A stretch of 64,000 bases of DNA from Candidatus Anstonellales archaeon (GTDB lineage: Archaea; Micrarchaeota; Micrarchaeia; Anstonellales; J096). This document shows, one piece after another, positions 1 to 64,000 of this stretch (position 1 is its first letter; each line of letters starts with the position of its first letter). Below the pieces are notes generated by a model. That model had not been told where the DNA came from, did not search any database, and was given only the letters and a program-made list of their open reading frames with translations. The DNA is taken from positions 64,001 through 128,000 of the forward strand of contig JAWAFD010000001.1 in the NCBI GenBank assembly GCA_038890745.1, given 5' to 3'. A program made the position numbers and the translations under genes.

Positions 1-17
1 CTAGCTAAAATCTTTTT

Positions 18-1031
18 ATGAAGATTCTAAATATTAATAACGTTAATAAAAAAGAGTGGGATGGTTTTTTATTGAACAATCCTTATGCTACTTTCTATCA
101 GTCCTATAATTTTGCTATTTTAAATAAAAAATTACTTAATTTAGAACCGTCATTTATTAAATTTGAAGATGAGTCTGGTACCACCATTGGACAACTCTTG
201 CTGCTACTTGGCAAGAATTTCACTCTTACTCGCCATAGCATCTTGGAAGGCTTCTCTCTTTTCCTAACCAAAAGAGTAGTTCCATTTGTCTACTGGCTTG
301 ACGGTCCCATCTGCAGTGAAGGAAAGATGGGGCCAATAATAGATCAACTTGACCTCTACTGCAAAAAACGAGGTTTTGTAGTCAAGAATGCTGTATTACC
401 AACTATTGCTGCTTCTTTGGAAGAAAAATTAAGAGAGATGCATTTTCAAATCAGAAAAAATAGCACCTTTATTGTGGATCTAAATAAAACCGAAGATGAA
501 GCATTCTCTTCACTTACGAAAAAAGCTCGATGGGCCGTAAGGAAAGCTCAAGAAAAAGGCGTGGTCGTTCGATTAGCAGAAGACGATGACTTGGAAGATT
601 ACTACGAATTACTCATCTCCTGGAAAAAAAGTATCGGTCTTAGTACCTATATTAGCTACCAACAACTCAAGAAGCAATGGCAGCTTCTTCATCCTGAAAA
701 CATGCAGGTCTTTCTAGCGTATTGGAATAGAAAACTCGTGGCCGCTATGGGTCTTCTATACTTCAATGGCAATATGATTGAAGTAATGTCCGCCCAATCC
801 GATGTCAATAAGCAAAACAAACTTTTTGCAGGTTATATTCTAAAATGGAGTATCATCCGATGGGGAATAAAAAATTCAATGAAAACCTATGACCTTGCAG
901 GAGTGAATCCAAGGCCAGATGCCACCGAAAAAGAAAAAGCAATTTATCAATTCAAGTCTAAGTGGGGTGGGCTGCTAACTGAAAAATTAGTGCTAACAAA
1001 AAATTATTCTCATCTTCCGTTCATAAAGTAG
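18..1031 (+). CDS. FemAB/FemX-like GNAT-fold aminoacyltransferase
   Basis: WDGFL..NPYATFYQS, TFIVDL...KKARWAVRKAQEKGV, YDLAGV, FKSKWGG motifs typical of the FemABX family. Confidence 0.8.
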   Translation: MKILNINNVNKKEWDGFLLNNPYATFYQSYNFAILNKKLLNLEPSFIKFEDESGTTIGQLLLLLGKNFTLTRHSILEGFSLFLTKRVVPFVYWLDGPICSEGKMGPIIDQLDLYCKKRGFVVKNAVLPTIAASLEEKLREMHFQIRKNSTFIVDLNKTEDEAFSSLTKKARWAVRKAQEKGVVVRLAEDDDLEDYYELLISWKKSIGLSTYISYQQLKKQWQLLHPENMQVFLAYWNRKLVAAMGLLYFNGNMIEVMSAQSDVNKQNKLFAGYILKWSIIRWGIKNSMKTYDLAGVNPRPDATEKEKAIYQFKSKWGGLLTEKLVLTKNYSHLPFIK

Positions 1032-1033
1032 TT

Positions 1034-1693
1034 TTATAGTTTTTTCATTTTGACATAAATGCCTCTACCAAACATATTTGTAAATGGGATATTTGTTAGG
1101 AGATCTAGTATCTGATTAATGTATGGAATCCAAGCGACCCATGCACTTGGTAATATCAATGGATTGTATGTAATAAATTCCTCAACTTCTAATCCGTGCT
1201 TCAAAATTAAGGCGCGCAATTCCCAGGGGAAAAAAGTGTTATTAAAGAAGTAATAAATGTGCAGTCTATTTGGGGTTGTTAAATAGAGTGTTCCGCCTTT
1301 TTTTAATACGCGAACAGCCTCGGCTATTCTTGCATTGCACTCATTTATTGGTATTCCTTCTATCATATTAACCAATAAAACTACGTCAAATGAATTTGTT
1401 TTGTAAGGCAATTTTTTCGCATCGGCCACTCTGAAAACGCCACCAGGTATCTCTTTTTTTGCCATTGTGATTAATTCCGGAGAGATATCTATTCCGTACT
1501 TTTTATTGCTGTTATCTATGAATCTGAGTATCACGCCGATATTACAACCAATATCCAGTACTCGTTTATTCCTTAGGTTGCTCAATTTTTTTATGAGTAA
1601 GAATCTAACATCTAGATCGTCGCCCCAGTAATTCTTTGGGTTTTTGTTCATCCAATAATCTTTTATTTTTTGGCAATACCTATCCATCTCCAT
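1034..1693 (-). CDS. Class I SAM-dependent methyltransferase
   Basis: VLDIGCNIG motif I, GIDIS, ADAKKLPY..SFDVV, RVLKKGG. Confidence 0.85.
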   Translation of the reverse strand: MEMDRYCQKIKDYWMNKNPKNYWGDDLDVRFLLIKKLSNLRNKRVLDIGCNIGVILRFIDNSNKKYGIDISPELITMAKKEIPGGVFRVADAKKLPYKTNSFDVVLLVNMIEGIPINECNARIAEAVRVLKKGGTLYLTTPNRLHIYYFFNNTFFPWELRALILKHGLEVEEFITYNPLILPSAWVAWIPYINQILDLLTNIPFTNMFGRGIYVKMKKL

Positions 1694-1703
1694 CCACTCA
1701 AAT

Positions 1704-2516
1704 CTATTTTGAATAATTTGATCGTTTTAGCAACTGCTCAAGTTTTTTCGTGTTTTCTATTTTTAAATTAATAAGGTTTCTTTCTTTAATATCGCAGGGA
1801 TCAAAATAGAGGTTAAGATGGAGATCCTCTTTCTTGAAAAGGTCAGTTAAGTGATTAAACAAATTATCGAACTCATTTTCGCTATGACCACCTCTGCGAA
1901 ATGAATGATATGTGTCAAACGCTGTGAACGGGTGTTTTGGGCAGATTGCTATTGGAAATTCGATTATTCCCTCTTTTGTCTTGTATGGATATGGTTTTTC
2001 TGCATCTACCGCCAAACAAGAAGAAGAAAAAGAATAACCAGCTTCAATAAGTAATGGGTAGAGGCTAACATCAAACTGAGAACCAAAATGTGGCAACCTA
2101 AATCCCTTCATTTTAAAACCAGTAATCTTCTTAACAACCTCATGGCATTTTGTTATCTCATACAGTTGTTCTTTCCGGTTTAATTGTTTCCAGTACCTTG
2201 GATTAAGCTCTTCATGGTTTGGATGGCTGTAGGTATGATTTAGTAGGCCATGGCCTTCATCAACAATCCGCTTGTATATTTTTGGGTACTGCTCTACCCA
2301 CTTTCCTACAACTGCAAAATCAAACTTTATTTTATCATAGGATGATGCAAAATCCAAAATTTCTGGTATTTTTTTATGATCCTCTCTTGAATCAACATCG
2401 AAAGAAATTGAAACAGCAAATTTCTTCCATCTGGCATATTTGTAAACCTGCTCGAAGATAAATTCGCCGAAGCATCTGTTGAAAAATGCTCTGAGGAATC
2501 TATTTTTTATCTTCAT
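1704..2516 (-). CDS. Polysaccharide deacetylase (NodB/CE4-like)
   Basis: SISFDVD, GHGLLNHTYSHP, GFRLPH motifs. Confidence 0.8.
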   Translation of the reverse strand: MKIKNRFLRAFFNRCFGEFIFEQVYKYARWKKFAVSISFDVDSREDHKKIPEILDFASSYDKIKFDFAVVGKWVEQYPKIYKRIVDEGHGLLNHTYSHPNHEELNPRYWKQLNRKEQLYEITKCHEVVKKITGFKMKGFRLPHFGSQFDVSLYPLLIEAGYSFSSSCLAVDAEKPYPYKTKEGIIEFPIAICPKHPFTAFDTYHSFRRGGHSENEFDNLFNHLTDLFKKEDLHLNLYFDPCDIKERNLINLKIENTKKLEQLLKRSNYSK

Positions 2517-3639
2517 AAAAATTCACCAAAGAGTTTTCAAGCTTCTTGGCTAGGATCTTCCAATCATATCTTTTTACATACTCCTTCGCATTTTTTTCTA
2601 TTCTCATCTTATCTCTTCTTTTCATTTTATAAATTTGATATATTTTTTCTGAAATGTCTCTTGGGTTCATAGGTTCTGCAACAATGCAGGCTCTGCTTTC
2701 TTTAGCTATTCTTTTTAAAACTGGTATTTTGGTGACAACGCAAGGTTTCCCAATTGCAAGGTATTCTATTATTTTTAATGGTAGGTTTGTTCTAAACTCC
2801 CTCCCAGAAGGGAATGGAGCAACTAAAACATCACAACAGGAAAGTTTTTTGTATAGTTTTCTCTGCAGTATAAATCCAGTAAAGATAATCTTATCCTGGA
2901 TCCCAAGTTTACGGGAAAGAATTTCTAGTTTCTTTCTTTCTCTCCCATCACCAAAAATTAATAACTGTGAATTTTTCATTTTTTTAAGGAAATAATAGAA
3001 AGCTTCTATCAGATAGGAAACGCCATGCTGGGGAGTAAGAGAACCCGAAAAACCAATCAAAAACAGGTGTTTTGTTTTTTTATGACATCTGAATTTTGAT
3101 AAATATCTTATATCTGCACCATTCTCAACCACAACAACATTTTTGTTGTATTTCTTTATATATGACTTCATCTCTGGGCTTGTAGCGATTACAAAATCAG
3201 CAATTAGGTACATGCATTTTTCATACGCGCCATAGATAGGGTTTGATGCTATATCGTGCACATCCAGTATCAATGGTTTGTTTAAAATCTTAGACAAAAA
3301 GAATGCTTCTATACCCACGCAATGGAATGGATGGAATTCTGCGATTATTATATCTGAATTTTTAGATTCCTGTAAAGCTGTAAAAAAACGAAATGGCAGA
3401 AAAAATCTTGTAAAAAAATGGAACGGAGCTATGCAAGGGGAGTAAATTATTTGAAGGTTTCCAAGTCTACGTTTTATGGTTTTTAAAGATAGGGTTTTTT
3501 GTGTAATTATTTTAATTTTATGTTTATTCGACAATCTTTTGTAGAGTTGGTATATTCTCCATTCAGCGCCGTAGCCTTTTTGTATAATTTTCCCTCTTTC
3601 GTAGGGAAAAAAATATCTGGTGAGAACTGCGATCTTCAT
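2500..3639 (-). CDS. Glycosyltransferase family 4
   Basis: GT-B signatures ENGAD, FSGSL, GDG, PLKIIEYLAIGKPCV. Confidence 0.9.
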   Translation of the reverse strand: MKIAVLTRYFFPYERGKIIQKGYGAEWRIYQLYKRLSNKHKIKIITQKTLSLKTIKRRLGNLQIIYSPCIAPFHFFTRFFLPFRFFTALQESKNSDIIIAEFHPFHCVGIEAFFLSKILNKPLILDVHDIASNPIYGAYEKCMYLIADFVIATSPEMKSYIKKYNKNVVVVENGADIRYLSKFRCHKKTKHLFLIGFSGSLTPQHGVSYLIEAFYYFLKKMKNSQLLIFGDGRERKKLEILSRKLGIQDKIIFTGFILQRKLYKKLSCCDVLVAPFPSGREFRTNLPLKIIEYLAIGKPCVVTKIPVLKRIAKESRACIVAEPMNPRDISEKIYQIYKMKRRDKMRIEKNAKEYVKRYDWKILAKKLENSLVNFYEDKK

Positions 3640-3643
3640 TTTC

Positions 3644-4678
3644 TCACTCTATCTTTGATTTAAGGATTTTAATTATTCTTTTAGCAGTTTTTCCATCTCC
3701 ATATGGATTCTTAGCTCTTCTCATGCGCGCCCCAAGGTCGCCTTCGATTATCTGTTTTGCGTAAAAATTAATGAGTAGGGGGTCTAGGCCAACAACAAAA
3801 TTTCCCCCATTAATTACAGTTTCCCATCTTTCTGTACTCTCCCTTAGAGTGAGACATGGGATGTGCAGGGTAATTGCTTCTTCTTGTACGCCACCAGAAT
3901 CTGTAAGTACAAGCTGAGCCCCTTTTAGCAAGGATAAAAATTCTAGATAACCAACGGGTTTTATGAGCTTTACATTTTTTGGTATTTTAAACTGGAATTT
4001 TTTTATATTTTTCATTGTGCGTGGATGAATTGGGTAGATAACTTTTGGAAATTGAGACAATGCATCTAGTATTTTCATAAGCCTTCTTGGATAATCAACA
4101 TTTTCTTGCCTATGTGCTGTAACTAAAATATATTTTCCTTTGTGTGGTTTAACCCTTTTGGAATATTTTAGACAGGCATCGACAACGAGATTGCCAACTA
4201 CAAAAACATTTTTTCTTATTCCTTCTTTTGCCAATTGTTTTCTGCATAATTCAGTTGGAGCAAAAAGGATATCAGAGCGATGGTCCGTTTCAACACGGTT
4301 TCTTTCTTCAGGCATTCTTTCATCATAACTTCTCAATCCTGCTTCGAAATGGATCAGTTTTTTCCCTAATCTTTTTGCAGCTCTGGCACTCGCAAGGGTT
4401 GAATTCGTATCGCCGTAAACTGCGATATACTGTGAGGTGTCTTTTCTAAGAGTCTGGTAGGTGCTCAACTCGAGTTTTCTTATGTTGGATGTCTTTAGTT
4501 TAAGAAAAGTATCCGGTCGTCTGATTCTAAGTTCATCAAAAAACACATCCACCATATCCTTGGAATAATGCTGAGAGGTAAAAATCAATGTGTGGTTAAA
4601 ATACTTATCGAGAAGTGGGATAAGTGGCGCCATTTTTACTATCTCTGGCCTTGTACCAATAATCGTGGTTATTTGCAT
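3644..4678 (-). CDS. wecB: UDP-N-acetylglucosamine 2-epimerase (non-hydrolysing)
   Basis: GTRPEIVKMAP, GDTNS, HFEAGLRS, MPEERNR, HRQEN, TDSGGVQEEA. Confidence 0.95.
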   Translation of the reverse strand: MQITTIIGTRPEIVKMAPLIPLLDKYFNHTLIFTSQHYSKDMVDVFFDELRIRRPDTFLKLKTSNIRKLELSTYQTLRKDTSQYIAVYGDTNSTLASARAAKRLGKKLIHFEAGLRSYDERMPEERNRVETDHRSDILFAPTELCRKQLAKEGIRKNVFVVGNLVVDACLKYSKRVKPHKGKYILVTAHRQENVDYPRRLMKILDALSQFPKVIYPIHPRTMKNIKKFQFKIPKNVKLIKPVGYLEFLSLLKGAQLVLTDSGGVQEEAITLHIPCLTLRESTERWETVINGGNFVVGLDPLLINFYAKQIIEGDLGARMRRAKNPYGDGKTAKRIIKILKSKIE

Positions 4679-4737
4679 ACGATATTGATGGGAAGAGAAT
4701 ATTTTAAAACTATCCTTGTTTAGTTAGATAGAGAATT

Positions 4738-6210
4738 ATGAGTTTTGTGAAAGATACGATGTGGGGCAGCATGACTGCTTTTGCTTCAAGGGCGCTTAAT
4801 TTTTTGTTCCAAATAATCATACTCTGGCTGCTCATACCTGAAGATGCGGCCGCGTACTTTATTGCATTGTCTGTTTCCTATCTTTTGCTTTTACCCACTA
4901 CATATTTGCTATCTCCAATAGTTGCAAGGTACATACCGTATTACGAAGGAAAAGGAGAAAGAAAAAAATCAAAGACAATATTTATAACAAGCATAGTTTT
5001 CTCGGTGTTTTTTGGTCTGCTGGCTTTGGTTTTGCTTTTTGGTATGGAGGATGTTGTCGGAAGCATCTACACGGTGTTAAGCGGGAAAATACTTTTTGTA
5101 GGGCTTATAACATTTGCGATGAGTATATGGACGGAGATATATGATAATTTATTTGCACATTTTCTTTTCAAAGAAAATTTTTATGCAAACATGATTCAAT
5201 CGCTGGTAAAATTAGGAGGCGTTGCTTTAATCTTTTTAATTGGAATGGATATGAATTTTGAATGGGTCGCTATTGTTACTATTTTGTCCCTTCTGATATC
5301 ATCATTCTACGGTTTTATCAAACTGCACAGATTAAACACGCCGTATGAACTGGAGTTTTTCAATATGAAGGAGATACTCAGCAAATTAAAATTCTCACTC
5401 TCAGGTTCAATCATGTATGCAAAAAGCCTTTCTTTGACTTGGTTGGACACGAATATATTGGGATACTACAATCCGGCAAGGGATGTAAGTGGGTACAACG
5501 CAACCGCAGGAATCGCAAGAAATTTCATTAACATAATCACCTCTTCTTTGAGTTCTGCTGTTCTTCCGCATGTTTCTAAAAAAATAGGCAAGGGAGAGAA
5601 TGGAGAATTTATTTTTAGGGAAATAACCCGCGCAGGGATATACGTAGCCATTTTCGCTACTATTCTGCTTGCCCTGCTTTCGAACGAGATAACTGCTCTT
5701 TTTTTCCCAAAATACACGGACTACTCTTCACTCATAACACTTAATGCGATAGGTTTCGTGGCTTTTTCTCTTTCGTCCATATTCCGATCGTTTATAATGG
5801 CACTAAGATGGGCTAAACCGCTTTTCTATATCGCTGTTTTTTCAATCGTAGCAAGTGTAGTATTATATTTCACTCTTATTCCCATTTACGGTGTGGTGGG
5901 CGCGGTTGCTGCTACCATAACGGTATATATAATCGAGTTGGCTATAAGCGCATATTACGTTTCAAAAGAGTATAGGTTAGTGTACCGAGATATAATTAAA
6001 CCCATAGCGAGTGGTATTGCTGTTCTCCTATCCGCATTTTTGGTGTATCAAATATTTTACCCGTGGAATTTCATAATAAGATTGGTTTTAGTATCTTTTA
6101 CCGCAACAATCATGTTCGTAGCATGCATAGTTTTATTTGAAAATGACTGGGTAAGAATGATCTGGAAAAAAGTCAAATCAATTAAAACCTTTCCCCTCAA
6201 ACCAAACTGA
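4738..6210 (+). CDS. Wzx-like oligosaccharide flippase
   Basis: 490 aa, many TM segments, LIPIYGVVGAVAAT motif, glycosylation gene context. Confidence 0.85.
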   Translation: MSFVKDTMWGSMTAFASRALNFLFQIIILWLLIPEDAAAYFIALSVSYLLLLPTTYLLSPIVARYIPYYEGKGERKKSKTIFITSIVFSVFFGLLALVLLFGMEDVVGSIYTVLSGKILFVGLITFAMSIWTEIYDNLFAHFLFKENFYANMIQSLVKLGGVALIFLIGMDMNFEWVAIVTILSLLISSFYGFIKLHRLNTPYELEFFNMKEILSKLKFSLSGSIMYAKSLSLTWLDTNILGYYNPARDVSGYNATAGIARNFINIITSSLSSAVLPHVSKKIGKGENGEFIFREITRAGIYVAIFATILLALLSNEITALFFPKYTDYSSLITLNAIGFVAFSLSSIFRSFIMALRWAKPLFYIAVFSIVASVVLYFTLIPIYGVVGAVAATITVYIIELAISAYYVSKEYRLVYRDIIKPIASGIAVLLSAFLVYQIFYPWNFIIRLVLVSFTATIMFVACIVLFENDWVRMIWKKVKSIKTFPLKPN

Positions 6211-8018
6211 TGAAAATTACGCTTGAAAAAATAATTTTGGTGGGGCTGGTAGCTATCTATCTAATTATACTTCTTCCACACCTGGGCCAGCTTAAAACCC
6301 TTCCTTCCCCTCTCTACGGTGGGGATTACTACCATCAGATGGGACAAATCTATCACATGTATGAAACCTCTCCATTTGAATGGTTTGGAAGCAGTAATGG
6401 GCTTGGGGAAAGGCCGGGCTATTTTCCGATTTATGGAATTCTGGTGACTATTTTTGGGAAAATTTTTGGGTTGGAGCCGTTCTATGCTATGATCTATTTT
6501 AACATAATCGCACTGCCGGTTTCTGCGGTGGCGATTTTTCTACTGATAAACAAAATTTTCAAAAACGAAAGCATTTGTTTAACTGGTGTTCTGCTCTACC
6601 TCACCACTTACTCATTTCCGATATTTAAATATACTGAGTTCACAAAATGGGTTGTTGTTCCTGTGTTTTTTTATTTTTTGTATAAATTTTATGAAAAGAC
6701 AGAAATGAAAAACGCTATTTTTCTTGGATTGGCTTATGGAGTGATGGGGCTGAGCCACAGCACCGCTTTTATTTTTGCAACCCTCGCAATAGTTGGAATA
6801 GGAGCATACATATTATGGAAGAATAAAGAAATAAATGCAGCAATTACAGAAAATAAAAAAAATATTTTTGCAGCTTTGGTCTTGGGGTTTGTTATTTCGC
6901 AAATTTATTGGTTTGAACCTATATTTATTTATCATGGAAACAATGAATTGAAAAGCAATATATGGAGCCTTCCGGATTATGGAAACCTGGATTATATGGT
7001 AAGGACTGCGGTTGAGATGTTTGTTGATGTGTTTTTGAATTTTAACACTCTGATAGATGGAATTAGGTCGCTTGCGATAATATTCGGCTTTTATGTAATA
7101 CTCTCAAAAAAAGCATGGATTGAGAACGAGTTTATAATTATTGTCCTGGTTGTTTCGCTTGCACTTACCTATTCTTATTTTCTAACAATGCCTCTGATGG
7201 ATATTCACCTAGTTCCAGGATATTGCGCGGACCTCTACCTTAAATTTTCCGCGCTGCTTATAGGAATGGTTGGAGTAAAAGAAGTTTTTGAAAAATATGG
7301 GCAGAACAAAATAATTACTTATTCTGCGATTGCTATTCTTATGCTTCTTTCAATAATCCAAATGGCTGAGATTGTAAAAAATAAGGAAAATGAGCAATGG
7401 TTTTCGGTTGGAAAAGACGAGTTGCCAGTGTATGTGGAGGAAATGCAAAAATGGGTTTTGAAAAATACAAATATAAACGATGTAATTTTAACAAGTAATG
7501 AAATTGGTTTTGAGGTGAATGCGCTTACTGGAAGAAAATTGGTTGTTTCAAGAAGGGCGCAGAACGATGCGTTTATGCAGGATTTTGATAGAAGGCAGAT
7601 GGATGCGGCAATAATTCTTTATGGAAACAATGATGAAAAACGAAAAGAACTGCTGAGAAAATATAACGTCAAATATGTATACTATGAAGCGACCTGGCCT
7701 GGAAGCGAGTTTTATTTTGATGAAACCGGAAAATTGACTGGATATTTTGACCCCTTGATGGTTGTTTACTCTGAAGAAAAGGAAAACGAGCTAAAAAGGT
7801 ATGGTGTAAAATATTTTAGGATTAGGGGATGGCTGGATCCCGCGGTGCGTGGGATTGATGTGAGGATGTATGATTTGCTTATTGTTTCCCCGGAAAATTA
7901 TGATGATGGTGGGTATGGAATTTGGAGCGATGAATTGGACAAATATTTGGAAAAGGTTTGGAGCTACGAGCAAAATGGAATTTTGTATGGAGCAATGTAT
8001 AGGGTAAATATGGGTTAG
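6210..8018 (+). CDS. Polytopic membrane protein, possibly GT-C-fold glycosyltransferase
   Basis: N-terminal TM then GGDYYHQ acidic loop, multiple TMs, soluble C-terminal domain (ELLRKYNVKYVY). Confidence 0.5.
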   Translation: MKITLEKIILVGLVAIYLIILLPHLGQLKTLPSPLYGGDYYHQMGQIYHMYETSPFEWFGSSNGLGERPGYFPIYGILVTIFGKIFGLEPFYAMIYFNIIALPVSAVAIFLLINKIFKNESICLTGVLLYLTTYSFPIFKYTEFTKWVVVPVFFYFLYKFYEKTEMKNAIFLGLAYGVMGLSHSTAFIFATLAIVGIGAYILWKNKEINAAITENKKNIFAALVLGFVISQIYWFEPIFIYHGNNELKSNIWSLPDYGNLDYMVRTAVEMFVDVFLNFNTLIDGIRSLAIIFGFYVILSKKAWIENEFIIIVLVVSLALTYSYFLTMPLMDIHLVPGYCADLYLKFSALLIGMVGVKEVFEKYGQNKIITYSAIAILMLLSIIQMAEIVKNKENEQWFSVGKDELPVYVEEMQKWVLKNTNINDVILTSNEIGFEVNALTGRKLVVSRRAQNDAFMQDFDRRQMDAAIILYGNNDEKRKELLRKYNVKYVYYEATWPGSEFYFDETGKLTGYFDPLMVVYSEEKENELKRYGVKYFRIRGWLDPAVRGIDVRMYDLLIVSPENYDDGGYGIWSDELDKYLEKVWSYEQNGILYGAMYRVNMG

Positions 8019-8067
8019 GCTTAAGATTACTTTTAAATAACTTTGCGAAGTTATGTGATTTGGTAAG

Positions 8068-8712
8068 GTGAGCAGATTGCGTATTGAAATTGTTCCCGCC
8101 ATACTTGTAAAAAGCAGAGAAGAGCTTCTCAAAAAAATAGAAATTGTAAAACCATACGTAAAGAAAGTGCAGATAGATGTGATGGATGGGGTTTTTGTTC
8201 CAAACAAAACGATAGGGATAGAGGAGTTGAGGGAGCTGCCGAAGGGGATAGGGTATGAGTTTCATTGGATGGTAAACGAACCTGAGAAATGGATGGAAAA
8301 AATAAAAGGAAATTTTTTGCATTCTGTTCATATTGAGGCAAAAATGAACTTTGAAAGGGTGAAAGAGGTTGCAAAAAGGAATGGCGGGAGGGTTGGGATA
8401 GCAATAAACCCGCCAACAGCGGCGGGAAAGATTTTTGAGTATGAGGGGTTTGAGGAGATAATGGTGATGGCGGTTAATCCTGGTTTTTCAAATCAAAAGT
8501 ATATCGAAAGCGTGGAGGAAAAGATAAGGATTTTAAGGAGTAGGTATCCAAAACTCAATATTTCTGTTGATGGGGGGATAAATGTTGAAACTATTGGAAG
8601 GGCAGCGAGGGCCGGTGCGAATAAATTTTATGCAGCAAGCGCAATATTTTCAGCAGACAACCCTAGGGAAGCAATAGAAAAACTAAGGAAAGAGGCGGAA
8701 AAACATGCCTAG
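8068..8712 (+). CDS. rpe: Ribulose-phosphate 3-epimerase
   Basis: QIDVMDGVFVPN, HWMV, MAVNPGFSNQ, VDGGIN; GTG start. Confidence 0.92.
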   Translation: MSRLRIEIVPAILVKSREELLKKIEIVKPYVKKVQIDVMDGVFVPNKTIGIEELRELPKGIGYEFHWMVNEPEKWMEKIKGNFLHSVHIEAKMNFERVKEVAKRNGGRVGIAINPPTAAGKIFEYEGFEEIMVMAVNPGFSNQKYIESVEEKIRILRSRYPKLNISVDGGINVETIGRAARAGANKFYAASAIFSADNPREAIEKLRKEAEKHA

Positions 8713-9559
8713 AATGAGAATGAGTGTTAAGGAGATAAAACTGATGGCGAATACAATAAGGCAGGATGTGATAAGGATGCTTCTGGAGGCGAAATCAGGC
8801 CACAGCGCGGGGAGCATAGGGCTTGCGGATATTTTTGCTGCGCTTTATTTTAATGTAATGTACCATGACCCGAAAAATCCTGAATGGGAGGGAAGGGATA
8901 GGCTTGTTTTGAGCAATGGGCATGTCTGCCCTGTTCTTTATGCCACGCTTGCGAACGCAGGGTATTTTCCAAAAGAGGAGCTGCTTACTTTGAGAAAATT
9001 AGGGTCAAGGTTGCAGGGGCATCCGCATAGAGGGAGTTTGCCTGGAATAGAAAACACGAGCGGTTCTCTCGGGCAGGGGTTGAGCATAGCTGTTGGAATG
9101 GCATTGGTTGCGAAGAGGGAGAATAAGAGATGGAGGGTGTATTGCATTGCGAGCGATGGGGAGCACAATGAAGGGCAAATTTGGGAAGCGGTCTTGTTAG
9201 GCGCAAAATACAACCTCGGAAATCTTACCGTTATAATAGATAGGAACAATATCCAGATAGATGGGTTTACTGAGGATGTTCTACCTTTGGAGCCGTTTGC
9301 AGAAAAATACAGGAGTTTTGGATGGAATGTTGTTGAGATAGATGGGCACAATATACGGGAGATAATAGATGCATGCGAAAGGAGCAGGGCTATGTTCAAC
9401 AAGCCAACAGCAATAATTGCGCACACCATACCCGGAAAGGGGATTCCTTACATGGAGTTTTTGAGCGAATGGCACGGAAAATCACCAACAAAGGAGCAGG
9501 CTGAGGAAGCGATAAAACTGCTTGAGGAAGAAAGGAAAGAGATTGAGGAGGAGAAGTAG
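8705..9559 (+). CDS. Transketolase, N-terminal (TPP-binding) subunit
   Basis: SGHSAGS, DRLVLSNGH, LQGHP, GSLGQGLS, SDGEHNEG. Confidence 0.95.
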   Translation: MPRMRMSVKEIKLMANTIRQDVIRMLLEAKSGHSAGSIGLADIFAALYFNVMYHDPKNPEWEGRDRLVLSNGHVCPVLYATLANAGYFPKEELLTLRKLGSRLQGHPHRGSLPGIENTSGSLGQGLSIAVGMALVAKRENKRWRVYCIASDGEHNEGQIWEAVLLGAKYNLGNLTVIIDRNNIQIDGFTEDVLPLEPFAEKYRSFGWNVVEIDGHNIREIIDACERSRAMFNKPTAIIAHTIPGKGIPYMEFLSEWHGKSPTKEQAEEAIKLLEEERKEIEEEK

Positions 9560-10546
9560 ATGGGAATCGTTAAGGAGATGAAACTAATTGAGGATGTGCT
9601 AAACCCAAAGGAATCTTTACCAAGCAGGGATGGGTTTGGGAAGGCGCTTGTAGAATTGGGAGAGAAAAACCCTAATGTTTGGGTTCTAACTGCTGATGTT
9701 AATGAATCTGCAAGAACGCATTGGTTTTCTGAAAAATTCCCAAAAAGGTTTGTGCAGGTTGGAATATCTGAGCAGAATATGGCTGGTGTTGCTGCCGGGA
9801 TTGCATCCTGCGGAAAAACTGTTTTTATCTCGAGCTATGGTGTGTTTAACCCCGGGAGGAATTTTGACCAGGTAAGGGTAAGCATATGCTACAACAATAC
9901 GAATGTAATCTTGCATGGCTCCCATACTGGTTTGACTGTTGGGCCGGATGGAGCAACGCACCAAGCATTAGAGGACATCGCGATGGTAAGGGTTCTTCCG
10001 AATATGACTGTTGTTGCACCGGCAGATTATGAAGAGGCCAGGAAGGCAACGCTTGCTTTGGGGGAGAAGGGAGGGCCAGCATACATAAGAACAGCAAGGG
10101 AAAAGCTTCCTGTATTCACAACCCCTGAAACCCCTTTTGAGATTGGAAAAGCAAATGTTTATAGGGAAGGAAAGGACATTGCAATCTTTGCAATAGGACC
10201 AATGGTGTATGAAAGTTTGGTCGCTGCTGAGAAGCTGGGTAGAGAAGGGGTGGATTGCGCGGTTATTGATTGCCATACTATAAAACCGATAGATAAAAAA
10301 ACAATTGTGGAATGGGCGAAAAAAACAGGTTTGATTCTGACTGTTGAGGAGCATCAGATAAACGGGGGGATGGGAAGCGCTATCTGCGAGGTTATTTCTG
10401 AGGAATACCCCTGCAAGGTTATAAGGCATGGGGTATATAATAAATTCTGCGAGAGCGGAAGTGCAAAGGAGCTTTTAAGAAAGTATGAGTTGGATGCTGA
10501 TGGGATTGCGAAAAAAATAAAGGAAGCAATAAAAATGAAAAAATGA
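9560..10546 (+). CDS. Transketolase, C-terminal subunit
   Basis: GISEQNM, GPDGATHQALED, TVEEHQINGGMG. Confidence 0.95.
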   Translation: MGIVKEMKLIEDVLNPKESLPSRDGFGKALVELGEKNPNVWVLTADVNESARTHWFSEKFPKRFVQVGISEQNMAGVAAGIASCGKTVFISSYGVFNPGRNFDQVRVSICYNNTNVILHGSHTGLTVGPDGATHQALEDIAMVRVLPNMTVVAPADYEEARKATLALGEKGGPAYIRTAREKLPVFTTPETPFEIGKANVYREGKDIAIFAIGPMVYESLVAAEKLGREGVDCAVIDCHTIKPIDKKTIVEWAKKTGLILTVEEHQINGGMGSAICEVISEEYPCKVIRHGVYNKFCESGSAKELLRKYELDADGIAKKIKEAIKMKK

Positions 10547-10555
10547 GGGGAGAGG

Positions 10556-11215
10556 ATGAAAATATTTTTGGATAGTGCAAATGTGGAGGAGATAAGGAAG
10601 GCAGCTGAGCTTGGGCTGTGCGATGGGGTGACTACGAACCCTACGATAATTTTGAGGGATGCGCCTGGAAGGGAGCATAAAGAGGTTGTGCAGGAGATCG
10701 CAAGGATAGTGAAGGGACCTGTTTCTGTAGAGGGGATAGGGCAGAAAAAAGAGGAGATAGTAAAGGAAGGATTGGAGTTTTCAAAATGGGCGAAGAATGT
10801 TGTTGTGAAGGTTCCCATCACCCAGGAGGGGCTTGATGCTGTTAGGGTGCTGGAGAAAAAAGGAATAAGAACGAATGTTACGCTTGTTTTTTCACTCTCC
10901 CAGGCATTGCTGGCTGCAAAAGCAGGTGCAAGCTATGTCTCACCGTTTGTTGGGAGATTGGATGATGCCGGGCAGAATGGGATGGAGGTTGTAAGAGGGA
11001 TAATGGAGGCATTCAACAACTATAGATTTAAAACAAAGGTGATTGTTGCATCTGTGAGAAGCGTAAGGCATGTTGAGGAGGCGGCGAGAATTGGAGCGCA
11101 CATTGCAACGATACCCCCAAAAGTGTATAATGAAATGTGGAGGCATGCGCTTACGGAAAAGGGAATACAGATGTTTTTGGAGGATTTTGAAAAGGCGAAG
11201 GGGATGAGGAAGTAG
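10556..11215 (+). CDS. tal: Transaldolase (small TalC/FSA family)
   Basis: FLDSAN, GVTTNP, VVKVP Schiff-base Lys, SPFVGRLDD; Glu in VSVE and Phe in SPF favour transaldolase over FSA. Confidence 0.85.
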   Translation: MKIFLDSANVEEIRKAAELGLCDGVTTNPTIILRDAPGREHKEVVQEIARIVKGPVSVEGIGQKKEEIVKEGLEFSKWAKNVVVKVPITQEGLDAVRVLEKKGIRTNVTLVFSLSQALLAAKAGASYVSPFVGRLDDAGQNGMEVVRGIMEAFNNYRFKTKVIVASVRSVRHVEEAARIGAHIATIPPKVYNEMWRHALTEKGIQMFLEDFEKAKGMRK

Positions 11216-11227
11216 AGTTTCTTTTAG

Positions 11228-11255
11228 GGGGAAATATTTAAAAAATTATTTCCCC
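11228..11255. promoter_or_regulatory. Inverted repeat enclosing the TATA-like box of the ATPase gene
   Basis: GGGGAAATA-tttaaaaaat-TATTTCCCC, 12 bp before ATG 11268. Confidence 0.6.
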
Positions 11256-11267
11256 ATTAACAATACC

Positions 11268-12581
11268 ATGGAGAAAAGGGTGTTGGAAAGGTATCTTGTT
11301 GACAAAAAAGAGCAGATAAAAGAGTTGGAGGTATTCCCCAGAATGATAGATGGTATGCTTACGAAGAATTTTGTGGTGAGTATATTAGGCCCAAGGAGAG
11401 CAGGAAAAAGCTATTTTATGTATGATTTGATAAAAAACAAGTTAAAACTAACAGATGAGGAGTTTGTTTTTGTGAACTTTGAAGATGTTGAGTTATTCCA
11501 TGCTGGGTTCACTGATATTATAGAGTGTGTTAACATGCATGAGGAGATGTACGGAAAGAAACCAACATACATATTCTTGGATGAGATACAGAACATAGCC
11601 AATTGGGAAAGAGCGGTCAGAAGCCTTTTTGAAAGAAAAAAGTATTTTATTTTTCTTTCTGGCTCGTCCTCAAAACTACTCTCGAAGGAAATAGCAACAT
11701 CCCTCAGGGGTAGGGCAACAAACCTATTTCTGTTTCCGCTTTCCTTTAAAGAGTTTATATCTTTAAAGATGGGTGGCATAGTGGATAAAAGAACGATATC
11801 TACATCGGATGAGAACGTAGTTAAAAACAATCTAAGAACATACTTGCAGTTTGGCGGATTTCCAGATGTGGCAACTGGAGCAATAAGCAGAGAGAGATTT
11901 TTTAAAGAATATGTTGATCTGGTAATTTTTAGGGATGTTGTTGAGAGACACAAAATCAAGAATCCATTTGTGATAAAATTTCTAATAAACCGGATAATAA
12001 CCTCATTTTCGAAAGAATTCTCGATTCATAAGGTATACTTAGAGCTAAAATCGCAAGGGGTAAAGGTAAGTAAAAAAACACTTTATAATTACTGTATATA
12101 TCTTGAGGATGCGTTCTTTTCATTTTTTGTTAGAAAATTTTCTTACTCAAAAAATGAGCACATGCTATCCATTCCAAAAGTATTTTTAAATGACAGCGGT
12201 ATGGCAAGTTTGTACGGGAGCTCATCAGAAAACTTTGGAAGGCTTATGGAGAACGTTGTTTTCATAGAATTGCAAAGAAGGAGAAATGAGAATCCATTAA
12301 TGGAAGTCTACTATTACAAATCTCCTGATGGAAAGGAGGTTGATTTCGTAGTGAGTGAAAATGGTGTAAAGGAACTGATAGAAGTAACATATGTTAGTGA
12401 GAGTAAGGAAATAGATAAGAAACAGATCTCAGCAATTCTTTCAGCATCAGAAAAACTAAAATGCAAAAAAATTATTGTTCTAACATGGGAGTATGAAGAC
12501 AAAAAAAGGCTTGATAGTGTGGCGATAGAGTTCATTCCATTGTGGAAATGGCTAATGGGTATACAGATTAGAAGGGGATAA
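11268..12581 (+). CDS. AAA_14 ATPase with C-terminal DUF4143 (PD-(D/E)XK-like) domain
   Basis: Walker A GPRRAGKS, Walker B IFLDEIQ, SGSSS, PLSFKEF, GGFP, EVDFV...IEV. Confidence 0.9.
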   Translation: MEKRVLERYLVDKKEQIKELEVFPRMIDGMLTKNFVVSILGPRRAGKSYFMYDLIKNKLKLTDEEFVFVNFEDVELFHAGFTDIIECVNMHEEMYGKKPTYIFLDEIQNIANWERAVRSLFERKKYFIFLSGSSSKLLSKEIATSLRGRATNLFLFPLSFKEFISLKMGGIVDKRTISTSDENVVKNNLRTYLQFGGFPDVATGAISRERFFKEYVDLVIFRDVVERHKIKNPFVIKFLINRIITSFSKEFSIHKVYLELKSQGVKVSKKTLYNYCIYLEDAFFSFFVRKFSYSKNEHMLSIPKVFLNDSGMASLYGSSSENFGRLMENVVFIELQRRRNENPLMEVYYYKSPDGKEVDFVVSENGVKELIEVTYVSESKEIDKKQISAILSASEKLKCKKIIVLTWEYEDKKRLDSVAIEFIPLWKWLMGIQIRRG

Positions 12582-12582
12582 T

Positions 12583-13242
12583 ATGAAGATTGCTATTCTT
12601 TTACCAACCTATAATGAAGAGGAAAACATAGAAGAAATGATAAAGAAAATAAGGGGAGTAAGCAAAAAATATGAAATTTTTGTTGTTGACAGCGAGAGCA
12701 AGGATAGGACTGTTGAAATAGCAAGAAAAATGGGTGCGAGAGTGATTGTTGTAAAGGGAAGGGGGAAAGGAAGGGCTGTCGGGGTTGCGTTCAAGAAAAT
12801 AAATGCTGATTTCTTAGTAATGATGGATGCGGATGGAACCTACCCGGCTGATAGAATCCCGGAATTCTTGGAAAAATTAAAAGAATGCGATGTTGTTATT
12901 GGTTCAAGGTTTGCTGGGAGAATTGAGGAAGGGGCAATGAAAATAGTGAATAAAATCGGGAATATTCTTCTGACAGTTTTAGCAAGGGCGCTGTATGGAA
13001 GAAAAATAACAGATGTGTGCTCAGGGATGTGGGGGTTTAGAAGAGAAGCATATAGGGGGATGAACATAACTGCGCCGCATTTTGAGCTTGAGGCGGATTT
13101 GTTTTCTGAGGCTGCGAACAAAAAAATGAAAATATGCGAAATTCCGATAGTTTATAGAAGAAGGGGTGGAAGTACGAAATTGAGGGTTAGGGATGGGTTA
13201 AGAATTGCGTGGTGGTTGGTGAAAAAAGGGCTCATTAGATAG
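12583..13242 (+). CDS. Glycosyltransferase family 2 (DPM1-like)
   Basis: LPTYNEEENI, VVDSESKD, MDADGTY, GSRF, TDVCSGM. Confidence 0.9.
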   Translation: MKIAILLPTYNEEENIEEMIKKIRGVSKKYEIFVVDSESKDRTVEIARKMGARVIVVKGRGKGRAVGVAFKKINADFLVMMDADGTYPADRIPEFLEKLKECDVVIGSRFAGRIEEGAMKIVNKIGNILLTVLARALYGRKITDVCSGMWGFRREAYRGMNITAPHFELEADLFSEAANKKMKICEIPIVYRRRGGSTKLRVRDGLRIAWWLVKKGLIR

Positions 13243-13273
13243 TTATTTAAAATAGATTGATTATTTCTAAAGT

Positions 13274-15442
13274 ATGAAAGCCAAAATATTTTTTTTAGTA
13301 GGACTTATTCTTTTTTCACTATTTTTTGCATCAACTCCGGAAGAAGATTTTAATGACTGTCTTTGCCAGTGTCGCTGCATAAACGCGATGGGCTTCAGTT
13401 GCGGTAGCGGAGGGGATGTGTGCGAGTATGACCCTGGAGCTACGCTCTGTGGTTTTGACAGGGCCGCTGAGGACAACGCTGTTTGTTCATGCTATTCTCC
13501 GGGGCTTTGCTATCGCGTGGCACTTGAACCAAGCGGAAGCGATTGTTATAATGATTGTGTAAAATGGTATAACCAAGCCAAAACTCAACCGAAACCAAAA
13601 TCAGTATGCGGGGACAGCATTTGTAGCGAAGATGAGAGCGCGTATTCATGTCCTGAGGACTGCGCACCAAAAGAAGAAGAAAAAAAAGAAAAGTGCGAGA
13701 ATGATAAAGATGATGATGGAGACCATTTGATAGACTGCTTTGATACGGCAGACTGTAGATGTTCAGAGACAATAACAATAACTGTAGTATATGAAGGTGA
13801 GGATGGAAAGCTAAAACCCTTGGTTGGCGCAACATTAAATTTCACATGGAAAGATAAGAATGGCAAAGAAAAACACGCGACAGCGATGACTAATGAGGAA
13901 GGTGCGGCATCCGCAAAGATCGAAGGCGTATGGGGCGGTGATGGTATAATTCAGTACAGTATATATCTCGTAGATCAAAAATTCAAATTTATGGAGAATA
14001 AAGAGCAACTCTATTCTGTAAGCGATGAAATCACGCTTAAAAGCGTGCTTAATCTCCACAAAAAGTATAAGATGACTGGAAATGACCGTATAGTTGCGCG
14101 TATATGGGACAGACTCCATGAAGTTTACGACTTTTATACCAAATCATTGCATGCTAACGTTGATTACCAGATGCCTGAAGAGATTTACGTAAAACCCGAC
14201 GCAAATGGCGGTGCATTTCACGCATATGATTCGGCTACATATAAACAAGATAATGGGATTACATTCCAAAATAAAATATTTAACAGAGGGTTTATGGAAA
14301 GCTCCTCACCGCAGAACTGTGAATGGCATGAGTTCAATCATCATGCAATGATGGCTATCTATGGAGGCATGTGGGATCAAAAAAGAATAAGAAATCATTT
14401 GGGGTGGGACAATCCACAGTCAGATGATTCGTATGTTGAAGGTTTTGCAGAATTCATGTCTTTGCTTGAAACAGTTTATTATGCTGACAGATACCCGCGC
14501 CTTGCAGAACACCCAAGCATATATTACTGGGACGGCACGGCGAGCAATCTTGAGAAAAATTTTAAGATACAGGATGATGAAGAGTTAGCTATAGCGAGCA
14601 TACTTTGGGATCTGTATGACCCACACCGCATGTCTCAAATTGATAAGGATCATATAGAAATAGATAAAACAACACTATGGCAGGTGCTGAGCACCCAGCA
14701 CAAATTCAGCGACGGCCAAACGCGCTATATCCACAACACCAGAGATTTATATGAAGCGGTTAAAGCGATTAACGACCCGCAGTTCAGCAAAAAATATAAA
14801 GATGCTTACGAACCGAACGATGATGGTTGGATGGATGAAGCGCCAGCTCTTGAAAAAATATTCATAACGCATGGCGCATTCTTTGATAAAAATAATAATA
14901 GCAGATGGGATGTGGGCGAAGAAGTTGGGTACACAAGTAAAAAAGGTGAGCCTAGCACAAGGCGCACTGATAAGGAGCTACCGCCCGGCTCATTCATTCG
15001 CGCAAATATAAACAATGGAGAAATTAAAGAAGGTATTGTAAAAGTAAAGGTTACGCACCCGGATCCGTACAGTTATCTCAATTATGAATACGAAAGCAAC
15101 TTTATGGATGGGTTGATAGGCATCGCCCCTCCATATGATACACCTACTATTTGGGAAATAACCGTTACACGCGATGGTTATACGGAAAGCCAACCGATAA
15201 CTTTAACTTCAGAAGAGTATAATGCTAAGTATGACCCCAATAAGGAATACTTCGATTCCAAAGAATTTGTGATAACTAGTATCACCACGCCCGGTTATGA
15301 AGAGGAAGATATTTTTGATGGTCTAGAAGAAAATCCGCCACCGGAGGAGGAAGTGTGCTGCTTACCGGCATTATTGTGTGTTGGTATTTTAACTGTAGCT
15401 TCGCTCTCTAGCATAGGAACATGTAAAAAAGGTCTTCAGTAA
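13274..15442 (+). CDS. Secreted Cys-rich putative zinc metallopeptidase
   Basis: Signal peptide, Cys-rich N-terminus (CGDSIC..CPEDC; DDDGDHLIDCFDTADC), HEFNH plus downstream EGFAE, C-terminal CC-hydrophobic tail. Confidence 0.6.
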   Translation: MKAKIFFLVGLILFSLFFASTPEEDFNDCLCQCRCINAMGFSCGSGGDVCEYDPGATLCGFDRAAEDNAVCSCYSPGLCYRVALEPSGSDCYNDCVKWYNQAKTQPKPKSVCGDSICSEDESAYSCPEDCAPKEEEKKEKCENDKDDDGDHLIDCFDTADCRCSETITITVVYEGEDGKLKPLVGATLNFTWKDKNGKEKHATAMTNEEGAASAKIEGVWGGDGIIQYSIYLVDQKFKFMENKEQLYSVSDEITLKSVLNLHKKYKMTGNDRIVARIWDRLHEVYDFYTKSLHANVDYQMPEEIYVKPDANGGAFHAYDSATYKQDNGITFQNKIFNRGFMESSSPQNCEWHEFNHHAMMAIYGGMWDQKRIRNHLGWDNPQSDDSYVEGFAEFMSLLETVYYADRYPRLAEHPSIYYWDGTASNLEKNFKIQDDEELAIASILWDLYDPHRMSQIDKDHIEIDKTTLWQVLSTQHKFSDGQTRYIHNTRDLYEAVKAINDPQFSKKYKDAYEPNDDGWMDEAPALEKIFITHGAFFDKNNNSRWDVGEEVGYTSKKGEPSTRRTDKELPPGSFIRANINNGEIKEGIVKVKVTHPDPYSYLNYEYESNFMDGLIGIAPPYDTPTIWEITVTRDGYTESQPITLTSEEYNAKYDPNKEYFDSKEFVITSITTPGYEEEDIFDGLEENPPPEEEVCCLPALLCVGILTVASLSSIGTCKKGLQ

Positions 15443-15513
15443 AGAAAATGTTTTTACAGCTCCGATTATCGCTGGGGCACTGGTTATATTTTTAAAATCT
15501 TAATGTGGAATAA

Positions 15514-16374
15514 GTGTGGGTGGTAGGATTGTACGAAAAGCTTTTTTTAAGCGGTATGGTCCTTCTTGTTCTTCTCAGCTGCCCTATTACTGAGAAGCTA
15601 GGAGGAAATGGAGGGGGAAAAGGCACGGATTTTTTTGGTACTGGTGGTTTGGAGAATGGTCTGGATGAGGAATTAGGAAGCGGCGGTGGGTCTCTTGTTA
15701 ATCCGGCAGCCTACATGCTCTCACTATGCCCTGAGATAAAAACAACCAGATGGAGGCAGATGTGCGAGGCTGTTTTTAGCATGGATGCAAGAAAGTGCGA
15801 GACTCAGCGCCAGTACGCTATGAAAGAAGGATGCGAAAGCGCGATTGCAGCAGTCAAGAAAGACCCTTCTCTTTGTGAATCAATCAACCCCTACATTACT
15901 GGAATCGACCATAATGGTAATATTGTCGATACTACATTCAAAACAGATTGCTATGGGCAGTATGCGGTAGCAACTTTGGATGAAAGCTACTGCGGCAAGG
16001 CCGTAAGCAAAACTGATTGTGAATACCTCATAAAATTTGAGAAAAAAGAAATTAGTTTAGAACAGTGCAAAGGCGATTCTGTCTGCTTATGGAGGTATGC
16101 AAAATACACAAAAGATAAGAGAGCATGCGAACAGTTAAAACCGGGCTTTGCTGGTGCAGACCCAAAAGCAGAATGTATGGCCATGATTACCGGTGATGAA
16201 AGGTATTGCGATAACATAGAAAGCATAGATTCAAAGTATCATTGCATAGGAATGGCCAGAGCCACCAAAGCGCTGGAATCAGAAGGAGTTTTTCTTATAA
16301 AAGAGTGCAAGGGAAACTCTGATTGCGAGATGGAAGTATTCGATCAAATGGTAAAGTGGGCTGCAAGGAATTAG
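15514..16374 (+). CDS. Secreted or lipoprotein-like Cys-repeat protein
   Basis: Hydrophobic N-terminus ending LLSC; repeated A...D.S.C-type units; start uncertain. Confidence 0.55.
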   Translation: MWVVGLYEKLFLSGMVLLVLLSCPITEKLGGNGGGKGTDFFGTGGLENGLDEELGSGGGSLVNPAAYMLSLCPEIKTTRWRQMCEAVFSMDARKCETQRQYAMKEGCESAIAAVKKDPSLCESINPYITGIDHNGNIVDTTFKTDCYGQYAVATLDESYCGKAVSKTDCEYLIKFEKKEISLEQCKGDSVCLWRYAKYTKDKRACEQLKPGFAGADPKAECMAMITGDERYCDNIESIDSKYHCIGMARATKALESEGVFLIKECKGNSDCEMEVFDQMVKWAARN

Positions 16375-16667
16375 CGGATTTTAGCAAAAAATAATAGGAA
16401 AGCAAGGAGGAGTATGAACGCCCCAATTTTGCATTCAATAGGCTCTTTTATATCGCTCTTATCTATATGAGAAGAGTAGTAATGGATTGTCTGTGCGGTG
16501 CAGTTTGAAACGCATTCTTTATACCCGGGCTGGGGTCTCCAGCACCTATCCCATTCAGTATCCCATTTTCCTTTGTAATCCCTGCAACACGCAACCTCGC
16601 AATTCGTACCTGCAAACAGGAGCGGCATTACAAGAATAGCCGCTAGAATGAAAAATATCGCGCGCAT
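16371..16667 (-). CDS. Small secreted Cys-rich protein with C-terminal TM anchor
   Basis: Signal peptide, six Cys in the mature domain, ends CKIGAFILLLAFLLFFAKIR. Confidence 0.65.
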   Translation of the reverse strand: MRAIFFILAAILVMPLLFAGTNCEVACCRDYKGKWDTEWDRCWRPQPGYKECVSNCTAQTIHYYSSHIDKSDIKEPIECKIGAFILLLAFLLFFAKIR

Positions 16668-16813
16668 GTAGTATAATCAAACAAAAAATAAATAAGGCTT
16701 ATGGACCGGTGCGGTGAAACAGAATAAGAACATTTAAATATAAGAATGGTGCATAATACATCACTCTTAATTGCTACGGCTTTTGATAGAAAAATAAAAA
16801 AGAGGTAAAGAAA

Positions 16814-16975
16814 ATGGATAGAGAAGGTAGAGGAAGAGGAGGATTTGGTGGAGAAAGGAAGATGTACCATGCAGTATGCTCTGATTGTGGAGCAGAATGC
16901 GAGGTTCCTTTCGAACCAAAGGAAGGCAGGCCGGTTTACTGCCGGGACTGCTACAGAAACCATAGGAGATTCTAA
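16814..16975 (+). CDS. CxxC-x17-CxxC zinc-ribbon protein (53 aa; below the ORF track cut-off)
   Basis: MDREGRGRGGFGGERKMYHAVCSDCGAECEVPFEPKEGRPVYCRDCYRNHRRF; GAGGT SD-like motif upstream. Confidence 0.9.
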   Translation: MDREGRGRGGFGGERKMYHAVCSDCGAECEVPFEPKEGRPVYCRDCYRNHRRF

Positions 16976-17086
16976 TCTTAGTTTAGTATAAGATGGAATT
17001 TCTTAATTTCTTGTTTTTCTTTTTGTTTTTTGCTTTGTAAGATGGAATGGAAATATATTTAAACACTTATTATCACATATATTACT

Positions 17087-17851
17087 ATGCCTGGATGGAA
17101 AGGAATAAGTAAAAAAATGAGAAATATAGTGTATGAGGGCTTGGTTTTTGCAGGAATTGGTGCCAGTATATTTTTTGGTAAAGCTGGCTGTGAGTATATA
17201 TCTGAAAAAGCAACATGGAAGTATGTTGTTTTGAAAAAAGGGGATGATTTTGTTGTAAAAGAGCCGGTGTATGAAGGGCCTTTTGGGAAGTTGCTTAGAT
17301 TCACTGGAAAACCCGGGAAAGAGAGTATAGACAGCTTGTTGAGAAATAATCCGGATTCGGTTATTTTCAAGATGAAAGATTTTGATTCATTGGTTATTTT
17401 CTACCATCCAATAGAATATCCGTGGGGGAAATGGTGCGGGTATTATAGTACAGATGGGAGCATACACCTCTTGGGTGAGGAAATGGGGGCTACTTTAAGG
17501 CATGAACTATACCATAAGTGGCAGTCGCATGGTCAAACACCGGAGGAATTTTCAAAACGAGTGGACATAGGGGTGGAGATGTTAAAAAAATATTTAGAAG
17601 GGAGAATGGAGCCAATGGAAAGAGAGGTTTTTGAGAGTTTTTGGGGATGTTATTTTGATGAATTGCCTGATGGAAACTTCTATACGCGCGAACGCTTAGA
17701 TTCTATCTCAGCTGAACTAAAAGAAATGCGCGGGAAAATGAGTTTGGATGATGCGCTCAGAGAATTAAGCGGATGGGAGTACAATTTTGCTTTGTACATA
17801 ATTGAGCTTGAAGCAAATTCCCGCGTGGGGGATTTTGAGTTATCGGAATAG
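17087..17851 (+). CDS. Hypothetical membrane-anchored protein with HExxH motif
   Basis: N-terminal hydrophobic helix, LRHELYH. Confidence 0.5.
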   Translation: MPGWKGISKKMRNIVYEGLVFAGIGASIFFGKAGCEYISEKATWKYVVLKKGDDFVVKEPVYEGPFGKLLRFTGKPGKESIDSLLRNNPDSVIFKMKDFDSLVIFYHPIEYPWGKWCGYYSTDGSIHLLGEEMGATLRHELYHKWQSHGQTPEEFSKRVDIGVEMLKKYLEGRMEPMEREVFESFWGCYFDELPDGNFYTRERLDSISAELKEMRGKMSLDDALRELSGWEYNFALYIIELEANSRVGDFELSE

Positions 17852-17887
17852 GCAAGATTTAAAAATAATCCTCTCTATAAAAGATAC

Positions 17888-18133
17888 ATGGCATACGTAG
17901 AAACGCTTGTGGCTGGATGGTTAGAAGTCCTAAAAAACATCGGGCCCATGATTTCTGTAATATTAATAATTCTGGGTGGAATTGTGTATGGAATATCAAA
18001 CATGCAACCATCAGAAGTAAGGGGGAAATGGCAGGCTGCTGCAATCGGGATGATTGTTGGTGGGATAATAATAGGCGCGATAGTAGGCGCGGCAGATATA
18101 ATACAGGATGTTTCTTCAAAACTCTTGCAATAA
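17888..18133 (+). CDS. VirB2/TrbC-like pilin (CedA1/TedC-like)
   Basis: 81 aa, two Gly-rich hydrophobic helices separated by a short charged loop; first gene of a VirB4-type ATPase operon. Confidence 0.65.
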   Translation: MAYVETLVAGWLEVLKNIGPMISVILIILGGIVYGISNMQPSEVRGKWQAAAIGMIVGGIIIGAIVGAADIIQDVSSKLLQ

Positions 18134-18156
18134 TTTATTGAGGTTGGGGGAGTGTT

Positions 18157-19080
18157 GTGGAACTCGGAATCGCATCCAGCATAGTAGCAATAATGATTAT
18201 CCTATCCGGTATAGCGATAGGGGTAGGAAAGGCAATAGGGAGTAAGCGACTGGAGCTTTTTGGTGTTGAGGAGTTTGCTCAGGCAGTTCTCAATGCAGCG
18301 ATAATTGGTGTTTTTGCAGCTATTGTCACAACAATAACCCAGGTATCCTCAGATATTGATTTTTTAACATGCGGGGCGGGGCTGCCGGAAGAGTTGCAGT
18401 GTCAAATGGCAAATGTTGAAAACACGAGCTTTTCCCTTATGACCGAGACAACAAAAACAAGTTTAACTTTAGGGTATTATGAGTCACTTTTGCTTTATTT
18501 CGGCGCTTTTGACATACAAATTCTAAAAGGGCTGGGGCCGATAAGGGAAACGCTTGGGGATGGAATAAAATTTCTGAATCTAAACAGCACTTTTGCGGCG
18601 ATGAACTCACAGCTTGCAAATTTTATCGCACAAACAATGTTAGAGGTTTTTCTTCCGCTGGGGATAATCTTTAGGTCTTTTTTTGCAACAAGGAAAATTG
18701 GTGGGTTTTTGATAGGTGCTGCGATAGGCTTTTATCTTCTATTTCCGTATTTTATTCTAATTGTGCCATCGCCATTACCCATACTTGATAGTACGGTTGC
18801 CTCATTCAAAGCAATAAATGAAAACGCAAACTACGCAACCATGCCAATAGTCGACCTCAATAACAACTATGCTGTTGCTGAGAAGCTTTATGGGTTAAGC
18901 ACAGGAGATTTTGTGGGGGCATTGATAATGGCGATAAAGGGGCTTGCGGATGCAAATGGAGCATTGCTCCTGTATGTAATAATCGGGCCGGTGATCGCTC
19001 TTGCAGCGAACATTGTTTTTATGCTTGCGATAACGGAAATGCTTGGTTCGCATTTCGTACTTAATGTAGGGGTGATATGA
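18157..19080 (+). CDS. Polytopic membrane protein, VirB6/CedA-like candidate
   Basis: Several TM segments, PLGIIFRSFFATRKIGGFLIG; position between the pilin-like gene and the ATPase. Confidence 0.5.
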   Translation: MELGIASSIVAIMIILSGIAIGVGKAIGSKRLELFGVEEFAQAVLNAAIIGVFAAIVTTITQVSSDIDFLTCGAGLPEELQCQMANVENTSFSLMTETTKTSLTLGYYESLLLYFGAFDIQILKGLGPIRETLGDGIKFLNLNSTFAAMNSQLANFIAQTMLEVFLPLGIIFRSFFATRKIGGFLIGAAIGFYLLFPYFILIVPSPLPILDSTVASFKAINENANYATMPIVDLNNNYAVAEKLYGLSTGDFVGALIMAIKGLADANGALLLYVIIGPVIALAANIVFMLAITEMLGSHFVLNVGVI

Positions 19081-19862
19081 TGATAGAGAATAGGTTTGTA
19101 ACGATAGCGTGCTTGATAGTAGCTGTTGCTTCTCTTTTGTACACAATAGCCAGCGGGAATATTTTTGCAGCGCTCATTGCGGTTGTGTTCGCATTTTTAA
19201 CCCTTCTTATGTGGAAATACGGATATCTGGTAATGCCATATTTTTTCGAGAAAACAAAAATAGTTGAGATAAGGTATGGGTATGAGATTCCACCTTCAAG
19301 GGACTACCTGATAAGGAAAACCCCTTCCGGGTATCTTGCAACTAAATTTCTTGGAATAAAACTTCATGAGAGTACATTGGATAAAGGAGAGAAGGAAAGG
19401 GCTTCCCTGCTCGCAAGTTTTGAGAGGGCGATATCAAGTCTAAACAATGTGGTGAAAATTTCTTACCTTCTCGCTCCCCTTGACATCACAAAGCATGTTG
19501 AGGAGATAAAGACACAGAGGAGCATGGCTGAGGTTAAAAGGGCAAAGCTGGGCGCGAAAGAGAAAGAGGAAGCAGTGATCTTGGACAGGCAGATTGCAAT
19601 GTGGAACAGGCTTTTAGAAAGAATAAGTGGTGGGGAGAAGCCGCTGGAGACAATAATCTTTGCATCCACAACCGCAAGCGGGGCGACAAGGGAGGAAGCT
19701 GTTGCAAAGGTGAAAAGACAGGCAAAGGAGATAAGAACTATACTGAGTTCTACTTTAGGGGCTGATGTTGTGGAACTCATGGATAGCGATATGCTGAGAT
19801 GCTTTGAGTGGGAGTTTTTCGCGCCTCCGACGCCAGAAGCTCTAAAAGATGAGGTGTTTTAG
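19077..19862 (+). CDS. Membrane-anchored protein (VirB3 or VirB4 N-terminal-like candidate)
   Basis: Two N-terminal TMs then a cytoplasmic alpha/beta and coiled-coil region; overlaps both neighbouring genes. Confidence 0.45.
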   Translation: MMIENRFVTIACLIVAVASLLYTIASGNIFAALIAVVFAFLTLLMWKYGYLVMPYFFEKTKIVEIRYGYEIPPSRDYLIRKTPSGYLATKFLGIKLHESTLDKGEKERASLLASFERAISSLNNVVKISYLLAPLDITKHVEEIKTQRSMAEVKRAKLGAKEKEEAVILDRQIAMWNRLLERISGGEKPLETIIFASTTASGATREEAVAKVKRQAKEIRTILSSTLGADVVELMDSDMLRCFEWEFFAPPTPEALKDEVF

Positions 19863-21295
19863 TGCTCGAGACAACGCTTGTTTATACGAAAGACCTGGCG
19901 CCGAGAATGCCGCTCGTGCACCCACCAGAGCCAGAGCCATCCCTGCTTGTTTCTGACCCGGATAAGGGGATTTATATTGGAAAAACAAGGTTCCTTAAGG
20001 TTCCTGTATTCTGGGATTTTAGAAAACTCATAAACCCGCATATAGCAATATGCGGAATTACCGGAAGCGGAAAAAGTTATTTGGTTAAGACATTTCTAAC
20101 GAGAGCTGCGCTCATATGGAACAGCAATGCTATAATTCTGGATTGGGTTGGGGAGTATGATAGGTGGGTAAGGCAGGCTGGCGGGAAGGTAATACGGTTG
20201 GGCGAGGAGCATTTGAACCTCCTGGACCTGGGCGGGATGAGCCCATCTGAAAGAATACAGCAGATTCTATCATCGCTTGAAATTCTTGCGGATTTGAAAA
20301 GCTTCCCTGATGAGAGGAACGATATTGAAGAGGCACTGGAGTATGTTTATGAAAAAAAGAAGGAGCCGACGCTTATGGATGTTGTGAGATATTTAGAGAA
20401 CAAAAACAAAAGGGCAATGAGACTGCTGAAAAGGTATACCGTTGAAGGGTCGGATTTTTTTGCGAAGAAATCAACCCTAAAGCTTGAAAAATTACTCACC
20501 TCTGGTTTGGTTTGCATAGACCTTCACTCTCTCCCAACAGAGGAGATGAGAAGTTTGGCCGGCCTAACTATACTGCAGTTCATAAAGGAAAAAATGAGAA
20601 GGAAGGAGATGAAGGAGGAGAAGGGGATAGATTTGTTTGTTGTGCTGGATGAGGCATGGAAGATAGCGCAGGATGAGAGGAGCGATGTTATCACGATAGT
20701 GAGGGAGGGGAGGAAGTATAATTTTGCGCTCATTGTAGCGAGCCAAAACCCAAATGATGTGCATAAAACCATTTTCAGCAATGTAGGGACTATGGTTATC
20801 CTTAGGCTGGTTTTGAAGGAGTTTAGGGAGTATGTGCAGCATTCTCTTGGATATTCGGATTTTATAGATAGTGAGATTGCTAGGTTTGGGGTTGGGGATG
20901 CTGCACTTCATATGATATTTTCTGAAAGAAGGGCGGGTGCCTCAACTTTTCTTTTGAAAAAAATAGATGGGGAGGACCCGCTTTTTGTTTATGCAATAGA
21001 GGGTGGTGGAATGGCGATTGAAATGGAAAGAGAGCAGTTCATAAAACTGCTTCATGGAATGGGGCTAAGCGATGAGCAGATAACTATGGTGAGGCAGGAG
21101 TTTGAGAAAAACGATGGGAAGATGGATGGGGTTAGGCTTGTTGGGATGCTTGAAAAATTTGGGTATGCCAGAAGCGCCATTATTGCGTTCATGAGACAGT
21201 TGGGGGCTGATGAAAGAAGCATAACCCAGCTTTTCGCATTGCTGAAAAGAAGGACTGCTGAAAAAGGGGTTGTTGACCTTTACTTAGAAGAGTGA
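19862..21295 (+). CDS. VirB4/HerA-like (DUF87) ATPase
   Basis: NPHIAICGITGSGKS, ILDWVGEY, VVLDEAW, REGRKY, ASQ; extra helical C-terminal domain. Confidence 0.85.
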   Translation: MLETTLVYTKDLAPRMPLVHPPEPEPSLLVSDPDKGIYIGKTRFLKVPVFWDFRKLINPHIAICGITGSGKSYLVKTFLTRAALIWNSNAIILDWVGEYDRWVRQAGGKVIRLGEEHLNLLDLGGMSPSERIQQILSSLEILADLKSFPDERNDIEEALEYVYEKKKEPTLMDVVRYLENKNKRAMRLLKRYTVEGSDFFAKKSTLKLEKLLTSGLVCIDLHSLPTEEMRSLAGLTILQFIKEKMRRKEMKEEKGIDLFVVLDEAWKIAQDERSDVITIVREGRKYNFALIVASQNPNDVHKTIFSNVGTMVILRLVLKEFREYVQHSLGYSDFIDSEIARFGVGDAALHMIFSERRAGASTFLLKKIDGEDPLFVYAIEGGGMAIEMEREQFIKLLHGMGLSDEQITMVRQEFEKNDGKMDGVRLVGMLEKFGYARSAIIAFMRQLGADERSITQLFALLKRRTAEKGVVDLYLEE

Positions 21296-21299
21296 GAAA

Positions 21300-21998
21300 A
21301 TGGAAACGGAAAAAATAGTGATAAAGGCAAAAAGAAAGGGTGAGGAGCAGATCCTCTCCCTTCTTGGGGATTTGGGGTTCAGCAGAATTGAATATGAAGG
21401 TAAGGATATTGTTGTTGAAAAAATAGAAGCAGAGGATATGAAAGGAAAGCCGTTTCTTTTCTATAGAATAGTTTTTGCACCTGATGAGATCGTGCTAGAA
21501 TATGCCGTGCCGCCTAAATTTAACAAAAAGCAAAGGTTTTTGCAGGTATTCCCTGTTTTTTTAACTTCATTGAAGCTTGTGGAGAGGTATTATGAAATAA
21601 ATGCGATTCCGGTTTATAACAATGTAGTAGAGTTTTTGGAGGACATGCAAAAGATGATTGGAGCGGATATGATAGAGGTGCATTCAAAACTCACAGAGCT
21701 TCAGCAGAGGTATGATGAACTGAAGCATAAGTATGAGGAGCTTGTGAGGAGCAGTGAAGAAAATGCAAGGCTTCTTCTGGAATGTGAAAAGAAAAGGGTT
21801 AGCTTGGGAAAGAGGATAGAGGCGCTAGAAGGCATGAGCGAGGAGCTGTTGAAAGAAAGGATATACAAATGGCTGAAGGCACATGATGGCGAGATAGATG
21901 TGGAAGAGTTTGCAAAAATAAATGGAGTCGCACCGCAAAGGGTGGAGGAAGGGCTTGAAATGCTATTAAAAGATGAGTACATAAAGAGGAAAACATGA
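21300..21998 (+). CDS. Coiled-coil protein with possible C-terminal winged helix
   Basis: Heptad-rich middle; IYKWLKAHDGEIDVEEFAKINGV..RVEEGLEMLLKDEYI. Confidence 0.5.
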   Translation: METEKIVIKAKRKGEEQILSLLGDLGFSRIEYEGKDIVVEKIEAEDMKGKPFLFYRIVFAPDEIVLEYAVPPKFNKKQRFLQVFPVFLTSLKLVERYYEINAIPVYNNVVEFLEDMQKMIGADMIEVHSKLTELQQRYDELKHKYEELVRSSEENARLLLECEKKRVSLGKRIEALEGMSEELLKERIYKWLKAHDGEIDVEEFAKINGVAPQRVEEGLEMLLKDEYIKRKT

Positions 21999-22168
21999 GA
22001 TATAAATTTGAGATCATAGGGGCTTACCCAAAAAGAAGGTTTGCTGTTTACGAAAAGAAGGAGAGCTTTTTTGATAAAGTGAAAAGAATCTTAGGATGGA
22101 AAAAGAAGGAGAAGGAGAAAAAGAAGTCGGAAATAAAAAAAACGGAAGGTGAAGGGGAGAGGAAGTAG
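21995..22168 (+). CDS. Small basic protein (57 aa; not in ORF track)
   Basis: ATGA overlap with the upstream stop; MRYKFEIIGAYPKRRFAVYEKKESFFDKVKRILGWKKKEKE... Confidence 0.55.
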   Translation: MRYKFEIIGAYPKRRFAVYEKKESFFDKVKRILGWKKKEKEKKKSEIKKTEGEGERK

Positions 22169-22184
22169 TGTAACTATGGTTACA
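22169..22184. promoter_or_regulatory. Palindromic box, copy 1
   Basis: TGTAACTATGGTTACA, 22 bp upstream of TTTAAAAA (22207) preceding the ComF-like gene. Confidence 0.75.
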
Positions 22185-22235
22185 ATGGAGGCGAAGCTTG
22201 CTTACATTTAAAAATAAATAACGAGTAAGAATGGC

Positions 22236-22915
22236 ATGGCTGTTGATGCCATTGATGGATGGTATAGGGGGCAAAAAGGAAAAATTTCTAATGAAATAAT
22301 TCCTATTTTTTCGTTAGGCCATTATAAACGTAAAGATGAGGGTGAAGACGAACATTCAAAAGATATCAACCTTTTTTACAAATATGGGTATAAAGACCTT
22401 ATGGATAGGTTTAATAGTAGGTTCAAACAATTGTATGAGAGGCGTTTTAAATCCGATATTGACTTTGATTATGTTTGTGTTTGCCCAACAAGTAAGAAGG
22501 ATCAGTTAATAAATATATGGAAAATATGGTAAAAGAATTTGGAAAGGATACCGGAATTCCATACAAGAGAATATTGAGGAGAAAAAGGGATACAAAACAG
22601 CAGCATACTATGGAAAAGTCTGAAGATAGATATGAAAATGTCAAAGATTCGATATCAGTCGATTTTGATGTCTCTGGCAAAAATATTTTAGTTTTTGATA
22701 ATGTCTGCATTAGCGGAGCAACTTTTGATGAGGTTTTGTCAAAATTAAAAAAGGCGGGAGCTAATAAAGTAATTTTCTTTTGTCTGGGGTTGGGTTCAAA
22801 AGCAAAGGAGAGTGATTTTGATATCAACAAAAATTTTAAGCATAAAGCATCCCATATCATAGAAAACTGGCATTGGCCAAAGGTACCCAAAGCTAAAAGG
22901 ATTTCTCGCAAATAA
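22236..22915 (+). pseudogene. ComF-like phosphoribosyltransferase split by a 1-nt frameshift
   Basis: ORFs 22236-22532 and 22517-22915 join if one base is added near 22510; PRPP-loop-like ILVFDNVCISGATF..LKKAGA. Confidence 0.7.
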
Positions 22916-23594
22916 AACTACTAAGCTTAATTTTATTAACTCGTTTCAGCAAAGCTAGGATATCATCAACATCTTCAACAAACTCCGCACCGTACCTTTC
23001 TCTTGCTAACATCAAACCTTCATTCGGGTAGATGCCTTCTTTTTTAGCACATAGCAACATTTTACCTTGCTTATACGCAACTGAAATCTGATTCATAGAA
23101 CCGCCTTTTATTTTACTAGCAACTAACAAAACAGCATCGGCTAAACCGGAAGTAATCCTATTTCTAGAAGTATAAGAAAACTTTGTTCCAAAAAATTCTG
23201 GATGATGTTCGCTTAGGATCAGTCCTTGGCTTGCAATTTTTTTGAACAGCTCTGCGTTTTCTTCAGGATAGAGATGATTAAACCCAGAACCAAGAACGGC
23301 AATCGTTTTTCCTTCGGCAGAGAGACATCCCTCATGTGCTGCGGTATCTACCCCTCTTGCACCACCGCTAACTATAATATATTTCCTCTTAGCTAACTCG
23401 TATGCAATATTATAAGCGAATTCGATCGCTATTTTATTAGGATTTCTTGTCCCCACGATCGCAATCATTCTCCCTCTGTTAGCAAGAGAGATATCTCCTG
23501 AATAATACAGAACCTTAGGAGGATTCTCTATTTTCCTTAGATTATTTGGATAATTTGGGTCATTGATAGTTATAGTTTTTATTTCGAGCGTCAT
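22893..23594 (-). CDS. dprA: DNA-processing protein DprA/Smf
   Basis: YP..L..I.NPPKVLY, AIVGTR, VSGGARGVDTAAH, IAVLGSG, YPEEN, RNRITSGL; start placed at MTLEIK. Confidence 0.92.
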   Translation of the reverse strand: MTLEIKTITINDPNYPNNLRKIENPPKVLYYSGDISLANRGRMIAIVGTRNPNKIAIEFAYNIAYELAKRKYIIVSGGARGVDTAAHEGCLSAEGKTIAVLGSGFNHLYPEENAELFKKIASQGLILSEHHPEFFGTKFSYTSRNRITSGLADAVLLVASKIKGGSMNQISVAYKQGKMLLCAKKEGIYPNEGLMLARERYGAEFVEDVDDILALLKRVNKIKLSSFICEKSF

Positions 23595-23682
23595 ATTAAT
23601 AAGTCGCATTACTGATTTATAAATTTTTGTAAGCTTTAGTTCCGAAGCCAAAACTTTTTAATATTATTCGAGAAATAGGTTT

Positions 23683-24978
23683 ATGAAAGTCCTTCTTATA
23701 GGCCATGGGGCTAGGGAGCATGCGATCGCTGAGCAGATTGCAAAGAGCTCTGTTCTTTATGCATACATGGGCCACAAAAATCCTGGAATAGCAAGGCTCG
23801 CGGCGAAGTATTTTATTGGGGATATTACAAATCCTGAGATGATAGGTTTTTGGGCAACAACAGAGGGAATAGATATTGCGATAGTTGGGTCAGACCCTTC
23901 TCTGGCTGCTGGCGTAACGGATGCGCTTTTGCGGGCAGGGGTTGCTGTTGCATCACCAACAAAAGAAGCGGCGAGGATAGAGTGGAACAAAGCCTATGCG
24001 AGAGAACTCCTAAACAGGCATAAAATACCTGGCTCACCAGAACATTTTGTTGTGAGAAGCGAAGAAGAACTGAAAAAAGCGTTCAAGGAGTTTGAGGAAG
24101 TTGCTGTAAAGCCAACCGGGCTGACCGGTGGAAAGGGAGTAAAGGTGATGGGAGACCATTTTAAAAACAAAAACGAAGCGAAAAAATATGCAGAGGAGAT
24201 TTTGAAAAAAGAAAAGGAGGTTGTGATTGAGGAAAGGCTTGTTGGAGAGGAGTTTAGCTTGCAGGCTTTTGTTGATGGCTCGCGGATAAGCGCCATGCCT
24301 CCGGTTCAAGATTTTAAAAGGGCATTTGAAAACGATGAGGGACCAAATACGGGAGGCATGGGGAGCTACAGCACAGGCCAGCTCCTTCCATTTATGGAAA
24401 GAAGGGATCTGGAGGAAGCAAAGGAGATAATGGAAAAAACAGTCAAGGCAATGGCAAAAGAAGGGGTTCCGTTCAAAGGGGTTCTTTATGGAGGGTTTAT
24501 GATTACTTCGGATGGAGTAAAATTAATAGAATACAACGCAAGGTTTGGGGACCCGGAAGCGATGAATGTCCTTCCTTTGCTCAGAACAGAGTTTGTTGAA
24601 ATACTTTGGAGCATTGTTGATGGCCGGCTTAAACCTGCTGTGTTTGCTGAGAAAAACACGGTTGTGAAATACCTTGTACCAAACGGATATCCTGATAAAC
24701 CAAAAAAAGACGCTGAAATAAAAATAGATGAAAAGTGCGTGTGGGATAAAGGGGCGAAGCTTTACTTCGGTTCTGTTTATGAAAAGGATGGGAAGGTTTA
24801 CACAACAGGGTCAAGGGCGGTTGCGCTATTCAGTAAGGGAGAGAGTTTGGAGGAGGCTAGGTTTACAGCTGAGGGTGCAATCATGTGCGTAAAGGGGCCG
24901 CTTTTCTATAGAAAGGACATAGGAACAAATGAGAACATAGAAAAGAAAATAAGGAGGATGAAGGAAATAAGGGGATAG
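23683..24978 (+). CDS. purD: Phosphoribosylamine-glycine ligase
   Basis: GHGAREHA, GGKGVKV, GPNTGGMGSYS, EYNARFGDPE. Confidence 0.95.
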   Translation: MKVLLIGHGAREHAIAEQIAKSSVLYAYMGHKNPGIARLAAKYFIGDITNPEMIGFWATTEGIDIAIVGSDPSLAAGVTDALLRAGVAVASPTKEAARIEWNKAYARELLNRHKIPGSPEHFVVRSEEELKKAFKEFEEVAVKPTGLTGGKGVKVMGDHFKNKNEAKKYAEEILKKEKEVVIEERLVGEEFSLQAFVDGSRISAMPPVQDFKRAFENDEGPNTGGMGSYSTGQLLPFMERRDLEEAKEIMEKTVKAMAKEGVPFKGVLYGGFMITSDGVKLIEYNARFGDPEAMNVLPLLRTEFVEILWSIVDGRLKPAVFAEKNTVVKYLVPNGYPDKPKKDAEIKIDEKCVWDKGAKLYFGSVYEKDGKVYTTGSRAVALFSKGESLEEARFTAEGAIMCVKGPLFYRKDIGTNENIEKKIRRMKEIRG

Positions 24979-24984
24979 AAGAAA

Positions 24985-26190
24985 ATGATGAAAAAAATAT
25001 GCGCGGTTGTTTTATTTTTTATTTGCGTTTTCTCAGTTGGGGTTTGGGAGGGAACCTTTGAAAAAAGATGGGTTGTGAACACGACCCCTAACTCAGAGAA
25101 ACTGATCCTGAAAGGTGTTTTTATTGCAGACTCTCCATATCAGAATATAACGATTGTTGAAACAAGCATCGCAACGGACACGAAAAAAGAAAATGAGAAT
25201 TATTACGTAGTTTATGAAAGAGACTACCCGGAAAGAGAAAATCTTGTGTACGCAAAAGCAAGGGTTTTCTCCTGCTACGCGCCGAAGATTAAAGAGGACC
25301 CGTTGCTCACCGGCCAGCCGATTTTTTCTGAGAATGAAAAAACAATGTACAATGAATTCATAAAGGCAAAGGCGGATGGACTAAAAAAAGAAACCGTTCT
25401 CGAAACAATGGTCGCGCTGAATGATTTCGTGCACGAGTATGTAAATTACAATGAATCCGCTGCAGAAGAGAACAGCGCGATAGAGGTGTACGCAAATCCA
25501 CAGGGTGTATGTGTGGAGTACGCGCACCTTCTCATGGCCATGCTTAATGCTGTTGGGATAGAAAATAGAATGGTATATGGATATGCATACTCAAAAAAAT
25601 GGGAGCCGCATGTTTGGGTTGAGGCGTACATACCTGGGTATGGTTGGATGGATGTTGACCCAACATATGGGCAGGTTGGTTTTCTAGATGGAAGAAGGAT
25701 TGCAATGAACATAAACACAAAAAAGGAACGAATATATGATTATGTTCAGCTGAAGAATGGGGAGGTTGATTTTGAATACTCCCTTTACACAAACCCAGAA
25801 CATGAAGGGGATTTTGACCTTGTTACTATCAACATCTCGTACAACTGGCCGTACTTTATAGTTAGTGTGGAAAACAAAAACGATTTTTATGTATTTGGGG
25901 CTTACGAAATAAACTTCCCGGCAAACATAAGCGATTCTGAGAGAAAGACTATTATTTTAAGGCCGCGCGAGGCCGCTGTTTTTAAATATAGAATAAATGA
26001 GGGGGAGCTAAGCGATGGGTATGTGTATTTTGTGGATATAAAGGCAAGGTTTGTGGATGATGTAGAAGAGAAAAGGTTTGAGATAAGAAAGCCGGCTGTT
26101 GTTGTTGAAAAACACAACAAAGAAAAGGAGTGGTGGGAAATAATAATAGAGGAGATAATGAAACTATTCGGTCTCTATTCTGGGAGCTAA
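24985..26190 (+). CDS. Secreted transglutaminase-like protein
   Basis: Signal peptide; catalytic triad GVCVEYA, HVWVE, DPT. Confidence 0.85.
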   Translation: MMKKICAVVLFFICVFSVGVWEGTFEKRWVVNTTPNSEKLILKGVFIADSPYQNITIVETSIATDTKKENENYYVVYERDYPERENLVYAKARVFSCYAPKIKEDPLLTGQPIFSENEKTMYNEFIKAKADGLKKETVLETMVALNDFVHEYVNYNESAAEENSAIEVYANPQGVCVEYAHLLMAMLNAVGIENRMVYGYAYSKKWEPHVWVEAYIPGYGWMDVDPTYGQVGFLDGRRIAMNINTKKERIYDYVQLKNGEVDFEYSLYTNPEHEGDFDLVTINISYNWPYFIVSVENKNDFYVFGAYEINFPANISDSERKTIILRPREAAVFKYRINEGELSDGYVYFVDIKARFVDDVEEKRFEIRKPAVVVEKHNKEKEWWEIIIEEIMKLFGLYSGS

Positions 26191-26904
26191 ATAGTATTTT
26201 GCTAGCGCGCCCTCTACATTGTATTCTAATCTTAGAGGTCTGTCTGTTTCTAAATAAAGCGTAACAATGTCTGAGCCTTTCGCAGCTTTTAGTATATCCT
26301 CCAAATACTGAAGCGGAAAGGATGCTTTTGCCCCATTCTCAACATCCATTCCAGCAACTCCTTCATCATCCTTTTCTATATGCGATTTAAGCTCGCCGTT
26401 CTCGCTTTTTACCTCAGCATCCAATCCATCAGGGGTAAGAATAAACCTGATGTGGCTGGAAATGAGCTTTGCATCGTTTATTATCTCATTCAATGCTTCT
26501 GCTGTAAGTTTAATGCTGTTGTTGTATTCTATGGATGGTTCTTTTGAAACCCCTTCGCTCAAGTCAAGGAGAGGAATCTTGAATGTTTTTTTTCTTTTCC
26601 CATCCTCAAACGTAACAACAAGCCTATTCTCTTCTGTTTCGAGGGTAAGTTTTTCCTCTGCCTTTCCTCGCTTCAGGATTTTCTTGAAGTAGTCTATATC
26701 CAGTCCAAGCACCTCATTTTCGCTCTCGTATTCTAAAAAGATGTTTTTCGGCATGTTGAATATAACCATCGAAATCTGGCTTGGGTCCATTGCAATTAAG
26801 GAAAGCCCATCTTTCTTTGCCTTAAACTGGCCTTCGTCAACAAGGTTTCCGACCGCATCCACCGCTCTTGCAAAACCAGCCGCGCTAGAATAGCATAATC
26901 TCAT
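26164..26904 (-). CDS. pcn: DNA polymerase sliding clamp PCNA
   Basis: AMDPSQISMV, KIPLLD, YYLAPRIE; GGTGA SD before MRLCY. Confidence 0.95.
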   Translation of the reverse strand: MRLCYSSAAGFARAVDAVGNLVDEGQFKAKKDGLSLIAMDPSQISMVIFNMPKNIFLEYESENEVLGLDIDYFKKILKRGKAEEKLTLETEENRLVVTFEDGKRKKTFKIPLLDLSEGVSKEPSIEYNNSIKLTAEALNEIINDAKLISSHIRFILTPDGLDAEVKSENGELKSHIEKDDEGVAGMDVENGAKASFPLQYLEDILKAAKGSDIVTLYLETDRPLRLEYNVEGALAKYYLAPRIETE

Positions 26905-26964
26905 TTTCTCACCCTTTTTTGGAAATTGATTGAATGTTTTTAAAAAGGTTTGGATGATGGCCAA

Positions 26965-26980
26965 TGTAACTATAGTTACA
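26965..26980. promoter_or_regulatory. Palindromic box, copy 2
   Basis: Perfect palindrome TGTAACTATAGTTACA between divergent pcn and the large surface-protein gene. Confidence 0.8.
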
Positions 26981-27018
26981 ATGAATACATTTTAAAAATT
27001 CTTCTACGAATAAAATAC

Positions 27019-30000
27019 ATGAAAAAATTTCTTTTGTTTTTGCTCGTTTTGGGGTTGGCGTTTTCTTTGGAAGTTGAGTGGGAAGTTGAAAAGATACCTG
27101 ATTATGTAAGCAAACCTTGGAATGGATATTGGAGTAATGCATACTACAAAAATGGTATGTTGAGTACAGAGATGCATCCCTCTCTTGTTTCTCTAAACCT
27201 TGACACGATATCTGCATCCGACACCGACGTATTACAAAAAATAAGCTATGCAAAACAGCAGTACGCAATCGCAAACACAAAAAAACAACAATGCGAGTAT
27301 TATTTTGTTTTTAAAAACGGCGGGATAGAATTCGGCAAGGATATTTTGGCTAGAGTTTATAATACTGCAAGCAATGCGTATTACGATGCAATGAAGGAGA
27401 ATAAAAGTGACCTCACTGCATTCTCTTGCATGGTATGCATAAACCTCGGGTTGTGCAATACGCCGCAAACATTAATATTATACTCTGCTTGCGGGGTGTA
27501 TGTTGCTTTTGATATCCTGAGTTCTTATCACGCATGCGAAGAGTACGGTACTTATTGGAAGGGAACCATGACCTCTTCTGCCGAAGCATTAGAATTGAGC
27601 GCAAAAAAGGCAAACGAAAAATATGCTATTCTTAAGGAAGCGTATGAAAATCTAACATGGGCTGGGATGTGCAACGCAAACTACACATGGAGCGGGAATC
27701 AGGAATGTAATAAAGTTGCGCAGGCCTTACAGGAGGTTGAGGCTGGAAGCCTATCCTCATTGGGGGAGCATGAAGGGATTAGGAGAATGATTATTGGGTA
27801 TGATAAAGCTATGCGTAGCACAGGGCTGATAGACACCTCAAACTACTCAATAATTATGAATAAGATATGGAATGTTGCGATCCCATACGCTAAAAGTGAA
27901 ACAGAGGAATGCGCTAAGAGTATGAAAAACGCGATGGGTGAATACGAAGGAGCGAAAGCAGAAACAGAGAGCAAAAAGGCTGCCGCAAAGGAAGCGGTTG
28001 AGAAGTGTGAGGATGAAAAGCTGAAGGAGATGGAAATAACCATCCGTGGTGGGGAGATGGGAATAGGCTCAACAGAAGGAATAGCAAGGGATTGCGAATC
28101 TGCTGAGAAATACTATGCGACTGCTGAAACCCAGTGCAAACTTTCAGCAACAGCGTACGACAGTAAAGGAGAGGACTGGCTTCTCCTCGCTTTTCAGTAT
28201 GAAAAAGGATGTTATGAAAATTTTGAAAGAGCAGAAGAAATGGCAACAAATGCGCACAACACTGCAAAGGCAACCGTTATTCATCTTAGGGAAACCGCAT
28301 CTAAGGCGATTGCATCTGCGGAGGGAAAAGCAGACCCAGCCATACTCCAACAGGCAAAGAAAGAGTTTGATGCTGGTGATGCTGCATCGACATTAGGGGA
28401 GAAAGCATACCATTACAACAAGGCATGGCAACTTGCGAACGCTGCCATTGCTGTATTCGCCCCTCAAAATGTAACAAACCCACAGATGGAAGAGCAGTTC
28501 AACATTCTTAAAGCAGAGGTTGAGGGGATGCTTTCAAGGGCAGAGGCTGATGGGATAGATGTAACAACTGAAAGAAGCCTTTACGAATATTATGTTTCCC
28601 TTGGGCCAACAGAACAGGCGATGAGCGGGTTGAGAAGGATAATGGATATGATAGTGAACAAAGCAATGATTGCGTATGGGGATTTAGACTATCTCCGTAA
28701 GGAGATATACGAGCGCATAAAAGAAGCAAACGGGGCTTTTGATTATCTTCTTCCAGAACTAAACGCAATAGAGGCAGGATACATCAAGGATGGGAAGATT
28801 GATTTTGTAGCAGCTCTTGGCCATCTTGCTGTAATGAAAGAGGGCTACCTAAGTATTTTGGAGGAGATGGAGAACCAGAAGGAAGAGGCATACTCTGGAA
28901 GCATAATATGGACGTACTCAAAGGATTTTGAACCGGCACGTTTGGATGAAGAAAGCCATATCATAATGTATATATACGCTACAAACCCAAACGCATTCAA
29001 AGTTGCCGGTGGGGAGAAAGTATTCGATTTCCCATTTGAGGTAATGCAAAGCGAAGTAAGCGGCGAGCTTGTTGGGATTATCTCTGATGGCCAAACCCTT
29101 ACCCTCTACCCAAAAGACTTCGAACCATTCGAATCAAGAACATACACTGTAAGCACTTCACAGATAATTGCATCAACAACAAACCAAGAGGTTTACGCTG
29201 TTGGGTATGATGGAAAGGCGGATGTAACCGATAGCCGGCTTGTGGAGTTCTTAGGGCCAAGCCAGGGGCTTTACCTTCCAGATGAATGGGAAGGTGTAAG
29301 CATTGCCGGGCAAACCTATGACGCAAAATCAGGATTCATAAACAAAAAATTCAATGCTGATTTCTATGAAATAGAAGGAAAGTACACTATTCTGGACGCA
29401 TACGATTGGGAGGAGAAAAACCACAACAGCATTACAATAGGAACGACAACTACGCTTAGTTATGATATAGAGATAGACTCAAATATACATATGGATGAAA
29501 TGAAGTTTGCGGTTGATGGAGAGAAGGTAAGCGCATACGCAGATGGAGGCGCGTCCGTTAAAGTTGTTGGGAAGGAAATTTTTGTATACGATGTTCCTAA
29601 AGGGAGCGTAACAGTCCATGTAAAATATGAGATCAGCAATGCTAACGAGTATATAAATCAGAAGATAAAACAACTTAACAACGAAATTGATGGTGGGAAA
29701 TGCCCGGATGCATGGCAGGCTCTGAATGACGCAACCCTCGCCTTCCAGAGGGGGGATATAAACACAGCAATGGAGAAACTGAAGGAGGCTGAAGCGCTTT
29801 GGGAGAAATATTTAAGAGAAGCATCCAAGGCAGAAGGAGAGTATGAAAAGTATCTTGCTTATGTAAATGAGCAGCTTGAGCAGATAAAGAAGGCACTTGC
29901 AAGAGCAGATGAGCTTGGATTGGAAGGGGGTTTTGTGGATAGCCTTAGAGAGAGGAAAAATAGTATAGAAAATTTCTTGGCCGGGCTTGAAAATTTGGGT

Positions 30001-30918
30001 TTGGAAGAAAAAGTTGCTCGGTTAAAAGAATTTGATAGGAATTGGTTGGAAAAAGAAGCCGGTAAGTTCCTGAAAGATGCATTCAATGAAGTTGGGAAAA
30101 CTAAAAAGGAGTACTACGCGCTTGGTGTTGTTGACTCTTTGCTTGAGGGGTATTTCAATGAATTTGAAGCAAATTACAAGAAAGCAAGGGCAAGTGAAGG
30201 GGATTACACACCACATGTTAATACCTATGCGAGCTTGCTTAAAATACAAAATGCTTTTGCTCAGACAACGGCGAGTAAGGATGGGAAATTAAAAGAAGCG
30301 CTCTCTCAATTTGAGGGACTAAAGGAAGAAGTCAACGCACTTATAGCGAAATATACAAACGAGTATAATGATGGTAAAAAAACACCATACGAAACACTGT
30401 TCCAGTTCTTACCAAACTACTACTCTGAGAAGCTTTCAGGATTAGAAAAGGAGGTTAAAAAGACGAATAAGCCAGAGGAGATACTAAAAAGAGTTGAAAA
30501 ATTAAAAGGATTAAAGGAGGAGCTTGAGAAAAAGATGGATGTTTTAAGAAAAAGTGCTGAAGAGATGCTTCAAACTGTAGAAATAGAATACGCAAAAGCA
30601 AAACCAAATTTAGATGAAAAAACAAAGCAAAGCATAGAGGGCGCGATAGAAACAATAAAACAAAACATCGCAAACGGAAGGTATGTAAGCGCGATGAACA
30701 CTGCAAATAATGTTTTGATTACTTTAGGAAAAGTAAAGGGTGGTGGGATTAATTTTGTTCTTTGGTTTGGTGTTCTGCTTCTCATTCTCGCTGGTATTTT
30801 CTACTACCTCCGCTCTGGTGGAAAGATCAAGCTCGGTGGTTTTGGTGGGGTTGGTGGATTGTTTAAGGAGGAGAAAAAGGAGGCGAAACCGCTCAAAAAA
30901 CTAGAGAGGGTTAAATGA
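27019..30918 (+). CDS. Large (about 1300 aa) membrane-anchored surface protein
   Basis: Signal peptide MKKFLLFLLVLGLAFS, Cys pairs, long helical/coiled-coil stretches, beta-rich middle, C-terminal TM and charged tail. Confidence 0.7.
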   Translation: MKKFLLFLLVLGLAFSLEVEWEVEKIPDYVSKPWNGYWSNAYYKNGMLSTEMHPSLVSLNLDTISASDTDVLQKISYAKQQYAIANTKKQQCEYYFVFKNGGIEFGKDILARVYNTASNAYYDAMKENKSDLTAFSCMVCINLGLCNTPQTLILYSACGVYVAFDILSSYHACEEYGTYWKGTMTSSAEALELSAKKANEKYAILKEAYENLTWAGMCNANYTWSGNQECNKVAQALQEVEAGSLSSLGEHEGIRRMIIGYDKAMRSTGLIDTSNYSIIMNKIWNVAIPYAKSETEECAKSMKNAMGEYEGAKAETESKKAAAKEAVEKCEDEKLKEMEITIRGGEMGIGSTEGIARDCESAEKYYATAETQCKLSATAYDSKGEDWLLLAFQYEKGCYENFERAEEMATNAHNTAKATVIHLRETASKAIASAEGKADPAILQQAKKEFDAGDAASTLGEKAYHYNKAWQLANAAIAVFAPQNVTNPQMEEQFNILKAEVEGMLSRAEADGIDVTTERSLYEYYVSLGPTEQAMSGLRRIMDMIVNKAMIAYGDLDYLRKEIYERIKEANGAFDYLLPELNAIEAGYIKDGKIDFVAALGHLAVMKEGYLSILEEMENQKEEAYSGSIIWTYSKDFEPARLDEESHIIMYIYATNPNAFKVAGGEKVFDFPFEVMQSEVSGELVGIISDGQTLTLYPKDFEPFESRTYTVSTSQIIASTTNQEVYAVGYDGKADVTDSRLVEFLGPSQGLYLPDEWEGVSIAGQTYDAKSGFINKKFNADFYEIEGKYTILDAYDWEEKNHNSITIGTTTTLSYDIEIDSNIHMDEMKFAVDGEKVSAYADGGASVKVVGKEIFVYDVPKGSVTVHVKYEISNANEYINQKIKQLNNEIDGGKCPDAWQALNDATLAFQRGDINTAMEKLKEAEALWEKYLREASKAEGEYEKYLAYVNEQLEQIKKALARADELGLEGGFVDSLRERKNSIENFLAGLENLGLEEKVARLKEFDRNWLEKEAGKFLKDAFNEVGKTKKEYYALGVVDSLLEGYFNEFEANYKKARASEGDYTPHVNTYASLLKIQNAFAQTTASKDGKLKEALSQFEGLKEEVNALIAKYTNEYNDGKKTPYETLFQFLPNYYSEKLSGLEKEVKKTNKPEEILKRVEKLKGLKEELEKKMDVLRKSAEEMLQTVEIEYAKAKPNLDEKTKQSIEGAIETIKQNIANGRYVSAMNTANNVLITLGKVKGGGINFVLWFGVLLLILAGIFYYLRSGGKIKLGGFGGVGGLFKEEKKEAKPLKKLERVK

Positions 30919-32392
30919 GAAAATCAGAAATGGAGGTTTGCCCCTTCTTTTCTACTTTTTTCTCCATTTTTGGTTTTTTTAGATTAAAGTTTTTTAACAA
31001 AGAGAGCATTTTTTTCTCTTTCCGTACAGCTGACCAGTAGAATGCTTCATCCCTAGTTTTTTTGGTCAAAAGGATGTAGATCTGTCCTTCCTTAATCCTC
31101 CCTACCCTACCCCTACGCTGGATAGCCCTTATCTCGCTTGGGATGGGCTCGTAAAAAATAACAACATCCGCTGAAGGAATGTCAATCCCCTCTTCACCTA
31201 TACTTGAGCACACCAAAATATTGAATTTGTCATTCCTAAAATCCTCAATTATCTGCTCTTGTTGTTTTTTTGTAAACCCTTCCCTCTTCCCAACAAATTT
31301 CTCAGCAGCATAGCCCTTACTCTTCAAAATTGAAAGAAGATAGTTTATCTGGTCTCTGTACTGGACGAATAAAAGTATTTTTTTGTTTTTTAGTTTTTCA
31401 AGAAGTTCTAAAAGAAGGGTTGTTTTTGGATGGTCTTCCTTAGCTATGGAGGCCTCTTGTATGATTTTTGCTGTTTCAGGTCTGCGGAGCAAGATTCTCG
31501 CGGATTTTGATTTTTCGGCCTTTTCCTTCAATTTAGAGATGTAATTCAAGAGCGCAGTAATTCCTTGTGTTTCAAGAAGCTCTGCCATATGGTTTAGATG
31601 GATGATGCAAGTATAATTTAGTAAGAGTTGGAATTTAATTGGGTGGTTTATTTTTATAAGCTCATGCCTTAACAAAAGCAGCTCGCCCTTCTTTTTTAAT
31701 GGAACTGGGATATTGTGTTTTTTAAAAAGAGCAAGGTAATCATCCATCATTTTTTCAATTAGTTTTTTTATTTTCATCTGTGTTTGCGAAAGCTCTGTTT
31801 GAAGCCAGATTATTTTTTTATCCATTACGTACTCCTTAACATCCGCATCTCTTTCTTCCCTTATTTCAACATTTTTTATACCTAAATTCATTACCACTTC
31901 GTTTATACGCTCCTTCTCCCCACCAGGGGAAGCTGTAAGCCCGATGAGAAGGGCGTTTTTGCATTTTTTTGCTATCTTTGTGTATGCGTACTCCCCAACG
32001 GCCCTATGGGCTTCATCAAAAACAATTATGGAAACTTCCTCTGGTTTTAGGAAGGAAGAAAGGTCGTTTTTTATTGTTTGTGGGGTGGCAAAAATAATTT
32101 TCTTAGCATACAACTCCTTTCTCTTTGTTTTTGGAAGCTCACCGGTGATCAAAACAGCTTCGCTACCCTTATCAGTTGTTTTTATAAAACTGTTTAAATG
32201 TTGGAGGGAAAGTGGTTTTGTTGGGGCTAGAAAAAGAAACTTTCCTTGTTTTTTATCAAAGAAAAAATCAAAAACCCCAAAAGCAATTAGGGTTTTGCCT
32301 AACCCAGTAGGAAGGACCACAAGGGTATTACTGTTATTTATTATTGATTTTATAATTGTTTTTTGGTATTCTCTAAGAGGAATTTTCAACAT
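30911..32392 (-). CDS. Hef/FANCM-like SF2 helicase lacking an ERCC4 nuclease domain
   Basis: LPTGLGKT, DEAHRAVGEYAY, TASPG, EEGIDIP, QRRGRVGR; C-terminal PIP-like QTSISDF. Confidence 0.88.
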   Translation of the reverse strand: MLKIPLREYQKTIIKSIINNSNTLVVLPTGLGKTLIAFGVFDFFFDKKQGKFLFLAPTKPLSLQHLNSFIKTTDKGSEAVLITGELPKTKRKELYAKKIIFATPQTIKNDLSSFLKPEEVSIIVFDEAHRAVGEYAYTKIAKKCKNALLIGLTASPGGEKERINEVVMNLGIKNVEIREERDADVKEYVMDKKIIWLQTELSQTQMKIKKLIEKMMDDYLALFKKHNIPVPLKKKGELLLLRHELIKINHPIKFQLLLNYTCIIHLNHMAELLETQGITALLNYISKLKEKAEKSKSARILLRRPETAKIIQEASIAKEDHPKTTLLLELLEKLKNKKILLFVQYRDQINYLLSILKSKGYAAEKFVGKREGFTKKQQEQIIEDFRNDKFNILVCSSIGEEGIDIPSADVVIFYEPIPSEIRAIQRRGRVGRIKEGQIYILLTKKTRDEAFYWSAVRKEKKMLSLLKNFNLKKPKMEKKVEKKGQTSISDFLI

Positions 32393-32444
32393 TGGGGCAC
32401 CCCACACTTCCACTAATTTTTTTATGCAAAGAAATAAAAAAGTT

Positions 32445-32462
32445 ATGTAACTATAGTTACAT
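32445..32462. promoter_or_regulatory. Palindromic box, copy 3
   Basis: Perfect 18-bp palindrome ATGTAACTATAGTTACAT, ending 1 bp before ATG 32464, divergent from the Hef-like gene. Confidence 0.8.
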
Positions 32463-32463
32463 C

Positions 32464-32706
32464 ATGATCGTGTATGTTTACGATTTGTTTGGAAGTAATT
32501 TAAAAGAGTATAACAGAACAAAACGTCGTTTTTATTATGAATTGAGAAAAATTTTGGATAGTAATAAACAAATAAATTGGAGGACAAAATCAATGCTCCT
32601 GGCACCTGATAGTGAAGAGCAGAACCTTGATATGTTTTTTAAAAAATACGCTTCTAAAATCATAGTATACAAATTTAAACCACAAACCATAAACCAAATA
32701 ACATAA
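32464..32706 (+). CDS. Small stand-alone Cas2/VapD-like protein (80 aa)
   Basis: MIVYVYDL beta-Asp start, basic helix RTKRRFYYELRK, WRTKSML resembling the Cas2 QxSV strand; judged by eye. Confidence 0.5.
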   Translation: MIVYVYDLFGSNLKEYNRTKRRFYYELRKILDSNKQINWRTKSMLLAPDSEEQNLDMFFKKYASKIIVYKFKPQTINQIT

Positions 32707-32745
32707 ACTATTGATTAGCCTACTGATTAGGGGAAGTATGGGGGG

Positions 32746-34305
32746 TCATAGTTCAATCTCAAAGAAAACAACCGGCGTTTCTATTCCAAAAGAAACCAGA
32801 ACATTAGGATGGACTTCCCCAACATACCCAACCCCAACCCCATTTCTTACTATTTTTGCCGCGCGCCCATGAATAAAACCATCAACATCCTCTAACCACA
32901 ATTCAAAAGAAAACCTACCCTCTTCCTTAAAAGAAAAAAGAATCGGAAGAATATTGTTTATACCAACCCGATCATCAGTAATGGCTGCGGCCAAAACCTC
33001 TTTCTCCTCCCCATCTTTGTATACCCTTCCAATCTCAAATATTTTTTGAGGCATCCCGGCCGTCTTATTCTCACTTATGATTTTAAGGAAAGAGACAAGG
33101 CATGTCGGTTTGAGCACGGTGTAATCCAAGCTTGCCGGGTTTTTTACTGTTTTTTTTGCCACCCACCCAGGACCGATTTTTTCAAGTTCGGTATTGTTTG
33201 TCAAATAAAATGTTTTTACTTCATTAAAACCAAACCCAACCATCAATTCAACAACCCAACCATTCCTTTCCTCCCCATATCCTTCATTGTATAATTCAGG
33301 AGGTTCTGGTTTGAATCTATTATACCCATACGCTATTGCAACATCCTCAACAATATCAACCTGGTCCAAAACATCTATTCTGTACGGTGGGATAAAAGCA
33401 ACCCCGTGCTCATACCCTATCCCGGCCTTTTTTAGGAGTTTTTTTATCTCTTCCTCACTAAAACTACTCCCCAATACATTGTTTATGAACGTTCGCTTAA
33501 TTTTTATTCTATTTTCTTCAAGCTTCGGGTACCACTCTCCATTAACATTCGTTTGTTCTATCCTCCCTCCTCTATCTGCAAGCGCGCAAACAATTATATT
33601 CAGAGCCTGCGAAACAGCATCAGCGTGTGTTCCAGTAACATCTATCACAAAATTCCTAGTCTCTGGTGTAAGTTTTGTTCTCTCGCTGTTTATTATTGGT
33701 GGGAATGAGATAACACCTTCTTGGTCTATGAGCATCGGATATTTTTTTTCCTTTACAAGATGGGCGTACATTTTTCCCTTCGGATGCACTTCTAAAATCT
33801 GCTTTGCGCTCATCTTTTTATCAAACTCAAGCGGAACAAACACAATATCCTCAACTGTTTTATACACAATCGGGAAAACAACCCTATCAGCATCATGGAT
33901 TCCGATTGCAACCTTCTTCCTCTTTCTCCCAAGAGTATCGTGGAGCTTTTCCTGAAGCTGTATTAAGGAAAGGAACACCTCCTCGCTTGGTTTTACATCA
34001 ACAACCTTTGCCATTACAACATATGGTCTTACATCCTTTACGCTTTTATCAACAATAACAAAATTCTCCTTTTTCTCAGCCGTATATTTTCTTAAGTCCT
34101 CTTTCTCATAGTAATAGGAAAGGGCCCTTGCCAAACCCTCAACAGAAAGCAAATCCGGCCGGTTCGGTGTAACCTCGACATCCAACATCCTACCTTCAAC
34201 TTCACTACTCGGTGCACCGATTTCATTCAACCCATTGATTATCTCCTCTTTGCTCAGGCCCGTCATCCCTTTTATTTCCTCAATACCTACCCTTACTACA
34301 GCCAT
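32746..34305 (-). CDS. pheT: Phenylalanine-tRNA ligase beta subunit
   Basis: TPNRPDLLSVEG, LQEKLH..GRKRKKVAIG, PPYRIDVL..DIVEDVAIAYGY, GEVHP. Confidence 0.95.
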   Translation of the reverse strand: MAVVRVGIEEIKGMTGLSKEEIINGLNEIGAPSSEVEGRMLDVEVTPNRPDLLSVEGLARALSYYYEKEDLRKYTAEKKENFVIVDKSVKDVRPYVVMAKVVDVKPSEEVFLSLIQLQEKLHDTLGRKRKKVAIGIHDADRVVFPIVYKTVEDIVFVPLEFDKKMSAKQILEVHPKGKMYAHLVKEKKYPMLIDQEGVISFPPIINSERTKLTPETRNFVIDVTGTHADAVSQALNIIVCALADRGGRIEQTNVNGEWYPKLEENRIKIKRTFINNVLGSSFSEEEIKKLLKKAGIGYEHGVAFIPPYRIDVLDQVDIVEDVAIAYGYNRFKPEPPELYNEGYGEERNGWVVELMVGFGFNEVKTFYLTNNTELEKIGPGWVAKKTVKNPASLDYTVLKPTCLVSFLKIISENKTAGMPQKIFEIGRVYKDGEEKEVLAAAITDDRVGINNILPILFSFKEEGRFSFELWLEDVDGFIHGRAAKIVRNGVGVGYVGEVHPNVLVSFGIETPVVFFEIEL

Positions 34306-34309
34306 AGGA

Positions 34310-35632
34310 TCACTTATCCGGGTATTCTTTATTAAGGCATCCAGTGCATATATTTTTTCCCAAAACTTTTTTCAACCCTTCTATACTCATATACCCCAAG
34401 CTATCGACATTCAAAAACTTTTTTATTTCCTCAACAGACTTTTTTGCCGCTATCAACTCATCCTCAGTTTTCATATCTATTCCATAGTAACATGGCGCTT
34501 TAAGAGGCGGGCACGTGACCATAAGATGCACCTCCTTTACACCCAATTCTCTAAGCTTTTCTACCAATATTTTTGTAGTTGTTCCGCGCACTATGCTATC
34601 ATCTATTAGAACTACTCTTTTTCCGTTTATAAATTGAGTTAGGAAAAAATATTTTTGTTTTGCAAGCTCCACCCGTTTTTCTTCATTCGGTTGGATGAAT
34701 GTTCTCCCAACATACCTGTTTTTTACAATCGCTTCCTTAACAGGTATACCAGTTGCTTCCCCAAAACCCTCCGCGGCTGTTCTTGCGGTATCTGGGATTG
34801 GGATCACAAAATCCGCATCTACAGGATTCTCTTCAGCCAAACGTTTTCCAAGCTCAAACCTTGTTTTATAGACCCCCTCCCCAAAAACTTCTGATGCTGG
34901 GTTTGCAAAATAAACAAACTCAAACATACATCTTCTTTCCCCAATGTTTTTTAGTATCTGCTTTTTTCTTAGTTCTCCATTTTCTATTATATAAAGCTCC
35001 CCCGGTTTCACTTCTTCATAATTTAGTATGTTGAGCGGTTGGAAAGCGACCGTCTCGCTTGCAAAAGCATAAAAATACTCGTTCCATCCAAAAACAAGAG
35101 GCCTTATTCCATACATATCCTTTGTTGCGAATAGTTTGTTTTTCCATATCCCAACAAGAGCATAGCTTCCCTTTGCTTTTTTTGAAAGCTCAATAAGGGC
35201 GTTCTCTATATCCTTTCCATTCTTCAACTCTTCATGCAGAATGGCTAATATCGCTTCCGAATCCGCCGATCCCTTGAAGGAATATTTCCCTCTAAAACTC
35301 TTTTTTATTTCATCATAGTTATGAATATTTCCATTATGCGCAACCGCTAGCTCTCCAAGATGGGATGGCTGCGCATCTTTCTCTGTTTCTATTTTTTTGC
35401 TTGTTGTTGGGTATCTCACATGGAATATCCCAATCCTCCCAGTTCCGGACCCAACCTCAACCAACCCAACATGTTTTTTCGTTTTTATTCTATCCTCGTG
35501 CAGTATGCTATACCCCCATGCGTCCTCTCCTCTTGATTGAATGTTTTTTAACGCACGCGTTCCAGCATCAACTATATCGACATTCCCCTTTCTTGAGAAT
35601 AAAGCAACAACACCGCAAGAATGCCTGAGCAT
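34310..35632 (-). CDS. purF: Amidophosphoribosyltransferase
   Basis: CGVV N-terminus, HVRY, HNGNI, NRYVGRTFI, DDSIVRGTT, PCYYGIDM. Confidence 0.95.
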   Translation of the reverse strand: MLRHSCGVVALFSRKGNVDIVDAGTRALKNIQSRGEDAWGYSILHEDRIKTKKHVGLVEVGSGTGRIGIFHVRYPTTSKKIETEKDAQPSHLGELAVAHNGNIHNYDEIKKSFRGKYSFKGSADSEAILAILHEELKNGKDIENALIELSKKAKGSYALVGIWKNKLFATKDMYGIRPLVFGWNEYFYAFASETVAFQPLNILNYEEVKPGELYIIENGELRKKQILKNIGERRCMFEFVYFANPASEVFGEGVYKTRFELGKRLAEENPVDADFVIPIPDTARTAAEGFGEATGIPVKEAIVKNRYVGRTFIQPNEEKRVELAKQKYFFLTQFINGKRVVLIDDSIVRGTTTKILVEKLRELGVKEVHLMVTCPPLKAPCYYGIDMKTEDELIAAKKSVEEIKKFLNVDSLGYMSIEGLKKVLGKNICTGCLNKEYPDK

Positions 35633-35682
35633 GCTTTTCTTTCTCAATAATAGTTTAAAATGTTTTTTGTTATTCATTCTTT

Positions 35683-36534
35683 ATGTTTGATGCCCTTATC
35701 CCTATCTGTGATGCTGATAGATGCTTCCATTCACTAAGCGAGCAGAAAAATTATTTTAGAGTAAATACATTAAAAAATTCAGTAAAAGAATTCCTCTCCT
35801 CCTCTTCAATTCAAGTCGAAAAAACTCCGCTTCCGTTCGCTTTTTCTTCCCCCAATCCAATCGGTAGAACAGTGGAAAATTTTCTTGGCTATATCCATAT
35901 CCAATCCCTTTCTTCAATGCTTCCAGCGCTTGCGCTTTCTCCGCATAAAAATGACATTGTTTTAGATGCGTGCGCATCGCCAGGCTCAAAAACCACTCAA
36001 ATGGCAGCCATGATGGGTAATGACGGCGCGATAGTTGCAAACGATAGAAAAAGTCGCCATCCTCCACTTCTTGCTAACATCTCCCGCTTAGGTGTTCTTA
36101 ATACTGTTGTTGTTTCTTATGATGCAAAAAAATCAATAAAAGAAAATTATTTTACAAAAGCGCTTTTGGATGCCCCATGCACCGCACTTGGCGCGTGGCA
36201 GAGCGCCTGGAAAAGGTTTAAGCCAGATATAGCAAAATCCATGGCCAGGGTGCAAAAAGCGATGCTGCTCTCTTCTTTTGACTCCCTTAAACCTGGCGGA
36301 ATTCTTGTATATTCTACCTGCACCTATACAAAAGAAGAAAATGAAGAGGTTGTTAGATTTTTGCTGGAAAGAAGGGAGAATGCAAGGTTAGAAACGATCA
36401 ACATTCCTTATGAAATTCCTCATGAAACAGGTTTGAGCGAGTTTGGGAATGAGTTTAGGAAGGTATGGAGGGTATACCCCTGGCATCTTAAAAGCGAGGG
36501 GTTTTTTATTGCAAAGGTGAGAAGGGATGAATGA
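35683..36534 (+). CDS. RsmB/NOL1/NOP2 RNA m5C methyltransferase, paralog 1
   Basis: LDACASPGSKT, DAPC, YSTCT, EGFFIA. Confidence 0.9.
   Translation: MFDALIPICDADRCFHSLSEQKNYFRVNTLKNSVKEFLSSSSIQVEKTPLPFAFSSPNPIGRTVENFLGYIHIQSLSSMLPALALSPHKNDIVLDACASPGSKTTQMAAMMGNDGAIVANDRKSRHPPLLANISRLGVLNTVVVSYDAKKSIKENYFTKALLDAPCTALGAWQSAWKRFKPDIAKSMARVQKAMLLSSFDSLKPGGILVYSTCTYTKEENEEVVRFLLERRENARLETINIPYEIPHETGLSEFGNEFRKVWRVYPWHLKSEGFFIAKVRRDE
36266..36520 (+). repeat. 255-bp tract, inverted near-identical copy at 49422-49676
   Basis: Direct comparison gives 5 substitutions over 255 bp. Confidence 0.9.
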
Positions 36535-36934
36535 ATTTGAGGGATACATAAAAGAGAGGTTTGGGATAGTTCTACCTGATTGGGTAGTTGTCGAAGAGGT
36601 TGGGGATAAATTTAGGATAATGAATAAAGAGATAAGCAAAGAAAAACCAAAAAATTTTGTTTCGCGCGGGATTGTTTGCGGGAAGAAAACAACTTTTGGG
36701 GTAAAGCCAACATCAGACTTCATTCAGCTTTTTGGCCATCTTGCAAGAAAAAATGTTGCTAAGATAAGCAGAGAAGAGATGCTCAATTATGCGAAGGGAA
36801 TGGATTTGGAGAGAGAGTTCGATTTTGAAAATGGGTATGTTGTTTTGAGGTATGAAAAACATAGTGTAGGGGTTGGGCTTTGCATGAATAAAAAAATAAA
36901 AAATCAGGTGGCGAAAATTAAGCGGATCCAATAA
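36527..36934 (+). CDS. NIP7/PUA-like methyltransferase accessory protein
   Basis: KPTSDFIQLFGHLARKN..YAKGMDL..GYVVL; follows the methyltransferase gene. Confidence 0.7.
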   Translation: MNEFEGYIKERFGIVLPDWVVVEEVGDKFRIMNKEISKEKPKNFVSRGIVCGKKTTFGVKPTSDFIQLFGHLARKNVAKISREEMLNYAKGMDLEREFDFENGYVVLRYEKHSVGVGLCMNKKIKNQVAKIKRIQ

Positions 36935-38795
36935 TAGATGAAAGACGATTTATTGTTAGGTCATAATTCTTTTCATATGTAGAATCACCAACAGCTAATT
37001 TCTTTCCTCCAAGCTCTTCAATCCTTTTATTAAGCTCCTTTGCCCTTTCAGAAAGTTCTACCCGAACAGCCTTTGCTCTTATTTGCACGCTTTTAAAAGT
37101 TTTTTCATCTTCAGGAGTTATTCCATTCTCTTCCATCGCTCTCTTAACAGCATATGCTAAGAAGGATTGGCCAACAGAACTTAAAATACCTATTGAAAAT
37201 TCAAGCAAAATTTCGCCTTTTATTTTATTAAAATCATAGTTATTTTTCTTACACCATTCCTTCAGGTATTTCTCCCCTTTATCAGAAAGGCCAAGCTTTC
37301 CATTCTCAAATTTAAAAATACCGAAAAATACAAGCGTCGGTGTAACATTTTGGTTTAATCTCAAAACTTCTTTTGTTTCTGCTTTTACTAAATTCGAAAA
37401 TTGCTCTAGTTTGTACCCAACATTGAGAAGGTCTGTTCTAGTAAAAAACTCTCCAATATCTTTGTTTTTTGAGAATAAAATAATGTTAATACCATAACCC
37501 GCTATTCTATCAATTAATTCCAACCTCTTTGCCATTCCATCGATCTCATTTACGCTATCCGAAAGCTCGCGCATAAATCTTTTTAGAGCGGGTGGCTTTC
37601 TTGATTTTGCATACTCAAAAGCGGATTTCAAATCTGAAAATCTTTTCTTCCAGTATTCTTCTTGTTTTTCAACTATCATTGCAATGGTTGCGAGGTCTTT
37701 TCTCTCAGCACTTTGGGTTGCCCCTTTTGGGTTTGTTGTGTCATAGTTGGTTCTAATTTGTTCTAAATCAGAAGCGGATTGTGTAAGCAACATCCTCCAC
37801 CTGAGTTCCTCCAACTTTTTATATACTTCATCTCTTCTTTTTTCAAGCAGTTTTATAGTCTTATCAAAACTTTTATCAGGCATCATTTCCTTCCACTCTC
37901 TTGCTTCTTCAGGACTTATTTCACCATCTCCAACCCATTCATCAATCAACGGCGGTGTTGTACCTGCGGCGGCTGCAGCTTCTCGCCTTGCAGAGTCGGA
38001 GGCATTGTTCCAGTCCCGTATTATCTGTGGGTCCACGGGTTGGGTCATGTTAGTCCTATCCGCTTCTTGTGCTAATTTGCAAAACCTCATAGCTGCGTTA
38101 TATGCCTTTCCTAAGTCTTCTAGGTTTGCTTCTTCCAAAGTGATTATTTTTTCACCACTCTCACTTGTTTCGTCTGGAATCACAATAGTTGTTAATTCCC
38201 CTTTATCGTAAACCAAACGGGGCCCTTCATCGGCTCTTTTAACTATGACGCTGCCCTCCTCGGCTAGTTGCTTTCTTTCTTCAGGGGTCAGTCCTGCGGT
38301 GGCGGTTTCTCGTATTGCACCAAGATAAAACTTATGTAGGTCTTCCCTTAAATTTTTTACTCCTGCATTTTTGGGGTTATGAGGTTTACCTGGAAATAGT
38401 TTACTGATTTCCTCCTCGCTGAAAACATCATCAAAATAACATACAAATTTATCATTCCACCAGTCTCGCTGCCCCTTTTTTGAGTCATACCATAGATTTG
38501 TTGCGAACTGAACCGCCCAAAAAGCATAACCTCCGTCCTCACCGACCACTCTTTTCATACCCTCAAGCCAATATTCAGCTAAATCTTCGCTCAATCCTAA
38601 TTTCACTAATTCTCTTTTTGCATCTTCACGGGAGATATCATAGTGCTCTGGTAGCTTTCCACCCTTTACGTCGTTTAGTATCTCCCCAATGCTGCGTTTT
38701 CTAAGTAGCGGCTTTGCTGACGAATTTCTGTTATACGAATAGCCTTTTTTTTGTTCAGCAAACGGCATCTTCTCCTGAACCTGAAACACAAACAT
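36918..38795 (-). CDS. Hypothetical helical protein (625 aa)
   Basis: Long ORF with GGTGA SD; no recognised motif. Confidence 0.6.
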   Translation of the reverse strand: MFVFQVQEKMPFAEQKKGYSYNRNSSAKPLLRKRSIGEILNDVKGGKLPEHYDISREDAKRELVKLGLSEDLAEYWLEGMKRVVGEDGGYAFWAVQFATNLWYDSKKGQRDWWNDKFVCYFDDVFSEEEISKLFPGKPHNPKNAGVKNLREDLHKFYLGAIRETATAGLTPEERKQLAEEGSVIVKRADEGPRLVYDKGELTTIVIPDETSESGEKIITLEEANLEDLGKAYNAAMRFCKLAQEADRTNMTQPVDPQIIRDWNNASDSARREAAAAAGTTPPLIDEWVGDGEISPEEAREWKEMMPDKSFDKTIKLLEKRRDEVYKKLEELRWRMLLTQSASDLEQIRTNYDTTNPKGATQSAERKDLATIAMIVEKQEEYWKKRFSDLKSAFEYAKSRKPPALKRFMRELSDSVNEIDGMAKRLELIDRIAGYGINIILFSKNKDIGEFFTRTDLLNVGYKLEQFSNLVKAETKEVLRLNQNVTPTLVFFGIFKFENGKLGLSDKGEKYLKEWCKKNNYDFNKIKGEILLEFSIGILSSVGQSFLAYAVKRAMEENGITPEDEKTFKSVQIRAKAVRVELSERAKELNKRIEELGGKKLAVGDSTYEKNYDLTINRLSSIIGSA

Positions 38796-38820
38796 CCCTT
38801 CACCAGCATTATTTACTCAT

Positions 38821-39336
38821 TTAATACTTAAATATCTTTTGTTCTTTACCCTTTTCAATATATACGGCCATCTCCTCTTTTTTCACTTTCAAAAAATCAT
38901 ATATGAATTTCAAAAAGGCAATGGGATTGCCGATGACTATTGTTTTTCCTTTTCTCTTTGGTTTAAAACCAAGCCTTGAGAGGACCATCTCATCCTCCCC
39001 AAAACCTTCTATCGAAATTATTCCTTTTTCATCTATTTTGCCGCAGGCATCAAAGATTCCTGCCAAAAAATTCGCGGAATACTCATTCAGATATTTAAAC
39101 CTCTCCATCCTATCTTTCCAAACCTCTTGAAAAAACTTTCTCCATTTGGAATGGTAGAAATAAACAGAGTTTTCAGAATAAAGAAGCTTCCCGGATTCTG
39201 TGAGAGATAATTTTATAACCTCATTCACAAAAGCAGGAATAACATCCTTTCCCTTAACCCCTATCCCTTCTTTTGTTCTCCTAATCCCCCACAAACCAAT
39301 CACATAAGAAAGTTCTGGAGAAAGTTTTGGTTTCAT
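38821..39336 (-). CDS. LAGLIDADG-like domain protein, probably degenerate
   Basis: ELSYVIGLW and FLAGIFDACG helices. Confidence 0.55.
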   Translation of the reverse strand: MKPKLSPELSYVIGLWGIRRTKEGIGVKGKDVIPAFVNEVIKLSLTESGKLLYSENSVYFYHSKWRKFFQEVWKDRMERFKYLNEYSANFLAGIFDACGKIDEKGIISIEGFGEDEMVLSRLGFKPKRKGKTIVIGNPIAFLKFIYDFLKVKKEEMAVYIEKGKEQKIFKY

Positions 39337-39812
39337 ATTTTATACTCCCTTTTCTCCTCTTTTTTACCTTCCTCTTTTTTCTCCTCCTCAATAGGAATTG
39401 GTCTTATGCTTTCCTCCATTTCCTCTTTCTTCTCTCCACTCAACTGATTTTTCATTTCCATGCCAAGAAGCGCGTCGAACTCCATCACAAATTTGTCTGC
39501 GGATTTTTCTGATAGCCCGCACTTCAAGAAAATCTCCCTTAATTTTTTCTTCATCCCAAGGTCAAAGGCAGGTTTGCCTTCATTTATGTTTGCCTCTGCC
39601 TTCTCAAGCAGGTTTGCAAATTCATGAATATCCTCTTTCTTTGCACCCCCCGCATTCAAAGAAGAGAGAATGGCAGCTGCAAATATCTCATACCTCCTTT
39701 TTGTTTTTAGAAGGAGGGATTTTAAGCGGGAGATGTCCCTATCAGAAAGCTTTATACCTACAGTAACCGCATTCACAACCCTTCTCACAAATGATGAGAG
39801 CGAATCGAGCAT
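39333..39812 (-). CDS. Hypothetical protein
   Basis: 159-aa ORF overlapping the next gene by 4 nt. Confidence 0.6.
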   Translation of the reverse strand: MLDSLSSFVRRVVNAVTVGIKLSDRDISRLKSLLLKTKRRYEIFAAAILSSLNAGGAKKEDIHEFANLLEKAEANINEGKPAFDLGMKKKLREIFLKCGLSEKSADKFVMEFDALLGMEMKNQLSGEKKEEMEESIRPIPIEEEKKEEGKKEEKREYKI

Positions 39813-39866
39813 GATTCTGTTTTATTGGTGCGGTTTTTTAAACATTTCCCGATTTTATAAAGAACA

Positions 39867-40018
39867 GGGCCGGTAGCTCAGGCTGGTTAGAGCGATGGTC
39901 TTATATGACGCGCTCTAATACATTCTAGGAAAGCCATAGGTCATGGGTTCGAAGAACCCTTTTTAGGTTGCCAAGAAAGGCTTCATCCAAAGAAGGTTCG
40001 GAAATCCCATCCGGCCCA
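39867..40018 (+). tRNA. tRNA-Ile(UAU) with introns at 37/38 (39906-39931) and 59/60 (39954-40004)
   Basis: Acceptor GGGCCGG/CCGGCCC, D-arm GCTC/GAGC, anticodon stem ATGGT/GCCAT, loop CT-TAT-A^A, T-stem ATGGG/CCCAT; both introns form BHB-type motifs; no encoded CCA. Confidence 0.9.
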
Positions 40019-40020
40019 AA

Positions 40021-41016
40021 TTAATATATATTCTCCCTATTCAGCGGATAGTTTGTAACTATCCTTATGTCATTTACTCGGAGAACACTCTGGCTTATTC
40101 TGTTGAAACCTATCCCACAACCAGAATGAAGAATCGGCTCTTTCTTTATTAAATTGAGATAGTCAGCAAAATCATCAATACTCTTCCCCCGTTCTTTAAG
40201 GATTCTGTACATCGGGCTGTTTAGCAATCTCTCAACAAGCCTTTCATAGTTGTTCTCCCTTTCAGCAGAACCAACACTTTCACCACTAAAAGGCATTATC
40301 AAATCAGCGCTGTTCACTATACGGTCATCCTCTTCATTTACCCGCATGTTGAAGAATTTTATCTCCTTTGGGTAGTGTGTGATGAAAAGGGGCCTGCCGC
40401 CGAGGGCATCAACCAAAAACAACTCATGCTTAGATTTTAAGTCATCCCCCCAGTTTATGTTAAAATCCGGCTTTAAAATCTCGATCGCTTCTGTGTATGT
40501 AATCCTGTTGAATTTTTTTGTGTATTCAAAAACATAGCCGGCATCAATCCCAAGAGAATTAAAATCTTCTTCGTTATTTTTTAGTGCATTCCGTATCATG
40601 TTCTTTACTAGTTCTTCTATGTGAAAAAGAAGGGACTCAAAATCACCAACGTGCTCAAATTCAAGGAGCGTGAACTGGTTCAGATGCCTTCCATCAACCT
40701 CTTGCTCTGCCCTTGAACTTGTGATCACTGTCCAAACCTTTTTGTGTGATGGAATCTTTGCCTCTAGATAAAGCTGGCCTGTCTGCGCCAAGTATGCCTC
40801 CACACCAAAATGGTCAACGGCATAAAGGGTGTTTACATTCTCACACGCACCTGTTATTTTAGTAAGCGTTGGCACCTCAACCCAACAAAAACCATTCTTT
40901 ATAAAGTACCCGACTGCTCCAGTATACAGGCTGCTGTTTATCCTATCTATACATGCCATCTCTTCAGAATTTATTATCTCGAATCTATTTTTAGTTTCAA
41001 CAAGCTGCCCCAACAT
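40021..41016 (-). CDS. AsnRS-like catalytic domain without anticodon-binding domain (archaeal asparagine synthetase A-like)
   Basis: AYLAQTGQLYLE, RAE..RHLNQF, ESVGSAERE, GCGIGFNR; 331 aa, no N-terminal OB fold. Confidence 0.75.
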   Translation of the reverse strand: MLGQLVETKNRFEIINSEEMACIDRINSSLYTGAVGYFIKNGFCWVEVPTLTKITGACENVNTLYAVDHFGVEAYLAQTGQLYLEAKIPSHKKVWTVITSSRAEQEVDGRHLNQFTLLEFEHVGDFESLLFHIEELVKNMIRNALKNNEEDFNSLGIDAGYVFEYTKKFNRITYTEAIEILKPDFNINWGDDLKSKHELFLVDALGGRPLFITHYPKEIKFFNMRVNEEDDRIVNSADLIMPFSGESVGSAERENNYERLVERLLNSPMYRILKERGKSIDDFADYLNLIKKEPILHSGCGIGFNRISQSVLRVNDIRIVTNYPLNRENIY

Positions 41017-41059
41017 CCAACCACCCCTTTCCCTAGCCGCTTATGATATATTTAAAAAT

Positions 41060-41083
41060 TTGTTGTAAAAATATTTACAACAA
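41060..41083. promoter_or_regulatory. Inverted repeat, likely TrmB-family operator
   Basis: TTGTTGTAAA-aata-TTTACAACAA between divergent genes, 1 bp before the TrmB ATG. Confidence 0.7.
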
Positions 41084-41084
41084 T

Positions 41085-41807
41085 ATGAAAGTAGAAGAAG
41101 TTTTGCAGAATTGCGGGCTCTCAAAAAATGAGGCAAAGATATACCTCGCCCTTCTTCAACTAGGCTCATCAAAAGCAGGAAAGATCTCAAAGCTGGCGCA
41201 GATAGACAGAACATCTACCTACAACTCGCTTAAGCTTCTAATAGAGAAAGGACTCGCAAGCTATGTGATTGTGGGGAAGGTTAGATGGTTTCAGCCGGCT
41301 TCTCCTGAAAAACTCCTTATACTCACTGATGAAAAAAGAGAAGGGTTAATGAAGGTCATGCCATTTTTGAATGCAGAGTATAAAGAAAAAAAACTTGAGG
41401 AGAATGTAAGGCTTTTTAAAGGATTGAGGGGGATAAGGACCGTTCTTGAAGATATCCTAAACGAAGGAAAACCAAACCTTGTTTTCGGGTCTGAGGGCCA
41501 GCTTGAAAAAAACATGCCTGCCTTTGCCCAAAGGTTTGTGCATATGCTGAAAAAAAGAAAAATAAAGGTAAAAAGTTTGGTGAGGGAAGGAAGGCGGGAT
41601 GTTTCCTCAAAAACAGCAGAGGTAAGATTCGTTCCGAAAACAGTAAAATCAAATGTTGTTACGAATATTTACGGAAACAAAATTGCAATAGTGATATGGA
41701 GCAAGACACCAGAAGCGATACTGATAGAAAACAAAACAGCCGCTGAAGCATACAGAAGCTATTTCTGGTTTATGTGGGAGAGGGCGAAAAGGAAACATGC
41801 CCATTAG
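41085..41807 (+). CDS. TrmB-family transcriptional regulator
   Basis: GLSKNEAKIYLALLQLG..RTSTYNSLKLLIEKGL; C-terminal IYGNKIAIV domain. Confidence 0.9.
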   Translation: MKVEEVLQNCGLSKNEAKIYLALLQLGSSKAGKISKLAQIDRTSTYNSLKLLIEKGLASYVIVGKVRWFQPASPEKLLILTDEKREGLMKVMPFLNAEYKEKKLEENVRLFKGLRGIRTVLEDILNEGKPNLVFGSEGQLEKNMPAFAQRFVHMLKKRKIKVKSLVREGRRDVSSKTAEVRFVPKTVKSNVVTNIYGNKIAIVIWSKTPEAILIENKTAAEAYRSYFWFMWERAKRKHAH

Positions 41808-41810
41808 TAT

Positions 41811-41867
41811 TTTTGTTGCCATATGGAAACAAAAATATAGCAATTTTATTTCCATTTGGAAACAAAT
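41811..41867. repeat. Tandem 24-bp palindromes abutting the ATPase stop codon
   Basis: TTTTGTTGCCATATGGAAACAAAA-9bp-TTTTATTTCCATTTGGAAACAAAT; 41842-41866 identical to 43122-43146. Confidence 0.85.
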
Positions 41868-43060
41868 TAAAAAAGAAGACCGAAAATGTAGAGTGGGATT
41901 TCATCAGATGCAACAGAAAGCGACTCTTTTACAATAAAAGACCACCCACTCCCACTGAGCTGGGAAGCACTTTTGCTTCTTCCCCCTATTTCAAAAATAT
42001 ACCCATCCACATAATAATCTGGCACCTTTTTACCAGTTTCTCTGATGTACTGTGCATGCCCTACGTGATGGATGAAAAAGTCTTCTCTCAATGCCCCTTT
42101 TTCTATGGAAACTCCAAAATACTCCCCAAGAGAATTTCTGATGGAAAGCGGGAGCATAACCTTACTCTCTCCCAGTATAGATTTATGCCCACTACCGTGC
42201 GGGGGGAGTAATGTAATCAATCCACTTATGGAGAGTAAGCGCATGAGCTCTATTGTGAACTTTACTGAGCGGCCAATAGAGTTTGCAACCGAATTGTAGC
42301 TTATTTCTCCTGGTTTTGAGGATGCTATAAACTTTAGAAGCCTAAATGCACTATCTATATACCCAGTGTCTATACTTTTTAGGGAAAGAAGATCATGGTA
42401 CACAACCCGCTCTATTATTCCTGGGTAAACGTCCTTTCCTTCAAAAAAAGCAGCAGGTAGACCGTAATGGTTGACAAACTCAGGATACAAACTAATGAAT
42501 GGAGCCACCTCCCTTGAAACCTCTACCCGTTCTTCAATAAGTTCCTTTATCGTTCTTTTTCTAAGCAGTGTTTTAGTTTTGAAATAGATATATTCCCGAA
42601 ATGAAAATGGCCTTAGCTCGCTTATACATATTCTCCTTGCTAAGTCCGAGGAGCGTGCAGCGATATCAATTGCAGAGGAACCGGTAATGATGATCTTTGT
42701 TCTGCTCTCATCATAGAAAAGTTTTATATCTTTAGGCCATTCTTTTATGACCTGTATCTCATCTATGCCAAAAGTAGTAAATCCCTGGGTGTATGCATAT
42801 GAAAGGGTTTCGTAGAGATCATAACCATGCTTGAGAAGGAACTCTGCATTTATGTACATAGCTTTTTCATATTTCTTTAATATGTGTATGAGCAACGAGG
42901 ATTTGCCGACCCCCCTAAGCCCCTTTATCGCCGAGATAATTTTTTGTTTTTTTATGCTCTCTTCTAACTCCTGCGATGCAGGCCTGAGCACATCCACTGC
43001 CTTTTCCCTACAAACTTTTTCTGAGTAAGATAGGAGTCTCGTGAAATCGTTTTCGTCCAT
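41867..43060 (-). CDS. AAA_14-type ATPase with HTH-like and C-terminal PD-(D/E)XK-like regions
   Basis: GLRGVGKS, IDEIQ, TGSS, PFSFREY, PDY..FEIGGRSK. Confidence 0.85.
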   Translation of the reverse strand: MDENDFTRLLSYSEKVCREKAVDVLRPASQELEESIKKQKIISAIKGLRGVGKSSLLIHILKKYEKAMYINAEFLLKHGYDLYETLSYAYTQGFTTFGIDEIQVIKEWPKDIKLFYDESRTKIIITGSSAIDIAARSSDLARRICISELRPFSFREYIYFKTKTLLRKRTIKELIEERVEVSREVAPFISLYPEFVNHYGLPAAFFEGKDVYPGIIERVVYHDLLSLKSIDTGYIDSAFRLLKFIASSKPGEISYNSVANSIGRSVKFTIELMRLLSISGLITLLPPHGSGHKSILGESKVMLPLSIRNSLGEYFGVSIEKGALREDFFIHHVGHAQYIRETGKKVPDYYVDGYIFEIGGRSKSASQLSGSGWSFIVKESLSVASDEIPLYIFGLLF

Positions 43061-43091
43061 ATAAAAATAATGGGCATTCTGCTTATAAATC

Positions 43092-43147
43092 TTTTGTTTT
43101 CTCTAGGAAATAAAAAACTTAAATTTTATTTCCATTTGGAAACAAAA
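43092..43147. repeat. Tandem 24-bp palindromes upstream of the ATPase TATA-like box
   Basis: TTTTGTTTTCTCTAGGAAATAAAA-8bp-TTTTATTTCCATTTGGAAACAAAA. Confidence 0.85.
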
Positions 43148-43161
43148 TCCTGCAAGATGGC

Positions 43162-45543
43162 TCATACCTCCCAGTATTTTCTTGTTTTCAAAAATGTTTT
43201 TTGTGCCTCTATTAGATCAACCCAAAAACCAAACTCATCCTTATGTAGCCTTCTCAATATTCTATCTGCTGTTTTTGCGCCGACACCAAAAACAGTTAAA
43301 GCAATGATCGCTTTTTTTCCATATGCACGTGTAAGGTTTGCGCGATATTCTAACTCTTCTTTGTCTGCTTTTTCTGAATAAAGGGTCAGAGGAGAACCGC
43401 ACCTGTGGCATTTTGGCATTTCCTCAACCCTTAGGATCGTTGTAAATCTTGTCGCCCCGCAATTGACGCAAATAAGTTTTACATCCTGGCTTTCAACAGC
43501 ATTTTTGAACGCCTCTATCCTTGCGCTCTCTGGTAAAAACTCAATAGGAAGAGGCCTGGAGAACCTATCAACAATTTTTATATCTGGAACAAAATCAAAA
43601 TTAAAATCAAAATACCTTTTTGCTTCTTTCACTGCCTCCTCATAAACAATCGACCCTTTAAAGAATTTTGCAAGCCTCGGGTTGAATGGCGTGTCCTCTT
43701 TCAAAATACCAAACCTTCTTGCAACATGCGTGAATTTTATGGAAAAGATAAAGCTATCCTCTATTGATTTTTCTGCGAGAGCCCGGATGTTGTATTTCTT
43801 TATTTTATGGATGTGCTCGCCAAGAGGAAAGGGAAGCTTTAGAATTATTCTATAAGCATCAGAAATTCCGTTTGCTTGCTCACCTGTAAGTTCCTCCACT
43901 GCTTTTTTTAAACCGGCCAGGATTGCGTTATTTGCGATCGTTCCTTGACAGGAGTAGTATACCAGGATATCTTCCTTCTCTTCTCCAAAAAGCTCTTTAC
44001 ACACTGTTTGGGCAACTTCTTTACTTACAGGAAGGTCTTCCCCTTTCCATACCGGAACGGTTAGGGCGGCTGAAGAGAGAGGGATTACCTTTATTTCTTC
44101 CTCTAAGCTCGCTACCTGCCACGGTCTTCCTTTTAATATGAATGAATCACCCTCGGATAGTTGGGATGCAAATTTTTCATCTACATGTCCGATTATTGTT
44201 CCGGTTTGAGCTTCTCTGACTGAAAAATATATCTCTTTTGGAATGGTTGAAACATTGTCAAAGTAGTACTTTTTTCCCTTTAAAGTGGCTTTTATTGTTC
44301 CATCCTCATTTAAAAAAATTACATTATTTTCTTCTAAAAATTGTGCAATAATTTTACTTTTTTCAAATGAAAGAGTATAGATGTGCGATTTCTTGAGAAT
44401 TTCATGAACCTTAGTGAAGGGTATTTTTGAAAAAGCAAGCCCAACTATTTGATGGGCTATAACATCGAGCGGGGAGGTATATTCCTTTTCTTCTTCTATC
44501 CACCCTTCCCTTGCTTTTTTTATTATTCCCTCGCTTTCCTTCCTTTCCTCTTCATTCCTTGCGATTATTATTGCCCTTGAAACCTGCCTTAGGGAATGGC
44601 CGCTCCTTCCCATTCTTTGCAGGAATCTACTCACTTGTCTGGGCGAGCCGATCTGTACTACAAGGTCAACATCCCCTATATCTATTCCTAGTTCAAGGGA
44701 AGAGGTTGCGACAATGGCCTTTAACTCGCCCTTCTTAAACTTTCTTTCAGCCTCTTCTCTAATCTTTCTGGAGAGAGAGCCGTGATGAACAAAAGCAAAA
44801 TCAGAGAATAACGAACCGTAAAGCTCTGCCTCGCTTCTTGTGTTCACAAAAATCATTATTTTCTGTTTTTCTGCGAGCGATCGGACAAATTCTTTTATTT
44901 TTTCATCCCCGTATATTGGCTTTACCTCTGCTTTCCACTCTTTCTCCCCTCCTGAAACAACATCGTAATTTTTTCCGTTGAATATCAACTCTGCTTTTTT
45001 TGGGGAGGAGAGGGTTGCGCTAAGGCCGATGGTTTTGAAGTCTGCAAGCTCAGAAAGCCTGGCAAGCCCAAGGGATAGCTGGCTCCCCCTTTTACTGTCA
45101 ACAAGCTCATGTATCTCATCCACTATAACCCATCCAACATTCCTCAGATGCTCCTTGAATTGTGGAAGAACAAGAAGAATTTGAAGGGTTTCTGGGGTTG
45201 TTATGAGCACATGTGGCGGGGATTTTGCCTGTTTTGTCTTTATTTTTGCCGGCGTGTCCCCATGCCTAACCTCTATTCTTATTCCGGCAGCATTCCCCCA
45301 ATAAATAAGCCTTTCTTCCATATCTCTATTCAGGGCTCTTAATGGGGTTATGTACAGTGCTGAAATGGGTTGCTTCTTTTGGATTGCTATTTGCTCAAAA
45401 ACAGGCAGAACCGCGGCCTCTGTTTTTCCTGCTCCTGTAGGTGCTACGATTAAAACATTCCTTCCACTAAGAATAAGCGGGATGGCTTTTTTTTGTACCT
45501 CTGTTGGCTCTTTAAATCTCTCAAGGAATGCTTTTTCTAACAT
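43162..45543 (-). CDS. Lhr-like DEAD/DEAH helicase
   Basis: APTGAGKT, RHGDT, DEIH, SAT, ELGIDIG, QRMGRSGH, C-terminal CxxC pairs. Confidence 0.9.
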   Translation of the reverse strand: MLEKAFLERFKEPTEVQKKAIPLILSGRNVLIVAPTGAGKTEAAVLPVFEQIAIQKKQPISALYITPLRALNRDMEERLIYWGNAAGIRIEVRHGDTPAKIKTKQAKSPPHVLITTPETLQILLVLPQFKEHLRNVGWVIVDEIHELVDSKRGSQLSLGLARLSELADFKTIGLSATLSSPKKAELIFNGKNYDVVSGGEKEWKAEVKPIYGDEKIKEFVRSLAEKQKIMIFVNTRSEAELYGSLFSDFAFVHHGSLSRKIREEAERKFKKGELKAIVATSSLELGIDIGDVDLVVQIGSPRQVSRFLQRMGRSGHSLRQVSRAIIIARNEEERKESEGIIKKAREGWIEEEKEYTSPLDVIAHQIVGLAFSKIPFTKVHEILKKSHIYTLSFEKSKIIAQFLEENNVIFLNEDGTIKATLKGKKYYFDNVSTIPKEIYFSVREAQTGTIIGHVDEKFASQLSEGDSFILKGRPWQVASLEEEIKVIPLSSAALTVPVWKGEDLPVSKEVAQTVCKELFGEEKEDILVYYSCQGTIANNAILAGLKKAVEELTGEQANGISDAYRIILKLPFPLGEHIHKIKKYNIRALAEKSIEDSFIFSIKFTHVARRFGILKEDTPFNPRLAKFFKGSIVYEEAVKEAKRYFDFNFDFVPDIKIVDRFSRPLPIEFLPESARIEAFKNAVESQDVKLICVNCGATRFTTILRVEEMPKCHRCGSPLTLYSEKADKEELEYRANLTRAYGKKAIIALTVFGVGAKTADRILRRLHKDEFGFWVDLIEAQKTFLKTRKYWEV

Positions 45544-45559
45544 AAAAATAAAAAATAAA

Positions 45560-46225
45560 TTATGAGAGAAGCCTCTCTATTGTTCTTTGCTTCTTTTTTG
45601 CAATTGTTGAGATCGTATCCTTCAGCCCAAGCCCTAACGCAAGCCCTGCACCAATAGCAAACGCGATTGCAAACGCCCCGAGCACGATCATGAATGCGTC
45701 CTTAAGCAGGCTTGTATCTGCGGATGGCATGAGCGCAGGAAGGGAAAGGACAACACCATTGTAAACTATGAATACCTCAACAACAATCGCCAATGCATTC
45801 GCAAACATAACCTTACTCTTGTTTATCCTGTTTGCTATGTAGTCAGCTACAAAAAGGGTTGCGATAAGGAGGATTATTCCCTGCACAGCACTGTGTATGT
45901 ATCCCAGAGCACCAAACCCCCACATCTCAAGGGCCGGTACACCGGAAACATCCCCAGCTATCGTCAGTGCAAGCAGGTATATGTAAAGTTTGATGAGTAG
46001 GACAACAATACCGGTTAGCGTGAAACCAAGTAAGGCATTCTCAAGACCGGCATCTTTTATTCTTTTTTCTACTCTTAGGTTCTCAGAAATTTTCCATACT
46101 ACCCCTGAGAATATTCTCTCAACAATCCATGCAACTATAAAAACGAGTAGAATTTTCAGCGCAGCAAAAAATCCGTCCAAAAGCCCAGGCACAACGACAT
46201 CATACACAAGTGTTGTCCAATCCAT
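45560..46225 (-). CDS. Membrane protein with conserved TM-helix repeats (MscS-associated/CmpX-like)
   Basis: Multiple TMs, AIAFAIGAGLALGLGLKD. Confidence 0.65.
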   Translation of the reverse strand: MDWTTLVYDVVVPGLLDGFFAALKILLVFIVAWIVERIFSGVVWKISENLRVEKRIKDAGLENALLGFTLTGIVVLLIKLYIYLLALTIAGDVSGVPALEMWGFGALGYIHSAVQGIILLIATLFVADYIANRINKSKVMFANALAIVVEVFIVYNGVVLSLPALMPSADTSLLKDAFMIVLGAFAIAFAIGAGLALGLGLKDTISTIAKKKQRTIERLLS

Positions 46226-46263
46226 ATCACCACCGGAATAAAGATGAAAAGAAAGGTTAATAA

Positions 46264-47391
46264 TTATTGTGTTTGGTTCGAGGCAGGGCTTTCAGTAAAT
46301 GATGCGATGCAATCCTGCGAAAGGCTTTTGTTTTCTATCAAGCCGCACATGGTCTGGTTTTTTGTACTGAGCGCTATGGTGTAGAAGCAGTCGTCTTTCA
46401 TCGGGGGCTCAAACTTTTCGCAGAGCGCAGGGTCAAATGTGAATGAAACATATCCTGAATAGCATGCTGTTTTGTTCTCAGCGTATTCGCACATGCTCGA
46501 CATGCGGTTGTGCACAGCAACAGTAAGGATGCATTTATCTTTTTTATTGGATTGCAAGCATGTAAAGTACTCATCAAATATATTGTAGTGGCGCTGGAAT
46601 AAATACGAGAGGCTTGTAAATTCAGTTGGGATGGGCGGAATGTTTGAGGTTTCGTAGTTTGAGTCGACAACCACAAACCCTTCTTCTATGTATTGGCCCG
46701 AATAATAGTAGGAAAACTGCTTTGAGAGCGTCTCCCCGGTTTCTGCTATGCATGAAGTAATGTTTTGTGTTTTTACGATCGAGACGAGCGGGTCTGATGG
46801 AGAAAGCCCAATGGGTTCAAGATCGTTTATGGAGAGTTTTGTGTAATCAACGCTGTATCTAATCAATGTGCATCGTCTTCCATTGATTTCGCTTTCTTCC
46901 ACAGAATGCATACTCAACCCACCTCTTTTCTCAAGGAGTTCTAATCTTTTTTTCTCTTTTTCTGCCCTCTCATCAGAAAAAAGCGCTTTCTTGAATCCAT
47001 CAACTATGAGCATTTCGTTTGTTTCGTTTGCAATGTCACAGTATCTTTCTCCAGAAAAATCAAAGCAAAGTATTTTCTGGTTCGGTATAACAAAAACCTC
47101 CCTTGAAATCCCCATTATTGTCTCTTTTATGTAAGCGTTCTCGTTATCCTGTGTTATGAAAAATGTTTTCTCAACATCACCAGATTTTTCCTTGACTGTG
47201 AATTGGTATGTTGTTTTTCCTTTCATGAACTCAGCTGACTTGAGAAGAAGCTCAAGGTTTTTGTCTGTTTCTGTTTTGTTCTCCTCTTTATGCTCCGGGA
47301 CTAGAGGCATGACTATGTTGTAGACAGCAAAACCAGCAATTAGGATAAACAAAACTACAGCCAATACAATTAACAATTCATTTTTTTTCAT
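46264..47391 (-). CDS. Membrane-anchored extracellular protein with C-terminal Cys repeats
   Basis: N-terminal TM; DPALC..KDDCF..KNQTMC units. Confidence 0.6.
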   Translation of the reverse strand: MKKNELLIVLAVVLFILIAGFAVYNIVMPLVPEHKEENKTETDKNLELLLKSAEFMKGKTTYQFTVKEKSGDVEKTFFITQDNENAYIKETIMGISREVFVIPNQKILCFDFSGERYCDIANETNEMLIVDGFKKALFSDERAEKEKKRLELLEKRGGLSMHSVEESEINGRRCTLIRYSVDYTKLSINDLEPIGLSPSDPLVSIVKTQNITSCIAETGETLSKQFSYYYSGQYIEEGFVVVDSNYETSNIPPIPTEFTSLSYLFQRHYNIFDEYFTCLQSNKKDKCILTVAVHNRMSSMCEYAENKTACYSGYVSFTFDPALCEKFEPPMKDDCFYTIALSTKNQTMCGLIENKSLSQDCIASFTESPASNQTQ

Positions 47392-47424
47392 AGAATCACC
47401 ATAGAAAAGAAAAAGGCCTAAGAA

Positions 47425-47583
47425 CTACCCGCAGCATGTGCATTTCTTTTTACCGGCCTTTTTCTTTTTTGTTTCTTTCTTTTTTGCCATATGTTCAACC
47501 TCCATGAGCGTATCTGGTTCTGGTTTTAACGATTTTTCTTCTTTTCTTCTAAAAATCTTTTTTATAAAATCAAGCACTCCCAA
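47425..47583 (-). CDS. Small Lys-rich peptide ending CTCCG (52 aa from TTG, or 21 aa from ATG 47490)
   Basis: Open frame filling an intergenic gap; GGAGGT SD-like motif precedes the internal ATG. Confidence 0.4.
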   Translation of the reverse strand: MGVLDFIKKIFRRKEEKSLKPEPDTLMEVEHMAKKKETKKKKAGKKKCTCCG

Positions 47584-47659
47584 ACAAACCCCTGAAATAA
47601 TTGGGCGGTTAGGTTTTTAAATATTTATATTCATTCGAGCGCTCTCTCCTCAAATTAAT

Positions 47660-48982
47660 TTATAAAAACTTCTCCATGTCCTTTAAATCAAAAAGCAGAA
47701 TGCCAGGTTCTTTGAATTTTTCTTTAAAGCTTTTTGCGAATATAACATAGGTTTGTTTTTTACTTGGCCAATCAACGCACCTTGCCTTCTCCTTCAACTC
47801 GGTAAAAATAATCCTCGCATTAACCCGTTCCTGCCACTTGCACTCTGCAAAAAGGATCTCTCGTGTCCGCTCATTTAACCCAACGATATCTATCTCTTTG
47901 TCTTTATGCCACCACTTTCCAATCTTTGTTAGATTAAACATTCTCATTTCCAATAGGAAGTCCTTACACACATCCTCAAAAGATTTGCTGGTATATGTGT
48001 TGAGCTCCTGTTTAACTAAATTTAAAACTTCTTTCTGTAAGCCCTGTTCCAGCATAGATCTGTTTTTGAAAATAAATTTGAACCAAAACTTGTAGAAATT
48101 ATCCTTGATTTTGTATCTGGTTGTTTTTGCTTTTAGTTTCTTTTCAGTTACCGGGATCTCCTTTTCTATGAGACCTACTCTTTCCAAAATCAACAAGTAT
48201 TTTGGTAATTTATAAGTTTGGATTTTACTGAATCCAGCTATTTCAGCAAATTTTACATACCCATTTGTTATAGCTGAAAGTATGGAGGCGTAGGGTGCAG
48301 GGGCCCTAAACTCTTCAAACAGAAGATTGAATGGTTCGTGGTATAAAAAAGAGGTTCTATCCAAGATCTTCCTTTTAATATTCTCCTCAATACTTAATTT
48401 TGAGTCGAATTCTTCCAGGTATCTAGGAATCCCACCTAAGATTGAGTAAACTTCACCAAGCTGCTTAGCGTTGTACCCTGGAAAAAAGTCTTTTATGAAC
48501 TTAAATCTTAGCGGTAGGATATGCATTTCTGCAGTCTTTCTGCCATAGAGAGGAGAACCATAACCCATCGCAATCTTGTATATCGTTGAGATTATCGAAC
48601 CGCAAAGAATTATTTTTTTGTCAGTCTCCTTTATCTTTTCCTACCATCTCTGTGCTATCGTAGGCCAGGCTTTATTGACCTGGTACAAATACTGGAACTC
48701 ATCAATAATTATGACCTTGTGCTTACTCCTATAAAGAAACTCAAAAAAATCATCCCAAGTGTTGAATCTTACAAATTCTCCTCTTATTTGATCTGAAAGA
48801 ACATCTAGTATGTTTTCTGATACATCCGCCAGCAGATAGAGCGCACCTGTTTTTTTAGCAAATTCAACCAAGAGTCTACTTTTTCCAACCCTACGCCTAC
48901 CATAAAGCAAAACAAGCTCAGCCTTCTTTGATGTCGCAAGCTCTAGCAACCTACCAAGCTCTTCCTCCCTATCAATAAACAT
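47660..48982 (-). pseudogene. Archaeal ATPase (ATPase_2/DUF234-type) with in-frame TAG at 48641-48643
   Basis: FIDREEEL, GRRRVGKS, IIDEFQ, QRW*EKI..ILCGS..PLYGR, EIDIV..ECKW; both halves in the same frame. Confidence 0.85.
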
Positions 48983-49006
48983 TATCATAATAATCATTAT
49001 CGTAAT
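48981..49006. promoter_or_regulatory. Tandem quasi-palindrome over the ATPase start
   Basis: ATTATCATAAT-aatc-ATTATCGTAAT between the TATA-like box and the start codon. Confidence 0.5.
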
Positions 49007-49057
49007 CCTGTTTTTAAAACTTTGGGTTTGGGCCCCTCGCATAAAAGACTCTTTCTA

Positions 49058-49417
49058 CTATGACCTGTTATTGTATCCAAAAGCAACACCGACCGGTCTG
49101 GCATTAAAAAAAGCAATGTAATACTCACCGATTACGCGATTTTTCATTTTTATTTTCTTGTTTTTGATAATTTTTCTCGCCTCCTCTTCTGAAATATTGA
49201 TCCTGTTTTTTGTAGCCAGATGACCAAATGTTCTTGCGAAAGAATGTGTTGGTTTGTTTGTGTAAACCAAAATCCCGCGCCTACCTTTGATGTCTATTGA
49301 CATTAATGATTTTGAAAACGCCCTTATCCCTTCTTTCTTTTCCTCAAAAACAATGTTTTTTGGAAAAACGATTCCGAATTTTTCATAAACAAATTTTTTG
49401 AATTCATTTACTCGCAC
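49058..49417 (-). CDS. NIP7/PUA-like accessory protein, paralog 2
   Basis: KPTHSFARTFGHLATKN, similar to 36527-36934. Confidence 0.65.
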   Translation of the reverse strand: MRVNEFKKFVYEKFGIVFPKNIVFEEKKEGIRAFSKSLMSIDIKGRRGILVYTNKPTHSFARTFGHLATKNRINISEEEARKIIKNKKIKMKNRVIGEYYIAFFNARPVGVAFGYNNRS

Positions 49418-50283
49418 CTGATCACCTTTGCAATAAAAAACCCCTCGCTTTTAAGATGCCAGGGGTATACCCTCCATACCTTCCTAAACTCATTCCCAAA
49501 CTCGCTCAAACCTGTTTCATGAGGAATTTCATAAGGAATGTTGATTGTTTCTAACCTTGCATTCTCCCTTCTTTCCAGCAAAAATCTAATAACCTCTTCA
49601 TTTTCTTCTTTTGTATAGGTGCAGGTAGAATACACAAGAACCCCGCCAGGTTTAAGGGAGTCAAAAGAAGAGAGCAAAATCTGTTTTTGCAAACCAGAAA
49701 TTTTTAAACTATCCTTAACCTGCCATTTTGCGTAAGCATATGGAGAAGAGCCCAGACCAGAGCATGGTGCATCAACCAAAACAAAATCAAAATACCCTGG
49801 CTTCAAAAGTTTTGTTCCGCTTCTTTGCGTTATTATTGTATTCAGTACCCCAAGCCGGTTTATATTATTTACAAGCGCGCTTATCCTCTCGATCCTCACA
49901 TCGTTTGCATAAATAATCCCGGTATTCTTCATCATCGCAGCCATCTGGGTTGTTTTTGAGCCTGGCGCTGCGCAAACATCATAAACCTTAGAGCCAGGTC
50001 TAGGGTTCAAAACGACGGGCGGAAGCATGGACCCTAAACTCTGAGTATGTATGTATCCTAAAAAATACTCTATCGTGTTCCCAAGCTTTATGTTTTCATC
50101 AAAAACATAGAAAGCATTCTCAAAAACAGCCCTTTCCAATTTCAACCGGCTGAATTCCAAAAATTCATACACGTTTGTTTTTATTTCATTCACCCGGATT
50201 GTTGGTTTTATGTTGAGCAAAAATTCATTTGCATCCTCTCTTGTAAAGCCCGAAAGCCAACCTTTGTATTCAGAATATTCCAT
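49408..50283 (-). CDS. RsmB/NOL1/NOP2 RNA m5C methyltransferase, paralog 2
   Basis: DVCAAPGSKT, DAPCSG, YSTCT; start placed at MEYSEY. Confidence 0.9.
   Translation of the reverse strand: MEYSEYKGWLSGFTREDANEFLLNIKPTIRVNEIKTNVYEFLEFSRLKLERAVFENAFYVFDENIKLGNTIEYFLGYIHTQSLGSMLPPVVLNPRPGSKVYDVCAAPGSKTTQMAAMMKNTGIIYANDVRIERISALVNNINRLGVLNTIITQRSGTKLLKPGYFDFVLVDAPCSGLGSSPYAYAKWQVKDSLKISGLQKQILLSSFDSLKPGGVLVYSTCTYTKEENEEVIRFLLERRENARLETINIPYEIPHETGLSEFGNEFRKVWRVYPWHLKSEGFFIAKVIRCE
49422..49676 (-). repeat. Inverted copy of 36266-36520
   Basis: Reverse complement matches with 5 substitutions. Confidence 0.9.
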
Positions 50284-50334
50284 AAGAATAGAATAAAAAC
50301 AAAAAATTAAAAACAATCTGTAGCATGTTCTTTT

Positions 50335-50712
50335 ATGAAAGAGTTTTTTGTTCAAACAAAAAAACAGGTTGAGGCAATCGATATAACGCACGAAATAGAG
50401 GCAAGAATAGAAAAGAATGCAAAAGCATGTTTGGTTTTTGTCCCGCACGCAACCGCGGCTATAATACTAAATGAGTATGAACCAAACATAAAAAGCGACT
50501 ACGAGAAATTCTATTCCGAGCTTGCGAAGGGGGATTGGAGGCATAACTCCATAGACAATAACGCAGAGGCTCATCTCCTCTCCTCGCTCGTGAAGCCATT
50601 CGCGCTAATTCCATGCGAAAACGGAAAACTTATGCTCGGAACATGGCAGAGGGTTATGCTTCTTGAGTTAGATGGGCCGAGAAGAAGAAAGATTACACTA
50701 ACCACGCTGTAG
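50335..50712 (+). CDS. yjbQ: YjbQ family (UPF0047) protein
   Basis: PHATAAIILNE, NAEAH, LGTWQRV..ELDGPR. Confidence 0.92.
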   Translation: MKEFFVQTKKQVEAIDITHEIEARIEKNAKACLVFVPHATAAIILNEYEPNIKSDYEKFYSELAKGDWRHNSIDNNAEAHLLSSLVKPFALIPCENGKLMLGTWQRVMLLELDGPRRRKITLTTL

Positions 50713-50715
50713 GTC

Positions 50716-51669
50716 CTAATATCTTTCTATTCCATAGTTGGTTAGTTTGTGGTATTTCCCGTTGTTTAGGTATATCAGGGACAGCTCGGTAGAGATTTCA
50801 ACAAAAAAATTTTCATACACAATAGGTGAGGCGATATCTTTCAACGTTATCAATGCTTCCTGTAAATCGTTGTTTTTCACAATTTCCTCTATAAACCACT
50901 TTCTATGTTGCGTGGTCGTGAATACATCCCTCAAGCTAAAAATTATTGAGCTGTTCGCAAAATTTTTTATGCAAACAGGAGAAAAGATAAAGTTGTATGA
51001 TTGAATTCCCGCGCTGGTTAAAAAAATATATTTACCCTGTCTGTTTAGAAGGAAAAGAAAAGGAAAGAGAGCAGAGAGATGTTCCTCACTCAAAAATCTA
51101 ACTATGCTATCTTTCTGCTCTGTATATGTTTTTGCTATGTTTTCTAAACTTGATTCAAGCAAAAACCTGAATTCATAGAGATACCCGACATTTTCTGTAT
51201 GCCTATTTATTAAATGGACAAAAAGAGGGGAGAGGCCAAGAAGGCTTGTGGGATAATCCTCATCAACTGAGAATTTCCCATCTTTTAGTCCCATCCCTAG
51301 CGGGAAATTAAGAATAAAACTACTTATCTTTAGTGGATAAGCAGCCCTTTCTGCTTTTTTGCTGAACTTCTCAGCAACCGAAAGTATCTCATCCTCATCT
51401 GCCTCAAAAATATTTGAGTTAAAGATGTATATTTTTTCAAGCAAACCTACTCTCTCTTCATTAGTTAAGTTAGGTAAATGGTAGTAGGCTATGAGAGAGG
51501 AAAGGATATGCTCCTTTATCCTTTTTTCCAATGGCTCCTCCTCCAAAATATAAGAGAGATTCGCTAAATAGTGCCATTTATTTCTATCAGGGATAACATG
51601 AGAAATTGATCTGCTTATAATACCATCCACTCTTGCTTTATTTAGTGCTCTAAGCATGGTTAAGCCCAT
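50716..51669 (-). CDS. Hypothetical protein
   Basis: 317-aa ORF, no recognised motif. Confidence 0.55.
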   Translation of the reverse strand: MGLTMLRALNKARVDGIISRSISHVIPDRNKWHYLANLSYILEEEPLEKRIKEHILSSLIAYYHLPNLTNEERVGLLEKIYIFNSNIFEADEDEILSVAEKFSKKAERAAYPLKISSFILNFPLGMGLKDGKFSVDEDYPTSLLGLSPLFVHLINRHTENVGYLYEFRFLLESSLENIAKTYTEQKDSIVRFLSEEHLSALFPFLFLLNRQGKYIFLTSAGIQSYNFIFSPVCIKNFANSSIIFSLRDVFTTTQHRKWFIEEIVKNNDLQEALITLKDIASPIVYENFFVEISTELSLIYLNNGKYHKLTNYGIERY

Positions 51670-51723
51670 GGTTATAATTTATATACTATAAAGGTTTTTA
51701 TTCTTTGCTTCTCTATTCTACCC

Positions 51724-52020
51724 ATGGGACCATCAGAAAGGCTTAAGCGCCACTTAACATCAGAAAACCTTTGGTTATATATTCTGAGTTTAGCAAGCAA
51801 AAAACCAGTGTACGCATATGCGATGAGAAAGGAGATAAAAAGGTTTGGGTTTGAGCCTAGTTTAGTTATGCTTTACTTGGTTCTTCCTAGATTGGAGCTG
51901 GCGGGGTACATAAGAAGTGAAATGAGAGGAAGGAGGAAGTACTATATTATAACGAAAAAGGGGAAGGAAGAGCTTGAAAAAGGAAAAAGCGAGATGCGAA
52001 GGGTTTTGGGCCTATTGTAA
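51724..52020 (+). CDS. PadR-family transcriptional regulator
   Basis: LYILSL..PVYAY, LY..L.RLE..GYI, RKYYIITKKGKEEL. Confidence 0.88.
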   Translation: MGPSERLKRHLTSENLWLYILSLASKKPVYAYAMRKEIKRFGFEPSLVMLYLVLPRLELAGYIRSEMRGRRKYYIITKKGKEELEKGKSEMRRVLGLL

Positions 52021-52031
52021 CTATGGTTACA
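52016..52031. promoter_or_regulatory. Palindromic box, copy 4
   Basis: TGTAACTATGGTTACA overlapping the PadR stop, 22 bp upstream of TATTTTAA preceding nreA. Confidence 0.75.
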
Positions 52032-52085
52032 TCTGTCCCCAGGCCTGCAAACCTATTTTAACCCCTTCAAATAAACTATTCTCAT

Positions 52086-53252
52086 ATGGTCAAGCCCAAT
52101 GTTAGCATGGAGGAGCATAGAAGATGGCTCCGCTCCTCTCATCTATTGGAAAAACTTTCCATAAATTTTGATGAGATAGAGAAAAAGCTTGGTGAGAGAA
52201 TTTTTGGCCCGAGCATTGATTTTTTTGTTGGTTCTACCGGCTGGCCTAATATAAATGCCGGTCCTCTCATCTCATTGGGCGAAGCAACAGAAACAAAACA
52301 TTTATTTGGTATGGGATATGAAGGGATCATAGCTTCCCGGTTGGCTACAACAAGAGGAAAAAAATTTACTTCTGTTTACTCCCCAAGAATTACAGAAAGC
52401 ATGAAGGAAATAGCGATGAGCATAAAACCCATAGATGTTGAGGCGCATTTCTCAAAAAAACCATTCTTTGAACTTCATCTTTCGCCAATCGTTCAACCAA
52501 TGGGTCCTTCAGCCCCACTAAAAATGCTGATAGAAGCAGAAAACCCAATAATTCCAAGAAAGGTTTATTCGCTTTATGAAGAAAAAATAAAAGCGATAGA
52601 TGCTATCTCTGAGCTTCTTTCTCATGGATTTGACAACTATTACATTTCAAAAATTCTTTCAGCCGGGGTTTTGGGTGAGGAAAAGCGCCTTGTTCCTACG
52701 CGGTGGAGCATAACAGCGAGCGATGATATGATCGGAAAAATCCTCATAAATAAAATAAAAGAGTATAAAGAAAACAACGAAATCCTTGTTTTTACAAGCT
52801 ATTACCTGTTCAATCAGTTTGTTATCCTTCTCCTTCCCGGAAGATGGGAGTTTGAGAATTTTGAAGCCTGGGCTCCAAAAACAAGCTGTGGCTTGAACCA
52901 AAAAGAGTACACAATACTAGAGGAATACGAGGGGTGGAGGGGAAGATGGAGATATGCAGAGCAGGCAGGCGGATATTATGCCTCCCGGCTCGCTGTTTTA
53001 GAATACTTAAACAAAATGAAAATGCAAAGCAGGGTTGTTGTTTTTCGGGAAGTTTATGAAGGTTTTTATCTACCTGTTGGCGTTTGGCAGGTAAGGGAAA
53101 ACGTAAGAAACGCGCTTAAACAAAAACCAAAAAAATTCTCAACAATAAATGAAGCGCTCGAAGAAATTAAAAAATACCTTCGCCTTTCATTACAAGAGTA
53201 CAGAAAAAGGAGCAGGATTTTAGGGCAGCTTGGGCTTAAAGATTTTTTTTAA
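52086..53252 (+). CDS. nreA: Nre-family DNA repair protein
   Basis: FVG..GWPN..AGP, RLVPTRWSITASD, GGYYASRL, PVGVWQVRENVR, C-terminal PIP-like QLGLKDFF. Confidence 0.9.
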   Translation: MVKPNVSMEEHRRWLRSSHLLEKLSINFDEIEKKLGERIFGPSIDFFVGSTGWPNINAGPLISLGEATETKHLFGMGYEGIIASRLATTRGKKFTSVYSPRITESMKEIAMSIKPIDVEAHFSKKPFFELHLSPIVQPMGPSAPLKMLIEAENPIIPRKVYSLYEEKIKAIDAISELLSHGFDNYYISKILSAGVLGEEKRLVPTRWSITASDDMIGKILINKIKEYKENNEILVFTSYYLFNQFVILLLPGRWEFENFEAWAPKTSCGLNQKEYTILEEYEGWRGRWRYAEQAGGYYASRLAVLEYLNKMKMQSRVVVFREVYEGFYLPVGVWQVRENVRNALKQKPKKFSTINEALEEIKKYLRLSLQEYRKRSRILGQLGLKDFF

Positions 53253-53855
53253 TGCCTTCACAATACTTGTTGCTGGTCTTACAAAAGGATTCGTGCTTCC
53301 AAATATTTTTGATTTTTTCAATGCTTTAAGCATTTCTTTCGGGCTATCCAGATCAAACCCTTCGACTTCGGTATATGCATTGCCAAATTCAAAAAGAAAA
53401 TGAGCATCGCTTCCAGCAGCCTTTAGTTTTTTGTTTTTTTCAGCAAACTCTTCTGCAATTTTATTATACTTTTCAAGGGCTCTTCCATTTAGAACCTCTA
53501 TTATATCCGCCTTTTCTCCCAACTCCGCTGCTCCCTTCCTAGTTTTATCGAACATATGCGGAAGATAAACAATCCCGCCCTGCTCCTTTATTCTATCTAT
53601 AGCTTCATACCCATCTATTCCTCGAGGGATTTCCTCTTCAATGTACAGCCCTATTACATCCCCATGCGCTGTTAATATTTCCTCACCCGGAATAAAACTC
53701 TTTGTGATCTCTCTCATCTTTTCATTCGCCTTTATACTATTATGGTCGGTAATAGCCGGGACAATTCCTATTTTCTCGCTTTTCTTAGCCAGGTCTTCCA
53801 ATCTCGTCATGGAATCCTTGGAGTAGATCGTGTGAACATGAAAATCTATTTTCAT
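53220..53855 (-). CDS. PHP-domain phosphoesterase
   Basis: DFHVHT.YS.D, ITDHN, GEE, PH, GSDAH. Confidence 0.9.
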   Translation of the reverse strand: MKIDFHVHTIYSKDSMTRLEDLAKKSEKIGIVPAITDHNSIKANEKMREITKSFIPGEEILTAHGDVIGLYIEEEIPRGIDGYEAIDRIKEQGGIVYLPHMFDKTRKGAAELGEKADIIEVLNGRALEKYNKIAEEFAEKNKKLKAAGSDAHFLFEFGNAYTEVEGFDLDSPKEMLKALKKSKIFGSTNPFVRPATSIVKALKKIFKPKLP

Positions 53856-53906
53856 GACTATTTCAGCAACGCCATCGTTTTTAAACATTTAGTAAGAAAC
53901 ACATCC

Positions 53907-54689
53907 ATGCAACCTCTTAAAAATTCATACCGTTTATTTTCCCAAAAAGCACTCCAGTTCCTATACTTAATGGTTCTCCAACCGATATTCACAGGTTCGG
54001 TGTTGTTCACATTTGCTGGTATCGTTTTTTTCTTGCTCATCCTAGTAAATGCTTTTGGTTATCTTAACCCATCAAACGGAGTGTATGTTGTTGGTGCATT
54101 CGTAGGGGTTATGCTTGCCATAAGCTTCTATTTCTACTCTGCATTCAAGGGTGCTCTTGTAAAAGGTTTCTCTCAGATTGCATTTGCGCACGGAATGGAT
54201 TTGGAAGACTTTCTTGTCTATTCCATGGTAAGAGGGATGAAATTTTTTGGAATCTCTATTCTTAAAATATTCCTTTACATAATCATATTGGCGCCTCTTG
54301 CCATTACCTATTACTTCCGGCCAGACTTTTTTTCAGCAGAGTACATCCCGATAGTTCTTGCCGCAATATACATCCCATTGTTTTTTATAATTGAGTATGG
54401 TTTCTGTCTTTCATACATAGGGGTTGCGTTGAGGGATTTTGGTGTCAGGGATGCGATAAAAGCTTCATTAAAGATGACATTCAAATCAATAGCCGACTTT
54501 TTTCCTCTCTACCTTGTGTACGCTATAGTATGGTGGGCAAGGCTCATCCCCCTTGTTGGCATAGCCATCCACTTTGTCCTCTACCCAGTTGTGTACACCG
54601 CCCTAATCTTTCAGTTCCAAGAAAGTGTAGGGAGGTCATACCGCCCTACCTATCGTGAAGAAAAAGACATAGATATAATTATTGGCTAG
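53907..54689 (+). CDS. Hypothetical membrane protein
   Basis: About 6 TM segments; start placed at MQPLKN. Confidence 0.6.
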   Translation: MQPLKNSYRLFSQKALQFLYLMVLQPIFTGSVLFTFAGIVFFLLILVNAFGYLNPSNGVYVVGAFVGVMLAISFYFYSAFKGALVKGFSQIAFAHGMDLEDFLVYSMVRGMKFFGISILKIFLYIIILAPLAITYYFRPDFFSAEYIPIVLAAIYIPLFFIIEYGFCLSYIGVALRDFGVRDAIKASLKMTFKSIADFFPLYLVYAIVWWARLIPLVGIAIHFVLYPVVYTALIFQFQESVGRSYRPTYREEKDIDIIIG

Positions 54690-55632
54690 CGCCCCGAACG
54701 TATCTGTACGCAGAAACAGCAGCAAGAGCCCCCTCCCCGGCAGCCCAAACAACCTGTTTTATCCTGTTTTTTCTCACATCCCCAGCGGCGAATATCCCTT
54801 CCCCAGCCATAAGCGAATCGTCCGTGATTATGTATCCGTGTTCATCTGTTTTTACAATTTTTTTGAAAGGTTCGCTGTTCGGCTCCATTCCTATGTAAAT
54901 AAAAACCCCATCAATTTTTTTCTCATAACTTTTGTTTTTTTCTTTATCTAAAAGTATAACACTCTCTACTTTTTCTTTACCCCTTATTTCCCTTGTCTCC
55001 GTGTTAAAGATAAATTCTATTTTTTTGTTGGCGAATGCGCGGTCTATTAAAACTTTTTCAGCCTTAAGGTTATCCTTGTTTTTTCGGTATACAACATAAA
55101 CTTTTTTAGCAAAGTTTGTTAGGTAGTTTGCTTCTTCGATGGCCGAGTTTCCTCCACCAACAACCATGACCTCTTTATCCTTAAAAAATGGGCCATCGCA
55201 CGTTGCGCAATAGCTTATCCCCTTTCCCTTTAGCTCCTTTTCACCCGGAACATTAAGCATTTTCTCCTTCTCACCGGTTGCTATTATCACCGCCTTTGCT
55301 TTCAGCTCGCCAGCGCTCGTTTCCAACACCACCCAACCCCCTTCTTTTTTTGCATTCTTAACCTCAACAAAATTCCTAAGCTCCGCACCTGCTTTTTTTG
55401 CATGCTCGGCAAACCTTTCAGCAAGTTCGCTTCCCTTTATGCTTTCTATTCCCGGATAGTTCTCAACATTGTTTGTATTTGAAATCTGCCCACCGAAAAC
55501 ACCCTTTTCAAGAACGAGAACATCCAAACCAGCCCTTGCTGCGTATATAGCGGCAGAAAGCCCTGCAGGCCCGCCACCAACGATTATCAACTCATACTCT
55601 TTTTTTCTGGATTTTGATGGCAGAGTAAACAT
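54679..55632 (-). CDS. trxB: Thioredoxin-disulfide reductase
   Basis: GGGPAG, CATCD, GGGNSA, FAAGD. Confidence 0.95.
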   Translation of the reverse strand: MFTLPSKSRKKEYELIIVGGGPAGLSAAIYAARAGLDVLVLEKGVFGGQISNTNNVENYPGIESIKGSELAERFAEHAKKAGAELRNFVEVKNAKKEGGWVVLETSAGELKAKAVIIATGEKEKMLNVPGEKELKGKGISYCATCDGPFFKDKEVMVVGGGNSAIEEANYLTNFAKKVYVVYRKNKDNLKAEKVLIDRAFANKKIEFIFNTETREIRGKEKVESVILLDKEKNKSYEKKIDGVFIYIGMEPNSEPFKKIVKTDEHGYIITDDSLMAGEGIFAAGDVRKNRIKQVVWAAGEGALAAVSAYRYVRGASQ

Positions 55633-55693
55633 GCTTTTTCTATTGCAGAGAATGTTTAAATATCTTGTTCAGAGAAGCAAAAGTGTGGAATGA

Positions 55694-55743
55694 TTCCGCT
55701 CTACCGACCAAAATCAAATAAAAATGGTCGCTGGAGCGGAATT
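55694..55743. repeat. 50-bp hairpin-forming direct repeat (3' flank of the ATPase)
   Basis: TTCCGCTCTACCGACCAAAATCAAATAAAAATGGTCGCTGGAGCGGAATT, identical to 57040-57089. Confidence 0.95.
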
Positions 55744-57007
55744 AAACCGAAAGCGCAAACAAAGGAATGGGGATTCGCTCCTTCGATATTGTTTCATCCA
55801 TGCTGAGTGTGAGTATGCCTTCTCTTGATTTCTTTCCTTTCCCTCCAACCTCTATTCGCAGCCCGTTGGCTATAAAATCTACTTCATGGCTGTAGAAAAT
55901 CGCGCCAGATAGCGATAAGAGATGCCGAAATACTGAATCCTCTCTAAGATTTCCTGTTATCTCTGCGCTGCTTACTATGGGTAAAGCAAGGATATACCGC
56001 ATAGATGGTGAATAAAAAAACCATTTCTTTGGCTTCTTGAACATCCTACCCCTTCCTTGGTATTCTATCCCTTTGATTATCATCCCATTTTCAAATACCT
56101 CAAGCAGCTTTCCAATACTTTCTTTTGATACACCTACAACTTCAGAAAGGGTAGTCAGCTTAACAGCATCCGCAGGAATGGTTGAAAGATACTTTATCAG
56201 CCTCTCTGCTGCGGTCAGCATCCTTGTTTCAAATTTTTCATATCTGGAAAAATCTTCATATATAGTTCTTTTCACGATTTTATTTATTCCATCAGCATAC
56301 GCATGCTCATCAAGTCTGAGTGCGGCCGGTAGGTCATGGCGCATGTATTCATCATACAGCGCAAGAAGATTATATGGGCCAAGTAAAGAAAGTACTCTCA
56401 GGTATTCCTCATCAAGATTTTTTTTCCCGAGATTTTTCCGTATGCTTTTGGATATCTCATCAGGTATTACTATTCCATATCTAAGCATTAGGTATTCTCT
56501 GAAAGAGAGGGGGTGTACCTGAAGCTCGTATGCCCTTCTGGTTAGCTCTGTTGTTTTTCTGAGCGGAAGGGCGGATGAAGAGGTTGCGATTATAACAAGG
56601 TTTGGCCTTCTATCATGAAGGACTTTAAGGTGGATATCCCATTCAGGAAGATAGGTTATTTCATCCAGGAGGAGTAGAAATTTTTTGCCTAACCCGACCC
56701 TCTCCTTTTTTATATAATCTAACGCTTCGAGAGCATGGTTGAGTGTTATCCCGCGCGATATAAGCTCATCGCATGAAAAATAAGCCTTTTCCCCTGCTGT
56801 TTCATTGAAAAGCTGGTATAACCCCGTAGTCTTTCCTGTACCCCGTAAACCAGTGAGAATAAATACACGTTGCCCGCTTCTCGCAACTGCCGCTCTTAGT
56901 TCATTAACAAAGCATCTTTTGGACTTCACATTTTTAAGCTCTTCGGCGATTATTTTTGGAGTTTCTGCCAGTGTGTTCAACACAAACCTCTTTATTATTT
57001 CGGTCAT
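55742..57007 (-). CDS. AAA_14-type ATPase with HTH-like and C-terminal PD-(D/E)XK-like regions
   Basis: GLRGTGKT, LLDEI, TSSS, PLSFREY, EVDF..IEVGGKGK; start placed at MTEII. Confidence 0.85.
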   Translation of the reverse strand: MTEIIKRFVLNTLAETPKIIAEELKNVKSKRCFVNELRAAVARSGQRVFILTGLRGTGKTTGLYQLFNETAGEKAYFSCDELISRGITLNHALEALDYIKKERVGLGKKFLLLLDEITYLPEWDIHLKVLHDRRPNLVIIATSSSALPLRKTTELTRRAYELQVHPLSFREYLMLRYGIVIPDEISKSIRKNLGKKNLDEEYLRVLSLLGPYNLLALYDEYMRHDLPAALRLDEHAYADGINKIVKRTIYEDFSRYEKFETRMLTAAERLIKYLSTIPADAVKLTTLSEVVGVSKESIGKLLEVFENGMIIKGIEYQGRGRMFKKPKKWFFYSPSMRYILALPIVSSAEITGNLREDSVFRHLLSLSGAIFYSHEVDFIANGLRIEVGGKGKKSREGILTLSMDETISKERIPIPLFALSV

Positions 57008-57039
57008 AGGAGTATTTTGGAGTACCACCTTTATAAGGT

Positions 57040-57089
57040 TTCCGCTCTACCGACCAAAATCAAATAAAAATGGTCGCTGGAGCGGAATT
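57040..57089. repeat. 50-bp hairpin-forming direct repeat (5' flank of the ATPase)
   Basis: Identical to 55694-55743; immediately upstream of CTTATAAA on the minus strand. Confidence 0.95.
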
Positions 57090-57100
57090 CTCTGGAGAAA

Positions 57101-57382
57101 TTACTGCTTATTTTTCCATCTTTCATCAATTTTTTTATCATATATAACTAACTCATACCCTCCGTTTTCTTTGCTTATGATCTCTGCTTTAGTATTTCCA
57201 TAGGTCCTTTTCTCACCCTCATAAAAAAATATCCTATCAAGCGTTTTCCACTGCGAGCCCTGTGCGTATTTATATCTTACTTCCATTTTAAGCTTCATAG
57301 AAAATGCAATGGATTCAAGATCCTCTATCTCCTTTTCAGAAATACCATAGGACACCAGCCATCTATTTATTTTGTATTTCAC
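57101..57382 (-). CDS. Hypothetical protein
   Basis: 93-aa ORF, GTG start. Confidence 0.5.
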   Translation of the reverse strand: MKYKINRWLVSYGISEKEIEDLESIAFSMKLKMEVRYKYAQGSQWKTLDRIFFYEGEKRTYGNTKAEIISKENGGYELVIYDKKIDERWKNKQ

Positions 57383-57406
57383 AACCTACTTTTCTCTTAC
57401 TTGTTT

Positions 57407-58030
57407 TTAATGCTTTTCGCTCATCATACCTCTCAGTATTTCGTACGCTCTTGCGGTGTCTGCTTGTCTCACTACCAGCATTGTGTCGGTGTAGCATGAA
57501 ATTATTTCAACAACATTTATTCCCTCCATCGCAAGCGCGCTGAGGAGGGATGCTATCACGCCCGGTGTTTCTTCGAGCTCAGGGCCGCTTTCTATTACCA
57601 CTAGATCAAGGTTTTCTTCTATTTTTACAATTCCTCGCATTCTTTTTATTTTTTCAACTACTCTCTCATCGACAACATAGGTATAAAACCTACTTCTTGC
57701 ATATGTAATATAACTCATGTCTAATTTCCTATCTGAGATGACAACCGCGACCTTTGTTTTTATACTAAGAGAACTTCTTCTCAGCAACCTTAGAATTTTT
57801 TCTTCAAGTCCCTCCTCAATCCTTTCAAGCTTTTTTCCCAGCCTTATGAGTGCGGCCTTTACCGCCTGTTCCTTTTTGATATTTCCATACATCTCCAGGC
57901 ATATCCTCCTAGCTAGACCGCTGTAGTTTGCTACCCCCTCCCGCAAAAGTTCATACACAAAAGGCCTTCTTTTTATGTATAGCCAGACGAGCTCGGATAT
58001 TTTTGTTCTATTTGGAACATTCTTTGCCAT
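57407..58030 (-). CDS. ACT-domain protein with N-terminal HTH-like region
   Basis: NYSGLAR..VKAALIR; TPGVIA..LAMEGINVVEIISCYTD. Confidence 0.8.
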   Translation of the reverse strand: MAKNVPNRTKISELVWLYIKRRPFVYELLREGVANYSGLARRICLEMYGNIKKEQAVKAALIRLGKKLERIEEGLEEKILRLLRRSSLSIKTKVAVVISDRKLDMSYITYARSRFYTYVVDERVVEKIKRMRGIVKIEENLDLVVIESGPELEETPGVIASLLSALAMEGINVVEIISCYTDTMLVVRQADTARAYEILRGMMSEKH

Positions 58031-58108
58031 ATTTGTAACAAATGCACCGAAAGATTTAAATCCTTTTTTCCAACCTAGTATTTACAAAATGGAAAAAGGT
58101 GATAAAAA

Positions 58109-58339
58109 ATGGATAAAAAGGTAGAACTGAAACACAACCCAACTGCGCTTTGGTTTAAGCAGAATGCAAATGGGTTTGCTAAGAAAGAGGTGGTTGAGGA
58201 GGCGATTAATAAAACTAAAAAAGAGGTAGTAGTCATGCCCCGTGGGCTTACAGAGGCCCAACGCGAGCTTTTCTTATTCACAGCCGCGCTCAATGGAAAA
58301 TTGGTTATTGAGGAGGAGTGGCCTCCACACAGGGGTTAA
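58109..58339 (+). CDS. Hypothetical protein
   Basis: 76 aa with GGTGA SD. Confidence 0.5.
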   Translation: MDKKVELKHNPTALWFKQNANGFAKKEVVEEAINKTKKEVVVMPRGLTEAQRELFLFTAALNGKLVIEEEWPPHRG

Positions 58340-58378
58340 CTATTTTTAAACACTTTCCTCCATATATTTTTTGGGAGA

Positions 58379-58990
58379 ATGGAAAGGAAAATGCTTGCAG
58401 TAAAATTTCAGATCCATGCTTGTTTAGATGAGCTAAGAAAACTACCAGAATTAAGTGAGGTTAAGGGAGGATGGGTAAAAAGAAAGCTTCGAGTATTCCA
58501 GCTTTATGGAGCTCTTAAAGAAGCGGCATGTGGACTTTGCCAGCATCGCGAGGAATATGCTCAAGCAAAACTTCTTGATGCAAAAGAGATCGCGCGGGAA
58601 TTAGGAATGAGTAACGTAGAAGAAAGAGTTTCTTCTTCTCTTGCTTCTCTTCTTTCTCCGCTTATTGAAGAGCCAACCTACACATTTGAAGAACTTATTG
58701 AAATACTGAGAAAAACTGGTAATGCGAAGTTTAACCGGATCATTAGTTTACTCCATAAGATACCGGAAAAGCATGAGTTATATTTTGGATTATTCTCGCT
58801 TCCAGCAGATGAACAGAGATACTACCGCGGGGTCTTTTCCAACATACTCTCAGAATGTGACAACATACCCGCATGCAACCAAAAAGAAAAAGACCTCCTA
58901 AATAAAATCAAAAAAAGAATAGAAGAATGCGTAAATGTTTTGAATCAAAACATAAAAAGAAAAGAGCCTATTTTTATAAGTTCTCCCTGA
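58379..58990 (+). CDS. Hypothetical protein
   Basis: 203-aa ORF after a TATA-like TTTTTAAA. Confidence 0.5.
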   Translation: MERKMLAVKFQIHACLDELRKLPELSEVKGGWVKRKLRVFQLYGALKEAACGLCQHREEYAQAKLLDAKEIARELGMSNVEERVSSSLASLLSPLIEEPTYTFEELIEILRKTGNAKFNRIISLLHKIPEKHELYFGLFSLPADEQRYYRGVFSNILSECDNIPACNQKEKDLLNKIKKRIEECVNVLNQNIKRKEPIFISSP

Positions 58991-59486
58991 GTTTAACCAA
59001 ACCCGCAGAAATGAGCACAAACCCAACAATTCCGCTTAAGATTCTAACAAAATCACCACCGCCGCTCTCCTCATAAACTAACTCCTCGCCAGCTCCATCC
59101 ATTGCTTTTAATGCCATCCCACTACTCTCTTGTTTAACACTTGCGCTCGGGAAAACAAAGAGTGCGTACCATATGAAAAGCAGACCTACCGCAAGCATGA
59201 TTATCGCACTTATTGGCTTTCTTTCAGGAGAGATAAGCTTTCTCCCCTTTGCCGTAAGCTCATAATACTTCCACTTCCTTCCCTCCTCAATCCTTTTCAC
59301 AAGCCCCGCCCTTTCCAATTTCTCTACATGCTCAAGAACAGTTGGAGGAGAGAGTTTCAGCTCCTCTGAAAGCTCACTCTGCGTTTTTCTTCTCTTATAA
59401 AGCGACTTAAGTATGTTTATTCTAGTATCAGCATCTATAGCCCTGAGAAGCTCCCTATCCACTATTACCTCATCGCCCATAAACAT
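58974..59486 (-). CDS. ArsR-like winged-helix regulator with C-terminal TM helices
   Basis: TRINILKSL..ELS..SPPTVLEH..LERAGLV..KWKYYELT; two hydrophobic helices. Confidence 0.85.
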   Translation of the reverse strand: MFMGDEVIVDRELLRAIDADTRINILKSLYKRRKTQSELSEELKLSPPTVLEHVEKLERAGLVKRIEEGRKWKYYELTAKGRKLISPERKPISAIIMLAVGLLFIWYALFVFPSASVKQESSGMALKAMDGAGEELVYEESGGGDFVRILSGIVGFVLISAGLVKLRENL

Positions 59487-59575
59487 ATTTTTACTCCTAG
59501 ATATAAAAATAAATCGGTTTGTAAAAAATTAGGCAAAAAACTAACATTTTTAATTCTTCCAACAAATTAGTAAAC

Positions 59576-60628
59576 ATGCTTTACGGTCAGAATCTTTTTT
59601 CTGCGATAGAGAAAGAAAAAAATAGCGGAAAAACAATCGTTGCTCAACTTGCGCCCGCCGTGAGGGTCTCGATAGGAGAGGAGTTTGGTTTTCCTCCTGG
59701 AACGGAGCTTACAGCAAAAACAATTTCTCTTCTAAAATTATTGGGTTTCGATGAGGTCATAGACACCCCAATCGGTGCGGATTTGATAACGCTGGAAGAA
59801 GCAAAATTTTTTGTAGAAACAAAACTCGCGTTCAAGCCACTCCTAAACTCCTGTTGTGTTGGGTGGAGGGAGTATTGCAAAGCGAACCACAAAAATCTTC
59901 TACCGTACATAAGCAACGTGGTTTCTCCTATGATGGCAACCGGCTTCCTCACAAAAACCTATCTGGCAGAGAGAATGGGTGTTAAACCAGAAAACATTAT
60001 TTCGGTTGGTATAATGCCATGCACAATAAAAAAACTTGAAACAAAGTACAAAATGCGTTCAGGGCTGAAATATGTTGATTATGTTGTGACTACGCAGGAG
60101 CTTGGCCAGTGGGCAAGAAACAAAAACCTAAACATAAAAGACATGAAAGATGGCGAATTCTCAAAGTTCCTTCCAACAAGCTCAAAGGATGGGACAATAT
60201 TCGGCGTAACCGGTGGTATAAGCGAGGCATTCATAACTACAATGGCAAAGCTTCTGGGTGAGGAGAGCGAGCTCCTTTTTTTCAGAAAAAACGAAGCAGT
60301 AAGAGAGTATGATTTTGCGATCGGCGGGATAAAACTAAAAACAGCAGTTTTACATGGAATCGCAAACTTCCCTTCCCTTCTTTCAAGGATAACCCAATTC
60401 AACTTTATAGAAATAATGTTCTGCCCGTACGGTTGCGTCGGGGGTCCAGGTCAGCCAGCCCCTCAAACAGAAGAAAAATTAAGGGCGAGGGCAGAAGCAT
60501 TGAGAAAATTTTCAGATACTAAAAAACAAAGGACCCCTCTAGAAAACAGACCGCTCCTGGAAGCAGTGGAATGGCTAAGGGAAAAAAATATTAATCTTTT
60601 TGATGAACTTACATGGTGGGGTGAGTAA
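59576..60628 (+). CDS. Minimal [FeFe]-hydrogenase (H-cluster domain only)
   Basis: APAVRV, L1 NSCCVGW, L2 MPCTIKKLE, GVTGG, L3 EIMFCPYGCVGGPGQP; no ferredoxin-type CxxCxxC motifs. Confidence 0.88.
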   Translation: MLYGQNLFSAIEKEKNSGKTIVAQLAPAVRVSIGEEFGFPPGTELTAKTISLLKLLGFDEVIDTPIGADLITLEEAKFFVETKLAFKPLLNSCCVGWREYCKANHKNLLPYISNVVSPMMATGFLTKTYLAERMGVKPENIISVGIMPCTIKKLETKYKMRSGLKYVDYVVTTQELGQWARNKNLNIKDMKDGEFSKFLPTSSKDGTIFGVTGGISEAFITTMAKLLGEESELLFFRKNEAVREYDFAIGGIKLKTAVLHGIANFPSLLSRITQFNFIEIMFCPYGCVGGPGQPAPQTEEKLRARAEALRKFSDTKKQRTPLENRPLLEAVEWLREKNINLFDELTWWGE

Positions 60629-60934
60629 GTGATAGTTTTGTATGTGCCGTTTCCGAGCAAAAAGGAAGCAGTAAAATCTGCAAAGCACCTTCTGAGAAAG
60701 AAGCTTATTGCATGCGCGAACATTCTTTCGTGCGACAGCATTTACGAGTGGAAGAAGAAGAAAAAAGCCACAAGGGAGTATATCGTTTTGTTTAAAACAA
60801 CAGAGAAAAACGAAAACAAGCTCAGAAAGGAGATAGAAAAAACACACAGTTACGAGGTGCCTGCAATAATAAAATTCAATTGCTATGCAAATGCCTCCTT
60901 TGAGGAATGGTTGAGAAAACAGACAAAAATTTAA
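60629..60934 (+). CDS. cutA: Divalent-cation tolerance protein CutA
   Basis: LIACANI..SIYEW, KT, HSYEVPAI. Confidence 0.92.
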   Translation: MIVLYVPFPSKKEAVKSAKHLLRKKLIACANILSCDSIYEWKKKKKATREYIVLFKTTEKNENKLRKEIEKTHSYEVPAIIKFNCYANASFEEWLRKQTKI

Positions 60935-61329
60935 ACTATATTTTTTTCTCTTATGAAATACGGAACATCACGCGCATTGTAGCATAGGTTCATGAACTCC
61001 AATTCAGAAGCATTCACCCATTTTGCTTCCACATGCTCACCAGAAATTCTAACCTCTTGGGAATCAACCTTCCCTGCAAACACAACATATATTGAATGTT
61101 TTGTATCCCCGTTTTTCTCATAAACCGCCGAGGTTACTGTTAAAAGAACAAGCCCCCTTGCTCTCAGTCCTGTTTCTTCCTCACACTCCCGCACAGCCGA
61201 TATCTCGGGCATCTCCCCAAACTCTATTTTCCCTCCGGGAAACTCCCAGCACCCATCCCTTCTTTTCAGAACAAGAACCTTCCCATTATTTACTGGAACC
61301 AGATAAGAATTAATCTCTTGAATTTTCAT
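60931..61329 (-). CDS. NUDIX hydrolase
   Basis: PGGKIEFGE...AVRECEEETG. Confidence 0.92.
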   Translation of the reverse strand: MKIQEINSYLVPVNNGKVLVLKRRDGCWEFPGGKIEFGEMPEISAVRECEEETGLRARGLVLLTVTSAVYEKNGDTKHSIYVVFAGKVDSQEVRISGEHVEAKWVNASELEFMNLCYNARDVPYFIREKNIV

Positions 61330-62005
61330 TCTTTATCAGCTTCTCCATTTTCTCCTCATCCAGAAGCTCCATTGCAGTACTGCATTTTGGGCATTTGAAA
61401 TTATAGTCTGCCGCTTCCTCAAATTTCATAAGCATTCCTATATCATTGCATCTTGGGCAGAAATAGTGCTCGCCCTCCCTCATTTTCGCAAGCACAAATT
61501 CTCTGTTTGCGTTCATTTTTTCCTCTATCCATTTGTTTAGCCGCTCCATGTTCAGCTTCCAGTTGTAATAATACCATCCCGTTTCCTCGTCCTTTGTTCT
61601 TTCATACTCAACTATCCCTTCGTTATGAAACTTGTTCAGCACAGACCTTACATCACTTACTTTTACATTCAATTTTTCAGCTATTTTTTCATCCTCACCG
61701 TACTGGGTTAGCAATCTTACAATTTCCATTGCGTTTTCTCCACCAACATCTATGAAAAGTTTTCTAATATCCGGCCTTTTCAGCATTTCTATTACTGGTG
61801 TGATTCTTTTCCTCTCTTCAGCTTCCTTAGCAGCCTTTTCCTTTTCTTCTCTACCCGCTTTTTTTGCTGCTATTTTTGTTTTTTTTGTTTTTGCATCTAT
61901 TTTTAATTTTTTGATTTTTCCAGCTACTTTTTTTTGTTTAATTTTTGTTTTTTTTGCTTTTTTTAAGGGCTTACTTTTTCCACTAGTTCTTTTTTTACCC
62001 ATCAA
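61310..62005 (-). CDS. tfe: Transcription factor E (TFE alpha) with Lys-rich N-terminal extension
   Basis: DEKIAEKL..VRSVLNKF, KDEETGWYYYNW, CPRC..FEEAADYNFKCPKC. Confidence 0.9.
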   Translation of the reverse strand: MMGKKRTSGKSKPLKKAKKTKIKQKKVAGKIKKLKIDAKTKKTKIAAKKAGREEKEKAAKEAEERKRITPVIEMLKRPDIRKLFIDVGGENAMEIVRLLTQYGEDEKIAEKLNVKVSDVRSVLNKFHNEGIVEYERTKDEETGWYYYNWKLNMERLNKWIEEKMNANREFVLAKMREGEHYFCPRCNDIGMLMKFEEAADYNFKCPKCSTAMELLDEEKMEKLIKNENSRD

Positions 62006-62069
62006 ACCACCAGCGATTAATTTACGCAGTTTAAATATTTAAACTTTTCCCGTCTTACAGAGATTGCAA

Positions 62070-62786
62070 CTATCTACCAAATTTTCTCATTCTTTTTGCA
62101 TACTCTTTTAGTGCATTCTCAAAATCCCTCCTACTAAAATCCGGCCAGAGCGTATCGCAGAAATAGAACTCACTGTACGCTGTATGCCAAGGCATAAAGC
62201 CAGAAAGCCTTTTCGCGCCGCTTGTCCTTATTACCAGATCAACCGGGGGCAGCTCGCCAGTAGGCAGAAACTTCAAAAAGCTTTTTTCATCAACCTTCCT
62301 TATCCCACCTCTGATAGCTCGGTTCACTCCATCCACAATTTCGGCTTGCCCACCGTATGCAAGAAGGAGATTGAGCTGGTATGGTTTGTTTTTTTCAGTT
62401 CTCCTTTCAACCTCCCTTATCATTCTTTGTATCTCATCAGGGAGAAGTTCTATCCTTCCAAAAAATCTAACTTTTACCTCATTTTTCTCTTTTCTTGTCT
62501 CCCTATCCATTCTTTCCAATCCTTCAAAAAGAAACTTTCTAAAAAGTGAAAATAGCTTTTCAACCTCGTTTCTATCCCGCTGAAAATTTTCTGTGCTGAA
62601 CCCCCACATCGTCAGCATTTTTATTTTATGCTTCCTGCACCACTTTGCGACATCCCCTATTTTCCTGATTCCTTTTTCGTATGCTTCTTCCAGACTTGTA
62701 TTATTTTTTCTTGCCCATGTTCTATTCCCATCAGGTATTATGGCTATATGCCGTGGTATTTTTTTGCTATTTCTTTTACTGACCAT
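62070..62786 (-). CDS. uppS: cis-prenyltransferase (polyprenyl diphosphate synthase)
   Basis: HIAIIPDGNR, FSTENF.R, IRTSG..RLSGF, LWPDF. Confidence 0.95.
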   Translation of the reverse strand: MVSKRNSKKIPRHIAIIPDGNRTWARKNNTSLEEAYEKGIRKIGDVAKWCRKHKIKMLTMWGFSTENFQRDRNEVEKLFSLFRKFLFEGLERMDRETRKEKNEVKVRFFGRIELLPDEIQRMIREVERRTEKNKPYQLNLLLAYGGQAEIVDGVNRAIRGGIRKVDEKSFLKFLPTGELPPVDLVIRTSGAKRLSGFMPWHTAYSEFYFCDTLWPDFSRRDFENALKEYAKRMRKFGR

Positions 62787-63783
62787 GTTTCTTCAGCCAT
62801 CCCAAGAATTTCGCAAGCCTGAATGCATACCCATACTCATTATCGTACCATGAGAATATTTTTACAAGGTTTCCTTTTGCTTGGGTAAGTTGTCCATCAA
62901 CAATCCCGGCATATGGCATCCTTATGATATCGCTTGAAACAATGGGTTCTTCTGTGTAGAAAAGAACGCCCTTTAGTTGTCCTTCGCTTGCTTTTTTCAG
63001 TGCTTCGTTTACTTCTTCTCTCGTAACCTCTTTTTTCAGAACAAAACTACAGTCGGTGATGCTTCCATCCACAACAGGCACCCTCATAGCCACCCCATCC
63101 AATTTTCCATTCAATTCAGGGAAGATCTCACCTATTGCTTTTGCGGCGCCCGTGCTTGTTGGCACAATGTTTACAGCAGCCGCCCTGGCCCGCCGTATAT
63201 CTTTCTTATGGCTTCCATCCATTAGATTCTGGTCCGCAGTATACGCATGAATGGTTGTTATAAACCCCTTCTCTATGCCAAATTTTTCATGAATAACTTT
63301 CACAACCGGTGCCAAGCTGTTTGTTGTGCATGAAGCCATGGAAATTATTTTATGTTCCTTTTTGTATGCGCTATCATTTATTCCCGGCACGATTGTGCAG
63401 TCAACCCCCTTTCCAGGCGCAGATATCACAACCTTTTTCGCACCTGCTTTCAGATGTTTTTCGGCATCCTCTCTTTTTCTGAACTCCCCGCTCGCCTCTA
63501 CTACAACATCAATTTTTAGTTCTTTCCACGGAAGCTTTTCCGGGTCTGTTTCATTTATCCATTTTATCATCTTCCCATTCACGACCAAATTCCCATCCTT
63601 GACCCCAACGCTTCCATTCCACTTTCCGTATACAGTATCGTATTTTAGAAGATGCGCGTGCATCTGCACATCACTTCGGGTGTTTATTGCAACAAGCTCT
63701 ATTTCATTTATAATACCGGAATCGAACAATGCCCTGAGCAATCCTTTACCTATTCTTCCAAATCCAGAAATAGCTACTCTCAT
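62776..63783 (-). CDS. gap: Type I (bacterial-like) glyceraldehyde-3-phosphate dehydrogenase
   Basis: GFGRIG, ASCTTN, HAYT, STGAAKA, WYDNEYG. Confidence 0.95.
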   Translation of the reverse strand: MRVAISGFGRIGKGLLRALFDSGIINEIELVAINTRSDVQMHAHLLKYDTVYGKWNGSVGVKDGNLVVNGKMIKWINETDPEKLPWKELKIDVVVEASGEFRKREDAEKHLKAGAKKVVISAPGKGVDCTIVPGINDSAYKKEHKIISMASCTTNSLAPVVKVIHEKFGIEKGFITTIHAYTADQNLMDGSHKKDIRRARAAAVNIVPTSTGAAKAIGEIFPELNGKLDGVAMRVPVVDGSITDCSFVLKKEVTREEVNEALKKASEGQLKGVLFYTEEPIVSSDIIRMPYAGIVDGQLTQAKGNLVKIFSWYDNEYGYAFRLAKFLGWLKKHGQ

Positions 63784-63897
63784 GTTGTTTATTTTTGGTT
63801 AAGATTTTAAATACTTACTTTTGCGCTCTGAACCGCGGCTGCAAAAAATTTTTAAATAGCGAATGCGCAATATTAGCGTTATACTGAGGTGGTTAGG

Positions 63898-64000
63898 ATG
63901 AGTAATCGAAAAAGAAGATGGTTTGATGATGATTTTTTCTTTCCGTTTGAGCATATAAGAGAAGAGATGGAAAGGATGATTGAGGAGATGATGCGCGAGG
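63898..64000 (+). CDS. Probable Hsp20 small heat-shock protein (N-terminus only, truncated by the window edge)
   Basis: MSNRKRRWFDDDFFFPFEHIREEMERMIEEMMRE; GAGGTG SD. Confidence 0.55.
   Translation, partial: MSNRKRRWFDDDFFFPFEHIREEMERMIEEMMRE

Follow-up and report, generated by a model that had tools for sequence, protein, structure and literature searches.

The palindromes and their neighbouring genes

The window, which is the whole 64-kb stretch of DNA that was analysed, contains exact matches to the palindrome TGTAACTATRGTTACA at 22169, 26965, 32446 and 52016 and none elsewhere. With three mismatches allowed, one extra site is found at 41064 within an A/T-rich stretch. A sequence-only reading of this DNA had reported the four copies; all are exact, their positions are confirmed, and their location between genes or at a stop codon is as that reading described. 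The features around them are as follows.

21995-22168, 57-codon ORF whose TAG stands directly before copy 1
22169..22184, no strand, palindrome copy 1, TGTAACTATGGTTACA, exact match
22236..22915, plus strand, ComF-like phosphoribosyltransferase in two overlapping frames (22236-22532 and 22517-22915)
22893..23651, minus strand, DprA (Pfam DNA_processg_A, 3.6e-60), convergent with the ComF-like gene
23683..24978, plus strand, purD, GAR synthetase (Pfam GARS_A/N/C)
26164..26904, minus strand, PCNA (Pfam PCNA_N and PCNA_C), likely ATG near 26903, longest ORF to 26964
26965..26980, no strand, palindrome copy 2, exact match, in the divergent promoter region between PCNA (minus strand) and the 1322-aa ORF
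27019..30918, plus strand, large ORF of about 1300 aa with a hydrophobic N-terminus, ATG 38 nt past copy 2
30911..32389, minus strand, Hef helicase (NCBIfam NF010337; Pfam ResIII and Helicase_C)
32446..32461, no strand, palindrome copy 3, the ancestral copy, exact match, between Hef (minus strand) and the 80-aa ORF
32464..32706, plus strand, 80-aa basic ferredoxin-fold (Cas2-like) protein, candidate binder
51724..52020, plus strand, PadR-family regulator (Pfam PadR, 3.9e-13), TAA inside copy 4
52016..52031, no strand, palindrome copy 4, exact match, overlapping the padR TAA and followed by nreA
52086..53252, plus strand, NreA DNA repair protein (Pfam Nre_N, 7.8e-68; Nre_C, 2.6e-36)

Hef aligns with positions 17-520 of the 781 in NF010337 (E 5e-154, under the equivalog cut-off) and comprises the helicase part only, the nuclease domain being absent. 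NreA matches its NCBIfam model at 8.5e-72, below the cut-off, and the second ORF of the ComF-like gene (22517-22915) matches Pfam Pribosyltran at 1.3e-6 and NCBIfam ComF/GntX at 1e-9, the latter far below the cut-off. The large ORF has no Pfam or NCBIfam match.

The count of four copies had been judged far beyond chance, and this judgement holds. Dinucleotide-preserving shuffles of the window (n = 100) gave a mean of 0.65 strand-matches and a maximum of 4, none reaching the observed 10, and the genome to which the window belongs (G000; 0.99 Mb in five contigs, 93.8% complete) contains 12 copies, all exact, compared with no sites for a reversed-pattern control. The TGTAACYAT half-site occurs 19 times in this genome, 12 of them within full palindromes. 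Sites with one or two mismatches number zero in G000, an absence of degenerate copies that is unusual for a regulon.

Position relative to promoters

The palindrome is over-represented and non-randomly placed relative to promoters. Copy 1 is followed by an A/T box at +21 and by the ATG of the ComF-like gene 51 nt downstream, and copy 4 by an A/T box at +22 and the NreA ATG 54 nt downstream. Copy 2 serves two directions, with an A/T box at +18 and the PCNA ATG at 60 nt on the minus strand, and an A/T box at +8 and the ATG of the 1322-aa ORF at 38 nt on the plus strand, while copy 3 ends 2 nt short of the 80-aa ORF's ATG and is 53 nt from that of hef. Between palindrome and start codon there are 38 nt at three promoters and 39 nt at a fourth, 51-61 nt at another six, and 2 nt in the case of the small ORF. 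Fixed spacing to TATA-like boxes, which the sequence-only reading had suggested looking for, is confirmed with respect to A/T boxes. Its figure of 20-22 bp is right for the copies at 22169 and 52016 (21-22 nt) and slightly off for that at 26965, where the box is 18 nt away. The activator-like siting that it described applies to most copies but not to the ancestral one, which occupies a repressor position. The deep interior of long open frames holds 22 of 120 sites in 13 genomes, whereas 2318 of 3000 positions drawn at random fall there. In these respects the palindrome behaves like an operator for a dimer rather than a chance repeat, as had been proposed.

Phyletic distribution and conserved targets

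The palindrome is an old element. In a sample of the phylum the exact site was present in 82 of 301 genomes and the reversed-pattern control in none of the 301, and most site-bearing genomes hold one copy. Every family with a site also encodes the 80-aa Cas2-like gene, and from five families (f13, f14, f16, f17 and f20; 156 genomes) both gene and palindrome are missing. At the ancestral copy (32446 in the window) the small gene and that of the repair helicase Hef diverge, and both carry the palindrome class-wide. A TGT-N10-ACA sequence precedes the small ORF by no more than 70 nt at 24 of 30 loci within the order (12 with the exact consensus) and at 18 of 20 loci in other orders (14 exact), the distance from palindrome to ATG being mostly 0-3 nt. 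In single-site genomes the site is found within 30 nt of the small gene at 15 of 26 loci and at 100-150 nt in four more.

Sites are kept upstream of orthologous genes in relatives. The palindrome adjoins radA, which encodes the RecA homologue, as well as nreA, purE and the pyrE operon in all three species of the genus, and lhr in two of the three (sister species). The copy upstream of the large ORF, equivalent to copy 2, is kept in G002 and G003, and that upstream of nreA in G001 and G002. The pcna gene carries the palindrome in G000 and also in G151, of a second family, where mcm has one too. The claim that copies lie upstream of repair and replication genes is borne out by radA, one of the genes named beforehand, and by nreA, lhr and pcna. 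Enrichment at fen1, rpa, mre11/rad50 and uvrABC, likewise suggested, was not seen, as none of these genes adjoins a palindrome among the 12 sites of G000, all of which were examined.

Beyond the genus it is chiefly purine and pyrimidine genes that recur. They include purL (G040, G126, G143 and G158), purF (G026, G136 and G143), purP (G040 and G126) and carB (G136 and G143), and purE is a target both in the window's genus (g1) and in G126. In G178 the palindrome adjoins assorted housekeeping genes that share no clear theme. Across lineages it is hef, the small ORF and genes for purine/pyrimidine synthesis that recur as targets, rather than repair genes, and the DNA-damage induction first proposed is not supported. 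The suggested link with ComF and DprA is weak, as a near-identical strain has neither gene and carries the palindrome about 45 nt before purD; in the X4 strain contigs the 1459 bp after copy 1 are missing (joint 22185->23645), including the comF-like gene and dprA.

The 80-aa Cas2-like protein

The Cas2-like ORF at 32464, already singled out by the sequence-only reading, is the ancestral partner of the palindrome. Among 176 genomes of the order, 156 have it in single copy, regardless of CRISPR. The protein has a pI of 9.7 and is modelled with a pLDDT of 95.3 as a ferredoxin-like fold; it matches no family and lacks a recognisable DNA-binding motif. The top rows of a Foldseek search are Cas2/VapD proteins at a probability of 0.94-0.99 but with E values of 0.008 or worse, and in a wide fold search the best Z was 7.7 and that of Cas2 6.3, the fold being of a generic ferredoxin/ACT/RAM type that is not unique to Cas2. 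Like Cas2 and VapD, the protein shows the same fold order, an N-terminal strand ending ..YD and a predicted dimer with swapped C-terminal strands. The homodimer model scored 0.50 compared with 0.01 for the best of three controls; of proteins solved as same-chain pairs, 20 of 30 reach this mark, and of those solved as single chains 1 of 23 does. Agreement between dimer runs extends to at least 98% of contacts, pLDDT is at least 85, and the predicted interface includes a swapped tail (residues 75-80), with the invariant KR.FYY helix 1 outside it. Passing this mark may reflect likeness to solved Cas2 dimers. None of the residues of the protein clearly co-varies with the half-site variants, and with so generic a fold it could instead work alongside another factor, binding a ligand or serving as a nuclease.

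A role as the Cas2 of CRISPR adaptation is not supported by sequence or locus. Of five small proteins scanned one gives a weak match to Pfam CRISPR_Cas2 and none reaches the cut-off (best E 0.014; 16 bits vs 23.8), and no cas1 or array lies beside the gene, which is situated on contig C1 between hef and pheT rather than in a cas locus. The true Cas1-Cas2 pair of G000, with its 61-repeat array, is encoded on contig C3, away from the 80-aa gene, and profile comparison (hhalign) of the 80-aa protein with this Cas2 gave a probability of only 15.6%.

Candidate binders and alternative roles

On balance the evidence inclines slightly towards the palindrome being the operator of a dimeric, sequence-specific regulator of a DNA-synthesis and DNA-maintenance regulon, confined to one large clade of Micrarchaeia and having the 80-aa Cas2-like protein as its likeliest binder. 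The analysis establishes the sites, how they are conserved and spaced, and their phyletic association with the small gene. From sequence we infer that a protein binds the palindrome, that this protein is probably the Cas2-like one, and also the sign of its regulation and the existence of a signal to which it would respond.

It is doubtful that the binder is instead another transcription factor, for example of the Lrp/AsnC type, and that the small protein is its RAM/ACT-like ligand-sensing partner or a mere target. Among the structural matches, simple ferredoxin-like domains including ACT and RAM (AsnC family, 2ia0) rank as high as Cas2, G000 encodes two Lrp/AsnC-type HTH genes, and genes of the Lrp type adjoin sites in G151 and G158. 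However, both Lrp-type genes of G000 are at least 18 kb from any site, and Pfam AsnC_trans_reg finds no match in five of five small proteins at E up to 10. Across lineages no HTH gene lies consistently beside the palindrome, whereas the small gene does.

The PadR-family regulator encoded at 51724-52020 is an unlikely candidate for the binder, and the small gene and hef would then be its most conserved targets. Copy 4 overlaps the padR stop codon, and the dyad of TGTAA and TTACA half-sites matches the padC operator of Bacillus subtilis PadR as printed in PMC5728393. In that operator the half-sites are 4 bases apart, compared with 6 bases here, and its flanking C/G contacts are not kept in the palindrome. 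Strong PadR orthologues occur in most palindrome-holding families, with only weak paralogues in f13 and f14 (the f13 tally includes the unpublished G195). Nevertheless, with this query an orthologue was found in none of four f18 genomes and was not found in 11 of 13 genomes of f1, the window's own family, and despite these gaps G003, G004, G206 and G288 hold exact sites. G026 (two sites) and G040 (seven sites) are also without an orthologue. Paralogues do exist in G004, G026 and G040, but a Pfam PadR search found no member in G003 (86% complete, two sites) or G206 (93% complete, six sites). Conversely, f27 and f29 have the orthologue and neither the site nor the small gene, and copy 4 lies at the 3' end of padR and not at its promoter.

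The copies could also be architectural or recombination sites, akin to parS or matS or to the cores of cassette insertion and deletion, rather than transcriptional operators, which is improbable. Like the sites of ParB and MatP, which are perfect palindromes of 13-16 bp, the palindrome occurs in 1 to about 16 copies, all of them perfect 16-mers, and some are intragenic (five of six sites in G206, and within the beta-carbonic anhydrase gene in all three species) or lie between convergent genes, intervals that hold about one-tenth of sites, such as the ELP3/ankyrin site shared by G000 and G002. Both kinds of location count against the operator reading. Single cassettes can be bracketed by two copies, for example toxin modules (PIN and MazF) in G126 and EamA in G143, and the 1459-bp comF-dprA indel between strains starts 1 nt after copy 1. 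However, unlike parS and matS the copies are phased with promoters by fixed spacing to A/T boxes and start codons, and in most genomes there is just one, at the start of one gene. Genes as a whole are strongly depleted of sites. Sites also occupy orthologous places in three species, and no recombinase is associated with them. A search of G000 (93.8% complete) for ParB_N (PF02195) gave no matches at E up to 0.01, and the sole orc1/cdc6 is at least 36 kb from the nearest palindrome (the only Cdc6_C match is at C1:165856-166155 and the nearest sites at C1:116016 and C1:202316, in a five-contig assembly with weak GC skew). The parS-like alternative raised in the sequence-only reading is weak, with no ParB N-domain found in G000, no clustering apparent at orc1/cdc6 in this fragmented assembly and mostly single-copy genomes, and like PadR it accounts for the palindrome less well than the Cas2-like binder.

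Very improbable is an RNA hairpin (6-bp stem, 4-nt loop) located in leaders or at 3' ends and bound or cut by a Cas2/VapD-like protein. Ribonucleases are known among Cas2 and VapD relatives, and seven G000 copies coincide with the upstream gene's stop codon or come shortly after it. However, one arm often varies without a compensating change in the other (e.g. TGTATC in one arm only), as would be expected of a degenerate operator read by a protein but not of a stem in RNA. The A/T box directly upstream of the palindrome at the small gene means that a leaderless transcript would exclude it, and where a copy precedes TATA boxes in a divergent region (26965 and 32446) it would escape transcription.

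A putative regulon for nucleotide supply and DNA maintenance

The operator bound by the Cas2-like protein would resemble the Thermococcales glycolytic motif (TGM), a near-perfect palindrome found at many promoters of one archaeal clade and bound by the TrmBL1/Tgr dimer, which is associated with repression when placed downstream of TATA and with activation when upstream of BRE/TATA. Both placements relative to TATA are also seen for the palindrome. It differs from TGM in sequence, in its clade (DPANN Micrarchaeia), in a candidate binder without HTH and in its targets, which concern nucleotide synthesis and DNA maintenance instead of sugar metabolism. It is also reminiscent of the bacterial LexA/SOS and PurR regulons in that a palindromic box is dispersed before recombination/repair genes and purine genes; here one box covers both gene sets and the promoter architecture is archaeal. 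A LexA/SOS system proper was rejected, as a search of G000 for LexA (PF01726) returned only two sub-cut-off winged-helix matches (19.2 and 16.8 bits vs 23.7).

It is proposed that the ancestral copy, flanked by a TATA-like box and the small gene's start codon and abutting the divergent hef TATA box, would when bound by the small protein shut off the protein's own leaderless promoter and also govern hef. Extra perfect copies would then have been recruited 8-9 or 18-22 nt upstream of A/T boxes in several lineages including this genus, and those upstream of BRE/TATA are likely to act in activation. The recruited targets would here comprise radA, nreA, pcna, lhr (sister species), purE, the pyrE operon and purD (sister strain), together with a putative large secreted protein and small unknown ORFs, and elsewhere mainly purL, purF, purE, purP, purN and carB. 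Because this target set spans nucleotide synthesis and DNA maintenance, the regulon, if the operator reading is true, would tie nucleotide supply to DNA replication, recombination and repair.

Distribution of the palindrome

The 16-bp TGT-N10-ACA palindrome is a genuine, deeply conserved operator-like element. Its four copies in the window, which the sequence-only reading had called near-identical, are exact; none of 100 dinucleotide-preserving shuffles attains this count, and a search that allows three mismatches adds a single, A/T-rich window site at 41064. Across the whole genome of the Candidatus Anstonellales archaeon (G000; 989,524 bp in five contigs, 93.8% complete, the window being C1:64001-128000) the pattern TGTAACYATRGTTACA is found at 12 sites, two mismatches bring no extra site, and the reversed pattern, scanned as a control, has 0 sites. 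The 9-mer half-site occurs 19 times in G000 and 12 of these copies lie within full palindromes; there is therefore no halo of degenerate copies. The sites are as follows:

22169 in the window (copy 1): 3' of the stop of a 57-codon ORF and 5' of a ComF-like phosphoribosyltransferase gene, which is in two frames and convergent with dprA
26965 in the window (copy 2): flanked by PCNA and by a 1322-aa ORF that matches no family
32446 in the window (copy 3): between the Hef helicase gene and a divergent 80-aa small ORF (32464..32706, + strand)
52016 in the window (copy 4): overlapping the TAA stop of the PadR gene, 5' of nreA
Outside the window: 5' of an 84-aa ORF that is followed by radA
Outside the window: between purE and a 35-codon ORF
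Outside the window: 5' of a 182-aa ORF that is followed by pyrE
Outside the window: 5' of an 88-aa ORF
Outside the window: 5' of a short antitoxin-like ORF and a Doc toxin gene
Outside the window: between ELP3 and an ankyrin gene, whose ends converge
Contig C2, 263522-263537: within a beta-carbonic anhydrase gene, coding for FVTIVT directly before the CSDSR motif
Outside the window: within a 521-codon ORF of unknown function

The genes originally assigned to the four window sites were called correctly; the Hef match (NCBIfam NF010337, E 5e-154) covers the helicase portion only. The carbonic anhydrase palindrome is identical in three species, G000 and its sister species G001 (locus L051) and G002 (L059), and adjacent synonymous positions vary.

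The proposed link of the palindrome to ComF and DprA does not hold up as a conserved feature, because a strain of a related hot-spring population (sequencing run X4) lacks both genes. In the X4 contigs window position 22185 is joined to 23645 with six other letters between, and a contig of depth 12.6 lacks 1459 bp, dprA and the ComF-like gene included. On the left this gap has its edge 1 nt past copy 1, and a weak look-alike of the palindrome is found just inside the right edge, at 23628-23643. The palindrome of this strain is situated about 45 nt 5' of purD, whose A/T box lies about 18 nt past it, and purD as the neighbour of copy 1 fits the purine theme seen across lineages. No change inside three of the palindromes is among the differences listed for X4 and a second run, X3. 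The ComF-like gene itself (22236-22915) is made up of two ORFs that overlap and differ in frame, 22236-22532 and 22517-22915, and X4 has a 1-nt insertion behind 22881; the split may reflect a frameshift, pseudogenisation or faulty assembly.

Promoter architecture

The palindrome is separated from the start codon by 38, 38, 38 and 39 nt at the 1322-aa ORF, purE, the antitoxin and the 182-aa/pyrE operon, where the A/T box lies about 8-9 nt past the palindrome. A second class with gaps of 51-61 nt comprises the ComF-like gene, hef, nreA, PCNA, the 35-aa ORF and the 88-aa ORF, and here the A/T box starts at +18 to +22 with the exception of hef (+4). The gap at the radA operon is 113 nt and its A/T box starts at +22. 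At the small ORF the gap is 2 nt and an A/T-rich box lies immediately 5' of the palindrome, which, given a leaderless transcript, would therefore be located at about -19 to -3, the classical position of an archaeal repressor. By a crude ORF-based measure that counts some spurious frames, 22 of 120 sites from 13 genomes are deep within long open frames, versus 2318 of 3000 random G000 positions.

A GC-rich spacer, GGAACC..GG.CCCC, connects palindrome and A/T box at three promoters of the +22 class and occurs nowhere else in G000; it was rejected as a second, independent motif, being present only at these palindrome-bearing promoters. The leader of the radA operon contains a 9-bp inverted repeat, GCCAAAAAA ... 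TTTTTTGGC, which follows the A/T box and precedes the 84-aa ORF (C2:139330-139360).

Conservation of the site and the small gene

With at most one mismatch, the pattern is found in 27 of 41 related genomes across 12 families, and in a sample of 301 genomes of the phylum the exact pattern is present in 82 and the reversed control in 0. Most genomes carry one or two copies and some genera 6-16. Genomes with a single copy have it where a homologue of the 80-aa ORF begins, at a distance of up to 30 nt in 15 of 26 loci and of 100-150 nt in four further ones. The 80-aa gene is itself single-copy and is encoded by 156 of the 176 genomes of the order (60 of the 63 high-quality ones) and by 123 of the 301 in the phylum sample. 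Families without it (f13, 0/75; f14, 0/54; f16, 0/7; f17, 0/15; f20, 0/5) are the very ones without the site, and the site was found without the gene in G001, G138, G150 and G256, which are 82-91% complete. Upstream of the gene, TGT-N10-ACA is present at 24 of 30 loci within the order and at 18 of 20 in other orders, in most cases with 0-3 nt to the ATG. Variants of the site at this gene are altered in half-site positions 4-5, and because the changes are often single-sided (two variants, in G149 and G196, are symmetric) a protein operator is favoured over an RNA stem. In many lineages the pair of site and gene is accompanied by a divergent hef and a short conserved leader, and the hef/small-ORF pair is the conserved core of the regulon.

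The hef leader (window 32390-32416, - strand) consists of TAGTGGAAGT followed by a G-run, about 28-30 nt from the palindrome and before the hef start codon. It occupies the same place in relatives, is kept across orders and may represent a transcript start and ribosome-binding site.

Target genes in relatives

Sites at orthologous places are present in all three species of the genus at the radA operon, nreA, purE, the pyrE operon and the carbonic anhydrase codons, which bears out the sequence-only reading, whose proposed checks included copies upstream of radA and conservation among relatives. The sites at hef/small ORF, the 88-aa ORF and the ELP3 end are common to G000 and G002. An Lhr-type helicase gene has a site in G001 and G002 and none in G000, where it is located in the window at 43162-45543 (NCBIfam ligase-associated DEXH helicase, 1.8e-111). 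Nucleotide-synthesis genes are the recurring neighbours of the site in family f9 and further afield, and sites in individual relatives include:

purL, 3' of an NFACT gene: G040 (one mismatch), G126, G143, G158
purF: G026, G136, G143
purE: G126
purP: G040 (ATG within the palindrome), G126
purN: G126
carB: G136, G143
Permease-adenosine deaminase operon: G151
PCNA and MCM: G151
DHH (RecJ-like) gene: G136

The targets in G178 are a housekeeping mixture with no evident theme, and in G206, which belongs to another order, five of six exact palindromes are intragenic, in genes for a metallophosphatase, an SNase, ThiI, a transketolase and a dihydrolipoamide dehydrogenase-like protein (L121, L127, L130, L133, L143). 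The idea of a regulon was correct in kind and, in part, in content; the regulon is better described as one of DNA synthesis and maintenance, which includes nucleotide synthesis, replication, recombination and repair, than as a damage regulon.

Lineage-specific CAGTTTCC repeats adjoin the palindrome in G136 (L161, L162, L165, L166) and a common 25-nt stretch does so in G126 (L147, L149), which suggests composite promoter modules copied within a genome. Palindrome pairs 0.7-1.4 kb apart also surround single genes or toxin-antitoxin cassettes (MazF, PIN, EamA, NFACT) in G126 (L146, L147), G143 (L160) and G158 (L176).

The candidate DNA-binding protein

The leading candidate for the reader of the palindrome is the small ferredoxin-fold protein encoded by the 80-aa ORF. 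It has no match in Pfam or NCBIfam and gained no name from Atlas or cluster look-up; among five homologues a single one matches Cas2, weakly (E 0.014), and the protein's own profile retrieves only chance-level PDB chains (E >= 0.9). Foldseek places Cas2 and VapD on top with a probability of 0.94-0.99, yet with E-values of 0.008 or worse, and an independent wide fold search yields only generic ferredoxin, ACT and RAM-like folds (best Z 7.7, Cas2 Z 6.3), with E2/EBNA1-like DNA-binding barrels absent among the best 50 matches. The label 'Cas2-like' is therefore fair but not exclusive. G000 also has a complete CRISPR-Cas locus on another contig (C3:22000-35500), in which type III-like genes and a true cas1-cas2 pair, its cas2 canonical (Pfam 7e-15), accompany an array of about 61 repeats, and profile comparison detects no sequence kinship between this Cas2 and the 80-aa protein (probability 15.6%).

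The protein is basic (pI 9.7; 15 K+R versus 8 D+E), and D7, Y16, K20, R21, F23, Y24, Y25 and S43 are invariant in an alignment of 16 homologues. Its homodimer model scores 0.50 versus 0.01 for the best of three controls, with contact agreement of at least 98% between runs and pLDDT of at least 85. The 0.50 mark is attained by 20 of 30 proteins solved as same-chain pairs and 1 of 23 solved as single chains, counts that hold only roughly as the author's own alignment was used, and the score may stem from likeness to solved Cas2 dimers. In the model the interface is formed by strands 1, 3 and 4, helix 2 and a swapped tail, leaving helix 1 with the invariant KR.FYY exposed; such a dimer could read both half-sites, 10 bp apart. 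Residues and half-site variants showed no clear pattern of covariation among 60 distinct proteins.

That PadR reads the palindrome has some appeal, as its orthologues are common in site-bearing families and the half-sites TGTAA/TTACA are the same as in the solved operator of Bacillus subtilis PadR, in which they lie two bases closer (PMC5728393). Several site-bearing lineages are however without a PadR orthologue, G003 and G206 show no PadR-family gene at all, and two families possess the orthologue and neither the site nor the small gene. Alternatively, a different factor may bind the palindrome with the small protein as its ligand-sensing partner. A parS-like role, also raised at the outset, or a recombination role is a weak reading, for which intragenic copies, copies between convergent genes, cassettes with a copy on each side and the indel edge at copy 1 can be cited, but against which stand the promoter phasing of the copies, the single copy in most genomes, the failure to find ParB in G000 and the distance of orc1/cdc6 from the sites. 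GC skew and gene-strand curves of the five-contig assembly gave no usable origin or terminus signal.

For the small protein as the reader, it is tentatively proposed, as a possibility somewhat short of probable, that a protein of the Cas2 fold was exapted to become a master regulator that binds DNA sequence-specifically across Micrarchaeia. Its swapped-tail dimer would contact the 16-bp palindrome through the exposed KR.FYY helix, shut off its own gene and join hef, recombination and replication genes and nucleotide synthesis in one DNA-synthesis regulon. If true, this would be an archaeal analogue of E2F/MBF logic.

Implications

To our knowledge hardly any work has addressed gene regulation in DPANN archaea, archaea are without a LexA-type system and the Cas2 fold has not been known to yield transcription factors. 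A genome search finds no LexA encoded in G000, and full-text searches of the literature on archaeal transcription, Micrarchaeota and the motif found no description of the palindrome or of a Cas2-fold regulator. An exact, testable cis-element is now to hand, together with a single, easily expressed 80-aa candidate regulator and a shortlist of target promoters through which purine and pyrimidine synthesis is tied to radA, nreA, pcna, hef and lhr. The perfect conservation of the element across a class-level clade makes it a marker for the evolution of a regulon that ranges from one to about 16 sites per genome. Should the small protein bind the site, the Cas2/ferredoxin fold would gain a new role in DNA binding, and there would be a way into the question of how archaea that are reduced and depend on a host match nucleotide supply to DNA replication and repair.

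Follow-up and report, generated by a model that had tools for sequence, protein, structure and literature searches.

A single ATPase gene in the genome of a Candidatus Anstonellales archaeon lies between two copies of a paired-palindrome site, varies in presence between strains, and travels together with its site to unrelated loci. Full, solo-site and site-free alleles are found, and the two site copies of an element change in concert. On balance we favour the reading that this is a one-gene cassette whose likely own operator doubles as its likely recombination end; binding of the site, circular forms and insertion are what we infer from these patterns. The window is the 64,000-nucleotide stretch analysed, part of a 989,524-bp Micrarchaeota-type genome (G000), and coordinates refer to it unless a contig of G000 or another genome is named. 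Its features at the cassette and at a paralog are:

41043..41807, plus strand: trmB-family regulator (host), convergent neighbour, lhr-adjacent in G001 and G002
41811-41834 and 41844-41867: palindrome units of the downstream flank, 9-bp spacer, 33-bp period
41811..41867, unstranded: downstream two-palindrome site, the copy retained in the sister-strain empty allele
41842..41866, unstranded: 25-bp stretch identical to 43122-43146, the interval in which full and empty alleles cross over
41842..43121, minus strand: 1,280-bp unit missing from strain X4 (contig joint 41841 to 43122)
41867..43060, minus strand: 397-aa AAA_14 ATPase of PDC-S01/COG1373 type, by domain, PADLOC and structure matches
41870..42145, minus strand: residues 306-397, predicted PD-(D/E)xK-fold domain, from the fold model and conserved residues
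42224..42277, minus strand: residues 262-279, comprising the turn and the recognition helix as predicted from the model
43082..43089, minus strand: TATA-like box TTTATAAG, 2 bp past the upstream site and 21 bp ahead of the ATG
43092-43115 and 43124-43147: palindrome units of the upstream flank, 8-bp spacer, 32-bp period
43092..43147, unstranded: upstream two-palindrome site, predicted operator
43162..45543, minus strand: lhr helicase (host), upstream neighbour
55694..57089, minus strand: second AAA_14 cassette, with ATPase 55742-57028 and repeats 55694-55743 and 57040-57089

Four 24-bp palindromes, two per flank and each self-complementary at 18-22 of 24 positions, bracket the ATPase gene. The last base of palindrome 41844-41867 is also the last base of the ATPase stop codon, and the TATA-like box has no second copy downstream. 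This arrangement had been described in the first-pass annotation, and the palindromes, their spacers, the 25-bp identity, the site against the stop codon and the site near the TATA box are all present. With up to 3 mismatches the site consensus matches four times in the window against 0.00 expected (100 shuffles), which rules out chance, and the rest of the genome holds no further copy at the same threshold; as the consensus was built from the four copies themselves, the informative part is the lack of additional ones. An assembly artefact is likewise ruled out: single contigs of run X1 cross the entire unit without a difference.

Flank against flank, the full site of about 56 bp is identical at 44 of 56 positions, and the identity is uneven: the first half agrees at 25/25 positions and the second half differs at 12/31 (Fisher p 0.0005, an optimistic value since the split was picked after seeing the data). 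In this the copy is atypical, and the mosaic suggests that recombination took place recently within the first unit; the flanking repeats of relatives are 47-66 bp. The repeats are direct, scoring 25 against 16.5 for inverted repeats at the cassette, and 59 against 17.5 in the homolog L001. AAA_14 is the sole domain found in the 1,280-bp unit, which contains no transposase or recombinase, and GC content (0.38-0.43 versus about 0.40) does not mark it as an insert. The sequencing runs containing the region are hot-spring metagenomes, with no RNA dataset among the runs listed.

The 397-aa protein matches AAA_14 at 77.4 bits against a cut-off of 27, and 7/7 of its PADLOC matches are to the phage-defence candidate PDC-S01 (best E 7.4e-24, residues 26-334), an assignment that goes by E value. 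Walker A (GLRGVGK, 47-53) and Walker B (DE, 100-101) are invariant in 115 homologs, and the closest titled homologs are from Candidatus Micrarchaeota. Pfam DUF4143 gives no match in this protein at E 0.01 and 22.7 bits in the 55742 paralog (cut-off 28.1); PF13635 is precomputed for many homologs at 25-33% identity. An NCBIfam search returned nothing above cut-off and a PDB sequence search no close relative (best E 6e-6). The two ATPases of the window are 25% identical over 381 columns (E 1e-21), and their alignment contains all three motifs that had been claimed as common to them.

The structure model, built from the 115 homologs, has a pLDDT of 90. Its closest solved folds are SSO1545 and PAB2304 (2fna and 2qen; Z 16.5 and 16.4), and its top Foldseek rows are Cdc6/Orc1 and CED-4 with low TM-scores (2qby, E 4e-8). 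From the secondary structure and the SSO1545/PAB2304 alignments, residues of about 232-305 are predicted to form a winged helix. Folded alone, the C-terminal 92 residues match VRR_NUC (Z 7.4, rmsd 3.0, 72 aligned), and the other structural matches are mostly what we take, from their titles, to be restriction-fold proteins, at middling Z; Foldseek matches of this domain are weak, none with E < 0.001. Within it E326, D348 and E357 are invariant in homologs and K363 is kept in 90% or more. A homodimer prediction scored 0.00, was uninformative and was given no weight. The likely role of the ATPase is that of a cargo serving either as a candidate anti-virus defence or in selfish persistence.

The site-bounded unit is absent from a sister strain. 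In run X4, about 2% from the window, a 5,094-nt contig joins 41841 to 43122, skips 1,280 bp and retains exactly one complete two-palindrome site. Twenty-five letters fit both sides of the joint. Its shorter side is 187 letters long, takes in the remaining site and shows 13 differences. This solo allele is one contig from one run of the same study as the window's likely source, and an earlier alignment of the X4 contigs to the window did not list it. The allele is compatible with excision and with a target not yet filled, and cannot tell one direction from the other. Neither the strain variability of the unit nor its solo site figures in the first-pass annotation. The comparison covers contigs of runs X1-X4, X5 having given small pieces only; none of the X1-X4 contigs is listed with a circle or tandem junction, though contigs lose rare forms and so cannot prove them absent.

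A third state is found in G001 and G002, two other species of the genus, where lhr and trmB are adjacent and nothing at their junction matches the site unit below 8 mismatches. The comparison of synteny without the insert that had been proposed for this locus gives a site-free junction, so that the site arrived with the gene. A search of G000 turned up no solo site for the elements surveyed, and two strict patterns found none in 401 and 201 genomes, the latter set being without G001.

Close homologs carry the site with them. L001 (79% identical) and L002 (70%) have unrelated gene neighbourhoods, away from TrmB, and related sites at both ends, and in L001 the final 10 bases of the gene itself stand ahead of the upstream copy; a homolog at 59% has a related upstream pair only. 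The possibility raised at the outset, that homologs might lack paired flanking sites, is thus not what the close homologs show. The strict two-unit pattern has 3 matches in 2 of 401 genomes, all flanking ATPases.

A family survey drew on 84 ORFs (best-match loci and the own genome), one a window-overlap artefact, with two duplicate loci dropped beforehand; the final set is 83 loci in 32 genomes. Direct repeats score at least 18 in 44/83 loci and at least 36 in 37/83 (16 genomes), and these 37 are not independent since three genomes supply 18 of them. The higher score is reached by 33/61 loci in the clade near the 397-aa protein and 4/22 in more distant clades, and the homologs on viral contigs, all of them distant, have no repeats (0/22). 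Among the ORFs of 300-500 aa in G000, 9/265 score at least 18: five AAA_14, three ATPase_2 and one other. Each element is single-copy in its genome.

The repeat is specific to the element. The best match of each upstream site is its own downstream flank in 37/37 cases, while the median score between elements is 8, and the 12 of 1,332 pairs that reach 36 are all listed close relatives. A layout common to the family with gene-specific sites, extrapolated in the first-pass annotation from two instances, therefore extends to these 37 of 83 loci. In 30 of the 37 elements the repeat is the TATA-adjacent palindrome pair, with both units spanned (7 left out); in these the core is 95% identical, the spacers agree at 281/301 positions (93%), and identity in the flanks decays to near background over roughly the first 10 bp beyond the repeat. 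Their downstream copy starts between 33 bp before and 27 bp after the stop codon. The palindrome spacers differ between close relatives despite the match within each element, and in 8/8 nearest-relative pairs similarity is higher between the two copies of an element than across elements. An upstream palindrome pair is present at 38/83 loci versus 5/120 controls, with a period of 31-33 in 36 of the 38; 39/83 loci are without a downstream copy, and 20 of these still have the upstream pair. Two family members, L015 and L070, duplicate non-operator, host sequence.

Some cassettes of the family stand back to back (G000 C5:10325-12987; also L016, L017, L054, L062 and L064). In this clade the downstream site codes for the last residues of the protein, and changes in it are mirrored in the upstream copy.

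The 55742 cassette has 50-bp identical repeats; at the corresponding site G001 and G002 have neither the cassette nor the repeat. A 60%-identical relative with its own matched repeats lies at another locus of G002; the same locus contains a single degenerate site without a gene in G001, and a different ATPase cassette in G000. The junction (G000 C2:218.6-219.8 kb, G002 C28:44292-45694, G001 C11:9339-9384) thus holds an ATPase_2 cassette, an AAA_14 cassette and a degenerate solo site, respectively, and is an apparent hotspot for cassettes. Read depth over the 55742 cassette versus its flanks (6.9 vs 9.6-11.4 in X2, 7.5 vs 11-11.8 in X4) is given no weight, as depth is no share of cells.

Bracketing repeats are also seen in other gene families of G000. 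Three ATPase_2-winged-helix genes each lie between their own tandem palindromes of 17-bp period, and one of these cassettes has an empty locus in G001 that is without the site. Four nucleotidyltransferase-HEPN-type pairs are bracketed by 26-39-bp direct repeats that resemble host promoters or gene ends:

G000 C1:9485-10700: ATPase_2 cassette, with an extra upstream copy
G000 C1:308193-309358: ATPase_2 cassette
G000 C2:218601-219761: ATPase_2 cassette
G000 C4:2266, C4:101939, C5:51347 and C5:84005: nucleotidyltransferase-HEPN-type pairs

Pfam finds no nuclease domain in the three ATPase_2 cassette genes, which keep the layout; the element's nuclease is therefore not needed for the footprint. 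The repeat of the pair at C4:101939 is a host gene end, present as a single copy at the empty G002 locus. These host-sequence duplications, with those of L015 and L070, raise the prospect that one general host route makes both kinds of footprint, and such a route may underlie several of them.

Other observations were made in passing. A split ATPase_2/DUF234 gene (PADLOC PDC-S27) at 47660-49042 has a stop between its two ORFs and no flanking repeat that we could find, and in X4 the stretch 47623-49084 is swapped for 36 other bases. Two genes on opposite strands, 35683-36934 and 49058-50448, which we take to be methyltransferase-like, are nearly identical over their C-terminal 70 residues, each then followed by a similar small gene. 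G000 also has an array with a 38-bp repeat, CRISPR-like, at C3 about 34.1-35.5 kb, and dispersed short repeats of 50-100 bp (L209:1980-2080 and 6516-6576) have many copies in G001 and G002.

Does each protein evolve with its own site? Site similarity follows clades in the family, and similarity over residues 262-275 correlates with site similarity when tree distance is allowed for (r 0.30, from pairs that are not independent). The co-evolution of winged helix and site proposed in the first-pass annotation fares well with ten-residue windows, where residues 262-275 rank first of 184 (48/61 operators kept), but with eight-residue windows the recognition helix drops to ranks 4 to 9 of 370, with 116-126 ahead of it (47 operators), and the signal is suggestive only. 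The related claim that each paralog has a site of its own holds for the full site (own copy best in 37/37) and not for its core. In a metagenome scan with the site pattern, which gave 62 loci, a TTTCC-N4-GGAAA pair with 33-bp spacing precedes distant AAA_14/DUF4143 paralogs at 13/62; one contig (2 loci) is a close homolog, 47/62 loci have no family member, and none looked like a solo copy of the cassette site.

The metagenome loci include two further patterns. Paired TTGCC-N4-GGCAA palindromes 33 bp apart, in high-GC sequence, in many cases enclosing a TTGAC-like hexamer and without an ATPase nearby (L148, L152, L153, L158-L161, L165, L167, L180, L184, L188, L190, L193, L195 and L199), are probably operators of some bacterial regulator. 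Loci L141, L144, L178 and L186 have four or more tandem 33-bp units with TTTCC-N4-GGAAA, and no long ORF was found beside these arrays.

The mechanism that we propose has three steps. The winged helix would bind both palindromes, 32-33 bp or three helical turns apart, and the bound protein would repress the promoter of its own potentially toxic predicted nuclease. A crossover between the two site copies, probably by way of host recombination enzymes, would then free a 1,280-bp circle in which stop codon, site, TATA box and start codon are joined intact, or alternatively would amplify the unit head to tail. Such circles or arrays would be the travelling form, re-entering a solo site by a single crossover and a new locus as a site-gene-site piece with ends set by the footprint of the bound protein; this would explain why an element's two copies resemble each other more than they resemble the copies of its relatives. 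Against this operator-end reading, no datum accounts for the first copy entering a site-free locus.

A broader proposal, which we put forward tentatively, is that DPANN archaea harbour recombinase-free, one-gene mobile elements in which the operator of a STAND-like ATPase-winged-helix protein serves as both switch and terminal repeat. The protein would pair the copies, the element would cycle via a one-site circle, and matched ends would be regenerated at each insertion. If so, at least two ATPase families would belong (PDC-S01 and the nuclease-less ATPase_2), and one of the commonest 'defence candidates' would have to be seen as a mobile element, its helix-operator pairs forming a natural library.

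Other explanations have to be weighed against the operator-end reading. The downstream copy could be an auxiliary operator, acting through a loop or roadblock, with ordinary horizontal transfer, gene conversion and accidental deletion accounting for transfer, matched copies and solo sites. The repeat does coincide with the operator footprint, one layout is common to two ATPase-winged-helix families whose operator geometries are unrelated, and the mosaic of 25 identical and 31 divergent bp resembles a conversion tract. We nevertheless think this explanation unlikely, given that spacers are 93% identical within elements yet different between close relatives, that about half of the loci manage without a downstream copy, and that the gene-end bases before the L001 upstream copy point to a stop-site-promoter junction. 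A new autonomous transposon is less probable again: here the element's own nuclease would nick the one-site circle at the site edges and join it to a target, and fill-in would duplicate the site. In its favour, the repeats end sharply at the operator, a PD-(D/E)xK-like fold has conserved acidic residues and a lysine, and no site is required at the target; the three ATPase_2 cassettes, however, show the layout without a nuclease domain, every element is single-copy in its genome, and PD-(D/E)xK enzymes generally hydrolyse DNA and do not carry out strand transfer.

Long target duplication, in which a break is repaired with the incoming gene and the resident target is doubled, as for restriction-modification genes, is quite improbable here and already contradicted for the first insertion. 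The X4 footprint fits it formally, with two copies where the gene is present and one where it is not; cases of 45-47 bp with no mobility gene are described in PMC2853133; and host-sequence duplications occur both in G000 and in the AAA_14 family. The cassette repeat, however, is not host DNA: two congeneric genomes lack it where lhr and trmB adjoin, it accompanies homologs at unrelated loci, and empty loci of the 55742 cassette and of one of the ATPase_2 cassettes likewise have no site. Next to no credence attaches to the palindromes being TrmB sites, chance matches or an assembly artefact. The trmB gene stops 3 bp from the downstream site, and binding by TrmB had been raised as grounds for rejecting the initial proposal; but trmB orthologs (88% identical) are without palindromes, ATPase homologs with sites lie elsewhere with no trmB, and the site is missing at the congeneric junctions, so that TrmB is not the binder; chance and artefact fail on the 0.00 expected matches and the X1 contigs spanning the unit. 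Copying by reverse transcription, in the manner of an LTR, was rejected, as the downstream copy usually ends before the TATA box and the unit has no reverse transcriptase.

The operator-end reading concerns a family that is already catalogued (PDC-S01/COG1373) but uncharacterised. According to PMC12988326, PDC-S01 ranks fourth in frequency among the defence systems and candidates of prokaryotes (9,986 detections in archaea, 29,494 in bacteria), and most PDCs (defined in bioRxiv 10.1101/2024.01.29.577857) await validation. Other sources describe DUF4143/COG1373 as PD-(D/E)XK of unknown function (PMC3424549), COG1373 as one of the horizontally shared genes (PMC10782964) and DUF4143 as REase (bioRxiv 10.64898/2026.10.19.760177), and an AAA+-HTH-RecB-nuclease arCOG is listed for the variable islands of archaea (PMC4158269). 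In the literature covered, which took in few subscription papers, we came across neither operators nor operator-bounded cassettes described for PDC-S01/COG1373. The layout had been noted at the outset as one not recognised as described; this holds for the cassette, which we did not find in print, and not for the protein family. The operator-bounded form of a known family, with a conspecific solo-site allele, is apparently undescribed.

The locus supplies a predicted binding site for PDC-S01 together with full, conspecific solo-site and congeneric site-free alleles, and so makes it testable what PDC-S01 binds and how lone defence genes that lack recombinases travel through small genomes. Dozens of natural helix-site pairs offer a route to a specificity code.

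Several known systems share parts of this design. SSO1545 and PAB2304, archaeal STAND-like proteins of the ATPase_2 family, align with the ATPase and winged helix of the cassette protein (Z 16.5, rmsd 3.5, 253 aligned; Z 16.4, rmsd 4.2, 256 aligned) but have no C-terminal nuclease-like domain, the alignment ending at 312-313 of 397; ATPase_2 genes of G000, from the same Pfam family, have the same cassette layout. Cdc6/Orc1 initiators also combine AAA+ with a winged helix and have binding sites (ORB boxes) beside their own gene, although the TM-score is low (0.32) and the cassette ATPase has an additional nuclease-like domain. In contrast to insertion sequences and DNA transposons, the cassette has no transposase, a direct-repeat score above the inverted one and one copy per genome, and unlike integron cassettes and dif modules its elements have no recombination site in common (median cross-score 8). 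PDC-S01, as presented in PMC12988326 and PMC3424549, has the same AAA_14 ATPase fused to a PD-(D/E)xK-type domain, whereas the cassette protein has no Pfam DUF4143 match at E 0.01. The closest parallel in layout is with the restriction-modification genes of Furuta, Abe and Kobayashi (2010; PMC2853133), which likewise lie between direct repeats of about 45-60 bp with no transposase or integrase, leave a single repeat copy at the conspecific empty allele, and have been proposed to undergo repeat-driven amplification and release; that survey kept no archaeal case. Set beside the more than 30 bp expected of such repeats, the cassette has 25 identical bp, and 44 of 56 over the site, and its relatives have 47-66 bp. 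The cassette consists of a single ATPase gene with no methyltransferase; and whereas the restriction-modification repeat is host target DNA, that of the cassette is the site beside its own TATA box, which the empty loci of congeners lack.

Follow-up and report, generated by a model that had tools for sequence, protein, structure and literature searches.

Genes for a small ATPase with a winged helix and a nuclease-like C terminus occur in archaeal genomes as one-gene units that lie between two copies of a structured DNA site. The site is specific to the element, related units occupy unrelated loci, and they are lost exactly, with one site left behind. The unit that led to these observations lies in the 64,000-nt stretch of Micrarchaeota DNA analysed here (the window, whose first letter is position 1), and it is very probable that it and its relatives are mobile cassettes. 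A fuller explanation, which we hold with moderate confidence, is that the protein encoded by this one-gene cassette binds both sites, represses its own gene via the upstream site, and pairs the two sites for excision and re-entry.

A promoter and one gene between two copies of a site

The repeat that bounds the focal cassette is identical over 50 nt between positions 55694-55743 and 57040-57089, with a spacing of 1346 nt, as an earlier model-made account of the letters (the sequence-only reading) had claimed. A third copy is absent from the whole 989,524-nt genome by blastn-short, so a genome-wide repeat family, which that reading had named among the findings that would count against it, is excluded. 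Contigs support both copies: in runs X1 (possibly the source sample) and X4, contigs that break at the 50-nt repeat show three distinct flanks, and one contig of run X3 traverses the left copy, which together exclude an assembly artefact as the source of the pair. Depth in X1 was 69 over the element and 66 and 70 over the flanks, so the element is not raised, and the repeat node reached 171 against about 136 expected. The lower X4 depth of the focal cassette (7.5, with flanks at 11.0 and 11.8) hints at a mixed population, but it is not counted as evidence because depths of 8.6 to 12.2 are found among other X4 contigs.

On the minus strand, the pair encloses a TATA-like box and one AAA_14/DUF4143-like gene, which agrees with the earlier description of a promoter plus a single gene. 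The downstream copy (D, 55694..55743, minus strand) shares 2 nt with the stop codon of the open reading frame at 55742-57028, and the upstream copy (U, 57040..57089, minus strand) ends 3 nt short of TTATAAA (57030..57036, minus strand), a TATA-like box judged by eye against the consensus; U spans the position where TFB would bind. The longest form of the reading frame starts at GTG 57028 and encodes 428 aa, and residue numbers are counted from this codon. The start is likely ATG 57007, 23 nt past the box, which gives a called protein of 421 aa and a gene at 55742..57007 (minus strand). The host flanks outside the element, both on the minus strand, are a thioredoxin-reductase-like gene (trxB, 54679..55632) and a conserved 93-aa gene (57101..57382), which directly adjoin one another in the congeners G001 and G002.

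The sequence-only reading had seen no adjacent integrase or transposase. No known transposase lies inside the focal element, and profiles for serine recombinases (PF00239), Y1 (PF01797), IS110 (PF01548) and DDE_1 (PF01609) were unmatched in the source genome (G000, 94% complete). The tyrosine recombinase profile (PF00589) was unmatched in G000, G002, G058 (a genome of another family), G250 and G034, and matched in G024, among these six incomplete cassette-bearing genomes. In addition, no Rfam match to the 50-nt site exceeded the gathering score, with chance miRNA hits reaching 21 bits against 77, so a known structured RNA was rejected as the identity of the site.

Architecture of the site and relationship of its copies

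Each copy had been described as an imperfect palindrome that forms a hairpin. Both copies do fold as hairpins (z = -5.2 to -6.2, with 0 of 200 shuffles equally stable), but two 18-bp palindromes 32 bp apart describe the site better than a single stem with a 14-nt loop. When spacer and period were scanned over 56 repeats, a sharp peak appeared at a period of 32 (19.1 with an 8-nt spacer, about 7 elsewhere), which gives the site a plan of 5-8-5-14-5-8-5: two 18-bp palindromes at a period of 32 bp, or three helical turns, with the whole two-fold symmetric. On the gene strand of the focal cassette this plan reads ATTCC-N8-GACCA-N14-TGGTC-N8-GGAAT, and its 18-bp units lie at 55725-55742 and 55693-55710 in D and at 57071-57088 and 57039-57056 in U. 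A numeric test for the plan was passed by 46 of the 54 bracketed members of the clade described below. A TATA-like word follows the upstream copy by 0-13 nt in 24 of 30 relatives, the start of the downstream copy coincides with the stop codon or lies close to it (in 8 of 30 it precedes the stop-codon end by 25 or 26 nt), and the distance from U to D across the family is 1239-1408 nt.

The sequence of the site tracks the protein that it encloses. Site identity climbs from 0.43 between proteins less than 30% identical to 0.79 between those 55-70% identical, with a Mantel r of 0.64 that overstates the relationship because kin are not independent. For example, a relative in G002 whose protein is 60% identical, and which lies at a different locus, matches the focal site at 43 of its 50 letters. 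Identity of the winged helix (wHTH) had no power to predict site identity beyond that of the whole protein (partial r -0.05).

The two copies of one element are closely matched throughout: in 30 elements, U and D are alike at 91% of the positions in the spacers, 93% in the middle and 92% in the arms. Agreement is 61% when the two spacers inside a single site are compared, and 73% and 69% between sister elements. Starting from about 0.3, identity between U and D reaches 0.8-1.0 at site position 0 and declines past position 50. Beyond that boundary, D continues for at least 5 nt into the promoter sequence that follows U in 12 of 38 elements (null 1.4%), often reaching the TATA box, and for at least 8 nt in 8 of 38 (null 0.4%), with leftward run-on in 2 of 38; some of this run-on may reflect a longer site in one subfamily. 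The agreement of the copies and the run-on toward the promoter suggest that both derive recently from a single template with the promoter coming after the site, as at a circle junction, or that they are kept alike by gene conversion. Outside the sites, 6 or more nt in common were found in 0 of 30 elements (null 8.6%), and an insertion sequence with a short target duplication outside its ends was rejected on this result.

The encoded protein

The assignment to the AAA_14/DUF4143 type stands for its ATPase half, since AAA_14 (PF13173) scores 92.3 bits against a cut-off of 27, but DUF4143 (PF13635) reaches 22.7 bits and falls below its cut-off of 28.1. The Walker A lysine K66, the Walker B residues D122/E123 and R164 are invariant in 96 of 96 clade members. 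E363, D384 and E393, within the last 75 residues, are likewise invariant in 96 of 96, with a lysine column conserved in 82 of 96; the three acidic residues form a putative PD-(D/E)XK site, and they are just as invariant in members of the clade that are not bracketed.

An AlphaFold model (pLDDT 91.7) places a winged helix at about 263-350. In fold, the model comes nearest to the archaeal ATPases 2qen (Z 16.9, rmsd 4.7, 273 aligned) and 2fna (Z 15.6, rmsd 4.3, 264 aligned), followed by STAND proteins and Orc1/Cdc6 (2qby, Z 12.4, rmsd 5.4, 201 aligned), and in a fold search with the C-terminal domain the match list was filled by winged helices. A weak PADLOC match to PDC-S01 (E 1e-28) was also obtained.

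Distribution of bracketed genes

Homologs gathered from relatives, from the phylum and from all GTDB genomes amounted to 177 distinct full-length genes, of which 169 had enough flanking sequence, or 168 once a short ATPase was dropped. Direct repeats bracket 56 of the 168 near the stop codon, at a score that mismatched pairs reach in 0.8% of cases (score 40). In a FastTree tree, 54 of these 56 fall into one clade of 96 (support 0.935), compared with 2 among the 72 genes outside it, so the suggestion that repeats would be found in the flanks of homologs was borne out for this clade. All but one of the 54 come from the phylum of the source genome, which contributes 83 clade members, and among clade members from the GTDB-wide scan 1 of 13 is bracketed, without the site anatomy. 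The proportion of 54 in 96 is likely too high because part of the sampling used a profile built from bracketed genes. Clade members have a median length of 407 aa, compared with 476 for COG1373/PDC-S01 proteins, and their DUF4143 scores are weak.

The 42 members of the clade that are not bracketed include 10 in which two sites stand in tandem upstream instead, in most cases at a distance of 81-84 nt. This arrangement suggests that binding or looping would call for two sites even where these do not enclose the gene. At L008 the scan matched a neighbouring pair that encloses no gene, and this locus has a tandem pair of its own at 83, as in L015. The neighbouring pair (L008:2913-3045, in G035) consists of two tandem sites 82 nt apart that belong to another subfamily and lie, gene-less, beside the cassette. 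An upstream site only was found in 12 clade members, and a downstream site only in none.

Other cassettes in the source genome

The window contains a second cassette, also on the minus strand. Its gene (41867..43060) encodes a 397-aa paralog of the same clade that is 25% identical to the focal protein. The downstream site (41815..41866) has its own sequence and the same anatomy, and the upstream site (43095..43146), followed by TTTATAA, is identical to it over 25 nt and diverged in the other half; this cassette fails the numeric test, although the plan is visible by eye. Across the genome, 5 of 5 paralogs of the subgroup are bracketed by repeats of their own, compared with none of the 9 further AAA_14 or ATPase_2 genes that were tested, and the paralogs' repeats are 50-58 nt long and different in sequence for each paralog.

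When 953 genes were surveyed, repeats with a score of at least 40 were found in the flanks of 11, of which 8 are P-loop ATPases of two families, namely the five subgroup paralogs and three of four short ATPase_2 genes; in total, the two families account for 8 cassettes in the genome, which also has one solo site. The three short genes (L194, L195 and L039; C1:9631-10683, C1:308212-309294 and C2:218670-219746) encode an ATPase_2 domain and a wHTH without the nuclease domain, and they are bracketed by repeats of 23-39 nt made of tandem palindromes with a period of 17-18 nt, a layout that recurs in relatives. In this short family as a whole, a downstream repeat was found in 11 of 33 genes (null 1.2%), 10 of which correspond to the operator and 1 to another position, by eye. 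The recurrence of the layout in a family that lacks the domain indicates that it does not depend on a nuclease in cis.

Several other features of these genomes were recorded. Back-to-back pairs of cassettes occur in G000 and G058 (L002:3353-5961 and L072), and, from the tandem pairs in L060 and L073, cassettes seem to land beside one another. In the window, 36251-36536 and 49406-49691 form a 286-nt inverted repeat (94%) made of the near-identical 3' ends of two paralogs that we take, from their motifs, to be RNA-methyltransferase-like; the repeat suggests gene conversion. An ATPase_2 + DUF234 gene at window positions 47660-49042 is broken into two frames; X4 has 36 letters in place of this gene, without a flanking repeat, and a minority contig of X1 has one extra base at 48621, within the split gene. 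Small units of one or two genes lie between direct repeats of 26-43 nt at C4:101939-102678, C5:51347-52338, C5:84005-85072, C4:2274-3253, C2:77591-78162 and C2:89859-90456 of the source genome, and from their motifs several presumably resemble nucleotidyltransferase/HEPN pairs and one a Fic-like gene. The same genome has a CRISPR-like array of 37-nt repeats with spacers on C3 at about 34,300-35,500, and a cluster of small genes at C5:13,000-22,200 whose members have near-identical promoter and gene-end segments of 60-215 nt in common.

Single-site alleles and probable movement between loci

The proposal of a minimal single-gene mobile cassette gains its support from bracketed homologs, from empty alleles that keep one repeat and from relatives at different loci. 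Single-site alleles were found for the second window cassette and for a relative elsewhere that is 64% identical to the focal protein. In run X4, which is about 98% identical, position 41841 is joined to 43122, so that 1280 nt are skipped, 25 letters fit both sides, and the downstream copy is retained. Among metagenome loci, L257 consists of site, gene (the 64% identical relative) and site, and L256 has one 50-nt site and no gene; their flanks are 97.4-97.7% identical, and a site-free allele of this locus had no match in 401 genomes in a DNA search run without a positive control. Both of two cassettes on C5 are present in X4, which has no empty allele over either. A scan of metagenomes with the site pattern returned 15 stretches, and the 12 distinct ones examined comprised 5 beside a gene (two of them neighbourhoods already counted and not independent), 1 solo allele and 6 chance matches without the anatomy.

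Solo sites and alternative occupants were found at further loci. The source genome has a solo site at C2:38198 that scores above the best of five shuffled genomes and closely matches the site of a cassette in G110. This site (L193, C2:38186-38255) lies right past the stop codon of a glycosyltransferase-like gene, and the cassette subfamily to which it belongs is missing from this genome. Gene-less solo sites were also found once in G214 and twice in G353. In addition, one junction occurs in three states: G002 has a relative of the cassette, G001 a degenerate, shortened solo site that forms a site-like hairpin between convergent stop codons, and G000 a short-ATPase cassette.

At the trxB locus itself, a single repeat had been predicted in related genomes. 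This prediction failed, in that both gene and site are missing beside trxB in 2 of 2 congeners (G001 and G002), and no proven empty allele of the focal cassette was found among the strains and contigs compared. Gene and site are also missing from the TrmB-Lhr locus in 2 of 2 congeners, as is the solo site from the thermosome gap of G002. The absence of the site from these three positions indicates that it is not old host sequence.

A comparison by sequence points to transfer of cassettes between lineages. Protein identity between four cassettes and their counterparts in G058 is 65-79%, with GAPDH at 64%, whereas the focal protein is 60% identical to that of congener G002, for which GAPDH identity is 91%. 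A flanking gene was in common in only 2 of 63 nearest-neighbour pairs, a count made without a matched control of ordinary genes across families. Viral contigs gave no hit to the site pattern and no relative of either ATPase family, and the 24 plasmid records that matched did so weakly, all at under 60%.

A proposed mechanism and the alternatives to it

Whether or not a relative is bracketed, its upstream copy lies against the TATA box in the manner of an operator. The site therefore likely serves as operator and as element end at once, and the two explanations offered by the sequence-only reading, a mobile cassette and paired operators, are compatible and not exclusive. Each protein probably binds its cognate site. 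A dimer would sit on each 18-bp palindrome via its winged helix, and the 32-bp period would put both dimers on one face of the DNA, where they would cover the TFB position and repress the cassette gene. Pairing of the two sites could then favour recombination between the copies, which would release a 1346-bp circle with one site and leave a solo site as a scar. On entry at a new intergenic locus, both copies would have to be regenerated from the single site of the circle, which is the weakest step; one possible route would be staggered cuts across the symmetric site, then fill-in and host end-joining. Within this scheme, an active role of the protein in movement is, on balance, the better supposition, and its nuclease domain is a tentative candidate for the cutter.

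The main rival to this proposal makes the protein a passive passenger, that is, an autoregulated defence or addiction nuclease whose upstream site is an operator, with the second copy as a footprint of arrival and the solo sites both produced by host recombination. The PDC-S01 match (E 1e-28), the 12 clade members with an upstream site and none with a downstream site alone, and the nuclease-less family, which has the same layout and mostly carries tandem palindromes at the TATA box (by eye), all fit this explanation, and loss to a single site can also be explained by plain host recombination or slippage. We nevertheless consider it unlikely, since it leaves unaccounted for the repeated duplication of exactly the 50-bp site, the inheritance across loci of the junction between stop codon and site (25 or 26 nt in 8 of 30), and the fact that ordinary operator-bearing genes are not bracketed (11 of 953). 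It is quite improbable that the cassette is instead a minimal replicon, in which the site would be an iteron array, the protein a Cdc6/Orc1-like initiator, and the whole a plasmid of 1.3 kb whose integration would proceed through opening inside the origin. Such a replicon would work without a nuclease, like the short family, and would suit an AAA-like ATPase with a wHTH that has Orc1/Cdc6 (2qby) among its fold matches, but 2qen and 2fna are closer folds (Z 16.9 and 15.6), element depth is not above that of the flanks (contigs only), and viral contigs hold no relatives and large plasmids only distant ones.

The site could also be a host hairpin, such as a terminator, that was there before insertion and was copied as a long target duplication. 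Empty alleles with one copy, the hairpin that G001 has between convergent stop codons at the place of a filled locus in G002, and a precedent in the available text on restriction-modification genes (PMC2853133) would be expected on that account. It is already disfavoured, and in our estimate very improbable, because the same site family accompanies related proteins at unrelated loci (43 of 50 nt, G000 and G002), because congeners lack the site at trxB (2 of 2), at TrmB-Lhr (2 of 2) and at the thermosome gap (G002), and because the length and anatomy of the site are fixed and not variable. The least probable alternative, with hardly any weight in our assessment, is a non-autonomous cassette moved in trans by an integron- or Xer-like site-specific recombinase. 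One gene and one site per unit, the occurrence of tandem cassettes, and 5-8-5 dyads that we take to be reminiscent of tyrosine-recombinase cores speak for it; attC-type cores are found in 0 of 46 sites, PF00589 is unmatched in 5 of 6 genomes and four other families in G000, and the many different sites in one genome would need many enzymes.

If the protein does move its own gene, the unit would be a recombinase-free mobile element of a new kind that accounts for much of the gene turnover in small DPANN genomes seemingly without ordinary transposases. A stronger version, which we regard as speculative, is that these units form a new minimal class of transposable element, in which one STAND-like ATPase-winged helix-nuclease protein would act as repressor, site-pairer and cutter, with excision as a circle, both sites rebuilt on entry, and no integrase or transposase of a known family. 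Cassettes of the nuclease-less ATPase might, equally tentatively, ride on this machinery or use a parallel route. This version would supply a first mechanism for the spread of COG1373/PDC-S01 genes, together with orthogonal pairs of protein and site. For each protein of the clade there is an exactly defined candidate DNA site, dozens of distinct pairs of protein and site are at hand, and filled, empty and solo alleles occur naturally. A protein of 421 aa and an oligonucleotide of 50 bp would thus suffice for direct tests of binding, cutting and self-mobility.

Relation to known systems

No description of these flanking repeats was found in a literature search that covered mainly titles and abstracts, with supplements and subscription literature outside it. 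In the text available from earlier surveys, DUF4143/COG1373 appears as one of the PD-(D/E)XK groups whose function is unknown (PMC3424549), and PDC-S01 is reportedly the defence candidate that ranks fourth by frequency in prokaryotes, among PDCs that are mostly candidates awaiting validation (PMC12988326). Like COG1373, AAA_14 + DUF4143 and PDC-S01 proteins as described there, the cassette protein is the product of a single gene, with an ATPase fused to a putative PD-(D/E)XK-group domain, and abundant in archaea; the available parts of these accounts say nothing of structured repeats in the flanks or of empty alleles (PMC3424549; PMC12988326).

The best fold matches over the ATPase and wHTH are the STAND-like proteins PAB2304 (PDB 2qen) and SSO1545 (2fna), whose two-domain plan is also that of the short bracketed family and which lack the C-terminal nuclease-like domain of the cassette protein. 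We know of no DNA site for PAB2304 or SSO1545.

Integron gene cassettes also combine one gene with one palindromic four-box site, and excision of the units described here would likewise give a small circle, but these units have their own promoter, the same element-specific site on both flanks, a scattered rather than arrayed distribution, and no integrase. The attC core consensus is RYYYAAC ... GTTRRRY, and an attC identity was rejected because 0 of 46 sites have such cores, the loose order AAC..GTT being found in 1 of 46. Collapse of direct repeats to a solo copy is also how solo LTRs form, and an enzyme gene placed between sites that its product recognises is found in REP-flanked RAYT transposases and in Ssn nucleases with their own flanking hairpins. 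Unlike all of these, the cassettes lack a reverse transcriptase, HUH or GIY-YIG domain, and their repeat is not a genome-wide family.

The available text on restriction-modification genes describes nuclease genes that lie between direct repeats of over 30 bp, without a mobility gene, and whose empty allele has a single copy (Furuta et al. 2010, PMC2853133). The cassettes share the repeat of over 30 bp, the one-copy empty allele and the lack of a mobility gene, but not the variable host target; their repeat is fixed, tracks the protein and is missing at the congener loci, and they carry no methyltransferase. We place the cassettes, as a variant, among repeat-bounded, recombinase-free nuclease cassettes.
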